In this document: positions 1-64,000 of the stretch, in pieces
Numbering within the stretch: the stretch's first letter is position 1
How the letters are laid out: each line of letters opens with the position of its first letter
NCBI GenBank assembly: GCA_964606385.1
Contig: CAZSFZ010000003.1
Coordinates: 29,493 to 93,492 of the forward strand
From: an uncultured bacterium
GTDB taxonomy: Bacteria; Omnitrophota; Omnitrophia; Omnitrophales; Aquincolibacteriaceae
DNA length: 64,000 nucleotides
Direction of reading: 5' to 3'
Program-made: the position numbers and the translations under genes
The notes under the pieces: model-generated
What the model was told of the DNA's origin: nothing
Seen by the model: the letters and a program-made list of their open reading frames with translations, nothing else
The model's database searches: none

Positions 1-732
1 CGGGTCCAGAATATTGATCACATTGGCAAGCGAACGGCCAAAGTGCCCGAAAAATACGTTCATAAAAGCGGCCGCAGCCGGATCGTTCCCGCGGTATTTC
101 AAAACAATATCCCGGAGCGGAAGTTTTTCGCCAAACTCGCGCTCATAGCGCTTTTCAAGACCCCCGCCGCTAATGAACGTTTCGACGCACCCGTGATTCC
201 CGCAATAACACTCCGGCCCCGCGGGATCAACCGACATGTGACCCCACTCCCCCGCGATCCCCTGGAGACCCGTGATCACTTTTCCTTCATGAACGATCCC
301 GCCGCCGCAGCCGGTCCCCATGATCACGCCAAAGACAAGTTTCTTACCCTTGCCGGCACCGAAGAGGGCTTCCGCCATGGCAAAACAATTGGCGTCATTC
401 TGGATCTCAATATCCCGGGCCAGCATTTTCCGGAGGTCTTCACGCAGAGGTTTACCGTTCAAGCAAACGGTGTTGGAATTTTTCAGGAGTCCGGTCGCGC
501 CCGAAATCGCTCCTGGCGTTCCGATGCCGACCGTATGGGGGTGCGGTCCGATCTTTTGCGCCAGTTTTCCGTAAACCCCGGCAAGATTGCGAAGGATATG
601 CGAATAGCCTTTTTCCTGTTCGGTCGGCACGCGCAGGCGATAGATCTCGCGGCCCGCGGGATCAAGGACAATACCTTCGATCTTGGTCCCGCCCAGATCA
701 AGTCCCGCGCGATAGGGGGAAGAATGCGTCAT
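1..732 (-). CDS. ROK family sugar kinase (glucokinase-like). The 3' end runs off the window start.
   Basis: The reverse-strand translation starts MTHSSPYRAGLDLGGTKIEGIVLD... This is the ROK N-terminal DxGGT motif. Later segments GIGTPG and HMSVDPAGPECYCGNHGCVE match the ROK Zn-binding Cys motif. A GGGAGG RBS sits 8 nt upstream of the ATG at 732. The gene is not in the ORF track because it is truncated by the window edge. Confidence 0.8.
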   Translation of the reverse strand, partial: MTHSSPYRAGLDLGGTKIEGIVLDPAGREIYRLRVPTEQEKGYSHILRNLAGVYGKLAQKIGPHPHTVGIGTPGAISGATGLLKNSNTVCLNGKPLREDLRKMLARDIEIQNDANCFAMAEALFGAGKGKKLVFGVIMGTGCGGGIVHEGKVITGLQGIAGEWGHMSVDPAGPECYCGNHGCVETFISGGGLEKRYEREFGEKLPLRDIVLKYRGNDPAAAAFMNVFFGHFGRSLANVINILDP

Positions 733-822
733 CACTTTGATCAGCCTCCCGGAGTCGAGCTCCCAGGCTTTTTGAATTTCAAGGCCCGCCGCTCAGACCA
801 GGTCCCGCTTGCCGCTTCTCAT

Positions 823-3800
823 TTAGAAATCGTAACGGGCGGTGCCGTAGTAGGTATTGCTCAGAAACTGATCTTTAACTTCGCAATCCCAGTTCCCGGT
901 GAGCGTCACGTTCCCTTTGTTCAGGAACGCGAGCTCCGCGCCGAAGATCATGCCGTTCTTGGCGGGTTTGGCGCCGATCGTGTCAAACGAAAGGCCGCCC
1001 CCCGCAAAAGAAGCGGTCGTCTGGAACCGGTCGCCAATATAATCATAGAGCCATGCCGCCTTGATCGAAGGAATGAAGGTGCCCATCTTCTTCGAAACCA
1101 CCGGATAGGCGAGCTTCATACCGAGACCCTGTTCCAGCTGATGGTATCCTTCCCCGTCCACCGTCAGGTTCAAGGCCCCGGCTCCTTTTTCCTTGTACTT
1201 GTTCATGTAAAGGAAGTTGTAGCCCAAGGACGCGAAAGGAGTGACTTCCAGATTCTTGGTCTTCTCGAACGTAAAGGTGTATCCCGTCTCGAAATTTGTG
1301 GAGTACTGCTGGCCATAGTGGTCCGCCTTCGCGACACGTTTGTTGGCAGGCGTCAGCCAGATCTCCCGGCGGCTGTCGTAGTTATTCTGGGTGAAGGCGA
1401 GCATTCCGTCCACGTACCAGAAATCATCCCCCTGGTTACGCACCGCCTCCCGGGAATTCTTGCCGAGCTTACGGGCTTCACAAAGGTTCAGGGAATCGAA
1501 ACTGCCGTAAACTGCCGCTTGAAAAGCATCCATGTCATGTGAGGGGCTGCCAGGCTGCTTGGAATTCACCCTCGCCCAGCCGTAGCTCCCGGCAAGACCC
1601 ATACGGACATGACGGTCGATCAGTTTATCTACACCGATCGTGGTCCCAAAGAGATTCGCTTTGTAACCCCGAATCCCCTTACGTTCGTCCTGCCTCATGT
1701 GGCTCCCGAGCTCCTGGGCCCAAACCCCTACCCCGTTCAGGATTTCTCCGGCGGAAACACCCGTGTTCCTAAACCCGGCGCTTCTTGCCCCTCCCATGCG
1801 ATTGCTTAACATTGAAAACGATTGCCTCGCAAGTGCCCGGCTTACCTCGAGAAGACCGGCGCTTACATCCGGATACATCGTGTCGAGCGCGGCCGCGACG
1901 TGCGCGCCGCTCGAACCTTCAAGTAGGTTCAAAACCGCGGACATATCGACGGTAGGGTTCGTAATGGCATCCAGAACAAGACCGACAGCTTCAGCATTCG
2001 AGTTCGTCGCATCCCCCGCGAAACCTCCGCCCACACGACTCGCCTTCAGGATCAGATCGCTTCCGGTTCCCGTTACAATAAATGTTACGCGGGAATTCCC
2101 GACAACAATTATTGCCGGAGCTACGATACCTGCACCTCCCCCTCCGTCAACAATTGTGTAGCTGGTATTTTCGGGAATGTAACTGGAAACTTTCAGCACG
2201 AGACTATCCCCCGCGTTAATCGTGCAGGCGCCTGTTGCAACAATGGAACCGCTGGCAGTTCCGTCAATGGCAGCCTGAAGCGTTGAAGGCGCCCCCCCCT
2301 GGGTATAAGCCCCGCCAATATTTAAAGTGATCAATCCAATATCGAGCGTGGCATTGTTCGTAACCCCTCCCGCTCCGGTTCCAAACGCGTTGGAGCTGTT
2401 GATTTGAATCGTACCTCCGGTGATCGTCGTCGCACCGGAATAAGTATTTACCCCTCCGAGGACTAATGTCCCGGTATCCGTTTTTGTCAGAGAACCTGCC
2501 CCCGCGATAATTCCGTTGTAGGTCAGGGTCTTGGCCGCATCGACATCGATCGTCCCCGCACCAGTCAAAGCAATACCCCGATTAGCGTGAAGTTCGAATG
2601 TCTCCGAAGCTTCCAGAGTTCCGCCATTAAAAGTAAGGTGCCCCGGCGTGGCTGCCGCCGGAACAGCGCCTAGGCCGGAATCAGCCGCAATGCTTAACGT
2701 GCCGGCGTTGATCGTCGTAGCCCCGCTAAAAGTATTGATCCCGCTCAAAGCGAGGGTTCCGGCCCCTGCCTTGGTCAGAGTATAACCGCTGCCACTGTCA
2801 CCAATCGAACCCCCAACGGTCAGCGTATTTCCGCCAACCGTAACTTGCCGATTAGCGCCCAGAGTCACGGCGCCTGTGCCTAAATTAAGACTTTGAGACG
2901 ACCCCGTGTAAGTAAAATCCCCATTCCAGAGCTGAGCGTTATGGGTCGTTAAAGTCGCGCCGCTCCCTCCGGTACGGTTCAGGGTGCCTCCGTTGATCAC
3001 GAATGTGCCCGTCCCAAGCGCCGTGGCGTTATTTAAATTTAATGTTGTGCCCAACGAAAGAGTTACCCCGCCCGAAAAAGCGCTGTTGTCTCCGGAAAGT
3101 ATCACAACACTCGCCCCGCTTGCCGTCAAGGCTCCTGCCCCGGATAAAGCACCGCTTAATTGAACGCTGCCGCCCGGAGGGCTTCCCGCATTCACGGTAA
3201 GCGCATTGTTTAACGTCATGGCGCCGCTAAAAACCGCCGAAGTCCCTCCGCTATTGCCAATAGTTAGAGTATTCCCGGCGCTGCCTGCCTGCACGGTAAT
3301 AGGGTTGGCAAAAGTCCGATTGTCGCCTAAAAGCGTTGCGTCCGCAGATCCGGAGGTCGCACCGAGAAAAACACTCCCGAGGCCCAAAGCGCTGGAATTG
3401 CTCGTGGCGCTCACGGTTCCGGCGTTGATCACTAACCCTCCGTTAAAGGTATTCGCGCCGCCAAGAGTTAATGTCCCCGTATCTGTTTTTGTCAGAGAAC
3501 CTCCCCCCGCGATGATTCCGCTGTAGGTCAGGGTCTTGGCCGCATCGACATCGATCGTACCCGCACCGGTTAATGCGATGCCTCTGTTGGCATTCAGCGT
3601 AAATGTATCGGACACCTCTAGCGTTCCGCCATTGAAAGTAAGATGTCCCGGCGTGGCCACCCCGGGAGCGGTGCCTAAACCCGAACCAGCGGAGATGCTC
3701 AGCGTACCGCTATTGATCGTTGTAGCGCCGCTGTAAGTATTAAGACCCGCAAGCGTCAACGTCCCGGCTCCGGATTGAGTAAGCGTTCCTACTCCGCTGA

Positions 3801-6800
3801 TAATTCCGCTATAAGTAAGCGCATCCGAACGGTTAAACACTAAAGATGCGTTATTGGTGATATTCCCAAGCACGGAACCTGAGGCGGCACCGGCGCCAAT
3901 CTGAAGCGTGCCACCGCTGATCGTGGTCCCGCCCGCATAAGTGTTGTTTCCGCTTAACACAAGTGTTCCAGCGCCATCCTTGATGAGAGCCCCGTTGCTG
4001 ATCACTCCGGAAACGGCCGTATTCCCCGTGCCATCGGCCGTGAGCGTGAAGCCTCCATTATCGACACTGCCCGCCACAGTAAAAGTATTACTGCTGTTAT
4101 TCAGCCATGTCTGCGCCGCACCCAGCACCACATCGTTATTCATCGTCAGTGCACCGGCGCCGGCGTTGATCGTCACGCCCCCCGCGTTGATCGTGAGCGT
4201 ATTCCCCGCCGCGATGCTCACCGCACTCGTTGCCGTCCCCCCCTGCAGGGTCAGGCTGTGGATCGTGAAATCCTGCCCCAAGGTCGTCGCAAAACTTCCT
4301 GCGCCATCGGCGTAAAAGTAAACATCCGTATTAGATGCCGGGATCGCTCCGGTATCGACCCCGCCGCTTTGCGTCGAATCCCAGTTGGTGGTATTGCCGA
4401 CGGTTTTAGTATTCCACAGATGGTCCCCTTCACCGTCCGTCCACCACGCCGTGGCCGGACCATCCAAGGCGCCGGTGTAGGTCAGTTCGAGATTATGACC
4501 GGTCACCTGAATGCCGAAATACCCGTTGCTGAAAAATCCGGTAATAGGATTGTTATTGGTAAAATTACCCGTCGAAAGCGTGAACGCTGAGGCGGAAAAA
4601 CCGGCAATGCTTGTATCGGAGCTGGCAACGGTCCAGGTATAGTTTGAATATTTGTCAAAATTCACCACCGCTCCAGAGATACTGGCGGCATTCAATCCAG
4701 TGATGTCGATCGTGAATTTGCTGCCGGCTGTGGCCGTTATGTTGAGGCTGCCCGAGGTGATGTTTTGCCAATCCCAGCCCGGATCAGAACCTTGCGTCCC
4801 ATCAACTTTGTTGATTTCCCATTTATAGGTGCCTCCCCCGGCATAAGTTACATCTCCTACGCTTGTGAGCTTACCGGGGCTATTGCCGGGTGAAAGAACG
4901 CTCCCCGTTCCTATGGTAAGATTGCCAGAAACGGTTCCGCTCCCTTTTAGAGTTTGTCCGCTTGCTAAAATCAAATCGTCAGTGCCAGCTAATCCCGTCA
5001 CATCAAGCGCTGCGCCTGAAGCGATGTTGATGGTCGGGGAACTAGCGATATTATTATTGGTTGCTCCGGACAACGCCAGAGTCCCCGCGCTCACGGTGGT
5101 CGTCCCAGTATAGGTGTTTGTTCCTGAGAGATGGAGCGTCCCGGCCCCGGATTTTGTAAGACCTACTGCCCCACCGCCAATGACTCCCCCTACTGTCAGA
5201 GTTCCACCATTGACAGTTACCTGGCGGCCGGCGCTCATCGTCACCGCACCGGCCCCAAGATTAAGATTCTTGGTTCCCAGAAATGTGAAATCGCCATTCC
5301 AGGCCATCGGATAATCGATGGTTGTAATGTCGGCCCCGCTTGTGTTGTCAATCGTGCCCCCAGCAATCGTGAATGTTCCCGCTGCCGTGCCAAGGGCTTG
5401 CGCATTATTGATGTTTAAAGTGCCTGCATTGATCTGAAAACCTCCCGTGAAAGTATTGGCTCCGCTTAATGTCAGTATTCCATCACCCGCCTTAGTAAAC
5501 TTTCTGTTTTGTCCAGAATCACCAACAACTCCAGCCAGTGCCAGCGTGCTCGCGTTGACGGTAATGGTCCGGTTCGCGCCACTGATAGTTGCCGCTCCAT
5601 TGATGGTAAGCGGGTTCGATCCCATAAAAGTGGGGCTGCCACCGCTCATGGTGAATGCATTCGCGATTGTGAGGGCACCGCCGGAGGTGTTATCAAAAGA
5701 AACTGCCGTTGCACCGCCAATGGTATATGTCCCGGATCCTAAGGCATTCACATGACCAATGTTCAGCAACCCGCCATTCGTATTGTGGGTGACGCCTCCG
5801 CTAAATGTGTTATTCCCGCTTAAAGTCAGTGTGCCAGCGCCTGCTTTGGTTAAAGTTCTGGAGGATCCATCTTCACCCACCGCCCCAGCCAGAGTAAGCG
5901 TGCTCGCGGTGACGGTAATGGTCCGGTTATTGCCGCTGATAGTTGTCGCTCCATTGATGGTAAGCGGGTTCGATCCCACAAAAGTGGGGCTGCCACCGCT
6001 CAGGGTGAATGTATTCGCGATCGTGAGGGCGCTACCGGAGGTGTTGTCAAATGAATTGCTTCCACTCATAGTATACGTTCCAGAACCTAAGGCATTCACA
6101 TGGCCGATGTTAAGTCTTCCGCCGCTTGCATTGTGGGTGACACCTCCGCTGAAAGTGTTATTCCCGTTTAAGGTCAGCATTCCAGCACCTGCCTTGATTA
6201 AATCCCCAGACCCGCTGATAACGCGCTCATAGGCGAGATCGTCAGAGCGATTAAAGGCCAAGGTCGCATTATTTGTGATATCCCCGACCACAGAACCCGT
6301 TGTGCCTCCCGCACCAATCTGGAGTCTGCCCCCGCTGATTGTGGTGCTCCCGGCATAAGTGTTATTGCCACTCAAGATGAGAGTGCCCGTACCTTCTTTG
6401 GTGATTCCATAAGAGTTACCACCATCACTCACGATACTGGAGACTGTGAGAGTGGCAACCCCAGATCCATTGTTAGTGGTAGTCCAGGTCTGGCTCGCAC
6501 CAAGGACAAGACTGGCCACACTAATGGTATAAGTCCTAGAAGTAGCTGAAGGAATAGCCGCCGTGATGCCACTAGCTCCGACGGTCAAAATTCCACCGCC
6601 AGAGGCAATTGCAAAAGCGGCTGCGCGATTGAATGTGATGCCAAGAAAATTCGCGTCAGCATTTATGGCAGCCGTAAGGCCAGCCGTACCGAAAGTAACA
6701 GTATCCGCACCCAGAAAGGTCGGATTGATGTCGCCGGACCAGTTAGTCGCTGTGTTGATATTTGTATCTGCCACTCCTCCGCCCCCATCCCACGTAAAAG

Positions 6801-6873
6801 GAGCGGCAAAAGTGGGCGCGGGGGATCCCAAAAGAAGAGCCCCTATCGCTATCATGGATATGATTTTTCTCAT
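823..6873 (-). CDS. Giant (2016 aa) autotransporter. It has an N-terminal signal peptide, a passenger built from autotransporter-associated beta-strand (PATR) repeats, and a C-terminal outer-membrane beta-barrel translocator.
   Basis: The signal peptide is MRKIISMIAIGALLLGSPAPTFAAP. There are dozens of GTLTLSGNNTYSGxTTIxGGTLxI repeats. The C-terminal ~280 aa is rich in aromatic/Gly residues and ends ...GTARYDF with a terminal Phe, which is the type Va beta-barrel signature. Long near-identical DNA repeats occur inside the gene. Confidence 0.85.
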   Translation of the reverse strand: MRKIISMIAIGALLLGSPAPTFAAPFTWDGGGGVADTNINTATNWSGDINPTFLGADTVTFGTAGLTAAINADANFLGITFNRAAAFAIASGGGILTVGASGITAAIPSATSRTYTISVASLVLGASQTWTTTNNGSGVATLTVSSIVSDGGNSYGITKEGTGTLILSGNNTYAGSTTISGGRLQIGAGGTTGSVVGDITNNATLAFNRSDDLAYERVISGSGDLIKAGAGMLTLNGNNTFSGGVTHNASGGRLNIGHVNALGSGTYTMSGSNSFDNTSGSALTIANTFTLSGGSPTFVGSNPLTINGATTISGNNRTITVTASTLTLAGAVGEDGSSRTLTKAGAGTLTLSGNNTFSGGVTHNTNGGLLNIGHVNALGSGTYTIGGATAVSFDNTSGGALTIANAFTMSGGSPTFMGSNPLTINGAATISGANRTITVNASTLALAGVVGDSGQNRKFTKAGDGILTLSGANTFTGGFQINAGTLNINNAQALGTAAGTFTIAGGTIDNTSGADITTIDYPMAWNGDFTFLGTKNLNLGAGAVTMSAGRQVTVNGGTLTVGGVIGGGAVGLTKSGAGTLHLSGTNTYTGTTTVSAGTLALSGATNNNIASSPTINIASGAALDVTGLAGTDDLILASGQTLKGSGTVSGNLTIGTGSVLSPGNSPGKLTSVGDVTYAGGGTYKWEINKVDGTQGSDPGWDWQNITSGSLNITATAGSKFTIDITGLNAASISGAVVNFDKYSNYTWTVASSDTSIAGFSASAFTLSTGNFTNNNPITGFFSNGYFGIQVTGHNLELTYTGALDGPATAWWTDGEGDHLWNTKTVGNTTNWDSTQSGGVDTGAIPASNTDVYFYADGAGSFATTLGQDFTIHSLTLQGGTATSAVSIAAGNTLTINAGGVTINAGAGALTMNNDVVLGAAQTWLNNSSNTFTVAGSVDNGGFTLTADGTGNTAVSGVISNGALIKDGAGTLVLSGNNTYAGGTTISGGTLQIGAGAASGSVLGNITNNASLVFNRSDALTYSGIISGVGTLTQSGAGTLTLAGLNTYSGATTINSGTLSISAGSGLGTAPGVATPGHLTFNGGTLEVSDTFTLNANRGIALTGAGTIDVDAAKTLTYSGIIAGGGSLTKTDTGTLTLGGANTFNGGLVINAGTVSATSNSSALGLGSVFLGATSGSADATLLGDNRTFANPITVQAGSAGNTLTIGNSGGTSAVFSGAMTLNNALTVNAGSPPGGSVQLSGALSGAGALTASGASVVILSGDNSAFSGGVTLSLGTTLNLNNATALGTGTFVINGGTLNRTGGSGATLTTHNAQLWNGDFTYTGSSQSLNLGTGAVTLGANRQVTVGGNTLTVGGSIGDSGSGYTLTKAGAGTLALSGINTFSGATTINAGTLSIAADSGLGAVPAAATPGHLTFNGGTLEASETFELHANRGIALTGAGTIDVDAAKTLTYNGIIAGAGSLTKTDTGTLVLGGVNTYSGATTITGGTIQINSSNAFGTGAGGVTNNATLDIGLITLNIGGAYTQGGAPSTLQAAIDGTASGSIVATGACTINAGDSLVLKVSSYIPENTSYTIVDGGGGAGIVAPAIIVVGNSRVTFIVTGTGSDLILKASRVGGGFAGDATNSNAEAVGLVLDAITNPTVDMSAVLNLLEGSSGAHVAAALDTMYPDVSAGLLEVSRALARQSFSMLSNRMGGARSAGFRNTGVSAGEILNGVGVWAQELGSHMRQDERKGIRGYKANLFGTTIGVDKLIDRHVRMGLAGSYGWARVNSKQPGSPSHDMDAFQAAVYGSFDSLNLCEARKLGKNSREAVRNQGDDFWYVDGMLAFTQNNYDSRREIWLTPANKRVAKADHYGQQYSTNFETGYTFTFEKTKNLEVTPFASLGYNFLYMNKYKEKGAGALNLTVDGEGYHQLEQGLGMKLAYPVVSKKMGTFIPSIKAAWLYDYIGDRFQTTASFAGGGLSFDTIGAKPAKNGMIFGAELAFLNKGNVTLTGNWDCEVKDQFLSNTYYGTARYDF

Positions 6874-7255
6874 TTCTAAGCAACACTCCGTATTTAAAAA
6901 TATTAACTCAACTCTAACGGCCCAATACGCGTCGAACGTGGTCAGTGTACTCCTATACCACCTGCCGGGAAACTCTTATTAGATTATCGGCTATCGAGCC
7001 CAAAGCTTATGACTAAACGAATCACTAGGCTTGTCTGAAGGCGTGGATTTGAAGCGGTAACCCTAAAGAAGAAGCGCGGAAAACATTCTGCAGATACACC
7101 TTCTGGAAAGATGCCTGGATCATTTTCACGATCTTTAGCTTAAAAAAACACCGTTGATCCCGAAAGCGTTAGAAGCGTCCGGGGAAAAAGGAATCTTTTC
7201 CACGGCCAGGAAGTCATGTCTGAAAAGCCTTGATCGCGTGTTGCGCCCGGTAGGA

Positions 7256-8992
7256 TCAATCGTTCAAAATGCAGGTGCGGTTCTTGCCTTCGGCTTTGGC
7301 CTTGAGGAGGGCATCCTGCGCGCGTTCGACGACTTTCTGGGGATTTTTTTCATTCGGCTGAAGGACGGAAACCCCGGCGCTGACCTTGACGGAAAGGGTT
7401 TTGTCCCCGGATTTGAAGGCGGAACGCTCGATGGTTTTGCGGATCCTCTCGGCGACGCCAAAAGTCGCGGTCGCGAGGTTATAACCCACCAGTAACACGA
7501 TAAAAACGTCCTCGCCGTAACGGCCCGCGATGTCGGGCATCGCGCGCCCCTTGGTTCGGATCGAATCCAGGATCACGGAGGCCACGTGTTTTAGGACGTT
7601 GTCCGCCATTTTGGCGCCGTGCTCTTCATTGAACTTTTTGAAGTCATCAATATCGAGCATAATCACAGAGAAGGGCTTGTGGAATGTCCGGGAGTAATTG
7701 AGCGCCTGGGACAGGAAGGTATTTACATAGCGCATGACATAAAGCCCTGTCAGCTCATCCCGCACCGCCAGGCTCAGGAAATACATCCTTTCCTTGTACT
7801 CCTGGATCTTCACGACCGCGAAAGAGATCAGAAAATAAGCTGCGATCAGAAAAAGAGGCGCCACCACTCCCGTCCAGATCCCGGCGTAGGAAAAAAGCAG
7901 GAAGGAGGCCAGGACCCAGATCCCCGCCATTACGAAAGCCATCAGCAGCGAAAAAACGCTCCGGAACGGGATCATCACGCTCATCGTCAGTAGCGCCACC
8001 AGCACCAGCGCCGCCGCAAACACATAAGAGTGGATCTTCCGGATGTACTGCCCGGTCAGGAGGGTATTGATGATATTCCCCAAAGCGCCGATCCCCGGGC
8101 TCGCGGACTCGAGCGGCGTGATCTTGAAATCAGAGGCCGTCATCCCGATGACGCATATTTTATCCTTAAAATCCTTTTCGCCGAGCGGTGCGGCCTGTCC
8201 CTTGGAGACTAACGCGTAGCTATTGAGCACATCGACGAACGGGTAATAGCCGGAAGCGGCATTCCAGCGTTGCGCCCAGTGGATCATGAGGTTGTTCTGT
8301 TCATCGCGCGGAAAATCGCAATCCTGGATCGTCGGCACGGGTTTCCCCAGATAATCATAAGCCACCCGGATCCCGAGATGCGGCACAAGCTGCTGGTTCA
8401 ATTTGACGAACGGGAATATGCGGCGGACCACATGGTCGGGGTCCTGGTTGTAATTGATATGCCCGATCCCCTTGGCCTGTTCGCTATAGACCGGGGAGGA
8501 TTGATTCACGTAATAATAATTTTTGAAACCCTCGGATTCGAAGGAAATGGGAAGGTAAACATTCGAAGTTTTCTTGAACTCCTCAACAAGCGCTTGATCA
8601 TCCTCGGGGGTCTCGGCATCCTGAGTAAAAAAAAGATTGAACACGATGGCCTTCGCGCCCCATTCCCGGAGGATGCGTGCGATCGCGGCGTAATACCGCT
8701 TGGGCCACGGGAAAGGCCGGATGGCCTGCAGGCTGTTCCGGTCGATCCCGATATACACGACCGCAGGGTCGACCTTGGGAGAGGGCTGGTATTTCAGAAA
8801 TTGATCGTAGAAATAATTGTCCAGGGAACGGAAGAAGGACGACCCTGAAAAGTTAAGGCACAGGGCCAGCACGAGGATAAAGCCGAGGATCTGGATCGTG
8901 CGCAGGGGGGTGAAGAAAAGGACCAACTGTCTCAAGGGCTCGGTCGCGTAGCCCTTCCGTTTTTTAACCAGACCTGCCGGCGCTTTTTCCAT
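7256..8992 (-). CDS. CHASE2 sensor domain - TM - GGDEF-domain protein with a degenerate active-site motif (GEDVF), so likely a non-catalytic c-di-GMP-related receptor.
   Basis: The CHASE2 signature is IRPFPWPKRYYA. Transmembrane segments follow, then a C-terminal GGDEF fold (DIDDFKKFNEEHGAKMADNVL...GRYGEDVFIVLL). GEDVF replaces GG(D/E)EF and there is no RxxD I-site. The likely start is MEKAP at 8992 with a GGGAGG RBS; the track's longer N-terminal extension to 9328 is doubtful. Confidence 0.75.
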   Translation of the reverse strand: MEKAPAGLVKKRKGYATEPLRQLVLFFTPLRTIQILGFILVLALCLNFSGSSFFRSLDNYFYDQFLKYQPSPKVDPAVVYIGIDRNSLQAIRPFPWPKRYYAAIARILREWGAKAIVFNLFFTQDAETPEDDQALVEEFKKTSNVYLPISFESEGFKNYYYVNQSSPVYSEQAKGIGHINYNQDPDHVVRRIFPFVKLNQQLVPHLGIRVAYDYLGKPVPTIQDCDFPRDEQNNLMIHWAQRWNAASGYYPFVDVLNSYALVSKGQAAPLGEKDFKDKICVIGMTASDFKITPLESASPGIGALGNIINTLLTGQYIRKIHSYVFAAALVLVALLTMSVMIPFRSVFSLLMAFVMAGIWVLASFLLFSYAGIWTGVVAPLFLIAAYFLISFAVVKIQEYKERMYFLSLAVRDELTGLYVMRYVNTFLSQALNYSRTFHKPFSVIMLDIDDFKKFNEEHGAKMADNVLKHVASVILDSIRTKGRAMPDIAGRYGEDVFIVLLVGYNLATATFGVAERIRKTIERSAFKSGDKTLSVKVSAGVSVLQPNEKNPQKVVERAQDALLKAKAEGKNRTCILND

Positions 8993-9197
8993 AGCCTCCC
9001 CAAAACGATTATCCATATAAAGGAATTCGGGATAATTTACGACCATACTGGTCGAAAACTTATCTTTTTCCAAGAATTTTTTATTTTTAGAAAGTCCATG
9101 CTCTTTGCGAAGCTCTGGGGTATAATCCCGAACCTTTGAAGGGGTGCTGGTTTGCCACATCGCCCGCTTTCCTTTCCTTATGCATTGAGGAGCATCC

Positions 9198-9896
9198 ATG
9201 GCCATACAAGGCTGGTTTAAGTTCAAGAAAATAAGGCTTCTCCTGGCGTGGGGATCGATCCCTATTCTCATAATTTCGTCCCAGATGACCGACGCCACAT
9301 TCCGCTGGGGCGTGATCCTCTTGATCATCGGGGAATTGATCCGCTTCTGGGCGCTTGGCTATATGGAACGCAAGGGCGAAAAACTCGCCATGAGCGGGCC
9401 CTACGCCTTCGTTCGTAATCCTCTTTATGTCGGTAATTTTTTTCTGGGGCTCGGCGTTGCCGTGATCGTCTGGAACTGGGTGATCGGGATCATCTTCCTG
9501 GTCGGGTTCCTGGGGATCTACACCGGAACCATCCTGGGTGAAGAAAAACATCTGCGGGAGATGTTCGGAAAAACCTATGACGATTACTGTAAAAATGTCC
9601 CTTCGTTCCTCCCGCGCCTGACCCCTTATAGAGCTCCCGAGAAGGATTCGTTTCAGTGGGGCCGCATCATCAAGCACCATGAGTACATCACGGTGCTCGG
9701 GATCATCCTCATGACCATCCTTATTCACCTTTACGATGACCTTTTCCTTTCCAAAGAACCCGTGGCGCACGAGATCCCGCTTATCATCGCGGCGGTGGCC
9801 GTGATCCTCATCCTCGTGTTGGAGCGGGTGTTTGTCAGCAAGCTTCACATCACATTCTTCGAACGCCTGCGCGAAAAACACACGCCCAAAAAATAA
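9198..9896 (+). CDS. Isoprenylcysteine carboxyl methyltransferase / phospholipid methyltransferase (ICMT/PEMT) family membrane protein.
   Basis: Multi-TM protein with MSGPYAFVRNPLYVGNF, the ICMT/PEMT family motif. A GAGGA RBS lies upstream of the ATG. Confidence 0.6.
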   Translation: MAIQGWFKFKKIRLLLAWGSIPILIISSQMTDATFRWGVILLIIGELIRFWALGYMERKGEKLAMSGPYAFVRNPLYVGNFFLGLGVAVIVWNWVIGIIFLVGFLGIYTGTILGEEKHLREMFGKTYDDYCKNVPSFLPRLTPYRAPEKDSFQWGRIIKHHEYITVLGIILMTILIHLYDDLFLSKEPVAHEIPLIIAAVAVILILVLERVFVSKLHITFFERLREKHTPKK

Positions 9897-9954
9897 TCTC
9901 CGTTTTCTTCACGATCTCCTCTCGGATATTTTTTCGCAGAAAAGCCGAAAAACG

Positions 9955-9984
9955 TTGACCCGGCCGCGTGAAAGAAAATATAAT
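9955..9984 (+). promoter_or_regulatory. Sigma70-type promoter for the homospermidine synthase operon.
   Basis: TTGACC (9955-9960), an 18-bp spacer, then TATAAT (9979-9984). A GGAG RBS at 9999-10002 precedes the ATG at 10007. Confidence 0.45.
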
Positions 9985-10006
9985 CTGAAAAAAATCACCG
10001 GAGAAC

Positions 10007-11464
10007 ATGATCATGCTGGAATTCAAACAGAAAGTCCTTCTTATCGGTTTCGGCTCCGTAGGCAAATGCACCCTGCCGATCCTTCTTAAACATGTCCGCA
10101 TTCCCTACAAGAACATCACGGTGCTCGACTTTGCCGACAAACGCAAGGAGCTCGCCCCTTGGATCCGCAAGGGCGTCCGTTATTCCCAGGAACGCATCAA
10201 CCCCATCAACATCGCCCGGACCCTTTCCAAGTATGTTTCTCCCGGAGGCATGATCGTCGACCTCTCCTGGAACATCGATTCGATCGACATGCTCTCGTGG
10301 TGCCATGAGAACAAGGTCTTGTATGTTAATACCTCCGTCGAAGAGTGGGACCCGTACGCCAATATCGACAAGAAAACGCCGCTCGAGAAATCCCTTTATT
10401 TCAAACAGATGGAGATCCGCAAGATGACGGCGAAGTGGAACGACGGATGCACGACCGCCGTCCTTGACCATGGCGCGAACCCCGGCTTGATCAGCCATTT
10501 CACCAAGCAGGGCCTGATCGATATCGCCGAAAAATCGATGCATGACAAAACCACGTCCAAGCGGGACCGGAAAACCCTGGAGCATCTCGTCCGCGAGGAA
10601 AAATTCCATCGCCTGGCGATGAAGCTCGGCGTCAAAACGATCCATATCAGCGAACGGGACACCCAGATCACGGATCAGCCCAAAGAAGTCGACGAGTTCG
10701 TCGGCACTTGGTCGATCGAGGGACTGCGCGAAGAAGCGATCTCCCCTTCCGAGATCGGGTGGGGCACGCATGAAAAAGAACTGCCGCCCCTTGCCACCGT
10801 GCCCGAATACGGCCCGCAGAACCAGATCTTCCTGTCCCAGATGGGGATGAACACCTGGGTGCGCTCCTGGGTCCCGAATTACGAGATCGTCGGCATGGTG
10901 ATCCGTCACGGCGAGGCGTTCTCGATCTCGGAGAAACTCACGGTGTGGCGGAACGGAAAAGCGGTTTACCGCCCGACCGTCCATTACGCTTACATGCCCT
11001 GCAATGAAACGCTCGCCTCGGTCCATGAGCTCCGGTGCCGCAATTATGAGCTCCAGCCCAAATGCCGCATCATGTCGGATGAGATCATCAAGGGCGCGGA
11101 CATCCTGGGGGCACTTATCATGGGCCACAAATACAACTCTTGGTGGACCGGAAGCATTCTCACGATCGACGAGGCCCGGGAACTCGTGCCGCACCAGAAC
11201 GCGACCACGATCCAGGTCGCGATCGGGATCGTCACCGCGGCCATGTGGATGATCGAGAACCCGGAAAAAGGCGTTTGCGTTCCCGACGATATTCCCCACA
11301 AAGGGGTCCTCGAGGTCGCCAAGCCGTACCTCGGAACTTTTGTTTCCGAAGCGAATGACTGGACTCCTTTTGAGAATTACCAGGTGTTCTTTCAGGAAAA
11401 TCAGGGCGCGCACCTCGACAAAAAGAATTTCTGGGGTTTCAAGAATTTCCTGTTCAAACCCTAA
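10007..11464 (+). CDS. hss: Homospermidine synthase (saccharopine dehydrogenase-like superfamily).
   Basis: Blocks recalled from bacterial HSS are present: LLIGFGSVGKCTLPIL (NAD fold), DHGANPGLISHFTKQ, GVKTIHISERDTQ, GTWSIEG, GWGTHE, VRSW, AVYRPTVHYAYMPCNE. The length is about 485 aa. Confidence 0.75.
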   Translation: MIMLEFKQKVLLIGFGSVGKCTLPILLKHVRIPYKNITVLDFADKRKELAPWIRKGVRYSQERINPINIARTLSKYVSPGGMIVDLSWNIDSIDMLSWCHENKVLYVNTSVEEWDPYANIDKKTPLEKSLYFKQMEIRKMTAKWNDGCTTAVLDHGANPGLISHFTKQGLIDIAEKSMHDKTTSKRDRKTLEHLVREEKFHRLAMKLGVKTIHISERDTQITDQPKEVDEFVGTWSIEGLREEAISPSEIGWGTHEKELPPLATVPEYGPQNQIFLSQMGMNTWVRSWVPNYEIVGMVIRHGEAFSISEKLTVWRNGKAVYRPTVHYAYMPCNETLASVHELRCRNYELQPKCRIMSDEIIKGADILGALIMGHKYNSWWTGSILTIDEARELVPHQNATTIQVAIGIVTAAMWMIENPEKGVCVPDDIPHKGVLEVAKPYLGTFVSEANDWTPFENYQVFFQENQGAHLDKKNFWGFKNFLFKP

Positions 11465-11482
11465 ACGCGCGAAGACCGCCCT

Positions 11483-11830
11483 ATGATCAAGAACAAAGCG
11501 TCTCAAGAGATCGAAAAGCGTGAAGCGATGCGCGGCGGCACCGGCTCCGTCACCCTCCGTCATTACTTCAAGCCGGAAGAGATCAAGGCCCGTACGCGTC
11601 TTTGCGCAGAACTCACGCTTCCTCCCGGAGCGAGCATCGGTACCCATGACCACACCGGAGAGGACGAGATCTATATCATCCAGAAAGGCCGGGGCCTCAT
11701 GACCGACGGCGGCAAGGAATTCACCGTCACGGCCGGCGACGCGATCCTGACGGGCCAGGGCGCGTCCCACTCCATCAAGAACACGGGCCCGGAAGATCTC
11801 GTGGTCACAGCCGTCATCATTAAGTATTGA
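11483..11830 (+). CDS. Cupin domain protein.
   Basis: A 115-aa protein with the two-His cupin motifs (GTHDHTGEDEIYIIQKG ... GASHSIKNTG). Confidence 0.6.
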   Translation: MIKNKASQEIEKREAMRGGTGSVTLRHYFKPEEIKARTRLCAELTLPPGASIGTHDHTGEDEIYIIQKGRGLMTDGGKEFTVTAGDAILTGQGASHSIKNTGPEDLVVTAVIIKY

Positions 11831-11905
11831 GATTAAAAAATTCACCTAAGACCCACCTCGCCTCGCAGGCGGGGTGGACCACTCCTACGAGGTGTGAGAG
11901 GTACC

Positions 11906-13021
11906 ATGCATCCCCTTTTCCCGCAAGAAACTTTCCTTCCGGCTAAGGTCCTTTTTCAAGCGAAAGCTATTTCCGATCTCGCCAAAGAAGCGGCCCTTTT
12001 CGGAAAAAGGGGCCTCATGGTCCACGGCGCCTCCCTCGAAAAAAACGGCCTCAAGGAAAAAATCGCGGACGACCTCAAGCGCGCGGGGATCGCCGCGGAA
12101 TTCTACTGCCGCCCCCAAGGTGAACCGACGCTTGATGAGATCAGCGCGGTGATCGCACGAGGGTACTCGTTCAAAATTGATTGGATCGCCGGGATCGGCG
12201 GCGGAAGCGTTCTGGACCTTGCCAAAGCCGCGGCCGGCCTTTTCCATGCGAAAGAAAAACCCGTCTTTTACCAGGAAGGCGGCGCCCTGGAAGCCGCGGG
12301 GATCCCGTTCCTTGCAATCCCGACGACGGCCGGGAGCGGTTCGGAAGCCTCGCCTAATTCGGTGATCATCAATCCGGAAAAAAAAGTAAAACTTTCCATC
12401 CGTCATCCGAGCTTTCTTGCCCGGAAAGTGATCCTGGATCCGGATCTTTTGAAAGGACTGCCTTTTTCGATCATGTGCCATTCCGGAATGGACGCCTGGG
12501 TCCAGGCCTATGAATCGTTCATCTCAAAGAACGCGACCTGGTTCAGCGAGAACTTCGCGCTCAAAGCCATTCAGCTGATCAGCCGCCATCTGGTCCCGGC
12601 CCTTAACACGGGGCGTGACGAGGACCTGAGCGGGCTGATGCTCGGGAGTTTTTTGGCCGGCGTCGCTTTTTCCCATTCGCGGCTCGGGGTGATCCATGGC
12701 CTCGCGCATCCGTTGGGCGTCCTTTATAACGTTCCCCACGGCCTGATCTGCTCGCTATTGTTCTCTCCTTCCATCAAGCTCAACATGAACGCCATGGGAA
12801 ACCAGAAATATTCGATCATGAGCCAGGCGGTCGGCATGGACCTCCTGCAAAAAGTGCATGAACTCCAGAAAACGCTCAAGATCGTCTCTCCCTTCAAGGG
12901 GAAGCCCCTCCCCGAAAAAGAAAAGATCATCCGCGAAACGCTGGAGTCCGGCTCCACCGCCGCAAATCCCAAGCCCATCACACGGGAAGACGTGGAGTAT
13001 CTCCTCCGCGAGATCTTTTAA
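11906..13021 (+). CDS. Iron-containing (group III) alcohol dehydrogenase family protein.
   Basis: GIGGGSVLDLAKAAA and PTTAGSGSEAS motifs, plus His-rich metal-site residues (HSGMDAW, HGLAHPLG). A GAGAGG RBS lies 6 nt upstream of the ATG at 11906. The track starts at a GTG at 11894. Confidence 0.8.
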   Translation: MHPLFPQETFLPAKVLFQAKAISDLAKEAALFGKRGLMVHGASLEKNGLKEKIADDLKRAGIAAEFYCRPQGEPTLDEISAVIARGYSFKIDWIAGIGGGSVLDLAKAAAGLFHAKEKPVFYQEGGALEAAGIPFLAIPTTAGSGSEASPNSVIINPEKKVKLSIRHPSFLARKVILDPDLLKGLPFSIMCHSGMDAWVQAYESFISKNATWFSENFALKAIQLISRHLVPALNTGRDEDLSGLMLGSFLAGVAFSHSRLGVIHGLAHPLGVLYNVPHGLICSLLFSPSIKLNMNAMGNQKYSIMSQAVGMDLLQKVHELQKTLKIVSPFKGKPLPEKEKIIRETLESGSTAANPKPITREDVEYLLREIF

Positions 13022-13027
13022 AGATCC

Positions 13028-13092
13028 CACTTCGCGGGGGACGTGGAACGGGAAACCAATTCGTTCAGCGTTCCCCGTTAACCGCTTCCCGG
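13028..13092. repeat. REP-like palindromic element, copy a, of the GGGGAACG / CCGTTAACCG family.
   Basis: ggaacgggaaac...cgttccccgttaaccg, in the intergenic region downstream of the Fe-ADH gene. Confidence 0.5.
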
Positions 13093-13125
13093 CACAGAAA
13101 TAAAAAGGCATCCATTTTTATTTCT

Positions 13126-14046
13126 GTGTTAGCATGCCTCATGCAAGAAAAACCTTCCCTCGGCTATTGGCTTCAGCACCTCATCGTCAAATATCTGGCC
13201 CTTCTCGCGACAGTGCTTCCCGTGGAAGTCTCACATCGCATTGCCTGCGGGTTTGGGACCCTATCCTACTGGATCCTGAAAAAACGCCGCAAGATCGCGG
13301 TTGAAAATATTACGCATGCTTTCGGAAATTCCATCTCTGACTCGAAGAAACAAGCGATCGCGCGTTCTGCTTTCCAAAGCGCCGCGCTTTCCATGATGGA
13401 ACTTTTCGTAGTCGAGAAGATCAAGAAAGAAGCCGCGGCGCGTTTCAAGCTGATCGGCAATGAGTTCCTGGAGGAAGCCTTTTCGAAAGATCAAGGTGTC
13501 GTGCTCGTGATCTCGCATCTGGGTTCCTGGGAATATCTTTCTTTTCTTCCCTACTTCACCAAACAGCCGTGGTCGGTCGTGGTCAAAGACATTAAAAATC
13601 CTTACCTCGATAAGGCCATTGATGCCATGCGCCGCGTCATGACGGTCAATCCGATCGCAAAGGACAGCTCAGTCCGGACGATCCTCCAGGAACTCAAAGC
13701 CGGACGCGGCGTCGCGATCCTGGTCGATCAGTGGGCCGGCAAGGACGGCCTCTGGGTTGATTTTTTCGGCACCAAGACTTCCACGACCTCGATCCCCGCC
13801 CGGCTTTCCGAAAAGACCGGTTGCGCGCTCGTTTCCGCCTGCTGCCTCCGGACGACCCCCGGGCATTATGAGATCCATATCGAAAAACCGATCGTTCATG
13901 ATCTGAATGAACCGGGCTGGGAGAAGACGGTCACTCAAGAGCTGAATGAGGTCCTCGAGCGCCAGATCAAGGCTCATCCTGAACAGTGGCTTTGGGGCCA
14001 CCGCCGATGGAAAGAAAAACCCCATAACCTCCGGGAAACTTCCTGA
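13126..14046 (+). CDS. Lipid A biosynthesis lauroyl/myristoyl acyltransferase-like protein (LpxL/HtrB family, LPLAT superfamily), copy 1.
   Basis: An N-terminal TM helix, then ISHLGSWEY (the H-x4-E/D acyltransferase motif) and a C-terminal ...HPEQWLWGHRRWK that is typical of the LpxL family. The start is ambiguous: GTG at 13126 or ATG at 13141. Confidence 0.7.
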   Translation: MLACLMQEKPSLGYWLQHLIVKYLALLATVLPVEVSHRIACGFGTLSYWILKKRRKIAVENITHAFGNSISDSKKQAIARSAFQSAALSMMELFVVEKIKKEAAARFKLIGNEFLEEAFSKDQGVVLVISHLGSWEYLSFLPYFTKQPWSVVVKDIKNPYLDKAIDAMRRVMTVNPIAKDSSVRTILQELKAGRGVAILVDQWAGKDGLWVDFFGTKTSTTSIPARLSEKTGCALVSACCLRTTPGHYEIHIEKPIVHDLNEPGWEKTVTQELNEVLERQIKAHPEQWLWGHRRWKEKPHNLRETS

Positions 14047-15212
14047 TGGATTTTGAACTCAAGATCGAAAAACTGGTGTTCGGGGGCGACGGCCTGGGCT
14101 TTGTCGACGGGAAGGCCTGTTTCGTGGAAGGAGCGCTCCCCGGCGAAAAAGTTCTGGCGCGCATCCTGAACGAAAAACCCAATTTCGTCAAAGCGAAACT
14201 CCTCCGTGTCCTTGAGCCCTCTTCCTCTCGGATCTATCCTCCGTGTCCTTATGTCGAACGCTGCGGCGGCTGCCAATACCAGCATCTTCCTTACAGCGAA
14301 GAACTGAAATGGAAAGAACTCCAGGTCCGGGAAAGTTTCGCGCAGGCGTTTAAGGGCGAAGAGATCTCCATCCTCCCGATCCGGGCGGGAACCAAGGAGT
14401 ACGGTTACCGGAACAGCATCACGATCCACCGCACAACGGAAAAGAACAACAAGCCCCAGCGGCTCGGATTCATCGGTCATGATAATTATTCGAAGGTCCT
14501 GATCGACTATTGCATGCTGGCCGATGAACGGCTGAGGGAGATCTTCACGGCCGAGCATCAGCTGAGCCGCAGTGAAGAAAAAAGAGGTTTTAAGCTTGAT
14601 GAAAAAGGCCGCATTTTCACAAGCGACGAGGAAAGGCTCTACCGCGTGCGCGTGGGCGGAAAATCCCTCTGGACCAGCTCTTTCGGATTCTTTCAGAATA
14701 ATATCGAGGTTACGGAACTCATCGCGAAGAAATTGACGGGGTCTCTTGAAGCCCTGAAACCCGCGCGGTTCCTGGACCTTTATGCCGGCGTCGGCACCTT
14801 TCCGCTGCTCGCGACTCAAAATGTCCCGGAGATCCATTGTTTCGAAGATAATCCTTACAGCACCGGATGCCTCCGCAGGAATGTGCAGGAATTCAATTTT
14901 CCGCTCGCGGGGATCTTTTCCGGGAAAGTCGAAAAAACCTTCCCTCGTTTCATCATGAAAAGCCCCAAACCCGGAACGCTCGTCTTCATGGACCCACCCC
15001 GGCAAGGGATCGCGTCATCCCTCGCGGATTTTCTTGGGAAAAACGATGTGGGTGAGCATATCTTTTATCTGGCCTGCGACCTGCAGATCCTTTTGCGGGA
15101 CCTTCGCCAGATCCTCGCCGCCGGCCGCTACCAGGTCCGGGAAGTCACTCCCTTCGACATGTTCCCCCGCACCAAACACATCGAAGTCCTCGCCTGGCTG
15201 ACTAAGATCTAA
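14046..15212 (+). CDS. rlmD: 23S rRNA (uracil-5)-methyltransferase of the RlmD/RumA family (TRAM domain, 4Fe-4S cluster, SAM-dependent MTase).
   Basis: An N-terminal TRAM-like segment. The Cys cluster is CPYVERCGGCQYQH. The C-terminal MTase motifs are LDLYAGVGTF and DPPRQG. The start overlaps the upstream stop (ATGA). Confidence 0.75.
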   Translation: MDFELKIEKLVFGGDGLGFVDGKACFVEGALPGEKVLARILNEKPNFVKAKLLRVLEPSSSRIYPPCPYVERCGGCQYQHLPYSEELKWKELQVRESFAQAFKGEEISILPIRAGTKEYGYRNSITIHRTTEKNNKPQRLGFIGHDNYSKVLIDYCMLADERLREIFTAEHQLSRSEEKRGFKLDEKGRIFTSDEERLYRVRVGGKSLWTSSFGFFQNNIEVTELIAKKLTGSLEALKPARFLDLYAGVGTFPLLATQNVPEIHCFEDNPYSTGCLRRNVQEFNFPLAGIFSGKVEKTFPRFIMKSPKPGTLVFMDPPRQGIASSLADFLGKNDVGEHIFYLACDLQILLRDLRQILAAGRYQVREVTPFDMFPRTKHIEVLAWLTKI

Positions 15213-16399
15213 ACCTTGTCTCCCGCTACGGCGCCGCTCGACCAGGCCCAGGCGAGGTTGTAGCCGCCGCGGCGGCCCTGAACGTCAAGGATCTCCCCCG
15301 CGAAATAAAGCCCCGGCTGGTATTCGGATTCCAGCGTCAAAGGCTCAACTTCATCCGCCGGCACACCACCGGCCGTGAATTCCGCTTCGTTCCAGCCGCG
15401 CGTTCCGTTCACCTTGAATTCTTTGTGTTTGAGAAGACGCGCGATCGAGGAGGCGTCGGCGTTCTGGACCTGGCTCCGGAAGGCCAGGAAAAATTTGTGC
15501 GTCAAAAGCCCTTCGAGAAGATTTTCCGGCGCCATGTCTTTTTTGAAGCGGCGCGAAAGTTCTTCCGTAAGTTCCGTTTCACTCATGAAGGGCACAAGAT
15601 CGGCAACGACCGCGACGTCTTTCCGGTGTTCACGGTTCATCGCGACCGAGATCTCGTCGCTCACGTCCAGGACGGCCGTCCCGGAAAGACCGTACTGCGT
15701 GAAAAGCAGCTCCCCGGAGGCCTCACGGACCTTTTTGCCCCTGATCAGGCTCGAGACATTCGCCCGGACCTTCTGCCCCTGAAGGAAATGACAGCACGGG
15801 TCTTTCACAAGAAGCGGGACCGTGCTCGGGACCGGTTCAAGGATCTTGTGCCTGAAGGCTGCCGCGAGCGCGTAACCGTTCCCATCCGCTCCAAGCGCCG
15901 GGTAGGACTTCCCTCCCGCGCAAAGGATCACTTTTTTGCAGGATTCTTTTTCCCCCGTCTTGGCGCAAACCTCAAAGCCCGCCTTGTGGGGCCAGACAGC
16001 TTTGACCTCACAGCCCAGATCGACGGCCACCTTGAGCCTCTCGAGTTCCATCTCGAGCACTTTGAGCACCGAGGCGGCCTGGTTCGTCACCGGAAAGATC
16101 CTTCCCGATTCATCCGCGTAGGTCGCGAGCCCGAGCTCCTTGAAAAACTCCAGCATGGCCTTTTTCCCGAACTGGTCCAGGATCGACCGGACCATCGCCT
16201 GGCTTTCCGGGTTATAAAAGGATTCGTCCAAGGTCTCGTTGAGCAGGTTGCAGCGCCCGGCGCCGGTCACGAGCAGCTTCTTGCCGAGTTTCGGCATTTT
16301 TTCGCAGATCAGCACGGACAGACCGCGGCGTTTCGCGGTGATCGCGGCCATCATCCCGGCCGCGCCGCCCCCGATCACGATCACATCATACGGAGTCAT
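15209..16399 (-). CDS. NAD(P)/FAD-dependent oxidoreductase of the HI0933/YhiN family (aminoacetone oxidase-like flavoprotein).
   Basis: MTPYDVIVIGGGAAGMMAA is the dinucleotide fold. The family-typical C-terminus is GLYFAGEILDVQGRRGGYNLAWAWSSG. Confidence 0.75.
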   Translation of the reverse strand: MTPYDVIVIGGGAAGMMAAITAKRRGLSVLICEKMPKLGKKLLVTGAGRCNLLNETLDESFYNPESQAMVRSILDQFGKKAMLEFFKELGLATYADESGRIFPVTNQAASVLKVLEMELERLKVAVDLGCEVKAVWPHKAGFEVCAKTGEKESCKKVILCAGGKSYPALGADGNGYALAAAFRHKILEPVPSTVPLLVKDPCCHFLQGQKVRANVSSLIRGKKVREASGELLFTQYGLSGTAVLDVSDEISVAMNREHRKDVAVVADLVPFMSETELTEELSRRFKKDMAPENLLEGLLTHKFFLAFRSQVQNADASSIARLLKHKEFKVNGTRGWNEAEFTAGGVPADEVEPLTLESEYQPGLYFAGEILDVQGRRGGYNLAWAWSSGAVAGDKV

Positions 16400-18197
16400 A
16401 GTCGCTTCGCTCCCGCGGGAAACGGTTAACGGAAAACGGGGAACGCTTTGAATTCTTCGTTCGCCGCTGATCGTTCATCGTTCCCCTGTTTTGGGGTTGT
16501 ATCAATTCCCGCTGAAATTGGCGTTCTTTATAGGTTTTTGCCGTCACGACTTTTTCGCCGGTCATCGGGTGCTGTCCCGTGTAATACATGCAGGTCGATA
16601 AGGTCATCGGCAAAGGCATGAAATCCTGCACCTGTTCCGGCCGCATCCGGTGCTCGGTTAAATACGCCGCGAGTCCGCGGGCGTCCGCGTCGGAGCACCC
16701 CGGATGCGCGCTGACAAAATAATTCACGAGGTATTGCTCTTTACCAACTTTTTGATTCATGGCTTTGAACCGCTCGACAAAGCGTTCAAAAACACGGATC
16801 GGCGGTTTATTCATGAGCTTGAGCACCGCGTCCGAAGCATGTTCCGGAGCGACCTTCAGCTGCCCGCTCACATGGTCCCTGCAAAGCGCTTCCAAGTAGG
16901 CATCCGAACCTTTATCGACAAGCAGGTCATACCGGAGACCGCTTTGAATAAAAAGATGTTTCACTTTCGGGACCGCCAGCACCTCTTTCCAAAGCTCCAG
17001 AGATCTTTCGTAGCCAAGCTTCAGCTGAGGGCATTTGGAGGGCATCATGCACTGTCTGTTCCTGCAGGCCCCAGCGGAGTCCCACTCGTCGCAGGTCGCA
17101 GCGTAGAGGTTCGCGGTCGGGCCCCCGATATCGGTGATCGTGCCTTTAAAATCATTCCGGGAAGCCAAGAGCTTCACTTCGCCGAGGATCGATCCCTTGC
17201 TGCGGCTTTGGATCATCCGGCCTTGATGCGCGAAAAGGGAGCAGAAATTGCACTCCCCGGCACAGCCGCGGTGGGAGGTGATCGAAAAACGCACGGTCTC
17301 AAAACCCGGCACGCCTCCGGCGCGTTCGTAAACGGGGTGCCAATTCCGGGCGAACGGCAAACTGTAGAAATGATCTAATATGGAGGCCGTTAGCGGCAAG
17401 GGCGGCGGTTCCTGGATCACGAACCGGGTTCCATGCTGTTGGAGAAGCGGTTTGCCGCGCACCGGATCCCCTTCAAGATAAGCCAAACGAAAGGCCTCAT
17501 TAAATTGATGCTTGTCGGTGCTTGTTTCTTCGTAAGAAGGCAGGCGAACCGCGTGTTCAAAGCCTAGATCACTGTTCCTCAAGATCGCCGTTCCGCGAAT
17601 GCCCTTGAGCTTTTTGATATCTTCCCCGCTCGCAAGCCGGCGCGCGATCTCAAGGATCTGGACTTCCCCCATGCCGTACACCAGCATGTCCGCTTTCGCG
17701 TCCACCAGGACCGAACGGCGTACGCTTTCATCCCAATAATCAAAATGCGCGAGGCGGCGAAGGCTGGCTTCCACCCCGCCCAGCACGACGGGCACGCCCG
17801 GAAAAAACCCTTTGAGCTTGCTGGTGTAAACGATCGAGGCGCGGTTCGGCCTCAGACCCGACCGGCCGCCCGGCGCGTAATCGTCCGTCCGGCGCGGTTT
17901 CTTGCTCGCGGTGTAATTGCTGACCATGGAATCAAGGTTGCCGGCCGTGACCCCGAAAAAAAGTTTGGGGCGCCCGAGCGCCATGAAATCCTTGGGAGTC
18001 CTCCAATCGGGCTGCGCGATGACCCCGACCTTATAGCCCGCGTCCTCGAGGACCCGTCCGATCAGGGCAGTGCCATAGGAAGGATGGTCCACATAAGCGT
18101 CCCCTGTTACCAGGATGATGTCACACGCCTCCCACCCGCGGGCGGCAAGATCTTCTTTAGAAATAGGCAGGAATTTCTTCCGATCTATGCTGGACAT
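16386..18197 (-). CDS. ygiQ: YgiQ family radical SAM protein (UPF0313).
   Basis: The N-terminus WEACDIILVTGDAYVDHPSYGTALIGRVLEDAGYKVGVIAQPDW matches YgiQ. The radical-SAM cluster is HRGCAGECNFCS. The C-terminal tail runs through a REP-like element. Confidence 0.8.
   Translation of the reverse strand: MSSIDRKKFLPISKEDLAARGWEACDIILVTGDAYVDHPSYGTALIGRVLEDAGYKVGVIAQPDWRTPKDFMALGRPKLFFGVTAGNLDSMVSNYTASKKPRRTDDYAPGGRSGLRPNRASIVYTSKLKGFFPGVPVVLGGVEASLRRLAHFDYWDESVRRSVLVDAKADMLVYGMGEVQILEIARRLASGEDIKKLKGIRGTAILRNSDLGFEHAVRLPSYEETSTDKHQFNEAFRLAYLEGDPVRGKPLLQQHGTRFVIQEPPPLPLTASILDHFYSLPFARNWHPVYERAGGVPGFETVRFSITSHRGCAGECNFCSLFAHQGRMIQSRSKGSILGEVKLLASRNDFKGTITDIGGPTANLYAATCDEWDSAGACRNRQCMMPSKCPQLKLGYERSLELWKEVLAVPKVKHLFIQSGLRYDLLVDKGSDAYLEALCRDHVSGQLKVAPEHASDAVLKLMNKPPIRVFERFVERFKAMNQKVGKEQYLVNYFVSAHPGCSDADARGLAAYLTEHRMRPEQVQDFMPLPMTLSTCMYYTGQHPMTGEKVVTAKTYKERQFQRELIQPQNRGTMNDQRRTKNSKRSPFSVNRFPRERSDYDSV
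16411..16496. repeat. REP-like palindromic element, copy b, lying inside the 3' end of ygiQ.
   Basis: gggaaacggttaacggaaaacggggaacg ... cgttcatcgttcccc. It is translated as part of the YgiQ C-terminal tail (..RSPFSVNRFPRER..). Confidence 0.45.
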
Positions 18198-18259
18198 AAA
18201 AAGATTATAACCTTCTTGAAGGTAATGCTAAAGGTCAAAGGTTCGGGATACGGCACCGA

Positions 18260-18288
18260 TTCAAATGACGGCTGACTCATGATATAAT
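18260..18288 (+). promoter_or_regulatory. Putative sigma70 promoter for the Fe/Mn SOD gene (extended -10).
   Basis: TTCAAA (18260-18265), a 17-bp spacer, then TGaTATAAT (-10 at 18283-18288). It lies about 85 nt upstream of the SOD ATG. Confidence 0.4.
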
Positions 18289-18372
18289 GTTCGGGCTTGA
18301 AATCATGTGTGAGGAACCTGCGGCCTAAAGACGGGCCTTCGGTCCTTGTACGTCAGAAGAAAGGAACCTTTT

Positions 18373-18954
18373 ATGGCATTTACACTTCCAGAACTTCCTT
18401 ACGCGATGGACGCCCTGGCGCCCCAGATCAGCAAAGAAACGCTCGAATACCATTACGGTAAGCATCACCAGACCTACGTCACGAACCTGAACAAATTGAC
18501 CGACGGAAAACCGGAAGCCGGAAAATCGCTCGAAGAATTGATCAAGACGGCCAAGGGTCCTCTTTTCAATAACGCGGCCCAGGTCTGGAACCACACGTTC
18601 TACTGGAACTGCCTGAAACCCCAGGGAGGCGGACAGCCCACGGGCGCGTTGCTGGAAGCGATCAACGAATCCTTTGGGAGTTTTGACGAGTTTAAAACGC
18701 TTTTCACGAATATGGCGATCGGGCTCTTCGGCTCGGGCTGGGTGTGGCTCGTGAAGGACGAAGATGGCACGATCGGGATCGAATCCATGCCGAATGCCGG
18801 CAATCCCCTTGTGAACGGCCAAACACCGCTTCTCACCTGCGATGTGTGGGAACACGCCTATTACATCGATTACCGGAATGCCCGCGCGAAATACGTGGAA
18901 ACGTTCTGGAATCTTGTGAATTGGGATTTTGTTTCAAAAAATTTAGGGAACTAA
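18373..18954 (+). CDS. sodB: Fe/Mn superoxide dismutase.
   Basis: MAFTLPELPYAMDALAPQISKETLEYHYGKHH...DVWEHAYYIDYRN is the canonical Fe/Mn-SOD sequence. An AAGGAA RBS is present. The track's longer ORF starts upstream at 18346. Confidence 0.9.
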   Translation: MAFTLPELPYAMDALAPQISKETLEYHYGKHHQTYVTNLNKLTDGKPEAGKSLEELIKTAKGPLFNNAAQVWNHTFYWNCLKPQGGGQPTGALLEAINESFGSFDEFKTLFTNMAIGLFGSGWVWLVKDEDGTIGIESMPNAGNPLVNGQTPLLTCDVWEHAYYIDYRNARAKYVETFWNLVNWDFVSKNLGN

Positions 18955-18965
18955 ATTTTTTGCGG

Positions 18966-19032
18966 GAAACGTAACGCGGGGAACGGGAAACGAAAACACG
19001 GTCTTTCGTTCAACGTTCCCCGTTTTCCTTTC
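18966..19032. terminator. REP-like palindromic element, copy c, acting as a probable intrinsic terminator for sodB. It sits between convergent genes.
   Basis: GGGGAACGGGAAACGAAA-acacggtc-TTTCGTTcaACGTTCCCC followed by GTTTTCCTTTCTT. It shares GGGGAACG/CGTTCCCC arms with the other copies. Confidence 0.5.
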
Positions 19033-19527
19033 TTAATTCAGCATCGCTTCCATCCGCGAGATCGCCTTCGCAGCCAGCGTGTACTCGGGATTCTTTTCGA
19101 GGGCATGACGGTAAGCCTCAAGCGCCTGGGCCCAATCACCCTGATGCTCCCACACACGGCCCAGGTTATACCAGGCATAGAATCTGCCGTCGTAGCGTTC
19201 CGCCACGGTCGCGCGCTGGAGCCAGGAGATCGCTTCCTCCCAGCGGCCTGTCTCGATCATGTAAGCTCCGATATCATTGTAGGGATTTCCATATTCCGGG
19301 TCCAAACGCACCGCTTTTTCGCATTCCCGGATCGCGTCTCCGTAACGCCCTTTGACGCTGTAGGCCCATCCGAGGCACGTGTGCGCTTCGGCCGTGGGCA
19401 CCATCTCAAGCGACTTGAGATAGAGCTCAATGGCCTGATCGACCTTCCCCGCCATCTGTTGGGCGTAGGCTTCCTGAAGCAACCGGCCCGCTTCGTCTTC
19501 TTTATTGGGAATATGAAAATCTTCCAT
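19033..19527 (-). CDS. TPR repeat protein.
   Basis: Several TPR units (AYAQQMAGKVDQAIELYLKSLEMVP, GWAYSVKGRYGDAIRECEKAVRLDP, WYNLGRVWEHQGDWAQALEAYRHALEKNP). The start at MEDFH (19527) is preferred over the overlapping longer ORF. Confidence 0.6.
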   Translation of the reverse strand: MEDFHIPNKEDEAGRLLQEAYAQQMAGKVDQAIELYLKSLEMVPTAEAHTCLGWAYSVKGRYGDAIRECEKAVRLDPEYGNPYNDIGAYMIETGRWEEAISWLQRATVAERYDGRFYAWYNLGRVWEHQGDWAQALEAYRHALEKNPEYTLAAKAISRMEAMLN

Positions 19528-19543
19528 GGAATGATCGCGAGGT

Positions 19544-20149
19544 CTAAAACTGCATAAAGGGGTTCGTCTGCCGTTCGTGTTCGATCGTGGAAGAATCCGC
19601 ATCGCCGTAAGCGTGACCCGGGAACACTTGAAGCGAACCCTCGAGCGACGCGAGACGCTTCAGGCTTTGCAGGATCTTTTTTTCATCGCCGCCCGGAAGA
19701 TCGCATCGCCCGCAAGCACCCACGAAAAGCGTATCACCCGTTACAAGTTTATCGCCCACCAGGATACACTGGGCGCCTTCGGTGTGGCCCGGCGTGTGAA
19801 GGAATGCGAGCTCCATATCCCCGATCTTCAGCTTGAAGCCCTCACGGGTCTCGATGATATGGTCTTTAACGTCTTTCAGGAATTTCGCTTCGTTCTCGTG
19901 GACATAGATTTTGACGCCGGTCTTTTGGACCAAGTCCTCCACGCCGTTCGAATGGTCGAAATGCGTGTGCGTCAGGATCCCCGCCACGACTTTCATGCCG
20001 TCTTTTTCGGCCGTCTTGAGGATCGCGTCCACGTCCCAAGCAGGATCCACCACGGCGCATTCTTTCTTCTTCTTATCGCCGATCAGATAGACGAAGTTCC
20101 CCATGTAGCCCACGGGGATCTGTTTGAAATAGAGGTCTTTAGGATCCAC
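19544..20149 (-). CDS. MBL-fold metallo-hydrolase (glyoxalase II-like).
   Basis: The THTHFDH metal-binding motif, then later HTPGHT and a downstream His/Asp. A GTG start overlaps the folA stop. Confidence 0.75.
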   Translation of the reverse strand: MDPKDLYFKQIPVGYMGNFVYLIGDKKKKECAVVDPAWDVDAILKTAEKDGMKVVAGILTHTHFDHSNGVEDLVQKTGVKIYVHENEAKFLKDVKDHIIETREGFKLKIGDMELAFLHTPGHTEGAQCILVGDKLVTGDTLFVGACGRCDLPGGDEKKILQSLKRLASLEGSLQVFPGHAYGDADSSTIEHERQTNPFMQF

Positions 20150-20636
20150 AGCAACAGCAGCTTTTCTTTTTAGTATTCTCGTAGTAGATCACTTCCAGGA
20201 AAGGATCGTCCTGGAGCTTCAGGCGCTTTTTCTCCGCGAAAAAGGGCGGGATCTCCGGATAAAGCACATCGCCGTCGTAGTCGGCATGGATCCGGGTGAG
20301 ATAAATACCGTCCACGCGCTCGATCGTGGTGCGGTAAAGCTGCGCGCCGCCGATGATGAAGGCGTGCTCCGTCCGGACGTTCTTGAGCGCTTCGTCCACG
20401 GTCGCAAAAAAGGTTTGGCCGGGATAGGGCTTCGCGCCGGTGTGGTCCAGAATGAAATTGGTCCGGTTCGGAAGCGCCTTGCAGCCGAGACTTTCAAAAG
20501 TCTTGAGGCCCATGATCACGGTCTGTCCCGTGGTCGTCACCTTGAAATGCTGAAGGTCTTTCGGGAAATGCCACGGAAGCTGGTTCCCTTTTCCGATCAC
20601 GCGGTTATTCGCGACGGCCACAATGTGATAAAGCAT
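20139..20636 (-). CDS. folA: Dihydrofolate reductase.
   Basis: MLYHIVAVANNRVIGKGNQLPWHFPKDLQHFKVTTTGQTVIMGLKTFESLG is the canonical DHFR sequence. It lies directly downstream of thyA. Confidence 0.85.
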   Translation of the reverse strand: MLYHIVAVANNRVIGKGNQLPWHFPKDLQHFKVTTTGQTVIMGLKTFESLGCKALPNRTNFILDHTGAKPYPGQTFFATVDEALKNVRTEHAFIIGGAQLYRTTIERVDGIYLTRIHADYDGDVLYPEIPPFFAEKKRLKLQDDPFLEVIYYENTKKKSCCCCGS

Positions 20637-20666
20637 GCATCCTCCTGAAAGTTAGATAAAGACCCG

Positions 20667-21461
20667 TTAAACGGCCACCGGCGCTTTGATCGCCGGATGG
20701 GGATCGTAATTTTCGAGCGTGAAATCCTCATATTTAAAATCAAAAATGTTCCGGACCTTGGGATTGAGCGCCATGGTCGGTAGGGCCCGCGGTTCCCGCG
20801 AAAGCTGAAGCTTCACCTGCTCCATATGGTTCAGATAAATATGCACATCCCCAAAGGTGTGGATGAACTCCCCCGGCTCAAGACCTGTGACCTGCGCCAT
20901 CATGAGCGTCAAAAGAGAATAAGAAGCGATATTAAACGGAACACCCAGAAAGACATCCGCGCTCCGCTGATAAAGCTGGCAGGAAAGCTTTCCCCGGAGC
21001 ACATAGAACTGAAAGAACGCGTGGCACGGCGGCAACGCCATCTTGTCGATCTCTCCGGGATTCCAGGCGCTTACGATGATCCTCCGACTGTCCGGTGTTT
21101 TCCTGATCATCTCGACCGCTTGCGTGATCTGGTCTACAACTTTTCCATCCGGACCTTTCCAGGAACGCCATTGGGCCCCATAGACCGGTCCGAGATCCCC
21201 GTTCGCGTCGGCCCACTCGTCCCAGATCGTCACTCCGTTATTCTTCAGGAACTTGATGTTCGTATCGCCGGCAAGCAGCCAAAGAAGCTCGTAGATCACG
21301 GCTTTTGTGTAGATCTTTTTCGTGGTCAGAAGCGGAAAACCTTTGGCGAGATCAAAACGCATCTGATAGCCGAACGTGCTGATCGTCCCCGTGCCGGTAC
21401 GGTCTTTTTTCTCAGCGCCGTGATCCAAAATATGCTGCAGCAGGTCCAAATATGGCTTCAT
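20667..21461 (-). CDS. thyA: Thymidylate synthase.
   Basis: DRTGTGT, the catalytic Cys context [12 protein letters not shown], and ...DVHIYLNH. The gene is 264 aa. Confidence 0.95.
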
Positions 21462-22543
21462 GGGATTTCGATAAGATCTTCCGGCATGCTGGCGGGAAGC
21501 TCCGTCGCCGGGTCTTTGGGAGTTTCCGGAGCGGGAGCAGGATCCTTAAAGAAATGCGTGTCATCGACGTTCAGATCGCCAAAAAAAGACGTCTTGAGCC
21601 CGAGCACGGCGGGATCTCCCGGCCGCTTCACGTAGACGATATCTTCTTTTTCATTTCTGGCGCCGGCGTTCAAGATCGTTTTTTTGCCATCCGCTGTCAC
21701 GATCAGCTGCCAGGCGGGTTTTTCAAGATCATACCCTTCTCCCTGAGGATCCAGGACTTTTTCAGCCTTGATGCTGTTCATCGCGGCGATGAATTTCAAT
21801 ACCTTGTCGGGATCGGGCGGCGAGGTCGTATCCCCGCGCAGAAATTTCCAGGAAGACTTGAGCGGATCACTCGGATCTTTAACGCGTTCCAACCCCACCA
21901 TGCGATTCTTCTCATCGCCCTTCAGCTCATAAAGGGCGATCTTTGTCACTTTCTCGGGATCCAGGTCGAAAAGACCGAGGTCTGCCCAAAACAAGGCCGT
22001 GGGGTTATTGTCCTTGAGGTCCGCGTAGATCCCCCAAAGCTCTTCGATATTCATATCCGTCAGGTAAACCTCATCACGATCGGCTTTTCGGAGGAAAAAC
22101 CCCGAATTCCCGGCCTGCCGGGTTCCGAGCCGGAGGTCCTGAAGCAGCATGTCCCCCGCTCCGAAGAACTTGATCGAAAAAGCCTCAGTGTCCTGAATGC
22201 CGAAGTCCGGCCACAATTTCTTTTCCGAGCCGCGCAGCTCTCCCCTGAGCGACCGAAATGTCTGGATGAATTTTTCCATCTTTTCGGGATCCGCTTTGGC
22301 GTGCCATAGACTTTTCACTTTCCAGACGCCGTTCTCTTTGGCGAGCTCCAGGGTATACGGAGGATTCCCGCGCTCGATCAGGATCCTTTCGAGTTTCCCG
22401 GGATCGAACTCCGTCAGGACCGCGCGGTCGTCCGGACGCGATCCGGCCCGATCGCTCGCGGCCCGCACCCAGGATTTCAGAACGATCCCGAGCACGAGCG
22501 CTCCGAAAATGACGCTCAAAATAATGATCTGTTTGGGTTTCAT
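21458..22543 (-). CDS. DUF4340 domain protein (periplasmic partner of GldG-like ABC systems).
   Basis: An N-terminal TM anchor. It is positioned downstream of, and translationally coupled to, the ABC-2/GldG gene. The architecture is typical of DUF4340. Confidence 0.55.
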
Positions 22544-22571
22544 AGGATTTAAGCCGGCCCGCGCCGGTCCT

Positions 22572-25067
22572 TTAAGAAATATTCAGGCTTTTAAGATAAA
22601 GCTGTTTGGTCCGGCGCCGCATGTAGGCCCGGCCGAACCCCAGAAAAGCGATCAAAACGGGCATCAGGAACATCACGAAGATCCGCCAGGCCATTTTCGC
22701 CGGAGCCGAGATCTTGGGGATCAGGCGTCCCGCCTGCCCTTTCGCCCGGATCCCGATCAACGCGTCCCCCAGCGTCAGGATATCCGCCGCGTTCAGAAAG
22801 AAACTCAGATGCGCATCGTTCTGCATGAGTTGTTTTTGAAAGGGCGTCGCCGCGCCGATCAAAAGCAGTTTCCCGGGAGCGGGCTTCAGGGGCACGGGCG
22901 TCTCTTCTTTTTTATTTTCCTGCGGGAGCTGAGGGGCCGCGGGATCTTGGGGCCATGCCGGCACCGGCTTGTCCGGATAAGCGTTCGCGAATTGACCCTC
23001 GACCAGCACCGCCAGCGGGAAAGGCCCCACGGGACTTGTCGCGGTACGGTCAAAAGCTTCGGGCGTCAGATTTTCGGGCTTGAACGGCACCGTCCAGGAT
23101 CTTTTGGTCGAACGGAACAGCGTTTTTAATTTCAGTCCCTGCTCCTGGGTCTTTTGGGGGTCGATCTTCAGAGCGCTCCCCCAAAGATAGAAGAATGCGG
23201 GAAGGCGGGCCGTAATGGATGTTTCGGAATTGATCTCGGAGTCCGTTAAGAGGATCTGGATCGGCGTCTTAACGGGGAAAGAAAGCCCCAGAAGCGCCCC
23301 GCGGCCGCCGCCGGAGAGCGTGATCGCCTCGCTTTGTTCATCGGCCAGGATCTGGGGATCCACCTGAAAACCCCAGGCTGAAAGCAGGTCGTTCACGGCG
23401 GGATTTTTTTCCTTCGGCACCAAGGTCACGATGCCGGTCTCCTCGGGCTTATAATCAAATTCATAATTCTGGACCGCCATAAAAACGGAGCCCCCCTGAT
23501 GGAGGAACCGGTCGATCTCGTATTTCTGGCGTTCATTCAGGTTGTTCGGCTCGACCACGACAAGCGTCTTGGTGCCCTCCGGGATGCCGGACTTCTCATC
23601 CAGCGCGATACGCGTCACGGGATAGCCTTCGGACTCAAGCCCCACCTGCAGGTATTCGTACGGATCATCCCGGTAGCTTGGGGGGACCTGTCCGCCGAGC
23701 TGCTGCAGAAGCATCATCAAGTTCGGGTCCACGGAACGCTCCGTAAAAGGCGCCATCAACGCGACCTTCGGGATCTCGGGCAGGGTCATGCGGTAAAGCT
23801 TCGCCATGATCGCGTATTCCATGTCCGCGAGATTGCTGGGATGGACCTGCGGCAGGATCTCCTCGGGCCTTTCCTTGTAGGCGATGGTAAGACCGGAATA
23901 AACCAGCCGCACGCCTACTTCATCCGACTGGACGGACTCCACGCGGAAGGGCTGGAGGCCTTTCTTGGAAAGTTGCTCCTCGAGCGTATCCGTTTTGGGG
24001 CCGCCTTCGACCGCGGTCGCGGCATCCATGTGGAAGACCTGATATTGGAAACGGCCGTCCGAGACCGCGCGCAACTCTTCCAGCTTGTCACGCACGTCCT
24101 GCTCCAGGGTTTTCATGGAGGTCGGCATCTTGTCCGCGGAAGAAACATAGTATTTCACGGTGACGGGAGACGGGAGGTCTTTTAAGATCTTCCGGGTCGC
24201 CGGCGAGATCGTGTACGACCGGCCTTCGGTCAGGTCGAACCGTCCGAGCGGCACCCCGGCCACGAGCCAGTTGCTCAAAAGAAAGATCCCGAACGAAATC
24301 ACGACCGCGGCGGTGTAAAGAGACGCGGCCTTGGGGCGCATCCGGCTCTCGATCCAGAAACCGTTCAACACAAGCGCCACGGCGCTCCCCACAACAAAAT
24401 AAATCACATCGCCGTTATCGATCACGCCTTTCGCGAAAGTGTTGTAATGACCCGCGGCACCGAGGAAATGCTGCAGGAAGCTCCCCAAACCCCCGATCCA
24501 TCCGTCGATCGAGGCCGCGACAAATTCGGTACCCGCCAGATAAAGCCCGAAACAGATCATCATGGAAAGGATGAACGCCGCGATCTGGTCCCGGTAAAAA
24601 CCCGACACAAGCGCTCCGATCGCGAGGAAGAACCCGCCCAAAAGCGCCGCGCCGACATAGCCGCTCAGGATCATGCCGAGGTCCGGACGGCCGAGCACGG
24701 CGAGCATCACGGGGATCGTAAACGTACAGGCGAGTGCGATCAGATAGAAAAGAAAGCTCGCGAAAAATTTCCCGAGCACCAGCTCATGCGAACGCATCGG
24801 GAAGGTCAGAAGCAGTTCCTGCGTGTTCCCGCGTTTTTCTTCCGCCCACAAGCGCATGGAGACCGCCGGCAAGAAGACCGACAGGATGAAGGGAAGCGTG
24901 TAAAAAAACGACCGCATGTCCGCGCGGCCCACCAGGAAGAACTGCGTCATGAAAAGCCCGCCGTTCAGCAGGGTAAAAATGATCATGAAGATATAGGCGA
25001 TGGGAGAATTGAAATAAGCCGCCAATTCCCTGTTCAGAATGATCCGGAGGTTGGAACTTTTTTTCAC
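22572..25067 (-). CDS. ABC-2 type permease fused to a GldG-like (ABC-type uncharacterized transport system) extracytoplasmic domain.
   Basis: An N-terminal six-TM ABC-2 permease region, a large GldG-like domain, and a C-terminal TM. The start overlaps the ATPase stop. Confidence 0.7.
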   Translation of the reverse strand: MKKSSNLRIILNRELAAYFNSPIAYIFMIIFTLLNGGLFMTQFFLVGRADMRSFFYTLPFILSVFLPAVSMRLWAEEKRGNTQELLLTFPMRSHELVLGKFFASFLFYLIALACTFTIPVMLAVLGRPDLGMILSGYVGAALLGGFFLAIGALVSGFYRDQIAAFILSMMICFGLYLAGTEFVAASIDGWIGGLGSFLQHFLGAAGHYNTFAKGVIDNGDVIYFVVGSAVALVLNGFWIESRMRPKAASLYTAAVVISFGIFLLSNWLVAGVPLGRFDLTEGRSYTISPATRKILKDLPSPVTVKYYVSSADKMPTSMKTLEQDVRDKLEELRAVSDGRFQYQVFHMDAATAVEGGPKTDTLEEQLSKKGLQPFRVESVQSDEVGVRLVYSGLTIAYKERPEEILPQVHPSNLADMEYAIMAKLYRMTLPEIPKVALMAPFTERSVDPNLMMLLQQLGGQVPPSYRDDPYEYLQVGLESEGYPVTRIALDEKSGIPEGTKTLVVVEPNNLNERQKYEIDRFLHQGGSVFMAVQNYEFDYKPEETGIVTLVPKEKNPAVNDLLSAWGFQVDPQILADEQSEAITLSGGGRGALLGLSFPVKTPIQILLTDSEINSETSITARLPAFFYLWGSALKIDPQKTQEQGLKLKTLFRSTKRSWTVPFKPENLTPEAFDRTATSPVGPFPLAVLVEGQFANAYPDKPVPAWPQDPAAPQLPQENKKEETPVPLKPAPGKLLLIGAATPFQKQLMQNDAHLSFFLNAADILTLGDALIGIRAKGQAGRLIPKISAPAKMAWRIFVMFLMPVLIAFLGFGRAYMRRRTKQLYLKSLNIS

Positions 25068-25816
25068 GCGCTCACCGCCCTCTGAGGCGCCAAAAGCCGG
25101 ATAAAGATCTCTTCGAGCGAAAGTTCCTGCGCCGCCTTCCCCGCGCCCAGGACCTTCTCGGCCAGTTCTCGCTTGGTCCCCTGCGCCACAAGCTTACCTT
25201 CATTGATGATCACGATGCGATCGGCAAGTGCTTCGACTTCCTGCAGGATATGGGTCGAAAAAACGATGGTCTTTTCCTTCGCAAGGCTTTTGACAAGAGA
25301 GCGGATCTCGATGATCTGAATGGGGTCCAGTCCCGAAGTCGGTTCATCCAGGATCAGGACTTTGGGATCATGGATCAAAGCCTGCGCGAGCCCGACCCGC
25401 TGGCCGAACCCTTTGGAAAGTTCGCACAAAAGGTGTTTCCACACATTCCGGAGATGACAGGCCTTTTGAACCCACTCGAGCCGTTCCGCGAGCCTGGCGC
25501 CTGTCAGCGCGCGAGCCTTGCCCACGAACGTCAGGTATTCATCCACCCTCATATCGCCGTAAAGCGGAACGGTTTCGGGCAAATACCCGATCCGCTTACG
25601 GACCTCAATGGGGTTTTCCAGAATATCGAAACCATCGACTTTCGCGGTCCCGGAGGAAGGAAAAAGGTAGGTCGTCAGGATCCGCATGGCCGTGGTCTTC
25701 CCGGCCCCGTTCGGGCCGAGCAACCCGAGCACTTCTCCCGGATTCGCCTGGAAGGACACATGGTCCAACGCGATGGCCGGACCGTAATGCATCGTAAGCT
25801 CTTGAACGTCGATCAC
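25064..25816 (-). CDS. ABC transporter ATP-binding protein.
   Basis: Walker A GPNGAGKTT, the signature LSKGFGQRV, and Walker B LILDEPTSGLD. Confidence 0.9.
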   Translation of the reverse strand: MIDVQELTMHYGPAIALDHVSFQANPGEVLGLLGPNGAGKTTAMRILTTYLFPSSGTAKVDGFDILENPIEVRKRIGYLPETVPLYGDMRVDEYLTFVGKARALTGARLAERLEWVQKACHLRNVWKHLLCELSKGFGQRVGLAQALIHDPKVLILDEPTSGLDPIQIIEIRSLVKSLAKEKTIVFSTHILQEVEALADRIVIINEGKLVAQGTKRELAEKVLGAGKAAQELSLEEIFIRLLAPQRAVSA

Positions 25817-25852
25817 TTGATAAATCTCAAATTTTAAATTTTAAAATTCAAA

Positions 25853-26539
25853 TCAGCGGCGCCGGCCGAAGATCTGGAGCAGGAACAGGAACATATTGAT
25901 AAAATCCAGGTAAAGCATCAGCGCACCGACGACCGCCAGTTGTTCCGGTGCGTTCCCCATGCTCCGGTGGATCATCTTGAGCCGCTGTGTGTCGTACGCC
26001 GTGAGGCCGATGAAGACCGCGACGCCGATGTAAGAAACGATCCAGTTGAACATCGGTGACTGGAAGAACCAGTTCGCGATGCTCGCGATGATCACCCCGA
26101 TCAGGCCCATAAAACAAAAACTCCCGACCGAGGTCAGATCCTGCCGCGTCACCCAGCCGTAAACGCTCACGCCCGCGAAGGTCATGGCGGTAATGAAAAA
26201 AGTCGAGGCGATCGACGCTTGGGCGTAACGGATAAAGATCCAGGACATCGTCAGGCCGTTCAGCGCGGAAAAAATGAGGAAACCGATCACCGCGGTCGAA
26301 GCGGAGATCTTGCTCATGCTTCTCGTCAGCCAGATCACGATCCCGATCTCGGCGATCGCCAGTAAAAGGCCGCCGCCGGAAAGCGTGAAGCGGAGCACCT
26401 CCACGTTGCTGGCCGTCCAGAAAGCAAGGACTCCCGTCAGGGCGAGGCCCATGGCCATCCATTGATAGACCCGCTGCATGAAATTTGAAAAAACGGTTTC
26501 CTGTGAATAGGAAAAAGGCTGTTGATTGGAATCGTTCAT
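25853..26539 (-). CDS. Bax inhibitor-1/YccA family membrane protein.
   Basis: Seven TM segments and the C-terminal family signature ...LYLDFINMFLFLLQIFG. Confidence 0.8.
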   Translation of the reverse strand: MNDSNQQPFSYSQETVFSNFMQRVYQWMAMGLALTGVLAFWTASNVEVLRFTLSGGGLLLAIAEIGIVIWLTRSMSKISASTAVIGFLIFSALNGLTMSWIFIRYAQASIASTFFITAMTFAGVSVYGWVTRQDLTSVGSFCFMGLIGVIIASIANWFFQSPMFNWIVSYIGVAVFIGLTAYDTQRLKMIHRSMGNAPEQLAVVGALMLYLDFINMFLFLLQIFGRRR

Positions 26540-26607
26540 GCGAACCTCCTGATTTTTAAATGACCGGAAAATATTTTAACTAAAATTCACGCCCCAGGCA
26601 ACGCGGC

Positions 26608-27033
26608 TTATCCCTGTGCGTTCGTGCCGCCCTGCATCTCGGACGTTGTCCCGGGCCGCAAAGATTCTGTGGGAACCGGAGGCGCCAAAAACTCCCGGAT
26701 CTTTCTGGCCGGCCTCGCGATGATCGCCTTATCGCCTCGCTCCACGATCGGGCGCTGGAGAAGGTCGGGATAGATCGCCAAAAGGTCCAGCCACTGCCCT
26801 TCGGTTAGCTTCTTTTCTCCGAGCCTGAGATCCTGAAAGAGCTGGTCTTTCTTGCGGATCAATTCTTCCACGGGAAGACCGAGTTTCTGGATCAGTTCCT
26901 TGAGTTTTGCTTTGGGGATCGGGTCGGTGAAATAATCGACCGCTTCGAAATCCGTGCCCGCTTCCTTCAAGACCTGGTAGACCTCTTTACAAGTCGTGCA
27001 GGCCGGTTTCTGATAGATCGTGATATCCGTCAT
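26608..27033 (-). CDS. ArsC/Spx/YffB family thioredoxin-fold protein.
   Basis: MTDITIYQKPACTTCKE carries the N-terminal redox Cys of the ArsC/Spx family. The length is about 140 aa. Confidence 0.65.
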   Translation of the reverse strand: MTDITIYQKPACTTCKEVYQVLKEAGTDFEAVDYFTDPIPKAKLKELIQKLGLPVEELIRKKDQLFQDLRLGEKKLTEGQWLDLLAIYPDLLQRPIVERGDKAIIARPARKIREFLAPPVPTESLRPGTTSEMQGGTNAQG

Positions 27034-27047
27034 AAACTCCTTCGGAG

Positions 27048-27111
27048 CGGGGAACGGCCCATGATGAACGGGGAACGCTTTCGTTAGCCGTTACCCGTTT
27101 CCCGTTCCCCG
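27048..27111. repeat. REP-like palindromic element, copy d.
   Basis: ggggaacggcccatgatgaacggggaacg cttt cgttagccgttacccgtttcccgttcccc, lying between the NUDIX stop and the ArsC-like start. Confidence 0.5.
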
Positions 27112-27115
27112 GCAT

Positions 27116-27622
27116 TTAGATTTTTAGAAAATAAAGCCCCACATAAACCTTGGGGTCCACGAGAAAGCCCTTCCGCTCCATCTCGTAAAGCCAGAGGTCC
27201 ACTTCCTTGAGCGGGATCTCATGCACTTTGATGGATTCCGTCGCGTCCCCGCCGCCGGGTCCTTTTTTGACCGCGTCAAGCGCCTGATAGAATGTGATGA
27301 TCTCGGAACTCAGGCCGCTTGAAACCGGCCCTCCGACCAAAAGCTCCAAATGCTCCGCCTCATAGCCCGTTTCTTCCAGAAGCTCGCGCCGGGCCGCCGC
27401 TTCCATGGTCTCGGCGGTATGCGTCATCTTATCGTTCACAAGTCCCGCCGGCCATTCGATCACCTGGGCCTCCACCGGCCTCCGGAACTGCTCGACCAGG
27501 ATGACCTTGCCGTCCTGGGTCATGGGCACGATCACGACAATGCCGCTGCAATTGATGCGCTTGACGAATTCCCAGCTGTCTTCGCAGATCAGATTGAGGT
27601 ATTTCCCCTTGTGGAGGATCAT
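27116..27622 (-). CDS. NUDIX hydrolase (ADP-ribose pyrophosphatase-like).
   Basis: The Nudix box is GLVNDKMTHTAETMEAAARRELLEETGY (GX5EX7REUXEEXGU). Confidence 0.8.
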   Translation of the reverse strand: MILHKGKYLNLICEDSWEFVKRINCSGIVVIVPMTQDGKVILVEQFRRPVEAQVIEWPAGLVNDKMTHTAETMEAAARRELLEETGYEAEHLELLVGGPVSSGLSSEIITFYQALDAVKKGPGGGDATESIKVHEIPLKEVDLWLYEMERKGFLVDPKVYVGLYFLKI

Positions 27623-27664
27623 GTTCGCTCCGTTAAATTGGAAATGAAAACACGGAATTCAAAA

Positions 27665-29360
27665 TCAGAGACCTTCAGCGCTGCCGCTCCCGCGGGGATC
27701 GCTGATGCCCTCTATTCTACCAGAACCTTCGTCAAAACAAACCATTTGCGCGAGCCCGACCGGATCTTCTTTCTGGATATCATGGCCTGAAAGCACAAGC
27801 TTGAGCCGTATCATTTCCTGATCATAAAGTCCCGGTTCCGCGCGCAGGATCCCGTCCCGCGACAAAAGCCGCGGCCGGCCGACCGCCTCCGAACAGGACG
27901 CTCCCAGATCGATCCTTTGGACCATCACGTTTAAAAGCACCGCGGCCGGATCGTCCGCCCCGTAGGCATCCAGTAAAAGATAGGGTTTTCCGTCTTTAAA
28001 AATAAGAAGAGGCGCTTCCGGGCCTCGCGGCCTTTGTCCCCCGGAAACAAGTTCCGCCGACTCGGCATCTTGGACCGCTGAGGGGTCAGCCGTAAAATCG
28101 GTCAGGAGATCATTCAGGAAAAAGCCGTATTCAGGCACCCGTAAGGCCGATCCGAACGCGTCCCCAAGCGTCGCGGTGAGGATCGCGATATTGCCGCGGG
28201 GGTCCACCACCACGATGGAGGATCCGGCACGTTTTTCTCCTCTTTCGGGCCCCTTGACCGTTGCCTTCTCTGCTTTGAGGACCTGATCGAATTTAATTTC
28301 ACCGGCCCGGTCTTGCGCCCAAGCTTCCGAAAGGAGTTCCTGGGCCGGAACTTCAAAAAGATCGGGATCGGCCACGCCCGAACGGTTCGCGAAAGCGATC
28401 TTCTGCGTTTCTCCGAGGAGATGATAAGTTTCCGGAGCCTGACCGAAACCGGGAATGCCGAACCTTGAAAGGATGTGGAGCGCGCGGAACAACATGATGC
28501 CGCCATCTGCCGGAGGACCCGCGCTGAAAAGGGCATACCCTTGGTAGGTGATATGCACGGGATCACGCGACACAGCCTCATAATCCCGCAGGTCTTTCTC
28601 GTCCAAGAGCCCCGCGCGGTAGCTATTTTTTTGTACGGCGCGGACCATCGACCTGGCGATCGCCCCCCTGTAAAAAGTCTCGGACCCTTTGTCCCGGATC
28701 AACCGGAACGTCTTGGCGAGTTCCGGTTGGGATATTTTAGCTCCCTCCTCAAGAGGGACCTCGTTCTCAAAAAAAATTGTCCTTTGCGGGTCCAGAAGCG
28801 TTAACCGTTTCGCGTTCTCGCGGATAGATTTGGCAAGGGAGGCCGACACCTCGACGCCTTCTTCCGCCTGGAGGATCGCCGGTTCCATAAGCTTTGCGAA
28901 CGGGAGTTTGTGGGTCCCGTATTTAGCATGGACTTCTTCGATCAGCTTTAAAAGCCCGGGGACACCCACCGGAAGCCCGCCCGTGTTCCGGTCGGGTTGA
29001 TAAGGAAGCGGATCGCCGTTCTCATCTAAGAACATCGCGGGCGCGGCTTCTCCCGGCGCTTTCACGCTCCCGTCAAAAAAAAGAATGCGCCGTGTTCCGA
29101 CGTCATAAAAAAGGAAAAGGCCGCCTCCTCCGATCCCGGAAGCCTGCGGTTCGACCACATTTAAAACCCATTGGGCTGCCACCGCCGCGTCCACGGCATT
29201 TCCTCCCTGCTTGAGGATCTCTAAAGCGGCCTGGGTCGCCCGGGGATCCGAGGTAACCACCATACCCTTTTCTCCCGTAGCCGCGGAAGAGACGGATGGA
29301 AGTCCCGAGAGCAAGAAAAGAGAGATGATAAAAGAGGTGAGAATTTTTCTGAAGGTCATT
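27665..29360 (-). CDS. ggt: Gamma-glutamyltransferase.
   Basis: A signal peptide (MTFRKILTSFIISLFLLSGLPSVSSA), GGT family blocks (TSDPRATQAALEILKQGGNAVDAAVAA, IGGGGLFLFYD) and a Thr-containing autoprocessing region. The start at 29360 with a GAGGT RBS is preferred over the track's 29623. Confidence 0.85.
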
Positions 29361-29390
29361 TTAAAAACCTCGGAAATTCCGGAACGCTTT

Positions 29391-30332
29391 TCAGCGGCCC
29401 AGGATCTTTTTCGCGGTCTTAACGATGTGAGGGTACGTGAGCCCGTATTTTTCCAGCAGCTCTTCGGCTTTACCGGACTCGGCAAAAGTGTCCTGGATCG
29501 CCACAAACCCCATCTTGCAAGGGTGTTTGCGCGCGAGGAAAGTCGCGACCGCGCTCCCGAGACCGCCCCAGATCTGGTGTTCTTCCGCGACAAGCACATG
29601 CCCCGTCCGTTTGGCTTCTTCAAGCAGGAGTTCGGTATCCAGGGGCTTCACGGTATGCATATCGATCACGCTCGCGCTGATACCCTCGTCCGCAAGCCGT
29701 TCGGCCGCTTCCAGCGCCTCAAAGACCTCCAGACCGTTGGCGACGATCGTCAGGTCCTTGCCTTCGCGCATCCGGACCCCTTTTCCGATCTTGAAATCCG
29801 TTCCCGATTGGTGGACCACGGGAGCTTTCGGACGCCCGGTACGGATATAAACAGGGCCATTGTGTTTGGCGGTTTCAAGCACCAAGGCACGCGCGGAGAT
29901 CTCGTCGGCAGGAACCATCACAACAAAACCCGGCAGGCTTGTCATCAGAGCCACATCCTCGATCGACATCTGGGAAGCACCATCTTCCCCGACCGTAATG
30001 CCACCGTGGGAGCCAACCACCTTCACATTAAGTTCCGAGAAAGCAACGCCCATGCGGAATTGATCGAAACCCTTACTGACAAGAAAAGAGGCAAAGCTGG
30101 AGATAAAAGGTATTTTCCCGCAGGAGGCCAGTCCGGCCGCGACCCCGACAAGGTTCGCCTCCTGGATCCCGACATTGAAGAAACGTTCCGGGGATATTTC
30201 GGAAAACAACGCGGACTTGGTGGACTTGGAAAGGTCCGCATCCAGCACCACCACGTTCGGATCCATCTTACCGATCTCGACCAAGGCTTCCCCATATGCG
30301 TCCCGCGTGGCTTTTCCCAGGATCTTTTTCAT
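29391..30332 (-). CDS. Transketolase, C-terminal section (pyrimidine-binding plus C-terminal domain). Split-gene form.
   Basis: The transketolase Pyr domain (FFNVGIQEANLVGVAAGLA) and C-terminal domain. It is immediately downstream of, and coupled to, the N-terminal section gene. Confidence 0.85.
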   Translation of the reverse strand: MKKILGKATRDAYGEALVEIGKMDPNVVVLDADLSKSTKSALFSEISPERFFNVGIQEANLVGVAAGLASCGKIPFISSFASFLVSKGFDQFRMGVAFSELNVKVVGSHGGITVGEDGASQMSIEDVALMTSLPGFVVMVPADEISARALVLETAKHNGPVYIRTGRPKAPVVHQSGTDFKIGKGVRMREGKDLTIVANGLEVFEALEAAERLADEGISASVIDMHTVKPLDTELLLEEAKRTGHVLVAEEHQIWGGLGSAVATFLARKHPCKMGFVAIQDTFAESGKAEELLEKYGLTYPHIVKTAKKILGR

Positions 30333-31150
30333 TAGGATAATTCCTTCAGGGCTTTTTCGACTTGTTCCTGCGTCGGCGCAACTCCGTGGAAAGCGTTGTT
30401 CCCCTCCATGAAGGAGACGCCTTTGCCCTTCACTGTGTGCGACACGATCATGACCGGTTGATTGGTGACCTTCTTGGCTTTTTCTACCGCGTTCAAGATC
30501 TGCTTGAGATCATGCCCGTCGATCTCAAAGGTGTGCCAACGGAAGGCTTTCCATTTTTCGATCACCGGTTCCATGTCGCAGATATTTTTCGTCGAATCGT
30601 CCAGCTGGAATTTGTTGTAGTCGAGGAACGCGATCAGGTGATCGACCTTGTGGTGCGCCGCCATTGCGGCCGCTTCCCATGTCTGGCCTTCGTTCATCTC
30701 TCCGTCGCTTGTCACGACGTAGGTATAATATTTTTTCTTGTCCAGGCGCCGCGCAAGGGCCATCCCGATCCCCATCGAAAGACCTTGTCCGAGAGAACCC
30801 GTAGAAGCCTCCACGCCCGGCAACTTACGCCGGTCAGGATGTCCCTGAAGCGGACTGCCGAGTTTGCGGAAATCTGTGAGTGTCTTGGGATCAAAATATC
30901 CCGTTTCCGCCAGGGCGGCATAAAGCGCGGGGCAACCATGCCCTTTACTCAGAATGAGCCGGTCACGGTCCGGCCACTGCGGATCCTGGGGATTGTGGTC
31001 CATGAGGTTGAAATAGAGGGCGACCAGGATCTCGGTCGCGGAAAGAGAACCGCCGGGGTGGCCCGAAGCCGCGGCTCCGGTCATCTCGACGATGTGGCGG
31101 CGGACTAATTTCGCCTTCGCTTTAAGTTGTTCTACGGAAAGCTTTTCCAT
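30332..31150 (-). CDS. Transketolase, N-terminal section (TPP-binding). Split-gene form.
   Basis: GHPGGSLSATEIL and SKGHGCPALYA, which are the TPP-binding transketolase N-terminal motifs. The gene is 272 aa. Confidence 0.85.
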   Translation of the reverse strand: MEKLSVEQLKAKAKLVRRHIVEMTGAAASGHPGGSLSATEILVALYFNLMDHNPQDPQWPDRDRLILSKGHGCPALYAALAETGYFDPKTLTDFRKLGSPLQGHPDRRKLPGVEASTGSLGQGLSMGIGMALARRLDKKKYYTYVVTSDGEMNEGQTWEAAAMAAHHKVDHLIAFLDYNKFQLDDSTKNICDMEPVIEKWKAFRWHTFEIDGHDLKQILNAVEKAKKVTNQPVMIVSHTVKGKGVSFMEGNNAFHGVAPTQEQVEKALKELS

Positions 31151-31251
31151 TAAAAAATATGAATGCCTTGGCTGATTTGTATAGAGGAAAAAGACAGCGG
31201 AGTTTAACGGCTTTCGGGCGTATCGTCAATGATTAAAAACGCCCTTTTCTC

Positions 31252-32199
31252 TCAAATCCCCGGAGGCGGTGTCCGCCATCGCCGGTGGGCCCAAAGCCAG
31301 TCGCCGGGACGCTTCCGGATCTCTTCTTCGATCTTCGCGACATACTGCTGGGTGTTCGCTAAAAGATCCGCTTGAAGATTTCCGGTCCGGATCAAGGGGA
31401 ATTCCGGGCCATAGTGAACCGTCGAGCGCCCTTTTTCATTACGATAAAAAAAGGCGGGGAAAACCGGCGTTCCGTATTTCAGCGCCAGCATCGCGGGTAG
31501 CGTGCTCGTAGAAGCCTTCCTCCCGAAAAAATCCACCCACACCGCCCCGCGGCTCTCATGCTGGTCGATCAAGACCGCCACGATCTCTTTCCTTTTGAGA
31601 CACGCGATGGAATCTTTGACCGCTCCGGATTTCTCGATATTTTTGAGATTGGCCGCCTCACGCAGCCGGCGGAGGTGGGCGTAAACATAAGGATTTTTAA
31701 GCGGCCGGCCCACGGCGTTCGTGAAAAGTCCGAACGGCTTGATCGGGATCGAAAGCCACTCCCAGTTCCCGAAATGCGAGACGATCGCGATCGCCCCTTT
31801 TTCCTTTTTCATCCACTGCAAGAATGCTTCCATCTCGGGCTTTTCGATATAACGCTCGGGGGAAGCGCCCGCGGGGACATTCCGGACCAGCTCGAATGCC
31901 AATTTAATGATGCTGGCCATCGAAGCCTCCGCGATCTTGAGAAGCTCCGCGTCGGGCTTCTCCTTCCCGAAAGCCAGCCGCAGGTTTTCCATCATGACCC
32001 TGCGCCGGACACCGAGATACCGAACAGCTAGCATCCCCAGGCTGTCCGCGATTCTGTAGCTGATACGGAGAGGGATGAGGCGGAATAAGAACGAAAGGAA
32101 CCGGAAGGCGGCATATTCGAAAAAGAATAAAATTTTTTTGAATGGGGACATTATTCTATTTTTCGAGAGCGTTCTGAAATGTTTTAGACGTGTGCGCAT
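31252..32199 (-). CDS. LpxL/HtrB family lipid A biosynthesis acyltransferase-like protein, copy 2.
   Basis: VSHFGNWEW (H-x4-E motif) and the C-terminal PGDWLWAHRRWR. It is a paralog of the gene at 13126-14046. Confidence 0.7.
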   Translation of the reverse strand: MRTRLKHFRTLSKNRIMSPFKKILFFFEYAAFRFLSFLFRLIPLRISYRIADSLGMLAVRYLGVRRRVMMENLRLAFGKEKPDAELLKIAEASMASIIKLAFELVRNVPAGASPERYIEKPEMEAFLQWMKKEKGAIAIVSHFGNWEWLSIPIKPFGLFTNAVGRPLKNPYVYAHLRRLREAANLKNIEKSGAVKDSIACLKRKEIVAVLIDQHESRGAVWVDFFGRKASTSTLPAMLALKYGTPVFPAFFYRNEKGRSTVHYGPEFPLIRTGNLQADLLANTQQYVAKIEEEIRKRPGDWLWAHRRWRTPPPGI

Positions 32200-32338
32200 G
32201 GCGGGAATCGGCGCCTTTCGCTCATTTCATTCGCTACAGGTCGGCACTGACTCTCATTCAAAAATTCCAAAGGTAGTTAGTGCCGTCCCAACTACCCGTC
32301 AAATATTTATGGAGAGCTGGGACAGCCACCCACCCCTC

Positions 32339-32360
32339 AAATATGACGCACGTCATATTT
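32339..32360. promoter_or_regulatory. Palindrome AAATATGACG-ca-CGTCATATTT about 85-105 nt downstream of tRNA-Gly (10-bp arms).
   Basis: A perfect inverted repeat. It shares the TATGAC/GTCATA arms with a palindrome downstream of tRNA-Ser. The function is unknown. Confidence 0.4.
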
Positions 32361-32444
32361 GACTTCGGGGCTCCCTTCGATTCCCGAATTACAACCAATG
32401 AACCACGTCGGGTTCCGAAAAGCTATGAACCCTATGCGGTTCAT

Positions 32445-32515
32445 AGCGGGCAGCGGGAATCGAACCCGCATAGTCAGCTTGGAAGGCTGAGACTTTACCA
32501 TTAAGCTATGCCCGC
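32445..32515 (-). tRNA. tRNA-Gly (anticodon TCC).
   Basis: The sequence on the minus strand is GCGGGCATAGCTTAATGGTAAAGTCTCAGCCTTCCAAGCTGACTATGCGGGTTCGATTCCCGCTGCCCGCT. It folds into a cloverleaf with acceptor GCGGGCA/TGCCCGC, anticodon loop CTTCCAA, T-arm GCGGG-TTCGATT-CCCGC and discriminator T. No CCA is encoded. Immediately 3' is the hairpin ATGAACC-gcatag-GGTTCAT followed by AGCTTTT. Confidence 0.85.
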
Positions 32516-32605
32516 GTGAGACCTGCATCCTGAATGAGGGGTTATTCTAGCCAAGGAACAAAGGACGCGCCACTTTTTTTAAAAAGGCGGAAAAAGCGGC
32601 GGGAG

Positions 32606-33421
32606 CTAGGCGATTTTTGTTTTGCGGGATCCGGAACGTTGGCGGTAGATGAGACCCGTCACAAAGACCGTGAGGCGCCTCGGGATCAAACGTTCCGAAT
32701 ACATCATGAGCTTATTCCAAAAACCGTAGATCGCGGAAGGCTGCCTTGTCTTCAGGAATTTCCTCAAAGCGAAACGCGCGACATCCGCCGCGGACGCGCT
32801 GAAAAACATCCGCTGTTTATCGATCCCGGCGTTCTGGTGAAAACGCGTGAGCGTATTCCCCGGACAAAGGCAAAACACACGCACGTCCCGGCCCCGGCAC
32901 TCTTCGGACAAGGCCTCGGAAAAGTGAAGGACAAAGGCCTTGGTCGCCGCGTAAACGGCAAGGTTCGGAAGCGGCTGGAATCCGGCCGTGGAGGCCACGT
33001 TCAGAATGCCGCCGTTCCTTCTCTCGATCATCCCCGGAAGGAAAAGCCATGTTAAATGCGTCAGGGCGTGGACATTCAGGTCCAGCATCGCCCCCGTTTC
33101 CTTAAAATTCGATTCCGCGAAGGGACCGTAAGACGCAAACCCCGCGTTATTGACCAGCACATCGACCGTGAGACCGCTCTTCTGGACCCAGGCAAAAAGC
33201 TCCAGCCGTTCTTCAAAATGCTCGAGATCCTCGGGAAATACATGAACGTTCACGCCGAAGCGGACACGTAGATCCTCGGCTTCCTGGTCCAAACGTTGGG
33301 CATTCCTCGATACAAGGATCAGATGCGCGCCTTGCGCCGCCAGTTCGCGCGCCATGGCCTTACCAATCCCGGAGGAAGCCCCAGTCACGAGCACCGTGAG
33401 GTCTTTGAAGGAAGTGATCAT
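32606..33421 (-). CDS. SDR family oxidoreductase.
   Basis: TGASSGIG (the glycine-rich NAD(P) motif) and YAATKAF (catalytic YxxxK). Confidence 0.85.
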   Translation of the reverse strand: MITSFKDLTVLVTGASSGIGKAMARELAAQGAHLILVSRNAQRLDQEAEDLRVRFGVNVHVFPEDLEHFEERLELFAWVQKSGLTVDVLVNNAGFASYGPFAESNFKETGAMLDLNVHALTHLTWLFLPGMIERRNGGILNVASTAGFQPLPNLAVYAATKAFVLHFSEALSEECRGRDVRVFCLCPGNTLTRFHQNAGIDKQRMFFSASAADVARFALRKFLKTRQPSAIYGFWNKLMMYSERLIPRRLTVFVTGLIYRQRSGSRKTKIA

Positions 33422-34017
33422 ACAGCGTGACGGCCGGCCATCGCGCGGGCGAGCGTGGCCTGGTCTGTGTATTCGATGTGACTGCCGACGGGGATCCCGC
33501 GCGCGAGCCGCGTCACTTTGACCTTGGAGGGCGCCAGGACCTTGGCAAGATAAAGCGCGGTCGTATCGCCTTCGGTATTGGGATTTGTCGCGAGAATGAC
33601 CTCACGGATCTTCTTCTGCTTCACGCGCTCGATCAGGTCCTGGATGCAGATCTGGTCCGGCCCGATGCCGTCCAACGGTGACAGCGCGCCGAGCAGGACG
33701 TGGTAGACGCCCGGATACCCCCCCGTCTTTTCGATCGCCGCGACATCTTTGGGATCTTCGACCACGCAGATGATCCCCGGGTCCCGCCCGGGATCCGAGC
33801 AGATATGGCAGAGTTTCTGGTCCGAGAAGTTGTGGCAGACGCTGCAGAAAATCACGCTTTCGCGGAGTTGTTTCACAAGTTCCCCGAGCGTGAGGGCGTC
33901 CTCTTTTTTCGTTTTGAGAAGATGGAAAACGATGCGCTCGGCCGACCGCTTTCCGATGCCGGGGAGCTTGGAAAGGGCTTCGACCAGCCGCGTCATGAGT
34001 TCCGAGTAGGCTTTCAT
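33418..34017 (-). CDS. recR: Recombination protein RecR.
   Basis: LPGIGKRSAERI (HhH), the C4 zinc finger CSVCHNFSDQKLCHIC, and Toprim (VVEDPKDV...ATNPNTEGD). Confidence 0.95.
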   Translation of the reverse strand: MKAYSELMTRLVEALSKLPGIGKRSAERIVFHLLKTKKEDALTLGELVKQLRESVIFCSVCHNFSDQKLCHICSDPGRDPGIICVVEDPKDVAAIEKTGGYPGVYHVLLGALSPLDGIGPDQICIQDLIERVKQKKIREVILATNPNTEGDTTALYLAKVLAPSKVKVTRLARGIPVGSHIEYTDQATLARAMAGRHAV

Positions 34018-34037
34018 GGGGATATTTCCGTTCCGGA

Positions 34038-35699
34038 TCAGCCCTTGCGGATCACTTTGGCCCCATCAAAGATCTCGAGGGCCTTTGAAACAATGTCCGG
34101 CACGTCTTCATCTTTCGCGGAAGCGGCCGGGGCGTCCGCATCCTGGGTCGTGCCATCACGTTCGGTCACAACGCACTGAACGCGGACTTTCATGCCCAGG
34201 GCCTGCGTGAAGGCTTCTTCGATCACCTGCTTATTAAGATCTTTTTCGAGCGTTTCTTTGTGGAACCGGAACTCCGAAGGAAGGCCCAGCACGATCACCG
34301 ATCCTTCCACCTCCGCGGGTTCGGCTTCCGCGAGATAAAGGCTCAGGGACATACGCTTGGCTTTCACAAGTTCTAGGACCTGCGGCCACGCTTTTTCAAC
34401 ATCGTTCAGCGTCAGGCCTTCACCGGGGGGCGTATGACTTGCTGAATTTTTAAGAGAAGCGACTGGAGTCTCAGCCGGCCGCGAGGGTGTCCCGGACTTA
34501 GAGAGGACCGGATCCTGTTTTAATGTTTTTTTTTCCACAACCGGAACCGGGGAACCGCTTTTTTGACCCGAGGAGGCGCTCTGGATGAGACCGTCCACGG
34601 ACTTCAGGCCTTCCAGATAAACAAGTTTCAGAAGGGCGGCCTCCACAAGCAGTTTGGGCGACGCGATCGGCCGGCGCAGCTGGACCTGAAGGTTCTGCAG
34701 GATCGAAAGAGCCAGGAGCAGCTCGCCTTGCGAAAAATCAGCCGTGAGTTTTTTCAGCTTGGAGATCATCTCAGAGCTTGCCTCGATCAGCCCTTCGACC
34801 TTGGACGCTGTCTTGAGGACCAACAGATGGCGGAAAACCTCAAAAAGGCCTTTCGCGAATTGCGCGAGGTCGGCGCCTTCCTCATAAAGTTTTTTCACAA
34901 GCCCGAAGATCTCATCCCCCTTTTTTCCCCGGATCGCCACAAGCACCGAAACATACATGTCCTCCGGAGCAAGTCCGAGGAGCGTCAGGACATCCTCCTC
35001 CTTGATCTTTCCTTCCGAAAAACTGGCGAGCTGGTCCAGAAGGCTTTCGGCGTCACGCAGCGCGCCTTCCGTGGCCTTCGCGATCATGAAAAGCACGTTC
35101 TTTTCGCATTTCAGCTTTTCTTTTTGCGCGATCTTTTCGAGTTTCTCGACCGCTTCCGGCACCGAGATCCTTTTAAACTGAAGCCGTTGGCAGCGCGACA
35201 GGATCGTGAGCGGCACCTTGTGGGATTCGGTCGTGGCGAAAATAAATTTCACGTGGGCCGGCGGTTCTTCGAGGGTCTTGAGGAGCGCGTTAAAGGCGTC
35301 CCCCGTCAAGGAATGGACTTCGTCAATGATGTAGATCTTGTAACGGCCGGAGGAGGGTTTGAATTTCACGTTCTCGCGAAGCGTCCGGATCTCTTCGATG
35401 CCGCGGTTCGACGCGCCGTCCACCTCGAGCACGTCCATGGAATTCCCCTGTTCGATCTCTTTGCAGGAATGGCATTTGCCGCAGGGTTTTTCTGTCGGGC
35501 CTTCCTTGCAATTCAGGGCCTTCGCGAGGATGCGCGCGGTGGAGGTCTTTCCCACGCCCCGGGGACCGGAAAAGAGGAAGCTTTGCGGCACGCGTTCCTG
35601 GCGGATCGCGTTCTTCAGGGTCGTGGTGATGGTTTCCTGCCCGACGATCTCTTCAAAGGTTTGCGGCCTGAATTTCCTGGCGAAGATCAGATATTCCAT
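34038..35699 (-). CDS. dnaX: DNA polymerase III subunit gamma/tau.
   Basis: The AAA+ clamp-loader is present: FSGPRGVGKTSTARILAKALNC. The Zn module is CGKCHSCKEI and the DEAD-like box is IIDEVHSL. The gene is 553 aa and recR follows 21 bp downstream. Confidence 0.95.
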   Translation of the reverse strand: MEYLIFARKFRPQTFEEIVGQETITTTLKNAIRQERVPQSFLFSGPRGVGKTSTARILAKALNCKEGPTEKPCGKCHSCKEIEQGNSMDVLEVDGASNRGIEEIRTLRENVKFKPSSGRYKIYIIDEVHSLTGDAFNALLKTLEEPPAHVKFIFATTESHKVPLTILSRCQRLQFKRISVPEAVEKLEKIAQKEKLKCEKNVLFMIAKATEGALRDAESLLDQLASFSEGKIKEEDVLTLLGLAPEDMYVSVLVAIRGKKGDEIFGLVKKLYEEGADLAQFAKGLFEVFRHLLVLKTASKVEGLIEASSEMISKLKKLTADFSQGELLLALSILQNLQVQLRRPIASPKLLVEAALLKLVYLEGLKSVDGLIQSASSGQKSGSPVPVVEKKTLKQDPVLSKSGTPSRPAETPVASLKNSASHTPPGEGLTLNDVEKAWPQVLELVKAKRMSLSLYLAEAEPAEVEGSVIVLGLPSEFRFHKETLEKDLNKQVIEEAFTQALGMKVRVQCVVTERDGTTQDADAPAASAKDEDVPDIVSKALEIFDGAKVIRKG

Positions 35700-35801
35700 A
35701 ACAGCTTTCTGGGAGAAAATTTAATAGTTCTCAGGGGATCGCGAGGCACCATGATGCGGGAAAAACATCCGGTTTTCAAGCAGTACTTCCCATCGGAATC
35801 C

Positions 35802-36425
35802 CTAATCCGTAAAGTGCAAGGTTTCCAAAGTGTGTTCAAAAAAGGGAAGGAACGTCTTGTACTGCTCGCGGGTCCCCACAAAACTAATTTGATAGTAGAA
35901 ATTTTTCCGGATCAGGAAAAGCTCCCTATTTAAGATCACCGCCCGTTGTTTTTCAGGAGCATATAGGGGAAGCAGGGAAACATACTGGTACTCGATGTAA
36001 GGGACTGTCCCGGCGCTGATCTGCTGATTGCCCTTTTTTATGAGCTCGAATTCCAAGAATCTTTTCTTTCCACTTAAAACGTTTTCCGCTATTTGGGCCC
36101 CGGTTTGGTTGAAAGGTGCCGATTTTTTTACAATAAAGATCGATACGGAAAACTTTGTCTTTGTGTCCTGAGGCCCTAACACGCTCACCATGTCAAATTT
36201 TCCGGAAAATTGACTGGTCGACATCTTCCATGTGGTGGGATATTCGAAACTAAAATCAAAAGGAGGATTTTTTTCATGAAAAGCTTTCCAGGAAGAGGGC
36301 GTGAAAGGAATCGATGTCTTTTGCGGAGACACTGTCGGCCGGTAAAGCGATAGCCACAGAACCAGAACGGCCCCCAATAAAATCATTCCTATTAGCAAAA
36401 ATGTTTTTTTGTTTTTAAAAGACAT
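35802..36425 (-). CDS. Hypothetical membrane-anchored protein (single N-terminal TM; possibly a PsbP/DUF1795-like fold).
   Basis: MSFKNKKTFLLIGMILLGAVLVLWL is the anchor. It contains ...FSFEYPTTWKMS. It lies in a lower-GC stretch. No confident family assignment. Confidence 0.35.
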   Translation of the reverse strand: MSFKNKKTFLLIGMILLGAVLVLWLSLYRPTVSPQKTSIPFTPSSWKAFHEKNPPFDFSFEYPTTWKMSTSQFSGKFDMVSVLGPQDTKTKFSVSIFIVKKSAPFNQTGAQIAENVLSGKKRFLEFELIKKGNQQISAGTVPYIEYQYVSLLPLYAPEKQRAVILNRELFLIRKNFYYQISFVGTREQYKTFLPFFEHTLETLHFTD

Positions 36426-36436
36426 AGAAGCCCCGC

Positions 36437-37987
36437 TTAGTAATCAAAAAGTTTTCCGTAATCTCCACGGCTTTTCAAATATTTTATCATTTCGTCATCA
36501 AACGGCTGAACGCCTTGCAGGGCCCCTTGATCATCCAGGATCAAAAACTGGTCCAGGTCGCTATCAAAAGAATCGTAGTCTTGTTGAAGCTTCTCGTCCA
36601 GCGATGACCGGCTCACGCTACTCCTCAGATCATACCAAGCCTGGGCATCCGCCACAAAAGCGCTATATTCCTGAAAAAGAGAATTGCTGGACCGCGGGCC
36701 CGTCCAACCTTCCGGCGCGACCCACCCGGCAGGCGGCAACCCGTACGCGGGAAGCGGGGCGTTCGGATCCGCTTGAATTCTCTCTTGATAATCAAGCAGG
36801 TCTTTGTCCCAAATATTATGAAGTATTTCGTGAGCCAAAAGCGATGAGGTCATTCCTTCGGGAGCTTCGGAGAATCTCTCATCGACGACGATCACACTCT
36901 GCACAACGTCATTGTTCTCCGAAATGGCATGCGTGTAGTAAGCATAAGCGCCATTGTTGCCGGGAGTTCCTCCATATAAAATTTTTGTGGTCTCCCCATC
37001 AAGAAATGTAATCTCATCCTCGCCGCTGGTAATGGCCTGACCGGGAAACTGAAACGCATAAGCGTCGATCGCATCCAGGGCATTCTTGCTCGAGGTAACC
37101 ATCTTGTCAAAGTCCGCATTATTCCCGGCCTTGCCGCAGACCTCGGAAGAGTATTCTGACTGATATTGGACTCCCTGGTGCTCAACTATCGTTTTTGCCC
37201 GGAAACAATAGGTGCGTCCATTCCTTCCTTGCTCCAGATCCCCTGCAAAATCGGAGCAAATCGTTTCCGAAGTTCCTCCTATATATTCCCAGTCGGAAGT
37301 AACCCCTTTATACTCTTCCCTCATTTGCATGATATACCCCAAAGCATCCGCATAGGGTGTAAAACTGAAATCTAACCATCCTCCCGTGTTGGAAAAAACC
37401 TCTAGATCCTGAGGCGCAAGCACCGTGTAATAAGTGCCGCCCCCTATCGTGTATGAGAATGAGCCCCCGGAACCTCCGCCCGAACCTCCGCCTCCAGAGC
37501 CGCCGCCGGACCCGCCGCCTTCAGAGCCGCTGCCGGAACCTCCTCCGGAACCGGCTCCTCCAGAACCCGAACCATAATTTCCGCTTGATCCTGAATTAAA
37601 ATTCACAAAACCATCTTTATTGATACCGATAGTATCAAGCCATTCGCTTAAAGGGCCGACAGGCGTTGCCAGCGCCAAAAAATCTACCTCATCCGCGTTG
37701 ATAATGCTGTAATCGTAAAAACCTCCTCCCACGATAAGCCCCAAGACAGATTCGATCCCCGACTCGTCCTCGGCGCCAACGAACTTCCCAAGCAATTCAT
37801 ACATACGCAACTCAGCGAGGCGTATGGAACCGAGGTTATTAACCGCCTCCGCCTTCTTGGATTGTTCGATCTGGTGGACCACCCGGGTGATCGCAATGGT
37901 CGCAAGAACCGCGATAATGACGATCGAAATCAACATTTCAAGAAGGGTCACCCCTTGCTGCTTTTTACGCGTAAAAATGGTTTTCAA
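36437..37987 (-). CDS. Type IV pilin-like (prepilin N-terminal methylation site) protein fused through a Gly/Ser-rich linker to a large C-terminal domain carrying an HExxH zinc-metallopeptidase-like motif.
   Basis: The N-terminus MKTIFTRKKQQG|VTLLEMLISIVIIAVLATIAI is a class III signal peptide, with Gly at -1 and Glu at +5. A short pilin-like region follows, then GSGSGGAGSGGGSGSGSEGGGSGGGSGGGGSGGGSGG, then a ~330-aa domain with LLAHEILHNIWD. No pilus assembly genes are in the window. Confidence 0.6.
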   Translation of the reverse strand: MKTIFTRKKQQGVTLLEMLISIVIIAVLATIAITRVVHQIEQSKKAEAVNNLGSIRLAELRMYELLGKFVGAEDESGIESVLGLIVGGGFYDYSIINADEVDFLALATPVGPLSEWLDTIGINKDGFVNFNSGSSGNYGSGSGGAGSGGGSGSGSEGGGSGGGSGGGGSGGGSGGSFSYTIGGGTYYTVLAPQDLEVFSNTGGWLDFSFTPYADALGYIMQMREEYKGVTSDWEYIGGTSETICSDFAGDLEQGRNGRTYCFRAKTIVEHQGVQYQSEYSSEVCGKAGNNADFDKMVTSSKNALDAIDAYAFQFPGQAITSGEDEITFLDGETTKILYGGTPGNNGAYAYYTHAISENNDVVQSVIVVDERFSEAPEGMTSSLLAHEILHNIWDKDLLDYQERIQADPNAPLPAYGLPPAGWVAPEGWTGPRSSNSLFQEYSAFVADAQAWYDLRSSVSRSSLDEKLQQDYDSFDSDLDQFLILDDQGALQGVQPFDDEMIKYLKSRGDYGKLFDY

Positions 37988-39273
37988 CGGATTTCTTCCC
38001 CTCGGATGGCTTCTTCAAGAATCTTTTTATTCTGGGCAGCTTCACGCAAGCCAGGGTCGATCTCAAGCGCCCGATTCCACTCTTTAAGAGCTTTATCCGC
38101 ATCATTTAAAAAAGCATGCGCAAGCCCCTTGTTCGCGTGCCCCTTAGCATAAAACTCGTTAGATGCCAACACCCTCCCAAAAACATCAAGGGCCTTACGG
38201 GGCTCATTCATTTTGATATAAAGGAGACCTAAATTATTTCCGGCAACCCAATCACGCGGATCTTTCTCAAGAATCTCCTCATAAATCACGGATGCTTTGG
38301 CGAGTTCTCCTTGCCCGGCAAGAAGTTGCGCCCGGACATGTTTTACATTTTTATTGCCCGGGTCACTTCCGGAGATCCGGCCAAGATATTCTTCAGCCTC
38401 TCTGAAATTATTCTCTTTTAAAAGGACTTTTGCCATCCCGATCTGGGCATCGGCATTTTGGGGCTCTTTTTTTAGCACCATCCCGTAGTAGCGTTTGGAC
38501 TCATCATAGTCCCCCGTCAATCGGTAAAGTTCAGCCAAATTTAAGAAAGGCTTTGAAAAAACCACGGGGCCGGACGTCAAGGGAAGAAGAATTTTCTTCG
38601 CTTCCTCAAAACGTCTAAGCTGGATAAGCGCAGCGGCCTGATTATTTAGAAAAGGAGTTTCGTTGGCCCGCTTAAGGGAGCGGTAAAGATCGTATGCTTT
38701 TTGATATTGCCCCAAGGCGTAATAACCGTTCGCCACACCCGATATCGCCACTTCATCGTCGGGTCTCAACTTCAGATACTCCTGGAAAACCTCCACGGCC
38801 CGCGGAAAATTCTTGACGGTAAGGTACAGATTGGCCAGATTCAGAAGGATTTCAGGCTTTTGGGATTCCCCTTCCAAGGCTTTCAAAAAACTTTCCTCCG
38901 CCTTTTGAGCCTCGCCGGCAGAAGCATACGCGCTTCCCAGATTCGCGTAAATCACCGTATTGATAGAGTCAGAACCCAGAGATTGCTCGAAGCTTTCCGC
39001 GGCTTCCTTAAAACGGCCGCTCTTATACATCTCGACGCCTTTTGCAAAATAAACCGCTTTCCCGCGGACCTCCACCAGTTCTTCCTTGGAACCGCGCCAG
39101 ACCATTTTTATATCAGATTTTGGAATCTTAACTTTTCCTCCGGGCGCCTCAACAATCACAAATTGGTCGTCTTCCCTTAAGACCTTGGCTTCAATCGCAT
39201 TACCATTTTTGAGTTGAATGATATCCGCAAGGGCTAAGGGAGAAATCGTGGCAAAGCAGAACAAAAAAAGCAT
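37984..39273 (-). CDS. TPR repeat protein with an N-terminal signal peptide.
   Basis: MLFLFCFATISPLALA, then many TPR units through the C-terminus. The track's longer ORF (to 39585) reads through the tRNA genes and is rejected. The start codon abuts a tRNA-like 3' end. Confidence 0.6.
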   Translation of the reverse strand: MLFLFCFATISPLALADIIQLKNGNAIEAKVLREDDQFVIVEAPGGKVKIPKSDIKMVWRGSKEELVEVRGKAVYFAKGVEMYKSGRFKEAAESFEQSLGSDSINTVIYANLGSAYASAGEAQKAEESFLKALEGESQKPEILLNLANLYLTVKNFPRAVEVFQEYLKLRPDDEVAISGVANGYYALGQYQKAYDLYRSLKRANETPFLNNQAAALIQLRRFEEAKKILLPLTSGPVVFSKPFLNLAELYRLTGDYDESKRYYGMVLKKEPQNADAQIGMAKVLLKENNFREAEEYLGRISGSDPGNKNVKHVRAQLLAGQGELAKASVIYEEILEKDPRDWVAGNNLGLLYIKMNEPRKALDVFGRVLASNEFYAKGHANKGLAHAFLNDADKALKEWNRALEIDPGLREAAQNKKILEEAIRGEEIR

Positions 39274-39443
39274 GGCGGAGAGGGGGAGATGCGGCTCCCT
39301 TCGCTTCGTTGCGGGTAGGCCACCCGCCCCGCTCTTATGACATGAGTCATAAGCGCCTGCGGGGCTCCCTTCGAATCTCCCGTCCAAAGAACGGGAGCCC
39401 GAACCGTCATGATCTCCCGTTTTTTTTGATTGAATAGAAAACA
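39273..39443 (-). other. tRNA-Ser-derived structured element or pseudo-tRNA. It repeats the 18-nt 3' terminus of tRNA-Ser (tggcggagagggggagat, including CCA) at 39273-39290 and contains nested hairpins.
   Basis: There is an exact 18-bp direct repeat with 39444-39461. Between the copies the following hairpins occur: ACGGGAG-16nt-CTCCCGT, CTCCCGT-TCTTTGG-ACGGGAG (mutually exclusive with the first), GCGGGT-aggcc-ACCCGC, and CCCCGC..CTTATGAC-atga-GTCATAAG..GCGGGG. The region reads like a T-arm (GGGAG-ATTCGAA..TCTCCC) interrupted by about 80 nt. It has no standard cloverleaf. Confidence 0.3.
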
Positions 39444-39533
39444 TGGCGGAGAGGGGGAGATTCGAACTCCCGATACGCTTGCGCGTATAACAGTTTTCGA
39501 GACTGCCGCATTCGGCCACTCTGCCACCTCTCC
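39444..39533 (-). tRNA. tRNA-Ser (anticodon CGA), class II with a long variable arm. CCA is encoded.
   Basis: The sequence on the minus strand is GGAGAGGTGGCAGAGTGGCCGAATGCGGCAGTCTCGAAAACTGTTATACGCGCAAGCGTATCGGGAGTTCGAATCTCCCCCTCTCCGCCA. The acceptor is GGAGAGG/CCTCTCC, the anticodon loop is CTCGAAA, the variable-arm hairpin is ATACGC-GCAA-GCGTAT, and the T-arm is GGGAG-TTCGAAT-CTCCC. Confidence 0.9.
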
Positions 39534-39726
39534 GTGGTATGGAGGAAAATGCTCGGACTTTGCAGGATCCGCGTTCCGGATACAAAAGCGTTTAGAGTCT
39601 ATGTATTTCTTTAAGGTTGGTCAAGGCGAGAGAATAGGGCTCTCCGCGGCTTCCGCCATTATCGTAAGATGCCCCAAAACGATGAATCTAATTTACATTT
39701 CGGAGGCCCTTCCTTAAAATCATGCC

Positions 39727-40902
39727 ATGCACGCATGCCTGGGCCTATTCATTTTCCTGCTCCCCTTATCACTCGCCTCCTCCAGCGCCGTGGAACCCGA
39801 GATTTTTTTAAGCACCGTCTATTTTGCCCTATTGCTGGTCTTCCTGGCCGTCTGGATCATCGTCAAGGGACTTTCCTTTAAAAAACTGGGAACGATCCAA
39901 TATCCGGTAATCATCTTGTCGCTCTTTCTGGTCATGGCGGTCCCGTTCACGCTCAACCGGGCAAACGGCCTTTGGGAGATCACCCAGTTCACAGTCAGCC
40001 TGATCCTGTTCCTCGTGATAGCGCCTCTCGAGGAGGATAAAAAAAAGCGCCTCGCCGCGGAGATCGTGCTGGGAGCACTGGCCATAAGCCTTCTCGCGAT
40101 CTTTCAATATTTCTTCGGTTTCCAGCTCCTATCGGATTATGTCCAAAGGACAAATATCACCGATCCCTTCGTCTTAGAAAAGATCGCGCAGCGAAGGGTC
40201 TTTTTCCCGTTCCCGACCCCGGGGATCCTGGGGGGATACCTTGCCATGGCCCTCCCCCTCGCGCTTTGTTCCGGCAAACGGGCTTTTTTTGCAATTCCCA
40301 TCGGCCTGGCGCTGCTCCTCACTCAATCGCTCAGCGCCCTGCTGAGCCTTATGGTGATCCTCGCCGCATTTTCCGTATGGAAGAACCGTTCTTCAAAAAA
40401 GAAGGTTTTTCTCCTGCTCGGGCTCGGCATGGTCCTAGGAGGCCTGTTCGCCCTGAGAACAAGCAATGTTCATCAGCATCTGCTACCCTCATTCTCAATG
40501 ACCGCACGGCTTGATTACTGGAAAGAAACATTGCGGGTTATTTCCGCGCATCCCTGGCTGGGTACCGGATTCGGGAATTTCGACCTGCAGTCATCACGAT
40601 ACGCCCATAATTCCTTCCTTCAATTATGGGCTGAGACAGGTGTGATCGGCATGACGGTTTTTATCTGGTTGTGGACTGCCATCCTCAGGAACGGTTGGAA
40701 AAGCATCCCGTCCTTTTACAAGGATCAACAGAAATGGGCCTTGCTCGCCGGGATTTGTATTTTTTTGGTCCACAACCTGATGGATTTTACCCTTTTCCTT
40801 CCGGCCGTAAGTTTTATCTGGTGGGTCATGCTGGGGATGTTCGCCGTCCCCGTTTCACAGGAAGCAAAGGAAGGGCTTGCGAGCGCTTCGAAACGAATTT
40901 AG
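39727..40902 (+). CDS. O-antigen ligase family protein (WaaL/Wzy_C domain).
   Basis: About 10 TM segments plus a periplasmic loop with RYAHNSFLQLWAETGVIG, the O-antigen ligase motif. Confidence 0.7.
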   Translation: MHACLGLFIFLLPLSLASSSAVEPEIFLSTVYFALLLVFLAVWIIVKGLSFKKLGTIQYPVIILSLFLVMAVPFTLNRANGLWEITQFTVSLILFLVIAPLEEDKKKRLAAEIVLGALAISLLAIFQYFFGFQLLSDYVQRTNITDPFVLEKIAQRRVFFPFPTPGILGGYLAMALPLALCSGKRAFFAIPIGLALLLTQSLSALLSLMVILAAFSVWKNRSSKKKVFLLLGLGMVLGGLFALRTSNVHQHLLPSFSMTARLDYWKETLRVISAHPWLGTGFGNFDLQSSRYAHNSFLQLWAETGVIGMTVFIWLWTAILRNGWKSIPSFYKDQQKWALLAGICIFLVHNLMDFTLFLPAVSFIWWVMLGMFAVPVSQEAKEGLASASKRI

Positions 40903-40906
40903 GCCG

Positions 40907-42214
40907 CTACAAAGATTCCGCCGCTCTTTTCCCGTCCCAGATCGCATCCTCCATGGACATATAAGTCCATGAGCCATAACGGCCGCAGGGAATGATCCCG
41001 TGCCCGCTCAGGAATTTCAGGATCTTTTGAGTGGCTTCTTGATACTGCCGGTCGTAGATCGGATATCCATACCGGATATCATTCACATCTTTCGCGCAGA
41101 TCCTGTCTTGCGGCCCGAGCAATCCTTTCTTTCTGAGATCCCGGAGGATGCGGGTCCCGATCTTCTTCTTGGAAACCGCCTTGTAGCGCGAGTAAGAAAC
41201 TTCGGCATAAAAAGATCTTTGGCGTAATGGAGCAACACCGGAAGAATAATGATGCGGAAATCCCACCCGGAAGAAACACGTTTCGGGCTGCGGGAAATAG
41301 ATCCAATGCCGTTTGGGGTCCCGGCCGTTGGCGCTCACGCCCAGGTTCAGATTATAAATGGAATTCCAGCGCAGCTTCGCCAAGGCTTTTTGAATTGCCG
41401 CGGGCAGCTTCCGGATCAGGCGGGACATCTCGGGTAAAGGGATCGTCGAGATCAGGGTGTCATATTTTTCTTTTTTCCCGGAAACCAGCGTCACCTCTTT
41501 TTTATCAAGATCGATCCGCGTGATCCCGCTTTTAAGCCGGATATCCTTAAGCCGCCGGGCAAAAGCCTTCGGAAGTTTTTCGATGCCGCCCGCGCGGGGA
41601 TACCAAAAATAAACGTTATAACCCAGCTGGTTCTTGCTCTCGTTCTTCGCGCCTTCGAGCACGCGCCTGAGGGACGGGACCGGAACCATCCCGGAAAGCC
41701 AATCGCAGCTCAGCTCTTTCGGCGGCACTGTCCAGAACTTCGCGTTATACGGCTCCATGAAATGACGGGCTATTCCGGCCCCGAAAGTCCGCCGGGCCCA
41801 TTGAGAAAAATTCATATTTTTGCCGGGCGAGTCTTTACGTTTTGTTTTTTTTGCGCGAAGGAATCCGTCCAGGCATTCCTTGAGGATCTTGGGAGGAAGA
41901 CCGAAGAGGTTGGCCTGAAAAGGATAGGGCGTGTAACGCTCCCCCATGGACACCCAGGCGCTCCTCGGCTGTTTCACGCACTGCTTGCCGAGCAATTTCC
42001 GGACGAGCCCGGCAACGTAGGGTTTCTTGAAATGGAGCAGATGTCCGCTGTAGTCAAAAGTAAAACCGCGGACATGTTTGGAGCGGCAAAGCCCGCCGAC
42101 CTCCGATTCTTTTTCAAAAATGCGGCTTGGGATCCCTCTCTCGCGCAAATGCCACGCCGCGCTCAATCCGGCGATACCGGCCCCCAGGATCAGGATCTTT
42201 TTTCGAGCTTTCAA
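40907..42214 (-). CDS. FAD-dependent oxidoreductase (amine oxidase / protoporphyrinogen oxidase-like Rossmann protein) within a glycan cluster.
   Basis: KKILILGAGIAGLSAAWHL is the GxGxxG dinucleotide fold. The proposed start is TTG at 42214 with a GGTGAAGG RBS, overlapping the upstream stop. The track's ATG at 42343 would overlap the upstream gene by 130 bp. Confidence 0.55.
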   Translation of the reverse strand: MKARKKILILGAGIAGLSAAWHLRERGIPSRIFEKESEVGGLCRSKHVRGFTFDYSGHLLHFKKPYVAGLVRKLLGKQCVKQPRSAWVSMGERYTPYPFQANLFGLPPKILKECLDGFLRAKKTKRKDSPGKNMNFSQWARRTFGAGIARHFMEPYNAKFWTVPPKELSCDWLSGMVPVPSLRRVLEGAKNESKNQLGYNVYFWYPRAGGIEKLPKAFARRLKDIRLKSGITRIDLDKKEVTLVSGKKEKYDTLISTIPLPEMSRLIRKLPAAIQKALAKLRWNSIYNLNLGVSANGRDPKRHWIYFPQPETCFFRVGFPHHYSSGVAPLRQRSFYAEVSYSRYKAVSKKKIGTRILRDLRKKGLLGPQDRICAKDVNDIRYGYPIYDRQYQEATQKILKFLSGHGIIPCGRYGSWTYMSMEDAIWDGKRAAESL

Positions 42215-43191
42215 ACCTTCACCCGGCTCATTTTTTTGATCAGGACAAGGCTTCCCAACCCCGCCAGGATTAGGATCAGGATCCCGAAAAGGTTCGAAGC
42301 TTGGCTGAGCATGGCGCCTGCGGCGACAAAAAAGAGGGTCCATCCCATCATCGCCGCGAGAGTTCTCTTTTTCGAATAACCTTTTTTCAGGAATCTCAAG
42401 GCGATATGGTCCTCACTTTTATTGAAAGCGGAGGTCCCCTTGCGGACGCGCATCAGGATCAGAAAAAGCGTGTCCAGGATGGGGAAACCGAGCAAAAGCA
42501 GCGGGGTCAGAAGCGCGACATTCCTCTCCAGGGTCGCGTAACGCGCGGTGATCGCGAGCGCCGCGAGCACCAGTCCCAAAAAATGGCTCCCATTGTTCCC
42601 CATGTACACCTTGGCCGGCGGAAGATTAAAGATCCAGAACCCAAGGACCGCGCCTCCCAGGATGGCGGAAACGATGAAGGTCAGACTGTCGCCGTTCACG
42701 GCGGAGATCACGCAGAAGCCCGAGAGGATCACGAGGGCCGTCCCTCCCGCCAATCCGTCCATCACATCCAGAAGATTCATGGCGTTGGTAATCGCGATGA
42801 TCCAGAAAAGAGATATAGCGATATTCAAAAGATTTCCCGCGTACGCGAAATCGGTCCGGACCCCGAAACCGACCAGGATCGCCGCAGCAACAAGCTGGAC
42901 GAAAAATTTTTGGGCCACGGACAGCTCCCGATGATCATCCAAGATACCCGTGACAAGCATGAAGGCCGAAGCGATCACGATCCCTTTAATCTCCCGCGGA
43001 AGTCCGGCCAGAGAGGTTCCGGTCAGCAACAGGACTATCCCGAAGGCCAGCCCCATGCTGACCCCGCCGATCGAAGGAACGCCCTTGGTGGTTAAAAACT
43101 TCCAGCGGGCGGAAGCTTCTTTAAAAAAAAGCACAAAAAGCGCGGACAGAAGAAATCCGCTCAAAGCGCCCCAAAAAGAACTAGCGATCAC
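42211..43191 (-). CDS. Polyprenyl-phosphate N-acetylhexosamine-1-phosphate transferase (WecA/MraY/TagO family, GT4-type initiating enzyme).
   Basis: A multi-TM protein with NAMNLLDVMDGLAGG, the family NxxNxxDGIDGL motif, and DDxxD-like ILDDHRE. Confidence 0.85.
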   Translation of the reverse strand: MIASSFWGALSGFLLSALFVLFFKEASARWKFLTTKGVPSIGGVSMGLAFGIVLLLTGTSLAGLPREIKGIVIASAFMLVTGILDDHRELSVAQKFFVQLVAAAILVGFGVRTDFAYAGNLLNIAISLFWIIAITNAMNLLDVMDGLAGGTALVILSGFCVISAVNGDSLTFIVSAILGGAVLGFWIFNLPPAKVYMGNNGSHFLGLVLAALAITARYATLERNVALLTPLLLLGFPILDTLFLILMRVRKGTSAFNKSEDHIALRFLKKGYSKKRTLAAMMGWTLFFVAAGAMLSQASNLFGILILILAGLGSLVLIKKMSRVKV

Positions 43192-44338
43192 AGGCTGTGC
43201 CTTTCGTTCCGGTCAATTGCCGGTAAAGTTCCTCGTGAGATTTCACCATCATCTTTGTCTCAAACCTTTCATCCACGCACTCTGCTGCTTTTAGCGCGAT
43301 GCGTTTCTTCGGGCCATCCTCCCGGAGAAGCAAAGTGAGCTTTTTTAACATAGAAGGCACATCATGGCAAGGCGCAAGAAATCCCGTTTCCCCTTCCAAG
43401 ATCACTTCCGCGATCCCTCCCGTATCGGTCGCCAGAACCGGAACACCGCTGGCCATAGCCTCAAGGACCGCGATCGGCAATCCTTCCCAAAGGGAGATCA
43501 ACACGAGGACGTCCATCGCAAAGAGGACCCGGGCCACATCTGTCCGCCAACCCGTCAGAATAAACCGGGAGCGCAAGCCGGATCTTTCGATCTGACGTTC
43601 AAGCTTCTTCCGAAGGACACCGTCCCCCACCATTAAAAACCGGGCTTGGGGAAAAAGCTGCCCGGCTAAAGAAGCCAGCCGCACGAAATCCTCAAGGCCT
43701 TTTTGCGGTTTGAAGCAGGCGATGGTCCCTATCACCAGCGCGTCTTCACTGAGGCCGAGTTCCTTGCGGATCGAGGCGTCCTTCGCGCCAAATTCAGCCC
43801 TGGAGATGCCGTACCGTATCAAGCCGTATCGATCTTCGGAACCTATTTTGAGGCCGAGCCCTTTTTGCTTGTCATGATCGGAAACCACTACGATCCTGTC
43901 CGTGAATTTCGCGCTGAATTTTTCGAGCTTTTTGTAAAGTCCGCAAATCAAGGGGTTCTGGAAATCGTGGAAGGACCAGCCGTGGACAGTGTGAAGAATG
44001 ATCTTGGTTTTGGCCAACGCCGCGGCCCAACGGCCTAAAATACCCGCTTTCGAGCTGTGGGTATGGACCATATCGATCCGGTTCTTCCGGATGAAAGCCC
44101 TGAGCTCCATCAAGGCTAGAAGATCCCGTAGCGGGTTGATCAGCCTTTGCAAATACCGGGACCGGTACAGGCTCAAACCGGGAATGGCCAAGGCTTCTTC
44201 CATGAGGAACCCGTCCTTGGCGGTAAAAAGAAAAATGTTGTAGCGGTCTTGATCGAGATTTTTGATCAGGCTCAGAAGCTGTTTCTGCGCGCCGCCGAGC
44301 TCCAACTGAGTAATCACATAAAGGATATTGATCTTCAT
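43181..44338 (-). CDS. Glycosyltransferase family 4 (group 1).
   Basis: The N-terminus MKINILYVITQLELGGAQKQ. The C-terminal GT4 region carries the E-x7-E-like motif (LEAMASGVPVLATDTGGIAEV). Confidence 0.85.
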   Translation of the reverse strand: MKINILYVITQLELGGAQKQLLSLIKNLDQDRYNIFLFTAKDGFLMEEALAIPGLSLYRSRYLQRLINPLRDLLALMELRAFIRKNRIDMVHTHSSKAGILGRWAAALAKTKIILHTVHGWSFHDFQNPLICGLYKKLEKFSAKFTDRIVVVSDHDKQKGLGLKIGSEDRYGLIRYGISRAEFGAKDASIRKELGLSEDALVIGTIACFKPQKGLEDFVRLASLAGQLFPQARFLMVGDGVLRKKLERQIERSGLRSRFILTGWRTDVARVLFAMDVLVLISLWEGLPIAVLEAMASGVPVLATDTGGIAEVILEGETGFLAPCHDVPSMLKKLTLLLREDGPKKRIALKAAECVDERFETKMMVKSHEELYRQLTGTKGTACDR

Positions 44339-44418
44339 GCTGGTCTCGGCTCTTAGTCTATGGAATTCGGTTCAGGTTGAAGTTTGGCCATAAGCCGATA
44401 GAGAACGGATGCCGCTGG

Positions 44419-46191
44419 TCACAAGGTTTCCATGCAAACACGGTTCTTCCCCGACGCCTTGGCCCGGTAGAGGGCCGCATCGGCGCGATGAACCATCGGA
44501 TCGGGAACATTTTCCCCGGGACGGCGCACGGCAACCCCCAGACTGATCGTCACCCGGATCGGCTTCCCCTCCCATTCGAACCGGGTCTCCTCGACTTTCT
44601 TTCGGATCCTTTCGGCCGCGATCTCGGCCGCTTCGCGCAGGCCGGCCTTTCGGAGCATGATAATGAATTCCTCGCCCCCGTAACGGGCCGCGAAATCGAT
44701 CTCGCGGAAGGCCCGGCGTTTCCGGATAAAAGCGAGAAGGATCGCCGCGACTTTTTTAAGCACCATGTCCCCCGCCGGATGTCCGTAGGTGTCGTTGATC
44801 TGCTTGAAGTTGTCGATATCCATCAGGATGACGGATAAAGGCTGGTTTCGCACGCTCGCTTCCCGCACGATATGATTCATGATCAAACGGAAATGCCGGA
44901 TCACATAGAGCTCCGTCAGACCGTCCCGCGTCGCGAGATGGAAAAGCTGGGATTTTTCTCGAATCGCCGTCGCCTGGACATAGATAGCCGAAAAAACAAA
45001 CAGGCTGAGCATGAGCAGGACGGGGTAGACCACATAGAACCAGACGTGCCATTTCATCAAAGCAAAAAAGCAGAAAACGATCCATCCTGCGACGAGCAAA
45101 AGCCCGGCGACAAGAGACCAGATGCCGCTCAAAGTCACGAACAGAAAAATCGCCAGAAAACCGCTCCCCAGAAGACACAGGAAATTCCCCGTGGCCGAAA
45201 CGGGGCGGATCCAGTTGCCCGTTAATGCCGCGTTCAGCACCTGAGCGTAAATACCGATCTGGGGGTATGAAATATTTAGCGGGGTCACCTTAAGCTCCGC
45301 GGCTCCTGGCGCCGTTGGTCCGACAAGACAGATCTTCCCCGCGAGCGCGGCCGGATCAATGAGGGGACGCATTCCTTTCTGGATCGCGTAAAAACTGTGG
45401 ATCAGGTCCGCGTAGTTGTAGCGCACGAATCCACGGTCCCAGACCCGGCTCCACGGGATGAGCATTTTCCCCTGCGCATCTTCATATTTTTTCCATTCTT
45501 GCGGCGCCGGAACGGCTAGCTGCATATGGTCAAAAGCCACGCGAAGCGGAAGAAAATGATGGCCTTCACCCCCCTCGTCAGCAAAAGGTTCGAACCGGCG
45601 CAAGATCCCGTCCGGATCCGGGCCAAGGAAACTGTGTCCTGTTACTTTTACCTCTTTTTCGAATTCCGGCATGGCGTGGACCCAGACCTTCTGTCCCTCG
45701 CTTTTTTCCAGTACCACCGGCATGCCATGCACCCAGAATTTCTTTTCTTTTTTGGGCTTCAGTTCCACTGGAATATAAATGGGAGTTTTGATCTTCGCGA
45801 GCGATTGAGCCAGGTCCTGATCATTCTTGGGATCCGTCGGTTCCGAAAGATCGAGATCGAAAATGATCGCGGCCGCCTTCCATTCGTTTAAAAGGCGCGC
45901 CATGATGGCGTGATAGCTTCTCGGCCAAGGCCATGCCCCGATCTCATCCAAGGCGGTTTCCGAGATTTCGATCAGCGCGATGTCCGGGTGGGCTTGCCCC
46001 CAAGCGATATGTTTGAGGAAACTATCACGGGCAAGATCTTCCATCCGGTCTAACTTGCGGGTTCCCAAAAGAAGCGCGAAAACAATGATGATGAGAAAGT
46101 AGGTCCCGAACCGGAGCCAGTCTTGGTAGGAGCGCGAGCGGGTGCGCGTAAAAAGTTTTTCGGTCGCTTCGATCGGTTCGTGGGCCGTCAT
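44419..46191 (-). CDS. CHASE2 sensor - TM - GGDEF diguanylate cyclase (canonical GGEEF with an RxxD I-site).
   Basis: The CHASE2 signature is IGAWPWPRSYHA. After the TM segments come REIDFAARYGGEEFIIML and the D-I-D metal site (LMDIDNFKQIND). It is a paralog of 7256-8992. Confidence 0.85.
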   Translation of the reverse strand: MTAHEPIEATEKLFTRTRSRSYQDWLRFGTYFLIIIVFALLLGTRKLDRMEDLARDSFLKHIAWGQAHPDIALIEISETALDEIGAWPWPRSYHAIMARLLNEWKAAAIIFDLDLSEPTDPKNDQDLAQSLAKIKTPIYIPVELKPKKEKKFWVHGMPVVLEKSEGQKVWVHAMPEFEKEVKVTGHSFLGPDPDGILRRFEPFADEGGEGHHFLPLRVAFDHMQLAVPAPQEWKKYEDAQGKMLIPWSRVWDRGFVRYNYADLIHSFYAIQKGMRPLIDPAALAGKICLVGPTAPGAAELKVTPLNISYPQIGIYAQVLNAALTGNWIRPVSATGNFLCLLGSGFLAIFLFVTLSGIWSLVAGLLLVAGWIVFCFFALMKWHVWFYVVYPVLLMLSLFVFSAIYVQATAIREKSQLFHLATRDGLTELYVIRHFRLIMNHIVREASVRNQPLSVILMDIDNFKQINDTYGHPAGDMVLKKVAAILLAFIRKRRAFREIDFAARYGGEEFIIMLRKAGLREAAEIAAERIRKKVEETRFEWEGKPIRVTISLGVAVRRPGENVPDPMVHRADAALYRAKASGKNRVCMETL

Positions 46192-46230
46192 GGAAGAAAA
46201 TTTTACCGTATTTCTTCCGAAAGAGCCAGC

Positions 46231-46281
46231 AGGGAGAGAAAAAGAAAAGGCGCAAAGCGTTAAGGTCTAACGCCTTGCGCC
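46231..46281 (-). terminator. Rho-independent terminator downstream of nrdJ.
   Basis: On the minus strand a 14-bp stem GGCGCAAGGCGTTA / TAACGCTTTGCGCC (one mismatch) with a 5-nt loop is followed by TTTTCTTTTTCTCTCCC. Confidence 0.6.
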
Positions 46282-46300
46282 TTCAACTTCCGGGGTAAGA

Positions 46301-49300
46301 TCAGGAACACCCCATGCTATTACCGCAATTAAGGCACTTGTAGCAGGAGCCGCTCCGCACGGTCACATGGCCGCAATTCGTGCAAAAGGGAGCGTCTCCC
46401 ATCATGTTCGAAAGATGCTCGTTCGCGCCGGCCGCCGCAACGGAAGCGTTCTTTTTGACGGCGCTTGCCTGCGGGGGCACTTCTTCCTTGGCCGGAGCCG
46501 GGATCTCGATCATCGGCGCCTGTGTTACGGCCGAGGCCACGCTCTTATTCACTTGAAGGTCTTCGGGTTTGGGCGGGATCTGGACAAACTCGGTCATTCC
46601 AAGATATTCCATCCCGAGCACCCGGAAGAGATAATCCACGATCGAGGTGGAGAGCTTGATATTCGGATGGTCCACAAGCCCCTGCGGCTCAAAACGCGTG
46701 AATGTGAACACATTCACGAATTCTTCAAGCGGCACGCCGTACTGCAAGCCAAGCGAGACCGCGATCGCGAAACAGTTCATCATGGAACGGAACGCGGCTC
46801 CTTCCTTGTGCATATCGACAAAGATCTCGCCGAGCATCCCGTCCGGATATTCCCCCGTCCTGAGGTAGATCTTCTGCCCTCCCACGCGGGATTCCACCGT
46901 GATCCCGGCGCGTTTCTTGGGCAGACGCCTGCGCTGCAGGACCGGAGGATGCGCGGTCTGGATCTCGTTTTTCTTTTCGGATTTTTTGTCCGAAGCTGAA
47001 TCCCCGGATTTTGTGTTCAGCGGCTGCGAAAGCTTCGAGCCGTCCCGGTAAAGCGCGACGGCCTTGAGCCCCATTTTCCAGGATTCGACGTAGATCTTTT
47101 CGATATCCTCCACCGTGCTTTCATGCGGCAGGTTCACGGTCTTGGAAATGGCGCCGGAAATGAACGGCTGCGCCGCGGCCATCATGCGAACATGCGTCAT
47201 GGGTTCGATAAAACGTTTGCCGTATTTCCCGCATCGATTCGCGCAATCAAAGACCGGCAAGTGCTCAGGCTTAAGGTGCGGCGCTCCTTCGATCGTCATC
47301 ATCCCGCAGATCACATTGTTCGCTTCCTCGATCTCCGTCTTGGAAAAACCGAGAGCCTCGAGCACGTTAAAACGAAGATGGCTGTAATCCTCGGGCTTGA
47401 AACCGAGACGTTTCAGCGTGTCTTCTCCAAGGGTCCACTTGGTGAAAGCAAAGCTCAGATCAAAGACGGACGGCAGCATAGTCTCGATCTTGTCGAGTTC
47501 GGGGCTCGTGAAACCTTTGGCCGCCAAAGTCGAACGGTTGATCCAGGGAGTGCCTTCGAGACGCGACGTCCCTTGAATGTATTCCACGATACTCTGGACC
47601 TCGGTCTCGGAATACCCGAGTTTATGGAGCGCCGCGGGGACGCCCTGGTTGATGATCTTGAAATAACCGCCGCCGGCGAGTTTTTTGAACTTCACCAGCG
47701 CGAAATCCGGCTCGATCCCGGTCGTGTCACAATCCATGAGAAGCCCGATCGTACCGGTCGGGGCGATCACCGAGACCTGGGCGTTGCGATAACCGTAAAG
47801 CTTCCCGATCTCATACGCGTCTTCCCAATCCTCATGCGCCGCGACCAGAATGTCCTGCCAGCAATGTTCGGCTGGGATCTTGTGCGCCGCCGCGCGGTGT
47901 TTCTCGATCACGCGAAGCATGGAGCTTTCATTCTTTTTATAATCCACAAAAGTGCCCTTCGACGCCGCGATCTCGGCCGAGGTCCGGTAAGCATGCCCAG
48001 TAAGGATCGCCGTAAGCGCGCCGCAGATCGCGTACGCCTGCGGGCTGTCGTAGGGAATACCGCTCACCATAAGAAGACTTCCGAGGTTCGCATAACCGAT
48101 CCCAAGCGGACGGTAAACATGGCTATTCCGGGAGATCTGTTCGGTCGGGTACGACGCGTAATCCACCAGAATATCCATCGCCGTGATAAAAACCCGCGTG
48201 GTATGGCGGAATCCTTCGACATCGAACGTTCCATCCGGCCGTTGGTACTTCATCACATTGATGGAGGCGAGGTTACAGGCCGAATCATCAAGGAACATGT
48301 ATTCCGAGCAGGGATTCGAGGCATGGATGCGGTCCGTGTTCGCGCAGGTATGCCAATCATTGATCGTGGTATCGAACTGGACGCCGGGATCGGCGCAAGC
48401 CCAAGCGGCGAACGCGATCTGGTCCATCATGTCCTTGGCCTGGAAAGTCTCGCAAACATCTCCTGTCGTACGAAAACGCGTCTGCCATTTCCCGTCATTG
48501 AGATAAGCGCGCATGAACTCATCCGAGATCCTCACAGAATTATTCGAGTTCTGTCCCGCCACGGTCTTATAAGCTTCGCCGTTAAAATCCGAGGAATAGC
48601 CGGCCGCGATAAGCGCCGCGACCTTTTTCTCCTCGCGGACCTTCCAGTTAATGAAGTCCATGATCTCGGGATGATCGAGGTCCAGGCAGCACATCTTTGC
48701 CGCGCGGCGCGTGGTCCCGCCGGATTTCGTCGCACCGGCCCCGCGATCCAGCACCTCCAAAAAGGACATGAGGCCCGACGAAGTCCCGCCGCTTGAGAGT
48801 TTCTCCTGGCGTCCGCGCAGCTTCGAAAAATTCGTCCCCGTTCCGGAGCCGTACTTGAAAAGCCGTGCTTCATTTTTGATCAGGTCAAAGATCGACATCA
48901 AATTATCTTCGACGGACTGGATGAAGCAAGCTGAACACTGCGGGTTGGAGTAAGAATCGGTGGACTGACGGATCGTATCGGTCACGGGGTCCCAGTAATA
49001 ATTCCCGCCGCTTCCTTTGATGCCGTAGAGGTCCATGCCGCAGTTGAACCACACGGGAGAATTGAAGGCACATTTCTGGCTGATCATCAAATGAAGCAGT
49101 TCTTCTTCAAAAACCTGGGCATCCGCCGGCGTTTTGAAGTAACCCCCGAACTTTTCGCCGGCAACGCGGATCGAATGCGCGATCCGGTACACCACCTGAC
49201 GAGCGCTCACTTCGGATCCCGTCTCGGGAACCCCCGCCTTGCGGAAATATTTCGATACAATGATGTCCGTCGCAAGTTGGCTCCAACCTTCGGGGACTTC

Positions 49301-49477
49301 CACGTTCTCCATCTTGAAAACGACCGACCCGTCAGGATTCGTGATCACCGAACTGCGCTTGACGTATTTGACCTCATCCAGCGGATGCAGGCCGGGCTTT
49401 GTGAAAAACCTCTTGAATACGAGCCCTTTGCCCTGGCCCTGCCCCTCTTCGACGGTGGATACCTTCTCAGTCTTCAT
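46301..49477 (-). CDS. nrdJ: Adenosylcobalamin-dependent (class II) ribonucleoside-diphosphate/triphosphate reductase, long monomeric form.
   Basis: The RNR active-site block [21 protein letters not shown], large 10-stranded barrel regions, and a C-terminal Cys zinc ribbon ([26 protein letters not shown]). The gene is 1058 aa. Confidence 0.85.
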
Positions 49478-49520
49478 AAAGCCTATTTTCTCCTTAAACT
49501 TTTTAAAAGCTTATTAAAGA

Positions 49521-49568
49521 TTACTATATGTGGGTGATTTCAACGAACCATCCACTACATATAGTATC
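49521..49568. promoter_or_regulatory. Two NrdR-box-like palindromes upstream of nrdJ.
   Basis: ttACTATATgTGggtg (49521-49536) and ccACTACATATAGTATcg (49551-49568). The second matches the NrdR consensus aCaCtATATaTaGtGt at about 13 of 16 positions. The centre-to-centre spacing is about 30 bp and the boxes are 45-90 bp upstream of the nrdJ start. Confidence 0.35.
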
Positions 49569-49658
49569 GAACGTGCCTGTTTTTCTCAGATCAATTTTTG
49601 TCACAGGGAACGCCCGAAACTTCAGGAACTTGCGATTTGTTGTCGAACCTCAGGATAC

Positions 49659-49694
49659 CAAAAAAAATTTCACCGCCAACCCACTGCGGCGGTG
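49659..49694 (-). terminator. Rho-independent terminator downstream of mnmE.
   Basis: On the minus strand the stem CACCGCC-gcagtgggtt-GGCGGTG is followed by AAA and then TTTTTTTT. Confidence 0.5.
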
Positions 49695-49831
49695 AATCCT
49701 ATTTTTAAGAAAACATTTTTTATTAATTTTTATGCTGAAAAAAAATTCAAATCGTCCAGCGAGTGGAATTTTAACAAAGAAACATCCGATGTCAACGCAA
49801 TTTAAAAATTATTTTCAAAATTTTTAAAAAA

Positions 49832-51223
49832 TTATTTACCGATGCAAAATTCCGAAAAAATTATATCCAAAAGATCCTCGGAATAGACCTCCCCGGTCAG
49901 TTCTTTCAGGGCTTCCAGGGCTGCGCGAAGGTCCGGTGAGATGCATTCGAGCGAAACATTCATCTGGAAAGACGCTTCCGCGCGCCGGATCATTTCCAGC
50001 GCCGCCTCCAGCGCCTTCTTGTGGCGCAATTTCGTGATCTGTTCTCCCGATTCCGAGGTCCCGGTCTCCAGATACGCCGCGATCCTGTTCTCAAGCTCAT
50101 GAAATCCCGTCCGGGTTTTTGCGGAGATCGCGATTGCCGGCAGATCGCCGCATAACGCCTTGATCTCGTGATCTTGGATCTTTAAAGGGAGGTCGGATTT
50201 GTTTGTTAGCACAATGATCTTTTTATTTTTGGGAATAAGCCCGAAAACATGGTGGTCGGCGTCCTCAAGCGGCGCGTGGCTATCTAATAAAAACAGCACC
50301 AGGTGACTTTCCCGCAGTGCTTCAAGCGATCGCTCCATGCCCATTTTGTCCAGGGGATGATCCGCCGCGGCGATGAGCCCCGCCGTGTCCCTCAAGCGCA
50401 CATAAAAGCCGCGGATCTCGAGCTCTTCTTCGAGGGGATCGCGTGTCGTGTGCGGCAGATCGGAAACAAGCGCCCGGTCCCGTTCCAAGAGCGCGTTAAA
50501 AAGCGAGGACTTCCCCACGTTGGGTTTTCCCGCGAGCGTCACGAGCATCCCTTCGCGGATCAACTGATTGCGTTCAAATCCCGCGATCAGGGCCTTGATC
50601 CTTTCCTGGAGCTTCGCGAATTGCTGCCGCATGCCGTCTTTAACATCCACCTCCAGATCCTCTTCCGGAAAATCAAGATAGGCTTCCATGTGGGCCAAAA
50701 GCCGCATGAGCTCTTCTTTTAATGCTTTGAGGGTGCGGGAAAGCGACCCGGAAAGCTGACGGACCGCGATCTCAAGCGAAGAATCGCTTTTGGCATGAAT
50801 AAGATCGAGCACGGCTTCGGCCTGCGTCAGGTCGATCTTGCCGTTTATGAAAGCGCGCCGCGTGAACTCCCCCGGTTCGGCATGGCGGGCGCCTTTTTCC
50901 AAAAGAAATCCCAGGATCTTCTTCGTGACCGCGAAACCTCCGTGACAGCTGATCTCGATCACGTCCTGCCCCGTATAGGAACGGGGGGCGCGAAAACAAC
51001 TCACGAGCACCTGGTCCAAAAGGGCCCCCGAAGGGTCCGTGAATTTCCCCCATTGGACCGTGTTCGCGGTCGCCTCTTTGAGTTTCTTCTTTTCGTGAGG
51101 GACAAAGAACGGCTCCACCAGATCGTAGGCTTGGGGGCCGCTCACGCGGATCACCGCGATGCCGCCTTCGCCCGCCGGCGTTGCTACCGCGGCGATCGTA
51201 TCGTCCATTTCCATTTTAGCCAT
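49832..51223 (-). CDS. mnmE: tRNA modification GTPase MnmE (TrmE).
   Basis: An N-terminal THF-binding domain (IAAVATPAGEGGIAVIRVSG), the GTPase motifs GKPNVGKSS and DTAG, and the C-terminal CIGK tetrapeptide. The start at MAKME (51223) is preferred over the track's 51412. Confidence 0.9.
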   Translation of the reverse strand: MAKMEMDDTIAAVATPAGEGGIAVIRVSGPQAYDLVEPFFVPHEKKKLKEATANTVQWGKFTDPSGALLDQVLVSCFRAPRSYTGQDVIEISCHGGFAVTKKILGFLLEKGARHAEPGEFTRRAFINGKIDLTQAEAVLDLIHAKSDSSLEIAVRQLSGSLSRTLKALKEELMRLLAHMEAYLDFPEEDLEVDVKDGMRQQFAKLQERIKALIAGFERNQLIREGMLVTLAGKPNVGKSSLFNALLERDRALVSDLPHTTRDPLEEELEIRGFYVRLRDTAGLIAAADHPLDKMGMERSLEALRESHLVLFLLDSHAPLEDADHHVFGLIPKNKKIIVLTNKSDLPLKIQDHEIKALCGDLPAIAISAKTRTGFHELENRIAAYLETGTSESGEQITKLRHKKALEAALEMIRRAEASFQMNVSLECISPDLRAALEALKELTGEVYSEDLLDIIFSEFCIGK

Positions 51224-52535
51224 GAGTGAGAACCTTTCGCGCTTCACCGACCAAATAGAACGATCCCGCCACCACGACGCTATCTCCCGTACTTGAAACC
51301 TTCCGGACCAGCTCAAAGGCTTCACGGATATTCTGGGCCGGGAGCATGCATTTGAAAAGTCCTTTAGCTTCATCGAGAAGCATGGAAACGGTTTTCGCCC
51401 GGTTCCCGTCAATGCCGGTCAGGATTATTTTAGAAAAAAATCCGCTCAGGATCCGGAGCATCTCGCGGCTGTTCTTGTCATTCATCGCGCCAAACACCAA
51501 CCAAAGATTCCTCTTTTTTTCGTCATTGCGAGCGCAGCGAAGCAATCTATAGCGTGCGAGATTGCCGCGTCGCCTCTCCTCCGTCGCGGCTCCTCGCAAT
51601 GACATAATAAGCCCTTTCGTTGAGATCGGATTGTGGGCGCCATCCAGAATGAACCTCCGTCCATGTTGCTGGAAGGCTTCCATCCTTCCTTTCCAGTGAC
51701 GGCATTGCAATCCCTGTTTGGATCGCTCGAGCGTGAGTGGATAATGAAAATATTTTTGAAGAATCTCAGCTGCTTTCCAAGCGACGCCCGCGTTCTGCTT
51801 TTGAAAACCTCCGGCCAGTCCCAGCCTGACGCCGGAAAAAGGTCCGGCTTTCCACAAAGTTCCGCGGTTCTTTTTGACCGACCCGTGGATCACCCTCAAA
51901 GCCTCCGGGGCCTGATTTCCGATCACCACATGGTTTCGGAATTTGATGATCGCGGCCTTTTCCGCGGCGATCCTCGCGATCGTGCTCCCCAGGAACGCTT
52001 CATGATCGAGATGGATGGGCGTGAGGATCACCAGCGGTGCTTTCAGGACATTGGTCGCGTCAAGACGCCCGCCAAGCCCGATCTCGAAGATGCCGATCCG
52101 GACGCCTGTCCTCGCGAAGATCCAGATCGCCAAAAAGGTCAGGATCTCGAAATAGGTCAGAACTCCCAATCGGCCCGGGAGAGGGTTTTTGTTTAAAAGA
52201 TTCCGGATCACCGAAAGGCCTTCCGCCCAAAGCTTGGGGGATGCCATGTCCCCTTGGATCCGGATGCGTTCACGCGGGGTTTCCACATGCGGTGAATGAT
52301 AATAGCCTGTCTGGATGCCGTTGGTTTTGAGAATGGACTCCAGAAAAAACCCTGTAGAGCCCTTACCGGTCGTACCGGCGATCAGGATCGGGAAAAATTT
52401 CTTTTCGGGGTGGCCGCTGATCCGGAGCAGATGCTCCATGCGTTTCAGATTAAAGAAGGCGTTGTCCGGGAACCGGCTCAGCTTTTCGAGGTTCAGGAAG
52501 GAATCAAGATAGCTGAGGGATTGGGAGTAATTCAT
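51216..52535 (-). CDS. folC: Bifunctional folylpolyglutamate synthase / dihydrofolate synthase, carrying an in-frame ~27-aa insertion encoded by a palindromic element.
   Basis: The Mur-ligase family P-loop IAGTTGKGST, plus DATNV and LDGAHNP. Between AHNP and LVFGAM lies an extra segment ...GAATEERRRGNLARYRLLRCARNDEKK..., encoded by the 51522-51603 TIR element. Confidence 0.85.
   Translation of the reverse strand: MNYSQSLSYLDSFLNLEKLSRFPDNAFFNLKRMEHLLRISGHPEKKFFPILIAGTTGKGSTGFFLESILKTNGIQTGYYHSPHVETPRERIRIQGDMASPKLWAEGLSVIRNLLNKNPLPGRLGVLTYFEILTFLAIWIFARTGVRIGIFEIGLGGRLDATNVLKAPLVILTPIHLDHEAFLGSTIARIAAEKAAIIKFRNHVVIGNQAPEALRVIHGSVKKNRGTLWKAGPFSGVRLGLAGGFQKQNAGVAWKAAEILQKYFHYPLTLERSKQGLQCRHWKGRMEAFQQHGRRFILDGAHNPISTKGLIMSLRGAATEERRRGNLARYRLLRCARNDEKKRNLWLVFGAMNDKNSREMLRILSGFFSKIILTGIDGNRAKTVSMLLDEAKGLFKCMLPAQNIREAFELVRKVSSTGDSVVVAGSFYLVGEARKVLTHG
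51522..51603. repeat. 82-bp palindromic MITE/RPE-like element inserted in-frame in folC.
   Basis: The 11-bp terminal inverted repeats are GTCATTGCGAG ... CTCGCAATGAC. Internal nested inverted repeats are gcaatct/agattgc and gccgcg/cgcggc. Flanks are AT-rich (tttttttc | ataataag). The core gtcattgcgagcgcagcgaagcaatc resembles a palindromic repeat seen in many uncultivated-bacterial genomes. Confidence 0.55.
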
Positions 52536-52540
52536 TTTCT

Positions 52541-52603
52541 CGGGAAACGGGGAACGGCAAACGAGAAACGATCCGTTAACCGTTCGTCGTTACCCGTTCC
52601 CCG
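52541..52603. repeat. REP-like palindromic element, copy e, between purH and folC.
   Basis: gggaaacggggaacggcaaacgagaaacgatccgttaaccgttcgtcgttacccgttcccc. The arms are GGGGAACGG/CCGTTCCCC and the core is CCGTTAACCG. Confidence 0.5.
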
Positions 52604-52608
52604 ATGTT

Positions 52609-54186
52609 TTAATGTTTAAAATGCCGCTCGCCGGTGAAGGCCATCGCGATGCCGGCCTGGTCGCAGGCGGCGATCACATCGTTATCGCGGATGGAACCAC
52701 CGGGCTGGATGATCGCCTTGATCTTGTGCTTGGCCGCGAATTCGATCGAATCCGGCATTGGGAAAAAAGCGTCGCTTCCGAGCATCGCGCCTTCGGCTAG
52801 GTATCCCGCCTTCTGGATCGCGATCTGCACCGAGTCCACGCGGGACATCTGCCCTGCCCCGATCCCGACCGTTCGTTTGCCCTGCGTCAGCACGATCGCG
52901 TTCGATTTCACAACTTTGGAGCACTGGAACGCGAAGATCAGCTCTTCGGTCTCGGCTTCGGACAGTTTGGCCTTTGTAACAAAGTTCAGTTTCTTTTTAA
53001 GTTCCGCCATGTGATCTTTGATGGGACGGTTCTTTTCCTGGACCAGGATGCCTGTGCGAAGGAACTTCACGTCGTAAAGGTTCTCGTCGCGGAATTGATG
53101 GACCTCGATCAGGCGGAGGTTTTTGCGCGCTTTAAGAAGCTTGAGCGCTCCCGGCTTGAAGGACGGGGCGACCAGCACTTCAAAGAACGCGAGCTTCTCG
53201 AGCACCTTTTCCGCGATCTTCCGGTCGCAGCAACGGTTCACGCCCACGATCCCGCCAAAAGCGGAGAGCGGATCGCCGTCGATCGCCTTTTCGACCGCGA
53301 CAAGCGCTTGCGTGTCCTGCGCGATGCCGCAGGGATTGTTGTGCTTAATGACGCACGCGGCCGGCGCGTTGAACTCCGCGAGCACATCGAGCGTCGCGTC
53401 CACGTCCATGAGGTTATTAAAGGAAAGCTCCTTGCCGTGAAGCTGGGTCCAGGAGGCCCCGGCCTTTTGCGTGGTCGGGATGTAATAGGCGGCTTTTTGA
53501 TGCGGGTTCTCGCCGTACCGCAGGTCCTGCGCCTTTTTGAAATGGAACACAAATTGCGGCGGGAGCGCGGCGTCTTCCGCGGTTTTCTTTTTATGTTTGG
53601 CCATGTATTGGCTGATCACCGCGTCATACGCGGACGTTTTTTCAAAAACCTTTTGTGAAAGCGCGAACCGCGTTTCATCCGTCACGCTTCCCTTGTGCTC
53701 ATCAAGTTCTTTGGCGACGCGATCATAGTCCGCAACGTCCGTGATCACGGTCACCGATTCATAGTTCTTGGCCGCGGAACGGAGCATGGACGGCCCGCCG
53801 ATATCGATGAATTCCTTGGCCTCGTCCATACTGAGGTTCCCCTTGCTCGTCGCTTCTTCGAAGGGATACAGGTTCACGACCACGAGGTCGATGGGCTTGA
53901 TCCCGTGCGCTTTGACCTGTTTCTGGTGGCTTTTTTTGTGGCGGAGGAAAAGAAGCCCGCCGTGGATCTTCGGGTGAAGGGTTTTCACGCGGCCGTCGAG
54001 CATTTCGGGAAAACCCGTGTAATCCTCGACCGCCATCGCGGGGACCTTGGCGTCCTTCAGGGCTTTCAGCGTGCCGCCGGTGGAAAGGATCTCCGCGCCG
54101 TGTCTTCGCAGGGTTTTGGCAAAAGGGATAAGACCTGTTTTATCAGAGACGCTGATGAGCGCGCGATGGACCGTGTGACGTGACAT
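52609..54186 (-). CDS. purH: Bifunctional AICAR formyltransferase / IMP cyclohydrolase.
   Basis: The N-terminal MGS-like segment ALISVSDKTGLIPFAKTLRRHGAEILSTGGT. The protein is 525 aa with the AICARFT/IMPCHase blocks. Confidence 0.95.
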   Translation of the reverse strand: MSRHTVHRALISVSDKTGLIPFAKTLRRHGAEILSTGGTLKALKDAKVPAMAVEDYTGFPEMLDGRVKTLHPKIHGGLLFLRHKKSHQKQVKAHGIKPIDLVVVNLYPFEEATSKGNLSMDEAKEFIDIGGPSMLRSAAKNYESVTVITDVADYDRVAKELDEHKGSVTDETRFALSQKVFEKTSAYDAVISQYMAKHKKKTAEDAALPPQFVFHFKKAQDLRYGENPHQKAAYYIPTTQKAGASWTQLHGKELSFNNLMDVDATLDVLAEFNAPAACVIKHNNPCGIAQDTQALVAVEKAIDGDPLSAFGGIVGVNRCCDRKIAEKVLEKLAFFEVLVAPSFKPGALKLLKARKNLRLIEVHQFRDENLYDVKFLRTGILVQEKNRPIKDHMAELKKKLNFVTKAKLSEAETEELIFAFQCSKVVKSNAIVLTQGKRTVGIGAGQMSRVDSVQIAIQKAGYLAEGAMLGSDAFFPMPDSIEFAAKHKIKAIIQPGGSIRDNDVIAACDQAGIAMAFTGERHFKH

Positions 54187-55039
54187 CGTGTTGAACCCTC
54201 CTCTTAAAGCAGCGGTGTAGTTTTAAAGTGATGGGACCGGGTTTTCCGGACCCGATCGAGCGACCATCCAACTCGCGGACCGGCAGGACCTCCCAGGAAG
54301 TATTGCAAAGAAAAGCTTCATCCGCGTTGAAAAATTCGTGCCGGGTCAGCGGAACTTCCCGGACTTTTATCCCGCATTCGAGGGCGCATTTTATCACAAA
54401 CCTCCGGGTCACTCCATTCAAGATTCCGTGCTCCGGCGGCGTCAAAAGCTCCGCGCCCTGACCTGTCCGACCTCCGGGGTCGGATCGGTCCGACCTCCGG
54501 GGTCGGATCCGGTATTTCACGATGAAGAAATTCCCGATCCGGGTCTCGGTCAGCAGACCCTCCCGGTCCAGGAATACCCATTCATAGACCTTATCCGCGT
54601 GGGGCTCGGTACTCGCCATGATCGCCTGCTGATAGGCCGAGGTTTTGGCCTGCCAGGGAAAGGTGCTGGGCCCACCCCTCGGGAACGTCGCGGTCTTCAG
54701 GGCGACCCCTTCCTCGTAAATTCTTTGGGGATGCTCCCGGAACCCCAGCATCACAAAAGAACGGCCCTCCCATAAAGTCAGCCGCACAAAACATTCCGGA
54801 GCCCCGAAAGCGTGAAGTGCCGCCGCGAGCTCCCGCCGCAGCCGCGCCGGATCCGGCATCGGCCGGTAACCCACGGTCCTGGCCGACTCCAGAAGCCGCG
54901 CGAGATGTTCCTTTTCATGAAAGATACGGCCGCGATAAGCGCGCATGCTCTCAAAAACGCCGGCGGCTTCGGTCTTCGCCAGGTCCAGCGAGATCTGCCC
55001 CGCGATTTCTTTTCCGTTCTCGTAAATTTTATAAGCCAT
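54143..55039 (-). CDS. pabC: Class IV aminotransferase fold protein, probably aminodeoxychorismate lyase (PabC), with a repeat-derived loop insertion.
   Basis: The fold-type IV PLP motifs are present (E..GNFFIVK ... LLTPPEHGILNGVTRRFVI). It is immediately downstream of the pabB-like gene. About 16 extra residues (RIRPRRSDRSDPGGRTGQG) are encoded by a tandem 2x23-bp hairpin repeat at 54466-54511. The start at MAYKIY (55039) is preferred. Confidence 0.65.
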   Translation of the reverse strand: MAYKIYENGKEIAGQISLDLAKTEAAGVFESMRAYRGRIFHEKEHLARLLESARTVGYRPMPDPARLRRELAAALHAFGAPECFVRLTLWEGRSFVMLGFREHPQRIYEEGVALKTATFPRGGPSTFPWQAKTSAYQQAIMASTEPHADKVYEWVFLDREGLLTETRIGNFFIVKYRIRPRRSDRSDPGGRTGQGAELLTPPEHGILNGVTRRFVIKCALECGIKVREVPLTRHEFFNADEAFLCNTSWEVLPVRELDGRSIGSGKPGPITLKLHRCFKRRVQHDVTSHGPSRAHQRL

Positions 55040-55052
55040 AGGGTGACAGGGT

Positions 55053-56510
55053 TTAACGTCCGGCTTGTCGAAGCGCCTGAACAAGCGCTTTCGCTTTGTG
55101 AAGGGTCTCTTCATATTCTTTTCCGGGGTCCGAATCATGAACGATCCCCGCCCCGACCTGGAGATGCCCTTTGCCTTTTTTCAGGATCAGGGTCCGGATC
55201 ACGATGTTCAGGTCCATGTCCCCGTGAAGGTCGATATACCCGAGGGAACCCGTATAAACACCGCGCCGCACGGGCTCCAGCTCGTCGATGATCTCCATGC
55301 AGCGGATCTTCGGGCACCCCGTGATCGTCCCGCCCGGGAACATCGCCCGGATCAGGTCGAAGGCACCCCTGTCTTTTTTGAGATGGCCCACGATCTTCGA
55401 GACGATATGCACCACATGAGAGTATTTTTCAAGCGTCATGAATTCCTCAACCTTCACGGAGCGGTAACCGCAAACGCGGCCGAGATCGTTCCGTTCAAGG
55501 TCCACAAGCATCAAGTGTTCCGACTTTTCTTTTTCATTCCGGAGAAGGTTCCGGCGCCACTCCGCCAGCTTGTTTGAGGAACGGCGGACGGGGCAGGTCC
55601 CCGCGATCGGACGGGTCTCGCAAAGCCGTCCTTTTTTCCGGACCAGCCGCTCCGGAGAAGAACTAACGATCTCCAGATCCCCTGTTTTGAGAAAACAGGA
55701 GAAAGGCGACGGATTGATCGAACGAAGTTTTCCGTAAAGCGCCAGCGGCGATCCCTGGTATCCGAACGAGAAACGCTGCGACAGGTTCGCCTGGTAGATA
55801 TCCCCGGCCGCGATATATTCTTTCGCCTTCTCCACCATGATTTTGAACCGTCGCCTCGTCATCTCCGCCGTAAATTTCTTCAACTTGAACTGCCGTTTTG
55901 TTTTCATGACGGGCTTTCCAAAATATGCTCTGAGCTTTTTCGATTCCCGTTCCCCGTTCCCCGTTCCCCGAACATTGATCACGACGTGATAAACACGTTT
56001 TCGGTGATCATAAACGATCACATCCCGGAAAAGGCCGAGATAAACCCGGGGGACGCGCGGATCGGGCTTGGCGCGGAACCGGATCTTGTCGCAAAGTTCG
56101 GCCGCCTCATACCCGAAATAACCCACCCACCCTCCCGTAAAAAAAGGGCGGCGTGGCGCTGCCGGAAGCCGGTATTTTTTAAAGAGCTTTTTGAGAACGG
56201 GAAAAAGGTCGCGCGCGGGATACCGTCCGCGACATTCGCCTTCTATGGAAAGAGACTCCCGGTCCAGCCGGATCTCGAGGGCCGGGTCCATCCCGATATA
56301 GGAATAAACCTGGTCCGGGGGCGCATATTGAGGAGAACCCTGACTTTTATTTTTTTTTAGAAAGTCAGGATTGCCCCAATTTCCTCGAAGAGGAAATTGA
56401 TTGGGGTCGGGACTATCCAGGAAAAAGCAGGCTTGGGAATCAGCGTGGACGGCTTGAAAGATCTCCCAAGGGGTTCGGGACGATCGGAAGGTTTCGATCA
56501 CAAAGGACAT
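55053..56510 (-). CDS. pabB: Aminodeoxychorismate synthase / anthranilate synthase component I family (chorismate-binding enzyme).
   Basis: The C-terminal chorismate-binding domain (FPGGTITGCPKIRCMEIIDELE...RGVYTGSLGY). It is coupled to pabC. It contains an in-frame (cgttcccc)x3 microsatellite at 55944-55970 that encodes ..GTGNGERE.. Confidence 0.8.
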   Translation of the reverse strand: MSFVIETFRSSRTPWEIFQAVHADSQACFFLDSPDPNQFPLRGNWGNPDFLKKNKSQGSPQYAPPDQVYSYIGMDPALEIRLDRESLSIEGECRGRYPARDLFPVLKKLFKKYRLPAAPRRPFFTGGWVGYFGYEAAELCDKIRFRAKPDPRVPRVYLGLFRDVIVYDHRKRVYHVVINVRGTGNGERESKKLRAYFGKPVMKTKRQFKLKKFTAEMTRRRFKIMVEKAKEYIAAGDIYQANLSQRFSFGYQGSPLALYGKLRSINPSPFSCFLKTGDLEIVSSSPERLVRKKGRLCETRPIAGTCPVRRSSNKLAEWRRNLLRNEKEKSEHLMLVDLERNDLGRVCGYRSVKVEEFMTLEKYSHVVHIVSKIVGHLKKDRGAFDLIRAMFPGGTITGCPKIRCMEIIDELEPVRRGVYTGSLGYIDLHGDMDLNIVIRTLILKKGKGHLQVGAGIVHDSDPGKEYEETLHKAKALVQALRQAGR

Positions 56511-56552
56511 GGGGCACCCAAGGAACCGCTGGGAATTCCGGAGATCTTTAAA

Positions 56553-57890
56553 TTATTCTTTATGCGAATAAAAAACAAGCCCGGTCGCGAGCTTGGGATA
56601 GAAATAGGTGGATTTCTGGGGCATGCGTTCGTTCACGGCGCCCATTTTTTCGAGCATATCGACCTTCGGCGGCTGTAAAAGAAACACCGCCTGGGCCTCG
56701 CCCTTTTGGAGCGGCGTGACCGCCCCGTCCACCGTGTGCTCAAAGCGGAGAACCGATTCCCACCGGTCTTCCTTGAGCCCGAGCAGTTCGGAGAAGATCA
56801 GGTGCGCGAGAACGTTCACGTTCAGGTCATACCACACATCCGGTTTCCCCTGGATCATCCGTTCTTTGGCCTTTTCCTTGTCGATCATGGTGAGGAGGAA
56901 ACATCCTTCGTCGAGCACGAGCCCGAACACCCGGCCTTCCTGGTCGTAAGAAGCGGTCATTTCCTTCAATTGATTGAGGGAAACTTTTTCCACTTTGAAA
57001 TATTCGCTCAAACGGCGGATCGCTTCGCCTCCGGTCATCCCGAGCTTGGTCATGATCCGGTGCGTCGGAAGCACGATGAACCCCGGATCATCAAAGCTCA
57101 CAAGCGCCATATACATGTAATCGAAAGGAAACAGCACGAGATCCGACAAACATCCTTCCTCCCGTTGTTGTCTCGCGTATTCAAGCGCCGTCTCGTAGCG
57201 GTGGTGCCCGTCGGCGATATAGACCTTCTTGGATTGAAGCGCCTTGTGAAGTTTGGCAAGAATATCCGGATCTTCGATCGCCCAAAGAGTGTGGACGATC
57301 TTGTCATCATCCTCCGCCTCAAAAAGCGGGCTGGAGTTCATCGGATCCTGGATGATGCTCCGGACTTCGAAGCCTTTATCCTTATAAAGACCGAAGACCG
57401 GAGAAAAATTGGTCTGCACGGTCCGGAGAAGCTTCATGCGGTCTTCTTTGGGGCCGCGGAGCGTCTTCTCGTGCGGGACGATGATCCCTTTTTCAAAAGG
57501 CTCGAGGCGAACGCGCCCCAACAAAGCGAACCGGTTCTTGACGACCTGGCTGACGGGGTCCTTGAAAGTCTGCCGGTACACATAAAAACAGGGCTCTTTT
57601 TCCTGAACAAGAACGCCTTTTTTTTGCCATTCCTGGAACGTATCGCGGGCGCGCGTGTAGGCGTTATTCTGGTCGGTATCCGCCGGATCTTTTTTGTTCA
57701 GGATCAGCCGGATACAATTGAAAGGGGAGTTTTCATAAAGCTTCTGCTGCTTTTCGGCCGAGATGACGTCGTAGGGCGGCGCCAGCACGGAGGCCGCCTT
57801 GACGCGCGAAGGGTCATAGCGCCAAGCCTTGAACGGCTGGAAATCCAGATGTTTGGTGGAAGTGCGGGAACCGCGTTGGTCAATGGTCAT
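56553..57890 (-). CDS. DUF1015 domain-containing protein.
   Basis: A ~445-aa protein with an N-terminal F.PFKAWRYDP segment, APPYD, ADGHHRYETAL and a C-terminal ..TYFYPKLATGLV, all typical of the DUF1015 family. Confidence 0.7.
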   Translation of the reverse strand: MTIDQRGSRTSTKHLDFQPFKAWRYDPSRVKAASVLAPPYDVISAEKQQKLYENSPFNCIRLILNKKDPADTDQNNAYTRARDTFQEWQKKGVLVQEKEPCFYVYRQTFKDPVSQVVKNRFALLGRVRLEPFEKGIIVPHEKTLRGPKEDRMKLLRTVQTNFSPVFGLYKDKGFEVRSIIQDPMNSSPLFEAEDDDKIVHTLWAIEDPDILAKLHKALQSKKVYIADGHHRYETALEYARQQREEGCLSDLVLFPFDYMYMALVSFDDPGFIVLPTHRIMTKLGMTGGEAIRRLSEYFKVEKVSLNQLKEMTASYDQEGRVFGLVLDEGCFLLTMIDKEKAKERMIQGKPDVWYDLNVNVLAHLIFSELLGLKEDRWESVLRFEHTVDGAVTPLQKGEAQAVFLLQPPKVDMLEKMGAVNERMPQKSTYFYPKLATGLVFYSHKE

Positions 57891-57987
57891 AGGGTCGGAA
57901 TCTTAACACAGCGTATGTTCTTTGACAAGAACATGCCGAGGAAACTGGCCGCGACTCACGGATCGTTCGCCGTTCTCCGGTTTTTAA

Positions 57988-58308
57988 CTATTTCACCTTC
58001 GCGCCGTCCGCGATGGGCCGTTCGGGACAAACCAGCGTTAGCGTTGTCGCGTCGGAAGCGGCAAGAAGCATTCCGTTGGACTCCACCCCGCGGATCACCA
58101 CAGGGTCCAGGTTGTCGATAATGACGATCTTCTTGCCTTTCAACTGTTCTTCGGTGTAGTGGGCCCGGATCCCCGCTACGATCTGCTTGCGGACCTCGCC
58201 CACCTTGATACCGAGCACATAAAGGCGGTCCGCGTTCGGGTGCGCCGCGACGGTCTCAATTTCAGCTACTTTGATATCTAATTTCTGGAAATCTTCATAG
58301 GAAGCCAT
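57988..58308 (-). CDS. tRNA-binding protein (CsaA/Trbp111, Myf/EMAP-like OB-fold domain).
   Basis: FQKLDIKVAEIETVAAHPNADRLYVLGIKVGEVRKQIVAGIRAHYT..IIDNLDPVVIRGVESNGML is the tRNA-binding OB-fold. The start at MASYED (58308) has a GGGGGA RBS. Confidence 0.7.
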   Translation of the reverse strand: MASYEDFQKLDIKVAEIETVAAHPNADRLYVLGIKVGEVRKQIVAGIRAHYTEEQLKGKKIVIIDNLDPVVIRGVESNGMLLAASDATTLTLVCPERPIADGAKVK

Positions 58309-58614
58309 ACATCCCCCATTTTCTTGAAAATAAAGTGCTTGTGAGCGAGCGAATGGGCGACATTCTAGCATAAAATCCAAACAGACCAATGGCTGATAGC
58401 TCATCGCCTATAGTCAAAAGTTTTTAAGCAATGGGCTATTTAATAGAGGTCACAGTCTATTTTTTTCGGATTATCGGACGTATCTGATGTAACTTTTTAT
58501 CTCTAAAACGCTTAGAAACGCCTTCTTTCGCTTGATTTTCGAAAGCTTGCTGATATGATATCGACCCTCGGCTTTAAATCCTATCGTCTTCATATAAATC
58601 AACAGGAGGAATCA

Positions 58615-59730
58615 ATGGGCAAGATCAAGATCGCTATTGTGGGGACCGGCAATTGCGCGGCATCCCTCGTCCAAGGGCTCGAACACTACCGGGCTCTCGC
58701 CAGCCAGAAGCCGTCCAAGAACAAACCTATCGAATGGTTTGGCCTCATGAACTATGACATGGGCGGTTACTTCCCCCAGGATATCGAGGTCGTGGCGGCA
58801 TTTGATATTGATAAGCGCAAAGTGGGCGAACGCCTGGATGTGGCTCTTGCCGCAAAACCCAACTGCGTGTGGAGCATCGGTCCGGTCCCCAAAAGCAAGG
58901 TTAAGGTCGAAATGGGTAATGTTCTGGACGGCGTTTCCGAGCATATGGCCAACTATAAGGAAGACCGCACTTTTGTCGTCTCTGACAGGAAACCGTGCAA
59001 CGTCGAGAAGGTCTTGAGGGAAAGCGGCGCCGAGATTCTGATCAATTACCTCCCGGTCGGTTCTCAGAAGGCCACGGAATTCTATGCCGAAGCCTGCCTG
59101 AAAACGGGCGTCAGCCTCATCAACTGCATGCCGGTCTTCATCGTCTCCAATCCGGCTTGGGCGAAACGTTTTGAAGCGAAGCGTATCCCTTGCGTCGGCG
59201 ATGATATCAAGGCCCAGATCGGCGCGACGGTCACGCACCGCACGCTCGCGAAGCTTTTCATGGACCGCGGCGTACGGATCGACCGCACTTACCAGCTCAA
59301 TACCGGCGGCAACACGGACTTCTTGAACATGCTCAACCGCGCCCGCCTGGAATCCAAGAAGATCTCCAAGACCTCCGCGGTGCAAAGCCAGCTGGATGTG
59401 CCGCTCGATGAGGACAATATCCACATCGGCCCTTCGGATTATGTTCCCTGGCAGAATGATAACAAGGTCTGCTACCTGCGCATCGAAGGCCGCGGATTCG
59501 GGGGCTTCCCTGTCACGGCGGAAATGCGCCTCTCCGTCGAAGATTCTCCGAATAGCGCCGGCTGCTCCATTGACGCCATCCGGGCCTGCAAGATCGCCCG
59601 CGACCGCAAGATCGGCGGGCCGCTCATCTCCATGTCCGCTTACACGATGAAGCATCCGCCCAAACAGATCGTGGACTACGAAGCCAAAGAACTGGTCCGT
59701 AAGTTCATCCAGGGCACCTGCCCCCGGTAA
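58615..59730 (+). CDS. ino1: Inositol-3-phosphate synthase (myo-inositol-1-phosphate synthase), archaeal/bacterial short form.
   Basis: KIKIAIVGTGNCAASLVQG (NAD fold), about 370 aa, C-terminal MIPS catalytic blocks (NTGGNTDFLNMLNR, SKKISKTSAV). An AGGAGGA RBS lies upstream of the ATG at 58615. Confidence 0.8.
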   Translation: MGKIKIAIVGTGNCAASLVQGLEHYRALASQKPSKNKPIEWFGLMNYDMGGYFPQDIEVVAAFDIDKRKVGERLDVALAAKPNCVWSIGPVPKSKVKVEMGNVLDGVSEHMANYKEDRTFVVSDRKPCNVEKVLRESGAEILINYLPVGSQKATEFYAEACLKTGVSLINCMPVFIVSNPAWAKRFEAKRIPCVGDDIKAQIGATVTHRTLAKLFMDRGVRIDRTYQLNTGGNTDFLNMLNRARLESKKISKTSAVQSQLDVPLDEDNIHIGPSDYVPWQNDNKVCYLRIEGRGFGGFPVTAEMRLSVEDSPNSAGCSIDAIRACKIARDRKIGGPLISMSAYTMKHPPKQIVDYEAKELVRKFIQGTCPR

Positions 59731-59735
59731 CGGCC

Positions 59736-60332
59736 ATGTCCTTGCGCGAAACGGTTTATCCCAAAGTCGAACCGATCGCCAATGCGATCGTCTCTTTTTT
59801 GAAGGAGCAGGGTATTTCTCCGATGCAGTTGACGCTCGGAGGCGCAGCGCTCAGCCTCCTAACAGGCGTCATCTACGCGAAGGGTTATCTTTTCCTCGGC
59901 GGCGTGATGCTTTTCATCGCGGGAGCGGCCGATCTGCTCGACGGCCTGCTCGCGCGCACGACCGGCAAGACAAGCCTTTTCGGCGCCTTTCTCGACTCGG
60001 TCGTCGACCGCTACTCGGATTTTTTTGTTTTTGGAGGGCTCGCAGTTTACTTTGCTCGTAACAGCGAGATATTCTGGTTCCTCGTCACGCTTGGGATCAT
60101 CCTTGGTTCTTTCGCGGTCAGCTACACCAAGGCGCGGGCCGAGAATTTTATTAAAAATTGCGGTATCGGCGTCTTCGGAAGGTCGGAAAGAGTTTGCCTT
60201 TTGATCATCGGAACTCTGGTTTGGCCGCTCCTGAAGCTTGTGTTGCTCGTCCTGCTGGTGGGCACACACGCTACGGCCGTCCAACGGATCCTTCACACGA
60301 GAAAGACCCTCGCCGAAAACCCCCAAGGTTAA
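59736..60332 (+). CDS. CDP-alcohol phosphatidyltransferase family protein. Adjacent to MIPS, it is probably a phosphatidylinositol-phosphate synthase-like enzyme.
   Basis: The CDP-OH transferase motif D-x2-DG-x2-AR...G-x3-D-x3-D appears as AADLLDGLLARTTGKTSLFGAFLDSVVDRYSD. It is a multi-TM protein and is coupled to the MIPS gene. Confidence 0.8.
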   Translation: MSLRETVYPKVEPIANAIVSFLKEQGISPMQLTLGGAALSLLTGVIYAKGYLFLGGVMLFIAGAADLLDGLLARTTGKTSLFGAFLDSVVDRYSDFFVFGGLAVYFARNSEIFWFLVTLGIILGSFAVSYTKARAENFIKNCGIGVFGRSERVCLLIIGTLVWPLLKLVLLVLLVGTHATAVQRILHTRKTLAENPQG

Positions 60333-61532
60333 ATGAACGCGCTGCGTTCCTTTTCCGGGGTATTCCTCCTGGCGGTCCTTCTGGGCCTTCCTCCCGTCTT
60401 CGCGGCTGAAACAGCCCCAAACCGGGAGCTTGAGGGCATCCTTCAGAAGATCGAGTCCCGGCATTACCGCTGGATCGGGCTTCGCGCCGACGTGCTCCTT
60501 TTTTTCGCCAAGACCGGGGACCCGAACGCGATGTGCGGCGGGGAACTTTTGTACCAGCGGCTCGACGAGCGCATGTTCCTCACCTGCGTGGACGCCCAAC
60601 AACAGCTGATGTTCATATTCCGGATGTTTGACCGCCGCTTCGATCTTTACCTCCCCTCCCAAAATACGGTCTATCACGGATCCATCTTTGATATGGAGGA
60701 CTCTCCGGACATCGAAAGCCATCTCAAGGCCCGCGACCTTTACCGCGCGCTCAAACCGATGGCGGTCGATCCCCGCCGGGCGAAAGTCGAGCGGACGAAT
60801 GACGCGATCACGAGCCTGGACGTTTATGGCCGGAACGAGGACGAGGGAAAACTCGTGAGAAAACTCTACCTGACCCCGGAAGGCGACGTGCGCGGCGAGC
60901 TTTTTTATGACTCCAAAGGACGCCCGATGACGGAGATCCAGCGTTATGATTTCCGGGAGATCAAGGGCCAGGCCGGGTCCTATGACTCCATCATCTTCCC
61001 GAAGAAGATCACGATCACATCCCCCGAAACAAAAAAAGGAAGCGCGATATTCTTTAACCGGGTCAAGGCCCTGGATACGGTCGACCCTTTGGAATTCATG
61101 CTGAGGTTCCCGAGCAAGACCAAAGAAGTGTACCTGGATGAAAGAGACCCCCGCTTCGCGTCAAAATCTAAAGAAACGGCCGTCACCCAACCGCCGGTCC
61201 AGCAACAACCCGAAGTTTACCTAGCCACGCCGATCCCCAACGCTTCGCGTCCGAAAAGCAAAGAAACCGCTCCTAAATCGAAACCCAGGGAAAAGAAATC
61301 GAAGAAAGATCTGCCGCCGGCTCCCCGGGAAGAAAAAACAGAACCGAAGAGCGAGAAGCCTTCCGGATCTCCAGCCCCCGCGGCGGAGCCCGTAGCGACT
61401 GTCGTTTCAGAACCCGCGGAAGCGGATCTGGTGGTGGAGGATCGCGCGCCGGCCGTTCCGCTTTCAACCGCGGATGCCCAAACCACGCTTGATCCTTCCG
61501 TGGATCCTATGACGGAAATGGAAAAGCAGTAG
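60333..61532 (+). CDS. Secreted hypothetical protein (possible LolA-like lipoprotein-sorting fold) with a Pro/Lys/Glu-rich disordered C-terminal tail.
   Basis: The signal peptide is MNALRSFSGVFLLAVLLGLPPVFAAE. A globular ~260-aa region follows. The C-terminal ~110 aa are low complexity (PKSKETAPKSKPREKKSKK...). The start overlaps the upstream stop (TAAATG). Confidence 0.4.
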   Translation: MNALRSFSGVFLLAVLLGLPPVFAAETAPNRELEGILQKIESRHYRWIGLRADVLLFFAKTGDPNAMCGGELLYQRLDERMFLTCVDAQQQLMFIFRMFDRRFDLYLPSQNTVYHGSIFDMEDSPDIESHLKARDLYRALKPMAVDPRRAKVERTNDAITSLDVYGRNEDEGKLVRKLYLTPEGDVRGELFYDSKGRPMTEIQRYDFREIKGQAGSYDSIIFPKKITITSPETKKGSAIFFNRVKALDTVDPLEFMLRFPSKTKEVYLDERDPRFASKSKETAVTQPPVQQQPEVYLATPIPNASRPKSKETAPKSKPREKKSKKDLPPAPREEKTEPKSEKPSGSPAPAAEPVATVVSEPAEADLVVEDRAPAVPLSTADAQTTLDPSVDPMTEMEKQ

Positions 61533-61565
61533 GCCTTCCGGGAACGGGATCGAGGAAAGCAGTTC

Positions 61566-62558
61566 CTAGCGGAAAAACAGTTTGACCGTGGCGTAGGAGA
61601 TCGCCGCGATCACCGCGGAGCAAGGGATCGTCAGGACCCAGGCCCAAATGATCGTCCCGGCAACGCCCCATTTCACCGCGCTCATGCGCTTCAAGGACCC
61701 GACCCCCATGATCGCGCCCGTAATCGTGTGGGTCGTGCTCACCGGGATCCCCATCGAGGAAGAAATAAAAAGGGTCACCGCTGCGCCAGATTCGGCGCAA
61801 AAGCCATCCAGCGGGCGCAGTTTTGCGACCTTCTGTCCCATGGTCTTCACGATCCTCCATCCTCCGAACATGGTCCCTAACGCGATCGCCACATAGCATG
61901 AAAGACCGACCCAGATCGGAATATCGAATTCCTTGCCAAGCAGTCCCGCGCTGAAAAGAAGGCTCGCGATGATCCCCATGGTTTTTTGCGCGTCGTTGCC
62001 GCCGTGCCCCAGACTGTAAAGCGCCGCCGAGAGGAGCTGCCCCTTCCGGAAGAGATGATCGACCTTAAGCGGCGCCGTTTTCCGGAAGATCCAGTAAACC
62101 GCGATCCCGAAAACAACGCCAAGTAAAAGGCCCACGATCGGGGAAATAAAAATAAAAGCGACGGTCTTAATGATCCCGCTCCAGACCAGGGATTCCGGGC
62201 CTGTTTTTACGAGGGCCGACCCGACCAGGCCGCCGATCAAGGCATGCGAGGAGCTTGTCGGAAGACCGAAATACCAGGTGATGATGTTCCAAAGACAGGC
62301 GCCCATAAGCGTCCCGAAAATAATGTGGTTGTCCACGATGGCGATATCGATGATCCCTTTGCCCATGGTCTTCGCGACGTGATGTCCGAAAAAGAAAAAA
62401 GCGACGAGATTGAAAAAGGCCGCCCAGATGACCGCTTTTTGGGGAGAAAGCACACGGGTGGAAACGATCGTCGCGATCGAATTGGCAGAATCGTGGAAAC
62501 CGTTCAAAAAATCAAAAAGCAACGCGAGGAAGATCAGAAAAGCGATATAGGTCGTCAT
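61566..62558 (-). CDS. pitA: Inorganic phosphate transporter (PiT family).
   Basis: GFHDSANSIAT near the N-terminus and a repeated GHGGNDAQKTMG motif, which are hallmark PiT/PHO4 signatures. About 10 TM segments. Confidence 0.9.
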   Translation of the reverse strand: MTTYIAFLIFLALLFDFLNGFHDSANSIATIVSTRVLSPQKAVIWAAFFNLVAFFFFGHHVAKTMGKGIIDIAIVDNHIIFGTLMGACLWNIITWYFGLPTSSSHALIGGLVGSALVKTGPESLVWSGIIKTVAFIFISPIVGLLLGVVFGIAVYWIFRKTAPLKVDHLFRKGQLLSAALYSLGHGGNDAQKTMGIIASLLFSAGLLGKEFDIPIWVGLSCYVAIALGTMFGGWRIVKTMGQKVAKLRPLDGFCAESGAAVTLFISSSMGIPVSTTHTITGAIMGVGSLKRMSAVKWGVAGTIIWAWVLTIPCSAVIAAISYATVKLFFR

Positions 62559-62569
62559 GTTCTTCGGGC

Positions 62570-63202
62570 TTAAGCGTGCTTCACGAGAATGGATTCGACC
62601 ACGTGCACGGCATCTTCACAGATGTCCAGGACCGTTTCGGCATCCTGGTAAATATCTTTCCATTTCACGACCGCGACGGGATCTTTGCTGTATTTTTCGA
62701 AAAGCTCTCCCAGCATGTCATCGCGCATCTTGTCGCCGAGATTCTCGAGGTTGTTGACCTCAATACAGGCTTTCAGGATCTCCTTGCTTTGTTTCATATC
62801 CCGGAGGCCTTTGACCGCCTGCGAAACGCCTTTGACGGACATTTCAATCACCCGCGCGAATTCCGAAAGATTTCTCTCCATGCTCAGGATCTTGTAAACG
62901 CGAAGCCGCTTGGTGATGGTGTAGAGCATATCGATGATATCATCCATCTCTTTAGCCAGATCATGGATGTCTTCCCGATCAAAAGGCGTGATGAAGGTAT
63001 TATTCAGCTGGTCCATGATCTGGTGCGACACCTCATCGCCAAGATGCTCGATCTCCTTCATGATCCCGACTTCAACTTCAGACACTTTATAATCGGCCAC
63101 CGTTTTCGCGAAATGGGTCGCGGCTTGCACCGCGTAATCCGCCTGCTTGTCAAAAAGATCGAAGAAGCTGGTTTCTTTAGGAAGAAGGAACCCGAATGCC
63201 AT
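62570..63202 (-). CDS. DUF47 (TIGR00153, PhoU-like) protein, the usual partner of PiT transporters.
   Basis: A ~210-aa helical protein immediately upstream of, and co-directional with, the PiT gene. The family-typical start is MAFGFLLPKETSFFDLFDKQ. Confidence 0.8.
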   Translation of the reverse strand: MAFGFLLPKETSFFDLFDKQADYAVQAATHFAKTVADYKVSEVEVGIMKEIEHLGDEVSHQIMDQLNNTFITPFDREDIHDLAKEMDDIIDMLYTITKRLRVYKILSMERNLSEFARVIEMSVKGVSQAVKGLRDMKQSKEILKACIEVNNLENLGDKMRDDMLGELFEKYSKDPVAVVKWKDIYQDAETVLDICEDAVHVVESILVKHA

Positions 63203-63352
63203 AGTGATCTCCTTTACAAGTTCAAAAACTTTAAGAAGGTTGGAGGGAGCGCGTTGGACTCCACAGGGAAAATATTTTAAGAGAACTAAAAACCGTGGGT
63301 ATGGTACTTGCCCGAATCCCGTTCGTAAAGCGAAAAAACCTCGGGTGCAGGC

Positions 63353-64000
63353 TCAGGCGGCTTCGAAGTGATGGCGCACTTCCTTGCCCTGTTTGAGATA
63401 GATCGTGTCTTCCGCGATATTATTGGCGAGATCCGCGATGCGTTCGAGATTGCGGCCGATCATGATAAAGTGCAGGGCGCGGCGCACAACCGAAGGATCC
63501 TTTTCCATCAAGCCCGCCATTTCTTCATAGAGCTTGTCGTTGAGGTCGTCGATCTTGTCGTCGCTTTGAAGCACTTTACGGGCAAGATCCACGTTCTCGT
63601 TCATAAAACAATCCAAGGCGTCCCGGACCATGCGCTGGACCGCTTCCGCCATACTGTTTAAAGGAAATTCGATCTTGAGAAAAGTCTCAGCTTGTAGGGC
63701 TTTGCCTTTTTCGGCAATATTGACCGCGTGGTCTCCCATCCGCTCGAGGTCGGTATTGATCTTGAGGATCATGGTCAGAAGCCTCAGGTCCCCAGCCACG
63801 GGTTGGGCGAGGGCAAAAAGAGCGTGGCCCTTTTCGTCGATCTCGATCTCAAGCTGGTTGATCATCGCTTCGTCCTTAAAAACAGCCTCCGCGAGGTCCG
63901 AAGACCGGGTCAGCAGCGCCTCGATCGATTTCTGGATCGCCCCTTCCACCAAGAGGCCCATCTGAAAAAGCTTTTGTTTCAAAGTTTTAAGTTCTTCCGC
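63353..64000 (-). CDS. phoU: Phosphate signaling complex protein PhoU (5' end beyond the window).
   Basis: Two PhoU repeats, each with an E/D..D metal motif (DLERMGDHAVNIAE; NLERIADLANNIAED). The reading frame continues past position 64000. Confidence 0.8.
   Translation of the reverse strand, partial: AEELKTLKQKLFQMGLLVEGAIQKSIEALLTRSSDLAEAVFKDEAMINQLEIEIDEKGHALFALAQPVAGDLRLLTMILKINTDLERMGDHAVNIAEKGKALQAETFLKIEFPLNSMAEAVQRMVRDALDCFMNENVDLARKVLQSDDKIDDLNDKLYEEMAGLMEKDPSVVRRALHFIMIGRNLERIADLANNIAEDTIYLKQGKEVRHHFEAA

What the first reader, a model, noticed from the sequence alone, without database searches (positions are those of the whole stretch)
823..6873. 2016-aa PATR-repeat autotransporter with long near-identical intragenic DNA repeats
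This single ORF has a Sec signal, about 1700 aa of autotransporter-associated beta-strand repeats (GTLTLSGNNTYSGATTI.GGTL.I) and a C-terminal beta-barrel ending YDF. At the DNA level there is a tandem ~360-bp repeat at about 5520-5880 and 5880-6240 that is near identical over more than 250 bp. A second pair at about 2400-2640 and 3430-3670, roughly 1 kb apart, is also near identical. Such repeats are substrates for RecA-mediated expansion or contraction, which implies variation in adhesin length or antigenicity. They are also a likely assembly-collapse hotspot.
Basis: partly seen in the sequence, partly recalled or inferred. Interest (0 to 1): 0.5.

Follow-up and report, generated by a model that had tools for sequence, protein, structure and literature searches.

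The report
Ordinary PATR autotransporter with old internal repeats
This is an intact, ordinary surface-protein gene of the autotransporter type, probably from an uncultured Omnitrophota bacterium, and its internal DNA repeats are old copies about 80% alike, not the near-identical repeats that make such genes change length quickly.

Summary
The 2016-aa ORF is real but lies on the minus strand (823-6873). It has a Sec-type leader, 10-11 PATR motifs in a predicted beta-helix passenger, and a full-length autotransporter barrel (PF03797, E 2.8e-51) ending in RYDF. The classical (type Va) autotransporter reading holds.

Both DNA repeat pairs exist near the stated positions, but neither is near identical:
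- Tandem pair (period 354/348 bp): 80% identical, 82% in the best 250-bp window, longest exact run 32 bp.
- Dispersed pair (1005 bp apart): 79.5% identical, 79% in the best 250-bp window, longest exact run 37 bp.

Synonymous divergence is high (dS about 0.6 and 1.3), so the duplications are old. Each pair holds one 100-125 bp tract that is 93% identical and almost free of synonymous change (permutation P 0.0035 and <0.0005). These tracts look like past gene conversion.

No repeated 41-mer exists in the gene, so assembly collapse is unlikely. No close allele was found, so copy-number variation between strains is untested.

The passenger is two PATR modules in series. The first ends in a domain that precedes PEP-CTERM anchors in other proteins. 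In related Omnitrophota the barrel is conserved while the passengers at the same locus differ.

Verdict: new member of a known kind, low interest.

The parts
823..6873 (-). Complete CDS of the 2016-aa PATR-type autotransporter (stop codon 823-825)
   Evidence: ORF list; translation; PF12951 + PF03797; TIGR02601
6805..6873 (-). Sec-type signal peptide, aa 1-23 (MRK / hydrophobic core / TFA-A); no lipobox cysteine
   Evidence: Sequence inspection; no predictor available
4384..6804 (-). Passenger module A, aa 24-830: head (aa 24-121), beta-helix with PATR motifs at aa 157, 225, 341, 460 and 572, then tail domain
5848..6201 (-). Tandem unit u1 (aa 225-342, 118 aa)
   Evidence: u1 vs u2: 77% aa, 80% nt, dS 0.565, dN 0.141. 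Each is the other's closest relative among all sampled proteins
5494..5847 (-). Tandem unit u2 (aa 343-460)
5140..5493 (-). Diverged third unit u3 (aa 461-578). About 40% aa identity to u1/u2 and about 70% to units in other PATR proteins
   Evidence: (dS >1.5)
5899..6021 (-). Candidate gene-conversion tract in u1 (aa 285-325); partner tract is 5545-5667 in u2 (aa 403-443)
   Evidence: 1 of 35 informative codons differ synonymously inside the tract vs 25 of 57 outside; max-chi2 permutation P = 7/2000. 93% nt identity
5545..5667 (-). Partner of the conversion tract, in u2
4384..4953 (-). Tail domain of module A (aa 641-830, 'SPGNSPGKLT...'), no Pfam match. The same domain sits directly before a PEP-CTERM signal in other PATR proteins
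   Evidence: AF2 model of aa 600-960 is all-beta with pLDDT 70
1726..4383 (-). Passenger module B, aa 831-1716: second head (AWWTDGEGDHLWN..TNW), PATR motifs at aa 963, 1031, 1127, 1249, 1366 and 1462, then pre-barrel region
   Evidence: (module A vs B, 45% aa)
3373..3786 (-). Dispersed repeat copy D1 (aa 1030-1167)
   Evidence: D1 vs D2: 73% aa, 79.5% nt over 273 bp, dS 1.26, dN 0.20; spacing 1005 bp = 335 codons
2371..2781 (-). Dispersed repeat copy D2 (aa 1365-1501)
3469..3567 (-). Candidate gene-conversion tract in D1 (aa 1103-1135); partner tract is 2464-2562 in D2 (aa 1438-1470)
   Evidence: 4 of 31 informative codons differ synonymously inside vs 46 of 70 outside; permutation P = 0/2000. 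93% nt identity over 100 bp
2464..2562 (-). Partner of the conversion tract, in D2
826..1725 (-). C-terminal translocator (autotransporter beta-barrel), aa 1717-2016, ending RYDF
   Evidence: PF03797 E 2.8e-51, model positions 1-254 of 255. Family profile hits the EstA barrel 3kvn at E 9e-12. 73-85% identical in related Omnitrophota autotransporters
7256..9328 (-). Upstream same-strand neighbour: CHASE2-GGDEF diguanylate cyclase, 382 bp from the autotransporter start. Context only; a functional link is not shown
   Evidence: Pfam; NCBIfam; also adjacent to an autotransporter in L019

Best explanation
The gene encodes a classical (type Va) autotransporter of the PATR subtype, in a chromosome of an uncultured bacterium most likely of the phylum Omnitrophota.

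Inferred mechanism, from established knowledge of type Va secretion:
- The N-terminal leader takes the protein through Sec.
- The C-terminal roughly 300 aa insert as a beta-barrel in the outer membrane.
- The roughly 1690-aa passenger is threaded out and folds into a long right-handed beta-helix rod on the cell surface.
- No catalytic domain was detected, so it most likely acts as an adhesin.

The passenger is two PATR modules in series, each with its own head. The first module ends in a tail domain that in other proteins precedes a PEP-CTERM anchor. This suggests an ancestral fusion or concatenation of modules.

The DNA repeats are old, in-frame duplications of beta-helix blocks: a 118-codon unit duplicated in tandem, and a roughly 137-codon block copied 335 codons away. 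They have diverged to about 80% identity. Each pair has been locally re-homogenised by a gene-conversion event of about 100-125 bp.

They therefore record slow modular evolution of the passenger. They are not a fast length switch and not an assembly fault.
For: Shown:
- Intact ORF.
- PF12951 x10, and PF03797 over the full model at E 2.8e-51; TIGR02601.
- The barrel family profile matches the solved EstA barrel.
- Repeat identities are 80.2% and 79.5%. dS is 0.565 and 1.262 with dN/dS well below 1.
- Tracts poor in synonymous change have P 0.0035 and <0.0005.
- No repeated k-mer of 41 or more exists in the gene.
- u1/u2 and D1/D2 are each other's nearest relatives among all sampled proteins.
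- Module A vs B is 45% aa identical.
- The tail domain is followed by PEP-CTERM in seven other proteins.
- Internal repeats of 67-82% identity are usual in related PATR genes.
- Neighbouring housekeeping genes are 68-82% aa identical and syntenic with an Omnitrophota MAG, L003.

Inferred: the secretion pathway, the adhesin role, the fusion history, and gene conversion as the cause of the low-dS tracts.
Against: - No signal-peptide predictor was run and there is no experimental secretion data.
- An adhesin role is only a default for PATR passengers without enzyme domains. No ligand-binding domain was identified.
- The low-dS tracts coincide with the most conserved amino-acid stretches. Some local constraint on codons cannot be fully excluded, although the test used only codons that encode identical residues.
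- The source is probably a short-read MAG, so near-identical extra copies, if present in the real genome, could have been lost in assembly.
Confidence: 0.8

Rival explanations
1. One reading: the repeats are active substrates for RecA-mediated expansion and contraction, so the adhesin varies in length or antigenicity between closely related cells, as in Periscope proteins or ShdA.
For: - All repeat offsets are multiples of 3 (354, 348, 1005 bp), so unequal exchange stays in frame.
- Exact runs of 32 and 37 bp are just above the roughly 25-bp minimum for RecA pairing (my own knowledge).
- Conversion-like tracts show the copies have interacted.
- PATR repeat number varies in ShdA (PMC9704523) and in Brucella Bma proteins (PMC8111173).
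- Relatives differ greatly in passenger length, 982-2604 aa.
Against: - There are only two copies per pair, at about 80% identity, with dS 0.57-1.26.
- In Periscope proteins, variation scales with repeat identity and is seen in highly identical arrays (PMC8201768).
- TRF finds no array.
- No allele differing in copy number could be found.
- The length differences among relatives come from unrelated passengers, not from unit copy number.
Confidence: 0.1
2. The repeat structure is an assembly artefact: a collapsed, expanded or chimeric join of repeats in a metagenome assembly.
For: The source is probably a MAG contig (the protein is seen once, on a 184,568-bp contig). Repetitive surface-protein genes are known trouble spots for short reads (PMC8201768).
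Against: - No k-mer of 41 or more is repeated in the gene, and only five 33-mers are.
- The ORF is uninterrupted for 6 kb, with signal peptide and barrel intact.
- The copies differ at about 20% of sites, so reads place uniquely.
- Unit boundaries are in frame.
Confidence: 0.04
3. The passenger is not an adhesin. It could be a secreted effector or enzyme scaffold, or module A could be released by cleavage at the flexible junction (aa about 805-842).
For: - The junction between the modules is predicted with low confidence (pLDDT <50 at model residues 206-243).
- Many autotransporter passengers are cleaved (established knowledge).
- There are weak NCBIfam similarities to protease autotransporters EprS and fusolisin.
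Against: - The EprS and fusolisin matches are far below their cut-offs (80 vs 1700 bits; 54 vs 999 bits). The EprS match covers the pre-barrel and barrel region; the fusolisin match covers a PATR region.
- Pfam finds no catalytic domain.
- There are no PDB sequence hits for the passenger.
Confidence: 0.1

Closest known systems
PATR-subtype classical (type Va) autotransporters, e.g. IcsA, ShdA, Brucella BmaA/B/C (Doyle et al. 2015 as cited in PMC8111173)
   Same: Signal peptide, beta-helix passenger punctuated by PATR motifs (PF12951/TIGR02601), C-terminal PF03797 barrel, large size, no protease domain.
   Different: - Only distant sequence similarity: the ShdA model scores 107 bits against a cut-off of 2249.
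- It comes from an uncultured Omnitrophota-like genome rather than a proteobacterial pathogen.
- The passenger is two complete PATR modules with an internal tail-head junction.
Omnitrophota autotransporter family with the conserved SNTYYGT[AV]RYDF barrel (e.g. HNX68375.1, MFA5390370.1; loci L001-L008, L018-L022)
   Same: The barrel is 73-85% identical and the pre-barrel 36-58%. L003 and L019 share the genomic neighbourhood.
   Different: Passengers are mosaic or unrelated:
- The syntenic gene in L019 is a 1022-aa non-PATR autotransporter.
- L003 has a PATR autotransporter of 1857 aa, a non-PATR one of 1011 aa and a PATR protein of more than 3253 aa.
- The u1/u2 and D1/D2 duplications are specific to this gene.
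Periscope proteins: length-variable surface proteins with highly identical tandem DNA repeats (PMC8201768, PMC9704523)
   Same: A surface rod protein with in-frame repeated blocks. PATR repeat number variation (ShdA, 4-6) is listed in that class.
   Different: The repeats here are about 80% identical, with two copies plus one diverged. They are segments of one continuous beta-helix rather than independently folding domains. No copy-number variation was observed.
PEP-CTERM-anchored PATR proteins (e.g. P0007, P0014, P0088)
   Same: Module A (head, PATR beta-helix, 'SPGNSPG...' tail domain) has the same layout. The tail domain is 31-44% identical to theirs in the aligned segments.
   Different: Where those proteins have the PEP-CTERM signal, this one has a short linker followed by a second PATR module and an autotransporter barrel.

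Membership tests
Classical (type Va) autotransporter | C-terminal autotransporter beta-barrel domain (PF03797) | tested here: met
   aa 1717-1995 match model positions 1-254 of 255, E 2.8e-51, 175 bits vs cut-off 26. The family profile hits the EstA barrel 3kvn at E 9e-12.
Classical (type Va) autotransporter | N-terminal Sec signal peptide | tested here: inconclusive
   MRK + hydrophobic core + TFA/A fits the n-h-c pattern by inspection. No predictor was available.
Classical (type Va) autotransporter | Passenger between the signal and the barrel on one polypeptide, folding as a right-handed beta-helix | tested here: met
Classical (type Va) autotransporter | C-terminal aromatic residue (outer-membrane protein signature) | tested here: met
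   The protein ends ...TARYDF. The ending is conserved as RYDF or RFDF in most close relatives and always ends in F.
Classical (type Va) autotransporter | Passenger actually exported through or with the barrel | not testable with these tools
   Needs expression and surface-exposure assays.
PATR autotransporter subtype | One or more PATR motifs (PF12951 / TIGR02601) in the passenger | tested here: met
   10 stretches in each library, E 1.1e-72 and 1.5e-68; 11 with my own HMM.
ShdA fibronectin-binding autotransporter (NF011847) | Score at or above the equivalog cut-off | tested here: not met
   107 bits vs cut-off 2249.
Periscope proteins | Long tandem repeats with high DNA identity | tested here: not met
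   80% identity, two copies plus a third at about 40% aa identity. TRF finds nothing.
Periscope proteins | Repeat number differs between closely related strains | not testable with these tools
   No allele above 65% identity exists outside the exact sequence in the collections searched.
PEP-CTERM surface proteins | C-terminal PEP-CTERM sorting signal | tested here: not met
   The tail domain is present, but a linker and a second module stand where relatives have [IV]PEP + TM + RRR.
Simple-sequence phase-variable genes | Homopolymer or short tandem tract that is unexpected and conserved | tested here: not met
   One G8 tract at 2292-2299. It is expected from the Gly-rich coding (56 GG dipeptides, about 3.5 expected as GGGGGG, 2 seen) and is absent from relatives.

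The most novel reading that the evidence does not exclude
The locus downstream of the CHASE2-GGDEF cyclase is a surface-protein swap site in Omnitrophota. Different passengers are exchanged onto a conserved barrel: PATR, non-PATR, or a de-anchored PEP-CTERM-type module fused in front of an autotransporter. Gene conversion keeps the blocks recombining. The result is a repertoire of attachment rods used by these very small, possibly host-dependent bacteria to bind partner or prey cells, perhaps under c-di-GMP control.
Probability: 0.2. Interest if true: 0.45.

Novelty: new member of a known kind. Interest (0 to 1): 0.22.

Why it matters
It matters little beyond annotation. The gene adds a well-supported PATR autotransporter to a poorly studied candidate phylum. 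It is also a cautionary example: repeats that look 'near identical' by eye can be 80% identical and old.

Three observations are mildly useful:
- The passenger is built of two full PATR modules, the first resembling a PEP-CTERM-type protein without its anchor.
- Related genomes keep the barrel but carry different passengers at the same locus.
- Short gene-conversion tracts are detectable inside the gene.

If Omnitrophota do attach to other cells, as proposed for their giant proteins (bioRxiv 10.1101/2023.11.21.568195), such autotransporters are candidate attachment factors.

Tried and rejected
- Tandem Repeats Finder on 600-7100 found nothing.
- Inverted repeats or an invertible promoter upstream: only two weak 13-16 nt pairs.
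- The sigma-70 promoter and terminator scan was not above shuffled expectation.
- Rfam on 1-10000 found nothing.
- Phase variation through the G8 tract was rejected as chance in a Gly-rich gene.
- Exact-protein contig look-up: not on record.
- Close alleles were sought in GTDB species genomes and in JGI metagenomes. None were found; the best matches were barrel-only at 58-81%.
- phmmer of the whole protein against PDB gave no hit.
- I first took minus-strand ORFs 9087-12481 for conserved unknown neighbours, because tblastn showed 'synteny'. I rejected them as shadow ORFs of plus-strand metabolic genes.
- A second autotransporter paralogue in the window: none.
Full report
**The observation.**
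The window holds one uninterrupted ORF at 823-6873, 2016 aa, but on the minus strand (translation). It starts MRKIISMIAIGALLLGSPAPTFA/AP. By inspection this has the charged, hydrophobic and small-residue pattern of a Sec leader and no lipobox cysteine.
- Pfam finds PATR (PF12951, 10 stretches, E 1.1e-72). It also finds the autotransporter beta-domain (PF03797) at aa 1717-1995, covering positions 1-254 of the 255-position model, E 2.8e-51.
- NCBIfam finds TIGR02601 ten times (E 1.5e-68). Named equivalogs (ShdA, EprS, fusolisin) score far below their cut-offs.
- The protein ends ...TARYDF.
- An HMM built from the protein itself finds 11 strong PATR motifs at aa 157, 225, 341, 460, 572, 963, 1031, 1127, 1249, 1366 and 1462. 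The passenger is therefore punctuated by PATR motifs rather than made of 1700 aa of them.

**The DNA repeats.**
Both pairs exist close to the stated positions and are far beyond chance.
- The tandem pair is 5462-5854 vs 5816-6202 (period 354/348 bp, blastn E 2.5e-98).
- The dispersed pair is 2464-2736 vs 3469-3741 (spacing 1005 bp, E 9.4e-66).

They are not near identical.
- Overall identity is 80.2% and 79.5%.
- The best 250-bp windows are 81.6% and 79.2%. Only 100-125 bp tracts reach 93%.
- The longest exact runs are 32 and 37 bp.
- Tandem Repeats Finder reports nothing.
- Within the gene no 41-mer is repeated and only five 33-mers are.

An assembler using k above about 40 would not collapse these copies. 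Reads that differ at one site in five place uniquely.

**Age and history of the repeats.**
At protein level the tandem region is three 118-aa units: u1 (aa 225-342), u2 (343-460) and u3 (461-578). u1 and u2 are 77% identical, and u3 is about 40% identical to either. The dispersed copies are D1 (aa 1030-1167) and D2 (1365-1501), 73% identical.
- Nei-Gojobori estimates are dS 0.565 and dN 0.141 for u1/u2, and dS 1.262 and dN 0.197 for D1/D2. These are old duplications under purifying selection.
- Among all proteins sampled, u1 and u2 are each other's closest relatives (77% vs 53% or less). The same holds for D1 and D2 (73% vs 66% or less). u3 is closer to units of other proteins, at about 70%. 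The duplications are therefore specific to this gene lineage.
- Synonymous differences are not spread evenly. Among codons that encode the same residue, one tract in each pair is almost free of them.
  - Tandem pair: aa 285-325 vs 403-443 (nt 5899-6021 vs 5545-5667), 1 of 35 informative codons differ inside the tract against 25 of 57 outside.
  - Dispersed pair: aa 1103-1135 vs 1438-1470 (nt 3469-3567 vs 2464-2562), 4 of 31 inside against 46 of 70 outside.
  - Max-chi-square permutation gives P = 7/2000 and 0/2000.

I read these tracts as gene-conversion patches of about 100-125 bp. The copies have recombined in the past, but this is patchy homogenisation, not copy-number change.

**Structure and architecture.**
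- An AlphaFold2 model of aa 150-610, built on 11 aligned sequences, has pLDDT 80.5 and pTM 0.74. It consists only of short strands.
- A profile of the C-terminal domain matches the solved EstA autotransporter barrel (3kvn, E 9e-12).
- The passenger is two modules. Residues 122-600 align with 915-1394 at about 45% identity. A second head of the kind found at the N-terminus (AWWTDGEGDHLWN...TNW) begins near aa 830.
- Between the modules lies a PATR-free tail domain (aa 641-830, 'SPGNSPGKLT...').
- The model of aa 600-960 is all-beta (pLDDT 70), with a low-confidence stretch at aa about 805-842 that may be a hinge.
- In seven non-autotransporter PATR proteins the same tail domain sits at the very C-terminus, directly followed by a PEP-CTERM signal. 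In others (P0040, P0028, P0024, P0015, P0009) the whole tail-head junction is internal, as it is here.

Module A therefore looks like a PEP-CTERM-type PATR protein that lost its anchor and was joined in front of a PATR autotransporter. This is an inference from domain order only.

**Context and relatives.**
- The gene lies in ordinary chromosomal context. A ROK kinase is downstream and a CHASE2-GGDEF diguanylate cyclase is 382 bp upstream on the same strand. Plus-strand metabolic genes follow.
- The exact protein is in NCBI once, unnamed, on a 184,568-bp contig. No close allele exists in GTDB species genomes or JGI metagenomes.
- The nearest relatives are autotransporters of Candidatus Omnitrophota MAGs. 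All end SNTYYGTVRYDF, and their lengths range from 982 to 2604 aa.
- Two loci are syntenic through rSAM, HI0933, TRAM methyltransferase and LpxL, with 68-84% aa identity. They are L003, an Omnitrophota MAG, and L019, a JGI metagenome contig. This supports an Omnitrophota origin for the window.
- At that position L019 has only a 1022-aa non-PATR autotransporter. L003 has a PATR autotransporter of 1857 aa, a non-PATR one of 1011 aa and a PATR protein of more than 3253 aa.
- Barrels are 73-85% identical across the family, while passengers are mosaic or unrelated.
- Internal DNA repeats of 67-82% identity are common in related PATR genes. One caveat applies: short-read MAGs would under-represent near-identical repeats.

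**Comparison with what is known.**
The gene meets the sequence and predicted-fold criteria tested for a type Va autotransporter and for the PATR subtype (Doyle et al. 2015, as cited in PMC8111173); the signal peptide was judged only by inspection, and export could not be tested. PATR number differences between species and strains are known in Brucella Bma proteins (PMC8111173) and in ShdA (PMC9704523). This gene does not meet that definition. It has two copies at 80% identity, the units are segments of one continuous beta-helix, and no variation was observed. From my own knowledge, RecA-dependent exchange needs about 25 bp of identity and falls steeply with divergence. Runs of 32-37 bp in 80% identical DNA permit only rare events, which fits the sparse conversion tracts seen here.

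**Verdict.**
This is a real, intact and ordinary PATR autotransporter, a new member of a known kind. The repeats are real but old. The claims of near-identity, rapid length variation and assembly hazard are not supported. The two-module passenger, the conversion tracts and the variable passenger content at a conserved locus in Omnitrophota are modest points of interest. They may be relevant if these bacteria attach to other cells, as proposed for their giant proteins (bioRxiv 10.1101/2023.11.21.568195).

Noticed in passing
window 9087-9881, 9995-11845, 11885-12481 (minus strand): Long minus-strand ORFs with no family hits and odd D/R/H/F-rich translations are shadow ORFs. The real genes are on the plus strand: PEMT-like methyltransferase 9198-9896, saccharopine dehydrogenase 10007-11464, cupin 11483-11830, Fe-alcohol dehydrogenase 11894-13021. 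tblastn 'conservation' of the shadow frames was misleading.
   Followed up: yes
window 7256-9328 (-) and 44419-46191 (-): Two CHASE2-GGDEF diguanylate cyclase paralogues. The first sits directly upstream of the autotransporter, and its 73%-identical counterpart sits upstream of a different autotransporter in L019. In L003 only a 55-aa remnant matches. A c-di-GMP link to the surface protein is possible but untested.
   Followed up: partly
window 2292-2299: The only G/C homopolymer of 8 or more in the 64-kb window (G8 on the coding strand, codons Q1525-G-G-A) lies inside the autotransporter. It is expected from the Gly-rich coding and is not conserved in relatives, so it is probably not a phase-variation tract.
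   Followed up: yes
L003 8966-27602; L019 8642-11710; L018: The syntenic locus in related Omnitrophota carries different surface-protein sets. L003 has a PATR autotransporter of 1857 aa, a non-PATR autotransporter of 1011 aa and a PATR protein of more than 3253 aa. L019 has only the non-PATR autotransporter. The barrels of the two adjacent L003 genes are 73% identical.
   Followed up: partly
window 4384-4953 (aa 641-830); proteins P0007, P0014, P0043, P0084, P0088, P0102, P0116: A domain with no Pfam match ('SPGNSPGxLT ... GF.A.AF.L.T..F') directly precedes the PEP-CTERM signal in seven PATR proteins. It is internal, followed by a new head, in this and several other proteins. It may deserve a family model.
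   Followed up: partly
window 36000-40000: A stretch of lower G+C (0.49 against about 0.55). It holds a 516-aa protein with an N-terminal methylation (type IV pilin-like) motif at 36437-37987 (-) and a TPR protein at 37984-39585 (-).
   Followed up: no
window 46301-49477 (-): A 1058-aa class II ribonucleotide reductase with the barrel domain matched in two stretches and a C-terminal TSCPD domain. The split match was not examined.
   Followed up: no
proteins P0023, P0025, P0070, P0073, P0112 and others: A super-repeat of about 116-120 aa (one PATR motif plus further rungs, '...LTKAGAGTLTLSGANTFTGG.TL.AGTLNINNA.ALG...NYPQ.WNG.FTFTGT..LNLG.GAV...R.VTV...TLTVGG.ISG') recurs 3-5 times in tandem in PATR proteins, some of them from MAGs of other phyla. 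The u1-u3 units here are instances of a general higher-order repeat.
   Followed up: partly

Follow-up and report, generated by a model that had tools for sequence, protein, structure and literature searches.

A paralogous pair of CHASE2-GGDEF proteins in an uncultured Omnitrophota bacterium: a predicted canonical diguanylate cyclase and, most likely, a conserved pseudo-cyclase sensor

Two genes encoding CHASE2-transmembrane-GGDEF proteins, here called W1 and W2, are carried by a 64,000-nucleotide stretch of DNA (the window) from an uncultured member of the Omnitrophota. W1 is most likely a conserved pseudo-cyclase sensor, whereas W2 has the features of a canonical diguanylate cyclase. With a probability of about 0.6, we take W1 to be a CHASE2-gated pseudo-enzyme regulator and W2 to be a signal-gated, product-inhibited cyclase, the two being old paralogs. 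The pairing of an active with a dead GGDEF protein is of an already familiar type, as are degenerate GGDEF domains, and the new result is the pattern seen at the level of the family. The features of the two genes are as follows:

7256-8992, minus strand: W1, CHASE2-TM-GGDEF protein (578 aa) with a degenerate active site, likely a pseudo-cyclase sensor (Pfam, ortholog lengths, AF2)
8834-8890, minus strand: N-terminal transmembrane helix of W1, residues 35-53 (hydropathy peak 2.01; AF2 helix 29-48)
7988-8872, minus strand: CHASE2 sensor of W1, residues 41-335 (Pfam; top-residue frequency in the orthogroup 0.78 on average)
7811-8029, minus strand: membrane helices of W1 following CHASE2, residues 322-394 (hydropathy; AF2 helices 322-340, 345-370, and 377-410)
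7277-7768, minus strand: GGDEF domain of W1, residues 409-572 (Pfam and TIGR00254 above cut-off; model superposition)
7532-7546, minus strand: RAMPD at the I-site position of W1, residues 483-487, with Arg at -8 and Asp at -4 from the R of RYG (invariant in 40/40 orthologs)
7502-7516, minus strand: GEDVF of W1 in the GG(D/E)EF position on the beta2-beta3 hairpin, residues 493-497 (PleD alignment)
44419-46191, minus strand: W2, predicted canonical CHASE2-TM-GGDEF diguanylate cyclase, 590 aa (Pfam; most orthologs also have 590 aa)
45154-46086, minus strand: CHASE2 of W2, residues 36-346 (Pfam, 5.1e-35)
44440-44934, minus strand: GGDEF domain of W2, residues 420-584 (Pfam; PleD alignment)

The order CHASE2, transmembrane region, GGDEF is common to both proteins, as the first-pass annotation had proposed from the same positions, and the Pfam matches and the identity of the two sequences along their full length (31% over 558 columns, E=1e-96, far beyond chance) bear this out. 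The Pfam E-values amount to 3.5e-44 (CHASE2) and 5.1e-32 (GGDEF) in W1, with 3.7e-39 for the GGDEF domain of W2. All the scores exceed the respective cut-offs: 151.7 bits in W1 and 121.7 bits in W2 for CHASE2 (PF05226, cut-off 26.3), 111.3 and 134.5 bits for PF00990 (cut-off 23.8), and 124.9 and 155.3 bits for TIGR00254 (cut-off 37.4). The motif coordinates were checked by translation; FPWPK of W1 (8699-8713) and WPWPR of W2 (45919-45933) lie inside CHASE2. The open reading frame of W1 extends mechanically to 9328 (690 aa), but more than 20 orthologs (20+) measure only 576-581 aa, and at 690 aa the frame would run into the neighboring ICMT-family gene; the start was therefore placed at 8992. 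According to hydropathy and the AF2 model (mean pLDDT 86.7), the CHASE2 domain of W1 is located between the N-terminal helix and the C-terminal membrane helices, its extracytoplasmic topology being predicted, and the last of these helices appears in the model to run on as a stalk into the GGDEF domain. Superposition of the model on solved GGDEF domains (3ign, 4zvf, 6hbz) gave target-normalized TM scores of 0.90-0.93 and an rmsd of 1.3-1.7 A, and the GGDEF fold is intact as modeled. When the full-length model was compared with the PDB, the top 50 matches listed were all GGDEF-domain proteins and no CHASE2 structure was among them.

In the neighbor-joining tree, the W1 group (on a long stem) and the W2 group are each monophyletic, and together with the canonical proteins P0039-44 they form one clade, all with 100/100 bootstraps. 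A single contig of a relative carries orthologs of both genes at a distance of about 36 kb, with 58% identity to the respective counterpart in the window in either case. The W1 orthogroup is narrow (40 sequences, Omnitrophota, 51-100% identity), while that of W2 comprises 121 sequences; no contig was on record when the exact W2 protein (P0121) was looked up.

Translation confirmed the canonical reading of W2: RYGGEEF is found at 44665-44685 and REID, at the I-site position, at 44695-44706. The catalytic residues checked are canonical in 120/121 W2 orthologs, apart from R446, which is K or R, and GGEEF is present in 116-120 of the 121. At the I-site, RxxD occurs in 65/121, the true I-site Arg in 66/121, and R390 in 120/121. 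These residues suggest that W2 is an active cyclase, probably inhibited by its own product.

The active site of W1 differs from this pattern. HMMER alignments (with 1w25 and others) place GEDVF, part of RYGEDVF at 7502-7522, opposite GGEEF of PleD, the changes being G369E, E370D (tolerated), and E371V, and AF2 strands 488-491 and 496-502 flank the GEDV(F) segment. That GEDVF might be misaligned, with a canonical motif nearby in W1, had been raised in the first-pass annotation; this is ruled out, as the alignment is ungapped and no other GG[DE]EF occurs in the sequence. The second Gly (G369) is absent in 39/40 orthologs (E30/D8/P1/G1), and E371 varies (E25/V12/Q2/T1). As far as is known, GG(D/E)EF of an active cyclase tolerates change at its first position only, the substitutions within the motif otherwise abolishing activity (PMC6637768); W2 keeps the motif intact, whereas W1 does not. 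In the literature, nothing relevant was found on GEEEF, GDEEF, or GEDVF, and only GEDEF is documented, in CC3396, where the domain has no cyclase activity (PMC4823724). Judging from the motif and from precedent in other proteins, W1 most likely cannot make c-di-GMP. Residue conservation in the two orthogroups (40 vs 121 sequences) adds weight to the proposal that one copy is active and the other inactive.

Within the GGDEF domain of W1, conservation is highest at the I-site face, consisting of the loop R-x-K-G-R-A-M-P-D and helix alpha3, ATATFGVAERIR; the best-conserved segments are GRAMPDIAGRYG (0.935) and LATATFGVAERI (0.928). An I-site comprises RxxD, with its Asp four residues ahead of the Arg of RYGG, and R390 on alpha3. 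W2 has this arrangement, whereas in W1 the Arg is placed four residues ahead of the Asp instead of three (at -8, not -7), as translation and the PleD alignment confirmed for RAMPD beside RYGEDVF. The spacing RxxxD is found in 40/40 orthologs and RxxD in 0/40; within R-x-K-G-R-A-[ML]-P-D, none of the 40 departs from R(-12), R(-8), P(-5), or D(-4), R390 (R516 in W1) is R in 36/40, and the family carries a specific Tyr at PleD position R313. The first-pass annotation had W1 without an I-site, as a sensor or a scaffold independent of c-di-GMP: the canonical site is missing, but independence does not follow, since the loop replacing it is invariant and R390 is kept, so that a ligand may bind at this face.

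It has to be considered whether W1 is a c-di-GMP receptor in which the RAMPD loop and R516 form a remodeled RxxxD I-site joining the CHASE2 signal with c-di-GMP supplied by W2 or by further cyclases. Such a receptor would be one particular form of the output step in our preferred explanation, and on balance we find it unlikely. The invariance of the loop, set against the I-site Arg present in about half of the active W2 family, speaks in its favor, as does the fact that degenerate GGDEF domains are counted among c-di-GMP receptors (PMC6637768). With a Pro beside the Asp and a shifted Arg, however, the geometry may be different, and no effector gene is conserved beside W1, where neither a conserved partner gene nor an output domain on the protein itself was found. 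Moreover, Arg(-8) may match the invariant structural Arg(-10) of W2, which is not the I-site Arg, in which case its conservation would be uninformative on ligand binding. The loop, alpha3, and the Tyr at R313 might constitute an undescribed RxxxD variant of the I-site binding c-di-GMP or another guanine nucleotide; W1 would then be the first of a set of transmembrane second-messenger receptors gated by CHASE2, with its active paralog at its side, an idea we likewise hold to be unlikely. When the W1 GGDEF domain was searched against 1.84 billion representative proteins, about five clusters with RxxPD...RYG[ED] were retrieved, all from the same orthogroup, with no wider family.

Cyclases need dimerization to act. 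Since W1 and W2 have a common architecture with a long stalk helix, and their orthologs have stayed together in the relative, W1 might alternatively be a signal-dependent dominant-negative subunit that regulates cyclase output by pairing with W2, or with another canonical CHASE2-GGDEF paralog, in heterodimers that are not productive. In Leptolyngbya boryana, overexpression of inactive variants of Dgc2 led to intermediate phenotypes, for which the authors suggested a dominant-negative effect (PMC10581220). The identity between W1 and W2 is nevertheless only 31%, and conservation in W1 is lowest in the transmembrane/stalk region (mean 0.667), which also shows the highest dN/dS. In addition, since the W2 orthogroup is much larger than that of W1, many genomes probably carry W2 without W1. 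We regard this explanation as quite improbable.

Slightly less probable again is that W1 is a GTP sensor of the CC3396/PdeA GEDEF type, in which the dead A-site binds GTP and reports its level to a partner. In the GGDEF site, N335 and D344 bind guanine, K332 binds phosphate, and D327 and E370 bind Mg (10.1101/2025.08.22.671821). The guanine (N335, D344), Mg (D327), and phosphate (K332, K442) residues expected of an active cyclase are all present in both W1 and W2, and W1 keeps R366 as well; its position-2 Gly-to-Glu change is that of the GTP-binding, EAL-activating GEDEF domain (PMC4823724). On the other hand, W1 has no EAL or other output domain, and these residues drift in the orthogroup: D344 is D28/N10 (n=40), D327 is D34/G3/E2/S1 (lost in 6/40), N335 is lost in 6/40, and H340 is variable, mostly Y. 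Altogether, 19 positions conserved in the W2 group are relaxed in the W1 group, including K332, D336, H340, I342, G343, D344, E370, and E371. This drift of the guanine and metal sites indicates that GTP binding is not what the family has conserved.

The same relaxation weighs against W1 still being a diguanylate cyclase, or making another nucleotide product, by means of a non-canonical motif. Most of the orthologs read GEEEF or GDEEF and keep both acidic residues, and activity in other species is documented for the first-position variants AGDEF and SGDEF (PMC6637768). The second Gly, however, is part of a tight hairpin, CC3396, which has lost it, is inactive as a cyclase, and W1 itself also lacks E371 (Val), all of which makes continued catalysis very improbable. 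Despite the degenerate motif, a decaying pseudogene or relic can be ruled out for practical purposes, since the orthologs are intact and full-length over 51-100% identity, several segments are invariant, and dN/dS is low (0.07-0.17 for the protein as a whole, 0.02-0.18 for its GGDEF domain, values that are rough as dS is saturated, >1); the W1 protein as a whole is, by these estimates, under purifying selection.

The surroundings of W1 include the following:

823-6873, minus strand: autotransporter with 10 PATR repeats and a beta-domain, adjoining W1
8993-9197, no strand: divergent spacer between W1 and the ICMT-family gene (alignment of 8 orthologous spacers)
9198-9896, plus strand: ICMT/PEMT-family membrane methyltransferase, conserved divergent neighbor of W1 (Pfam PEMT and ICMT)

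The autotransporter does adjoin W1 in the window, but the control of adhesion suggested on the strength of this adjacency was not upheld when the gene downstream of W1 orthologs (six contigs) was identified and the autotransporter was searched by tblastn against all the fetched loci. Only in the closest relative (L001, 84% identity) is the W1 ortholog followed by a PATR autotransporter; in the other loci the downstream gene encodes an MFS, TauE, or SDF protein, and a conserved link with an adhesin was rejected. The ICMT-family gene adjoins W1 orthologs in 11 loci, and the best NCBIfam match of its product is LmtA, far below the cut-off. As regards the divergent promoters proposed at 8993-9197, GATTATAC is invariant in the 8 spacers and reads TATAAT at 9121-9126 (plus strand, facing the ICMT gene), and TTGGAA-17-CA(A/G)TAT is conserved on the W1 strand (TTGGAA at 9073-9068 and CAGTAT at 9050-9045, minus strand, in the window); a sigma-70 consensus scan of 6700-9400, however, gave 0 promoters vs 2.1 expected by chance, and the case for these promoters is weak. 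No terminator was found between W1 and the autotransporter. A Pfam scan of 44 proteins, including W1 and W2, yielded no PilZ, EAL, or HD-GYP partner gene in the window. Rfam and tRNA scans yielded two tRNAs only.

The degenerate motif, the relaxed catalytic residues, and the constrained I-site face taken together make W1 most likely a non-cyclase regulator. Based on the architecture, motif states, family-wide conservation, selection, and synteny computed here, we infer both its enzymatic inactivity and an output through the I-site face. W1 and W2 would be old paralogs stemming from an Omnitrophota-specific expansion of CHASE2-TM-GGDEF sensors. The periplasmic CHASE2 of W2 would sense a ligand, its cytoplasmic GGDEF domains would dimerize and make c-di-GMP by condensation of two GTP, and the product, once bound to the REID I-site, would exert feedback inhibition on the synthesis. 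On the stem of the W1 orthogroup, the second Gly of GG(D/E)EF would have been replaced by Glu or Asp and, in the subclade of the window's W1, the metal-site Glu by Val as well, after which the substrate-binding and catalytic residues would have drifted while strong purifying selection held the sensor domain, the fold, and above all the I-site face. W1 would then signal through this face by binding a nucleotide (most obviously c-di-GMP), a protein partner (a canonical paralog, for instance), or both.

Almost no published work was found on c-di-GMP signaling in the uncultured Omnitrophota. The pair provides a clean, phylogenetically dated case of a duplicated sensor cyclase of which one copy is now most likely a conserved pseudo-enzyme, and the comparison between orthogroups reveals which surface is still constrained after the presumed loss of catalysis, namely the I-site face, with R483, D487, and R516 as candidate residues. 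If the RxxxD surface does bind c-di-GMP, the motif-based censuses of receptors need widening; otherwise, this is a routine refinement of the annotation of W1, from "diguanylate cyclase" to "CHASE2 domain-containing protein, degenerate GGDEF".

Among the known systems, PelD, PopA, YdaK of B. subtilis, and YeaI/CdgI of E. coli, which are degenerate GGDEF-only receptors binding c-di-GMP at the I-site, resemble W1 in being GGDEF-only, often membrane-bound, with a dead A-site, and kept beside active cyclases, and set a precedent for a receptor. To our knowledge, the known degenerate-GGDEF receptors all keep the exact RxxD; W1 shares the dead A-site with them but has RxxxD throughout its orthogroup. 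The class as such is established (PMC6637768). CC3396/PdeA of Caulobacter crescentus shares the position-2 Gly-to-Glu change with W1 and is cyclase-dead yet folded, with a regulatory role (PMC4823724), as we propose for W1; it has GTP binding and an EAL phosphodiesterase output, whereas W1, although carrying the GTP-binding residues, has no EAL and therefore does not belong to this type, and it further differs in having lost E371, in being membrane-bound behind CHASE2, and in that its guanine-binding Asp (D344) is not conserved in the family. W2 resembles PleD and WspR in every catalytic residue checked, in RxxD five residues ahead of GGEEF, and in R390, but its input is a CHASE2 membrane sensor where theirs is a receiver domain, and it scores 165 bits against the PleD equivalog, far under the cut-off of 474. 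The sole genetically characterized CHASE2-linked GGDEF protein found in the literature is Dgc2 (CHASE2-TM-PAS/PAC-GGDEF), a functional analog of W2 in which the extracellular CHASE2 drives the GGDEF output (PMC10581220); it is cyanobacterial and carries PAS/PAC between the membrane and GGDEF, whereas in W1 and W2 the last membrane helix leads straight into the GGDEF domain.

Two paralogous proteins encoded in the window share the CHASE2-TM-GGDEF architecture: W2 is canonical, and the active site of W1 is degenerate.

7256-8992 (-): W1, 578 aa, CHASE2 and GGDEF domains
44419-46191 (-): W2, 590 aa, CHASE2 and GGDEF domains, with the same architecture as W1

The mechanical ORF of W1 reaches 9328; since it thus overlaps the divergent ICMT-family gene, and since more than 20 W1 orthologs are 576-581 aa long, the start was placed at 8992. 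The Pfam matches are strong in both W1 (CHASE2, 3.5e-44; GGDEF, 5.1e-32) and W2 (CHASE2, 5.1e-35; GGDEF, 3.7e-39), and both pass the TIGR00254 domain cut-off, while neither reaches any equivalog cut-off. Aligned over 558 positions, the two proteins share 31% identity (E=1e-96). Translation of the exact coordinates confirmed the motifs quoted earlier, FPWPK, RAMPD and RYGEDVF in W1 and WPWPR, REID and RYGGEEF in W2, and the overall observation on the pair in the first-pass annotation is correct.

In HMMER alignments of W1 to PleD, WspR, DgcB and other proteins, GEDVF lies opposite GGEEF without any gap, so that the substitutions in PleD numbering are G369E, E371V and the tolerated E370D; no other GG[DE]EF was found in the W1 protein. 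W2 is canonical, its REID coinciding with PleD R359-x-x-D362. Roles of the PleD residues were taken from a 2025 structural study: N335 and D344 bind the guanine, K332 and the main chain of F331 the phosphate, and D327 and E370 the Mg (10.1101/2025.08.22.671821). W1 itself retains D327, K332, N335, D344, R366, R390 and K442. Its AF2 model (49-sequence alignment, pLDDT 86.7) shows a normal GGDEF fold, in which the beta2-beta3 hairpin bears GEDV, and fits solved GGDEF domains with deviations of 1.3-1.7 A; the CHASE2 domain (residues 41-335) is also modelled with high confidence. The PDB matches that Foldseek lists for the full-length model are all GGDEF-domain proteins, and no solved CHASE2-like structure is among them.

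Homologs of W1 and W2 carry Candidatus Omnitrophota labels. The W1 orthogroup is compact (n=40, 51-100% identity, the next homologs dropping to about 36%), and that of W2 is larger (more than 120 clusters at 43-100% identity). In a neighbor-joining tree, 100 of 100 bootstraps recover each orthogroup as monophyletic and also unite both with a third, canonical group (P0039-44) in an Omnitrophota clade separate from the other CHASE2-GGDEF proteins; a long stem underlies the W1 group. A search with the W1 GGDEF domain among 1.84 billion representative proteins yielded about five clusters with the W1 signature, all belonging to the W1 orthogroup: the family is narrow and lineage-specific. The same query matched eight separate stretches of P0242, an unusual metagenomic multi-GGDEF protein of 1274 aa, the motifs of which include GEDEF, AGDEF and GGEEF.

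The residues found at five PleD positions differ between the two orthogroups.

Residues at PleD positions in the W1 (n=40) and W2 (n=121) orthogroups
G369: W1 group, E 30, D 8, P 1, G 1; W2 group, G 120
E371: W1 group, E 25, V 12, Q 2, T 1; W2 group, E 120
D344: W1 group, D 28, N 10, E 1, H 1; W2 group, D 120
D327: W1 group, D 34, G 3, E 2, S 1; W2 group, D 120
H340: W1 group, mostly Y; W2 group, H 120

At nineteen positions, conservation is 95% or more in the W2 group but less than 75% in the W1 group. These include K332, D336, H340, I342, G343, D344, E370 and E371, which together make up the substrate and metal site. Most W1 orthologs carry GEEEF or GDEEF, and GEDVF is a further step confined to the subclade of the window. 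Despite this drift in the active site, the whole W1 protein is constrained: comparison with five orthologs gives a dN/dS of 0.07-0.12 for the full protein and 0.02-0.13 for its GGDEF domain, and comparison with a 65%-identical ortholog gives 0.17 and 0.18, respectively, all of these values being rough because dS is saturated.

The best-conserved GGDEF segments of the W1 orthogroup, GRAMPDIAGRYG and LATATFGVAERI, correspond to the loop and helix of the I-site face of PleD. All 40 W1 orthologs share R(-12), R(-8), P(-5) and D(-4), numbered from the R of RYG. The constraint on this face suggests that W1 may signal through that surface, contacting either a nucleotide or another protein there. It is possible, however, that the invariant R(-8) matches the invariant R(-10) of W2 rather than the I-site Arg, which is retained in only 66/121 members of the W2 family. 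None of the 40 orthologs has a canonical RxxD. The earlier description of W1 as lacking an I-site and being independent of c-di-GMP is unproven.

A block upstream of W1 is conserved in 5/6 contigs read and at 11 loci by tblastn. In it, the divergent ICMT/PEMT gene precedes saccharopine-dehydrogenase-like, cupin, Fe-ADH, LpxL-like and TRAM-methyltransferase genes. The proposed link between W1 and the adjacent adhesin finds no support in conservation, since the downstream neighbour varies (MFS, TauE or SDF at loci without the PATR autotransporter) and PATR occurs 3' of W1 only in the window and its 84%-identical relative. The C-terminal region of the autotransporter (823-6873(-)), including the beta-domain, shares 65% identity with a PATR protein of 3068 aa in this relative (L001, 11825-21031); the passengers show only 38-43% identity and differ by about 1000 aa in length. 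The passenger is fast-evolving. The best NCBIfam match of the ICMT/PEMT-family gene (9198-9896(+)) is LmtA, the Leptospira lipid A 1-phosphate methyltransferase, but the gene scores 76 bits where membership requires 325 and so falls outside that family. The window also contains two genes for LpxL-type lipid A acyltransferases (13126-14046 and 31252-32199), which hints at lipid A modification.

Divergent promoters had been placed in the spacer between W1 and the ICMT gene (8993-9197). No sigma-70-like site was detected there by a consensus scan, but in the alignment of eight orthologous spacers (58-100% protein identity) GATTATAC (9120-9127) is invariant, reading TATAAT at 9121-9126 (+) toward the ICMT gene, and TTGGAA-17-CA(A/G)TAT is conserved on the strand of W1. 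Divergent promoters are plausible candidates here. Two of the relatives' spacers (L008 and L010) carry an additional insertion of about 80 nt (GGGCGGTCATAACTACCCGTT...).

The W2 gene lies in the order MnmE-W2-TPR-N_methyl-PsbP_2-DnaX-RecR in 58-64%-identical relatives, MnmE being upstream. The window differs from them by two additional blocks, within 39727-44338 and 46301-49477: a glycan cassette of four genes (GT4, GT family 4, FAD amine oxidase and Wzy_C) separates W2 from tRNA-Ser, and a class II ribonucleotide reductase separates W2 from MnmE, which looks like lineage-specific insertion beside a tRNA. At its 5' end, the mechanical TPR ORF of 533 aa (37984-39585(-)) contains this tRNA-Ser(cga) (39444-39533(-)), so the start of the TPR gene has to lie downstream of the TTG listed; its orthologs are 432-443 aa long. 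On the contig of one relative, the W1 and W2 orthologs, each 58% identical to its counterpart, are about 36 kb apart, which makes both the pair and the distance between its members old. The scan of 44 window proteins revealed no PilZ, EAL or HD-GYP gene. Elsewhere, 58555-61532(+) may hold an inositol-phospholipid synthesis cluster: a myo-inositol-1-phosphate synthase gene, one for a CDP-alcohol phosphatidyltransferase and, after them, an ORF of 399 aa without a Pfam match.

The residue patterns of the two families strengthen the proposal that one paralog is active and the other inactive. Judging from its sequence, W2 has every expected feature of an active, product-inhibited cyclase. The only GG(D/E)EF variants known to stay active are altered at the first position (PMC6637768). 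W1, like the GEDEF domain of CC3396, which has no cyclase activity, has lost the second Gly of the motif (PMC4823724); as it also carries E371V, it very probably lacks cyclase function. Because the residues that bind guanine and metal vary from ortholog to ortholog, the W1 family is unlikely to have been conserved for GTP sensing as in CC3396. Degenerate GGDEF domains kept as regulators are already a well-known class, of which W1 would be a new lineage-specific member with an unusual invariant RxxxPD loop.

Follow-up and report, generated by a model that had tools for sequence, protein, structure and literature searches.

A dispersed family of heptad-built palindromes next to stop codons in an Omnitrophota genome

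Five related imperfect palindromes of 60-90 bp each lie in the 64-kb stretch of DNA analysed here (the window), and the arms of all five are tandem arrays of 3-5 degenerate 7-nt units per arm. The units are ordered as NNNAACG on the 5' side, then a loop, then CGTTNNN, and AACG is their only fixed core. All five elements fill short spacers, with stem bases 0-12 nt past stop codons. In our best reading, these heptad palindromes would be REP-like in role rather than demonstrated members of the REP/RAYT system. They are best regarded as one flavour of a clade-wide, cross-phylum class for which the classic REP label is unsuited, and, judged from sequence, they appear to belong to a little-studied repeat type that is spelled differently in related genomes. 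The explanation which we tentatively favour, at somewhat less than an even chance, is a dispersed and rapidly turning-over family, transcribed as stem-loops just past stop codons, whose class fills short post-stop spacers in the Omnitrophota clade; the same tentative grade covers the whole, including the assignment of the five elements to one flavour with units RRRAACG / CGTTYYY and termini CGGGRAACG...CGTTYCCCG. The 7-nt periodicity, the purine-first polarity, the proximity to stop codons and the membership in a clade-wide, cross-phylum class had been missed in the initial annotation of this DNA.

Structure of the five elements

The five palindromes named in the initial annotation are all present, far above chance as judged by detectors and shuffles. 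Its description of the arms as (G/A)AACG-type was right about the AACG units but incomplete, because the arms are strictly 7-nt periodic arrays. A periodicity-aware detector was used, which looked for three AACG at 7-nt spacing, a distance of at most 30 nt, and three CGTT at 7-nt spacing, with at least 21 of 24 matches and 30 dinucleotide-preserving shuffles per threshold. It returned exactly five elements, no other match in 64 kb and none in the shuffles, and a stricter exact-chain detector recovered four of the five, with no match in 200 shuffles. The motif GGGGAACG occurs 15 times in the window versus 5.2 expected, a count of at least 15 being reached in 0 of 100 shuffles; nine of the 15 matches fall inside the five elements and three more inside an array in pabB. 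A scan for tandem arrays in the window gave three at lag 7 and, at the same threshold, none at lags 5, 6 and 8-10. All five elements begin with (C)GGG(G/A)AACG and finish with CGTT(C/T)CCC(G).

It had also been claimed that three of the five copies carry a common core. The sequence concerned, CCGTTAACCG, is indeed present in three copies (3 matches in the window versus 0.18 expected), but it is one heptad variant (GGTTAAC/GTTAACC) and not a shared core, because it is differently placed: in the right arm of copy a, in the left arm of copy b and adjoining the loop in copy e. With a profile HMM built from the five elements, no further strong copies were detected in the window, and the only weaker matches were the pabB array (E about 1e-3) and positions 57940-57981 (E about 0.05), so that the density in this window is 5-6 elements per 64 kb. 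Further copies are present in related genomes.

Position and polarity in the window

The location at gene 3' ends was borne out, and a genuine dispersed family of intergenic palindromes is found there. Copy a (13028-13092; GGGGACG TGGAACG GGAAACC / aatt / CGTTCAG CGTTCCC CGTTAAC CGCTTCC) follows an Fe-ADH gene (+ strand, stop 13019-13021) and has a lipid A acyltransferase gene (+) on its other side. Its predicted stem (13034-13078) begins 12 nt past the Fe-ADH stop, and the folding z was -5.8 for the spacer with the neighbouring hairpin included. Copy b (16411-16496; GGAAACG GTTAACG GAAAACG GGGAACG / loop / CGTTCGC CGCTGAT CGTTCAT CGTTCCC) has the conserved ygiQ end (-) on one side and the ATG of an HI0933-like gene (-, at 16399) on the other, and its folding z is -2.1. 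Copy c (18966-19032) occupies the spacer of a convergent gene pair, sodB (+, stop 18952-18954) and a TPR gene (-, stop 19033-19035); the foot of its stem is 9 nt away from the sodB stop and directly adjoins that of the TPR gene, the folding z is -3.1 on the + strand and -3.2 on the - strand, and a T-rich tail is present on the + strand only. This copy had been taken for a bidirectional terminator of sodB, a claim that was not upheld: despite the convergent genes and the T-rich 3' flank, it gave no canonical hairpin-plus-T-run match.

Copy d (27048-27111; GGGAACG GCCCATG ATGAACG GGGAACG / cttt / CGTTAGC CGTTACC CGTTTCC CGTTCCC) begins its stem 4 nt past the stop of a NUDIX gene (-, stop 27116-27118) and is bounded on the other side by an ArsC/Spx-like gene (-, ATG at 27033), whose Shine-Dalgarno sequence AAGGAG lies immediately beyond the element boundary; its folding z is -2.05. 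Copy e (52541-52603; GGAAACG GGGAACG GCAAACG AGAAACG / atc / CGTTAAC CGTTCGT CGTTACC CGTTCCC) is the most regular of the five, scoring 24/24 with the periodicity-aware detector. It is flanked by purH (-, stop 52609-52611) and a Mur-ligase-like gene (-), its stem begins 4 nt past the purH stop, and its folding z is -5.0. The match at 57940-57981 (GGAAACT GGCCGCG ACTCACG / gat / CGTTCGC CGTTCTC CGGTTTT) occupies the spacer directly past the stop of a tRNA-binding-domain gene (-) and scored 19/24 with the periodicity-aware detector; together with its weak HMM score, this makes it a possible decayed sixth copy.

The elements are found at junctions of co-directional or convergent gene pairs, and 0 of 4 divergent spacers in the window are occupied versus 5-6 of about 20 others. 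In all five, the purine-rich array is 5' of the loop and the pyrimidine-rich array 3', so both strands read alike. At the same threshold, the window holds five matches to the AACG-then-CGTT arrangement versus none to the reverse, and the corresponding counts in related loci totalling 251 kb (L121-L135 and a further four selected by pattern) were 19 and none. When all flavours were pooled, 29 of 32 heptad hairpins had a purine-rich 5' arm.

Heptad flavours in related genomes

The window derives from a MAG of Candidatus Omnitrophota, and the members of its SodB cluster at 90% identity are Candidatus Omnitrophota MAG proteins. In its syntenic relatives (YgiQ 73-87% identical), the same junctions carry heptad-periodic hairpins with different units, or are empty. 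The other unit families in these relatives are GCGCAAC, GTACGGN, CAGACNN, GGGACTC and GGATGGN, and at least six flavours are present across the wider set of related loci. A small set of families reappears from junction to junction and from genome to genome, and one genome can carry a single flavour at several junctions, as do the three GCGCAAC-type copies of L122. Most relatives have an element at sites b and c. L144, the closest of them (YgiQ 87%), has none at site d; its units are of the GGATGG type at sites a and c and GCGCAACG at site b, and the ThyA|DHFR junction holds an element in L144 and none in the window. The 'empty' ThyA|DHFR site of L133 still has one CAGACC unit, and decayed and collapsed versions are found in L133, L134 and L125.

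In 246 kb of clade loci, 29 lag-7 arrays were found versus 0-4 for lags 5, 6 and 8-12. Lag 7 also came out best in 33 of 37 orthologous spacers at gene 3' ends, for which the mean folding z was -2.9 (73% below -2). Palindromes of the form (GGGGAAC)n-loop-(GTTCCCC)n also occur in Gemmatimonadota, Rhodanobacteraceae, Saprospiraceae and others, where, by rough ORF calls, 11 of 22 elements have the stop of a long ORF at a distance of 3-12 nt. Single-arm heptad arrays are found in pabB and in viral contigs.

Comparison with described repeats

Among described repeats, those most similar to the present elements are inverted heptamer repeats in Xanthomonas and paired tandem-repeat sites in Geobacter metallireducens. 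Repeats of the first kind are G-rich heptamer SSRs in inverted ('convergent') pairs, and they have been reported with the units GGGAATC in Xanthomonas and GGGGA(C/T)T in Nostoc (STRR-type), with 70-75 loci per genome in which G-rich arrays on opposite strands face each other (Rehm et al. 2015, PMC4692102). They have no known function and no IS association, are enriched in non-coding DNA between aligned ORFs and rare between divergent ORFs, lie mostly within 50 bp of a stop codon, and are conserved in position between species while length and sequence vary (PMC4692102). The window elements share with them the tandem 7-nt units, the purine-first palindrome, the non-coding location near stops, the absence from divergent spacers (0/4) and the conserved position. 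However, the units here are degenerate with only AACG fixed, which precludes G4 formation in the five window copies, none of which has the four or more G-tracts of the SSRs. Furthermore, the SSRs are mostly single arrays whereas the Omnitrophota copies are essentially all inverted pairs, and in Omnitrophota unrelated unit families are exchanged at the same junction between sister genomes.

In G. metallireducens, short tandem arrays of 7-8 nt units are likewise paired on opposite strands (class 1, GTTGCTYN x4; class 2, TCTCCGTS x3; class 3, MTYCTGA x5; also GGGACCG x4), occur in tens of copies in intergenic spacers inside operons such as proB-proA, have no known function, and, as in Omnitrophota, can be replaced by a different repeat at the same spot in a sister species (Aklujkar et al. 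2009, PMC2700814). Unlike the window elements, they were read as regulator or IHF/HU sites, their halves lie at variable distance, and some are IS-associated; that paper reports no analysis of stop proximity or polarity (PMC2700814). TAACTGA heptamers of Beggiatoaceae, Cyanobacteria and Bacteroidetes resemble the present class as an identical tandem heptamer in the intergenic DNA of distant phyla without an evident transfer mechanism, but they are direct repeats (one inverted case in 170) that lie mostly just upstream of start codons, and binding of a post-transcriptional regulator has been suggested for them (MacGregor 2015, PMC4679880). No element matched an Rfam covariance model, and only two tRNAs reached the gathering score in the whole window.

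Proposed role and origin

Under the favoured reading, transcripts of the upstream cistron would have the element at their 3' end, where it would form a long RNA stem-loop tolerant of register shifts. If they act as REP hairpins do, such stem-loops would shield the upstream mRNA from 3' exonucleases and attenuate read-through; lying within the ribosome footprint of the stop codon, they could also affect termination and the coupling with the following cistron. According to a paper that cites earlier work, mRNA half-life falls when REP hairpins are deleted from 3' UTRs, and ribosomes are stalled by REPs lying at most 15 nt from a stop codon (PMC12306157). The mRNA-level role suggested in the initial annotation can be rated plausible as an RNA stem-loop function of this kind. 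Families would spread between loci by some copying process, either transposition or gene conversion, while replication slippage in 7-nt steps and hairpin-templated correction would act within a locus; in combination, these processes would account for an evolution that is concerted within flavours and for the rapid turnover.

Several results weigh against this reading. The folding z of copies b and d is only about -2, and native arm pairs were only marginally more stable than inter-element chimeras (-28.0 vs -25.8 kcal/mol, permutation p 0.05), so the pairing stems from the unit consensus that the elements share rather than from compensatory changes specific to each of them. The period of 7, the purine-first order and the well-kept AACG core are left unexplained by a hairpin role on its own. 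No mobilising enzyme was found among the window ORFs and no target-site duplication at the five elements, and no clean boundary between empty and filled states was found at orthologous sites, where filled and empty sites align too poorly. Synonymous sites are probably saturated at these divergences, which leaves some probability to in-situ drift with concerted evolution.

The elements could also be a function-free mutational by-product of 7-nt slippage and template switching at pre-existing terminator hairpins; they would then grow and decay where they stand and be tolerated only at harmless places, past stop codons. Heptamers are the over-represented class of long SSRs in many bacteria, an excess for which slippage is the suggested cause (Rehm et al., PMC4692102), and the decayed or collapsed versions, the leftover CAGACC unit of L133 and the single-arm arrays are in line with such an origin. 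We nevertheless consider it unlikely, as a small set of flavours recurs across loci and genomes, junction occupancy outlasts changes of flavour, and the near-universal purine-first polarity is not predicted by slippage.

That the copies are true REP or REPIN elements, with a RAYT (Y1/HUH) gene at another genomic site that mobilises them as non-autonomous ssDNA hairpins, one RAYT per flavour, appears distinctly unlikely. The family resembles REP/BIME, as the initial annotation suggested, and it is dispersed, extragenic and palindromic. The density in the window, location at gene 3' ends or between cistrons, genome-specific consensus, concerted evolution, presence/absence differences between close relatives and the conserved outer termini CGGGRAACG all agree with such elements, as would the proposed RNA hairpin roles in mRNA stability and near-stop translation (PMC12306157); the size of 60-90 bp matches BIMEs and REPINs better than single REPs. 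REP-RAYT pairs are also known to co-evolve (PMC8266576, PMC2817692). However, most REP families are characterised by a GTAG/CGTC tag (PMC3733652), which is found at the foot of 0/5 elements, and the tandem-heptad arms are unlike any described REP. A domain search of roughly 54 ORFs in the window revealed no transposase of any kind, RAYT and Y1_Tnp included, and none was seen among 22 called genes of L144. The same junctions are occupied across genera, which indicates site constraint rather than free transposition. As for MITE features, the inverted termini are conserved, flanking direct repeats were seen at 0/5 elements, and no IS lies in the window.

A further alternative, which we regard as improbable, is that the arrays are dsDNA binding sites for a protein reading head-to-head 7-bp units in ribbon-helix-helix style, or for a nucleoid protein. 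It would account for the invariant 4-5 nt core AACG[G], the exact 7-nt spacing with free bases between, the fixed head-to-head polarity and the lack of specific complementarity between arms, and global regulators or IHF/HU have been proposed for the analogous paired sites of G. metallireducens (PMC2700814). Against it, sister genomes carry unrelated units at the same junctions, so that one protein would be insufficient and several co-evolving proteins would be needed; the elements are located past stop codons and are absent from divergent (promoter) spacers; and a period of 7 bp sets successive sites on different faces of B-DNA.

G-quadruplex or i-motif repeats whose effect depends on four-stranded structure, an idea put forward for GGGAATC and GGGGAYT, are very improbable: perfect (GGGGAAC) arrays of at least four units in other phyla do satisfy the G4 rule and related heptads form G4 in vitro (Rehm et al., PMC4692102), but the G3+N1-7 x4 motif is found in 0/5 window copies on either strand, a count that effectively refutes the idea for the window, and most Omnitrophota flavours (GCGCAAC, GTACGGN, CAGACNN) are incapable of G4. 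That the copies are ordinary, unrelated intrinsic terminators which merely look similar has the 3'-end location and copy c with its T-rich tail in its favour, but it is hardly credible, being contradicted by shared units, termini and periodicity far beyond chance, by the absence of copies a-d from the 34 terminator-like sites (G+C-rich hairpin, short loop, T/U run) in a scan of 12500-27500, and by copies b, d and e being followed by a Shine-Dalgarno sequence or start codon, with the next start codon within about 5-20 nt, and not by a T-run.

Arrays read in frame

Two heptad arrays of the window are read in frame. The ygiQ ORF runs through copy b to a stop at 16386-16388, giving a 603-aa product, which is a called gene in public data and whose last 36 or so codons are encoded by the element. 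The translated tail noted in the initial annotation is therefore real at the ORF level, but it looks incidental, because the ygiQ frame ends inside or directly past the element in 4 of 13 distinct orthologues and the tail sequence varies with the heptad flavour present in each.

The array reported earlier inside pabB was confirmed as (CGTTCCC)x3 at 55948-55969, within a chorismate-binding (PabB-like) ORF. It is a single arm of 21 nt, reading (GGGGAAC)x3 in frame on the coding (-) strand, and it encodes RGTGNGER as part of the linker that joins the two Pfam domains of the PabB-like protein; it is the sole window member with a canonical G4 motif. Both the ygiQ tail and the PabB linker may be by-products of heptad arrays landing in frame. 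In this respect they resemble Rickettsia palindromic elements (RPE), which can sit in frame within protein-coding genes and be translated; RPE differ in length (100-150 bp), in the lack of heptad arrays and in their typical insertion site, which is inside ORFs and not past stops.

Heptad architecture of the five palindromes

The initial annotation had described five related imperfect palindromes, and all of them were recovered at 13028-13092, 16411-16496, 18966-19032, 27048-27111 and 52541-52603, referred to here as copies a to e; copies c to e are I2-I4 of the inverted-repeat finder. Read in register, every arm of the five copies was a tandem array of 7-nt units. For example, copy e consists of the units GGAAACG GGGAACG GCAAACG AGAAACG, the loop atc, and the units CGTTAAC CGTTCGT CGTTACC CGTTCCC. 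For the motif GGGGAACG, 5.2 occurrences were expected in the window and 15 were found, a number reached by no shuffle; nine of the 15 matches were located in copies a to e and three in the pabB array, a single-arm (GGGGAAC)x3 on the minus strand, the coding strand of a PabB-like gene (55948-55969). The looser 7-mer GGRAACG was not enriched across the window (44 vs 36), and the signal is therefore one of clustering, not of composition.

A periodic detector looked for three AACG and, within the next 30 nt, three CGTT, both sets spaced by 7 nt, and accepted a site when 21 or more of the 24 positions matched. Its output in the window was exactly copies a to e; dinucleotide-preserving shuffles gave no hit, nor did the window when CGTT was placed ahead of AACG. 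In a sliding self-comparison of the window, arrays appeared at lag 7 only and none at lags 5, 6, 8, 9 and 10. A profile HMM of the five copies, the check proposed in the initial annotation, added no other strong copy to those in the window, its only extra matches being the pabB single-arm array and a decayed candidate at 57940-57981. The sequence CCGTTAACCG, previously taken as a core common to three copies, was indeed present three times but is located in differing parts of the three elements; it is the unit variant GGTTAAC and not a core.

Position at gene junctions and predicted folding

A Pfam scan of the approximately 54 window ORFs returned ordinary housekeeping genes, and the Rfam search of the window returned two tRNAs and nothing else. 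Copy a is located 3' of the Fe-ADH gene, copy b at the junction of ygiQ and an HI0933-like flavoprotein gene, copy c between the convergent sodB and TPR genes, copy d at the junction of NUDIX and ArsC/Spx-like genes, and copy e at that of purH and a Mur-ligase-like gene. In the predicted folds the stem begins very near the upstream stop codon (12 nt in copy a, 4 nt in copies d and e), and the stem of copy c lies 9 nt from the sodB stop and 0 nt from the TPR stop. None of the four divergent spacers was occupied; of about 20 spacers of at least 40 nt between co-directional or convergent genes, 5-6 were, a count that is not significant alone.

As RNA, the spacers carrying copies a to e gave folding z values of -2.0 to -5.8. 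A scan for canonical hairpins followed by a T-run flagged none of copies a to d, and in copies b, d and e the ribosome-binding site or start codon of the next gene was found almost directly 3' of the element. The canonical terminator reading was thus rejected, and the copies are regarded as intercistronic or 3'-terminal stem-loops. A G-quadruplex reading, contradicted by the motif count, was also rejected for this window. When arms were swapped between elements as a test of element-specific compensatory pairing, the native arms were only marginally better (p 0.05), and covariation support for the hairpin is accordingly not claimed.

The same junctions in related genomes

At 90% identity, the SodB of the window clusters with proteins from Candidatus Omnitrophota MAGs. 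Fifteen loci with YgiQ 73-82% identical were obtained by a metagenome scan with YgiQ, and the closest relative, L144 (YgiQ 87% identical), by a cluster-representative look-up. Gene order was kept across about 20 kb. At four junctions that are occupied in the window (NUDIX|ArsC, TPR|SodB, YgiQ|HI0933 and LpxL|FeADH), the relatives usually had a hairpin of the same architecture, and at three where the window has no element (ThyA|DHFR, MBL|TPR and HI0933|TrmA) a hairpin was found in some relatives only. In some genomes, as in locus L133 and at site d of L144, very short spacers had no element at all.

The spelling of the units varied with the genome, the families (flavours) being GGGGAAC/GGAAACG, GCGCAAC, GTACGGN, CAGACNN, GGGACTC, GGATGGN and CTATAGN; copies a to e themselves are of the RRRAACG/CGTTYYY flavour. 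In L144, site c carries GGATGGC units, site b GCGCAACG units and site a GGATG units, with site d empty. One flavour could be found at several junctions of a genome, such as the three GCGCAAC-type copies of locus L122, and across several genomes. The best self-similarity lag in the range 4-12 was 7 in 33 of 37 orthologous spacers, whose mean folding z was -2.9, and 29 lag-7 arrays were counted in 246 kb vs 0-4 at each other lag from 5 to 12. The purine-rich arm was the 5' arm in 29 of 32 heptad hairpins, all flavours included. From the spacer comparison and the lag and polarity counts, it follows that what is conserved is the site, the period, the polarity and the potential to form a hairpin, not the sequence. 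This clade-wide 7-nt rule, with fixed polarity, stop-codon proximity and flavour turnover at fixed junctions, goes beyond the original finding.

Occurrence in other phyla and on viral contigs

A scan of a genome collection with the pattern CGGGGAACG N20-50 CGTTCCCCG gave at least 119 loci, mostly chance matches in G+C-rich genomes. Among the matches listed, about 20-30 loci held unmistakable (GGGGAAC)n-loop-(GTTCCCC)n palindromes, whose tandem structure was not demanded by the search pattern. These were located, again among the matches listed, in Gemmatimonadota and Longimicrobium, in isolates of Rhodanobacteraceae (Rhodanobacter soli and Fulvimonas soli, with the cultivable carriers JCM 16126 and DSM 14263 respectively, Dyella, Frateuria), in a 42% G+C Saprospiraceae MAG where GGGGAAC is mixed with GGTTAAC as in the window, in Cellvibrionaceae and Chloroflexia, and in three Omnitrophota MAGs. 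A long-ORF stop codon lay 3-12 nt from the palindrome in 11 of 22 other-phylum loci among the matches listed, based on rough ORF calls, which suggests that the positional rule is also valid in other phyla.

Scanning viral contigs for (GGGGAAC)3 gave six loci, mostly single arrays, with one reversed pair separated by a 105-nt spacer; these loci are uninformative on mobility. Two viral-classed contigs show that heptad arrays are present there too: L143 has two adjoining arrays, (GGTTAGC/AGTGAGC)n then (GTTCCCC)5, at 3060-3180, and L138 has (GTTCCCC)11 directly after an ORF end at 5294-5370.

Comparison with known systems and possible mechanism

A literature search by string for GGGGAACGGGGAAC in a bacterial context found no paper. 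The closest description is that of the GGGAATC heptamer repeats of Xanthomonas, which include 70-75 convergent inverted pairs per genome; these pairs lie between aligned ORFs and close to stop codons and rarely between divergent genes, and keep their site between species with variable length, with no function reported (Rehm et al. 2015, PMC4692102). Paired tandem hepta- or octanucleotide sites have been reported in G. metallireducens, where the corresponding place in G. sulfurreducens is taken by another repeat (Aklujkar et al. 2009, PMC2700814), and TAACTGA direct repeats are common to distant phyla (MacGregor 2015, PMC4679880). An unusual abundance of heptamer tandem repeats has been noted in Xanthomonas, cyanobacteria, Geobacter and Beggiatoaceae, each report coming without a function. 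The window and its syntenic relatives provide a natural experiment, in which the architecture is constant (7-nt period, purine arm first, beginning within a few nucleotides of the stop codon) and the spelling can be swapped, and through this pattern it becomes concretely testable why the period is seven and what copies the arrays.

The data favour a dispersed family, of which the clade has several, whose copies would be transcribed with the upstream cistron and would fold as long, register-tolerant stem-loops just after the stop codon. By analogy with REP hairpins (PMC12306157), such stem-loops would shield the upstream mRNA and damp read-through, and, lying within the footprint of the terminating ribosome, they could affect termination or coupling. 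At the sequence level, the flavour-wise evolution, the presence/absence differences and the recurrence of few flavours would argue for copying between loci, and the tandem structure for slippage within them. Our confidence in this reading falls a little short of even because it leaves unexplained why the period is seven, why the purine arm comes first and why the AACG core is so well kept, and because native arms had only a marginal advantage in pairing over swapped ones.

Three rivals retain appreciable weight. The arrays may be a neutral product of slippage. They may be read by heptad-reading DNA-binding proteins; the constant architecture with interchangeable unit spelling at the same junctions argues against a single sequence-specific binder and for a structural or mechanistic constraint. 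Finally, they may belong to a genuine REP/RAYT system, as the initial annotation had proposed. This was only partly supported: the GTAG/CGTC tag of REP is absent from copies a to e, and no transposase of any kind was found among the approximately 54 window ORFs by Pfam. The palindromes are hence rated as probably REP-like in working and as an inverted heptamer simple sequence repeat in build, not as a demonstrated REP/RAYT member.

A more far-reaching and unlikely explanation is that dedicated machinery working in a 7-nt register, either an enzyme or a ribonucleoprotein, writes, copies or converts arrays just after stop codons, the flavours being competing lineages. Such machinery, or convergent versions of it, would be at work in many bacterial phyla, given that Omnitrophota, Gemmatimonadota, Rhodanobacteraceae, Saprospiraceae and Chloroflexia all have the identical GGGGAAC unit. 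If true, the elements would represent a new class of repeat system resident in genomes, separate from REP/RAYT, MITEs and CRISPR.

Integron attC sites have core sites of the form RYYYAAC...GTTRRRY, and this analogy was rejected because the elements lie among housekeeping genes in both orientations, with 3-5 units per arm and no integrase nearby. The likeness to Tn3-family inverted repeats and to the AAACGG subterminal motifs carried by maize Ac was taken as a coincidence, since other flavours share neither.

Translated arrays in ygiQ and pabB

Copy b had been described as translated into the C-terminal tail of ygiQ. The frame is indeed open, giving a called gene of 603 aa whose stop lies 12 nt inside the next gene. 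YgiQ conservation stops at ...ELIQP(K/Q), and the tail beyond it consists of whichever heptads are present, as GERGTGN-type or QRTTxN-type peptides; in four of 13 distinct orthologues the stop is inside or right after the element. Translation of the tail is therefore real but incidental. The YgiQ of this clade (16386-18197) covers only positions 1-52 of 151 of the C-terminal DUF3362, and so is naturally truncated relative to the family model. The pabB array spans 21 nt, keeps the reading frame and falls in a linker between domains; a homologue of 98% identity has it unchanged. Arrays can thus lengthen called ORFs, as in the ygiQ tail, and add peptide repeats, as in PabB, and they likely break short-read assemblies of uncultured phyla.

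Other features of the window

A perfect 14-bp A+T-rich hairpin (CACAGAAATAAAAA / TTTTTATTTCTGTG, 13093-13128) abuts copy a just upstream of the lipid A acyltransferase gene and may be the true terminator or have a regulatory role; its CACAGAA part was also found in L144. A G+C-rich hairpin that is not heptad-periodic lies in the cupin|Fe-ADH spacer (11831-11893, fold z -3.4); L144, with an 18-nt spacer there, lacks it, a further presence/absence difference at a gene 3' end. An A+T-rich array of CAAATTT/TAAATTT units in the Bax1-I|ABC-ATPase spacer (25818-25854), with the motif also at the orthologous junction of L127 (1977-2009) and at other places in L122 (16513) and L133 (527), may be an additional flavour of the heptad class.

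The longest ORF at 9995-11845 (616 aa, minus strand, no Pfam match) was rejected as spurious on the basis of the genes called in L144, which place a saccharopine-dehydrogenase-like gene (10007-11464) and a cupin gene (11483-11830) there. As both are on the plus strand, the divergent junction presumed at this locus does not exist. The start codon of the TPR-protein ORF at 37984-39585 was over-called, because the ORF overlaps the tRNA-Ser gene (39444-39533) on the same strand. The genes at 823-6873, 7256-9328 and 44419-46191 are unrelated to the heptad palindromes; they encode a 2016-aa autotransporter with 10 or more PATR repeats and a pair of CHASE2-GGDEF diguanylate cyclase paralogues. Upstream of the gene for class II ribonucleotide reductase, an A+T-rich spacer of 354 nt (49478-49831) had no Rfam match at the gathering score and contains several inverted repeats, one of which, TACTATATGTGG...CCACTACATATAGTA (49522-49566), resembles NrdR boxes.
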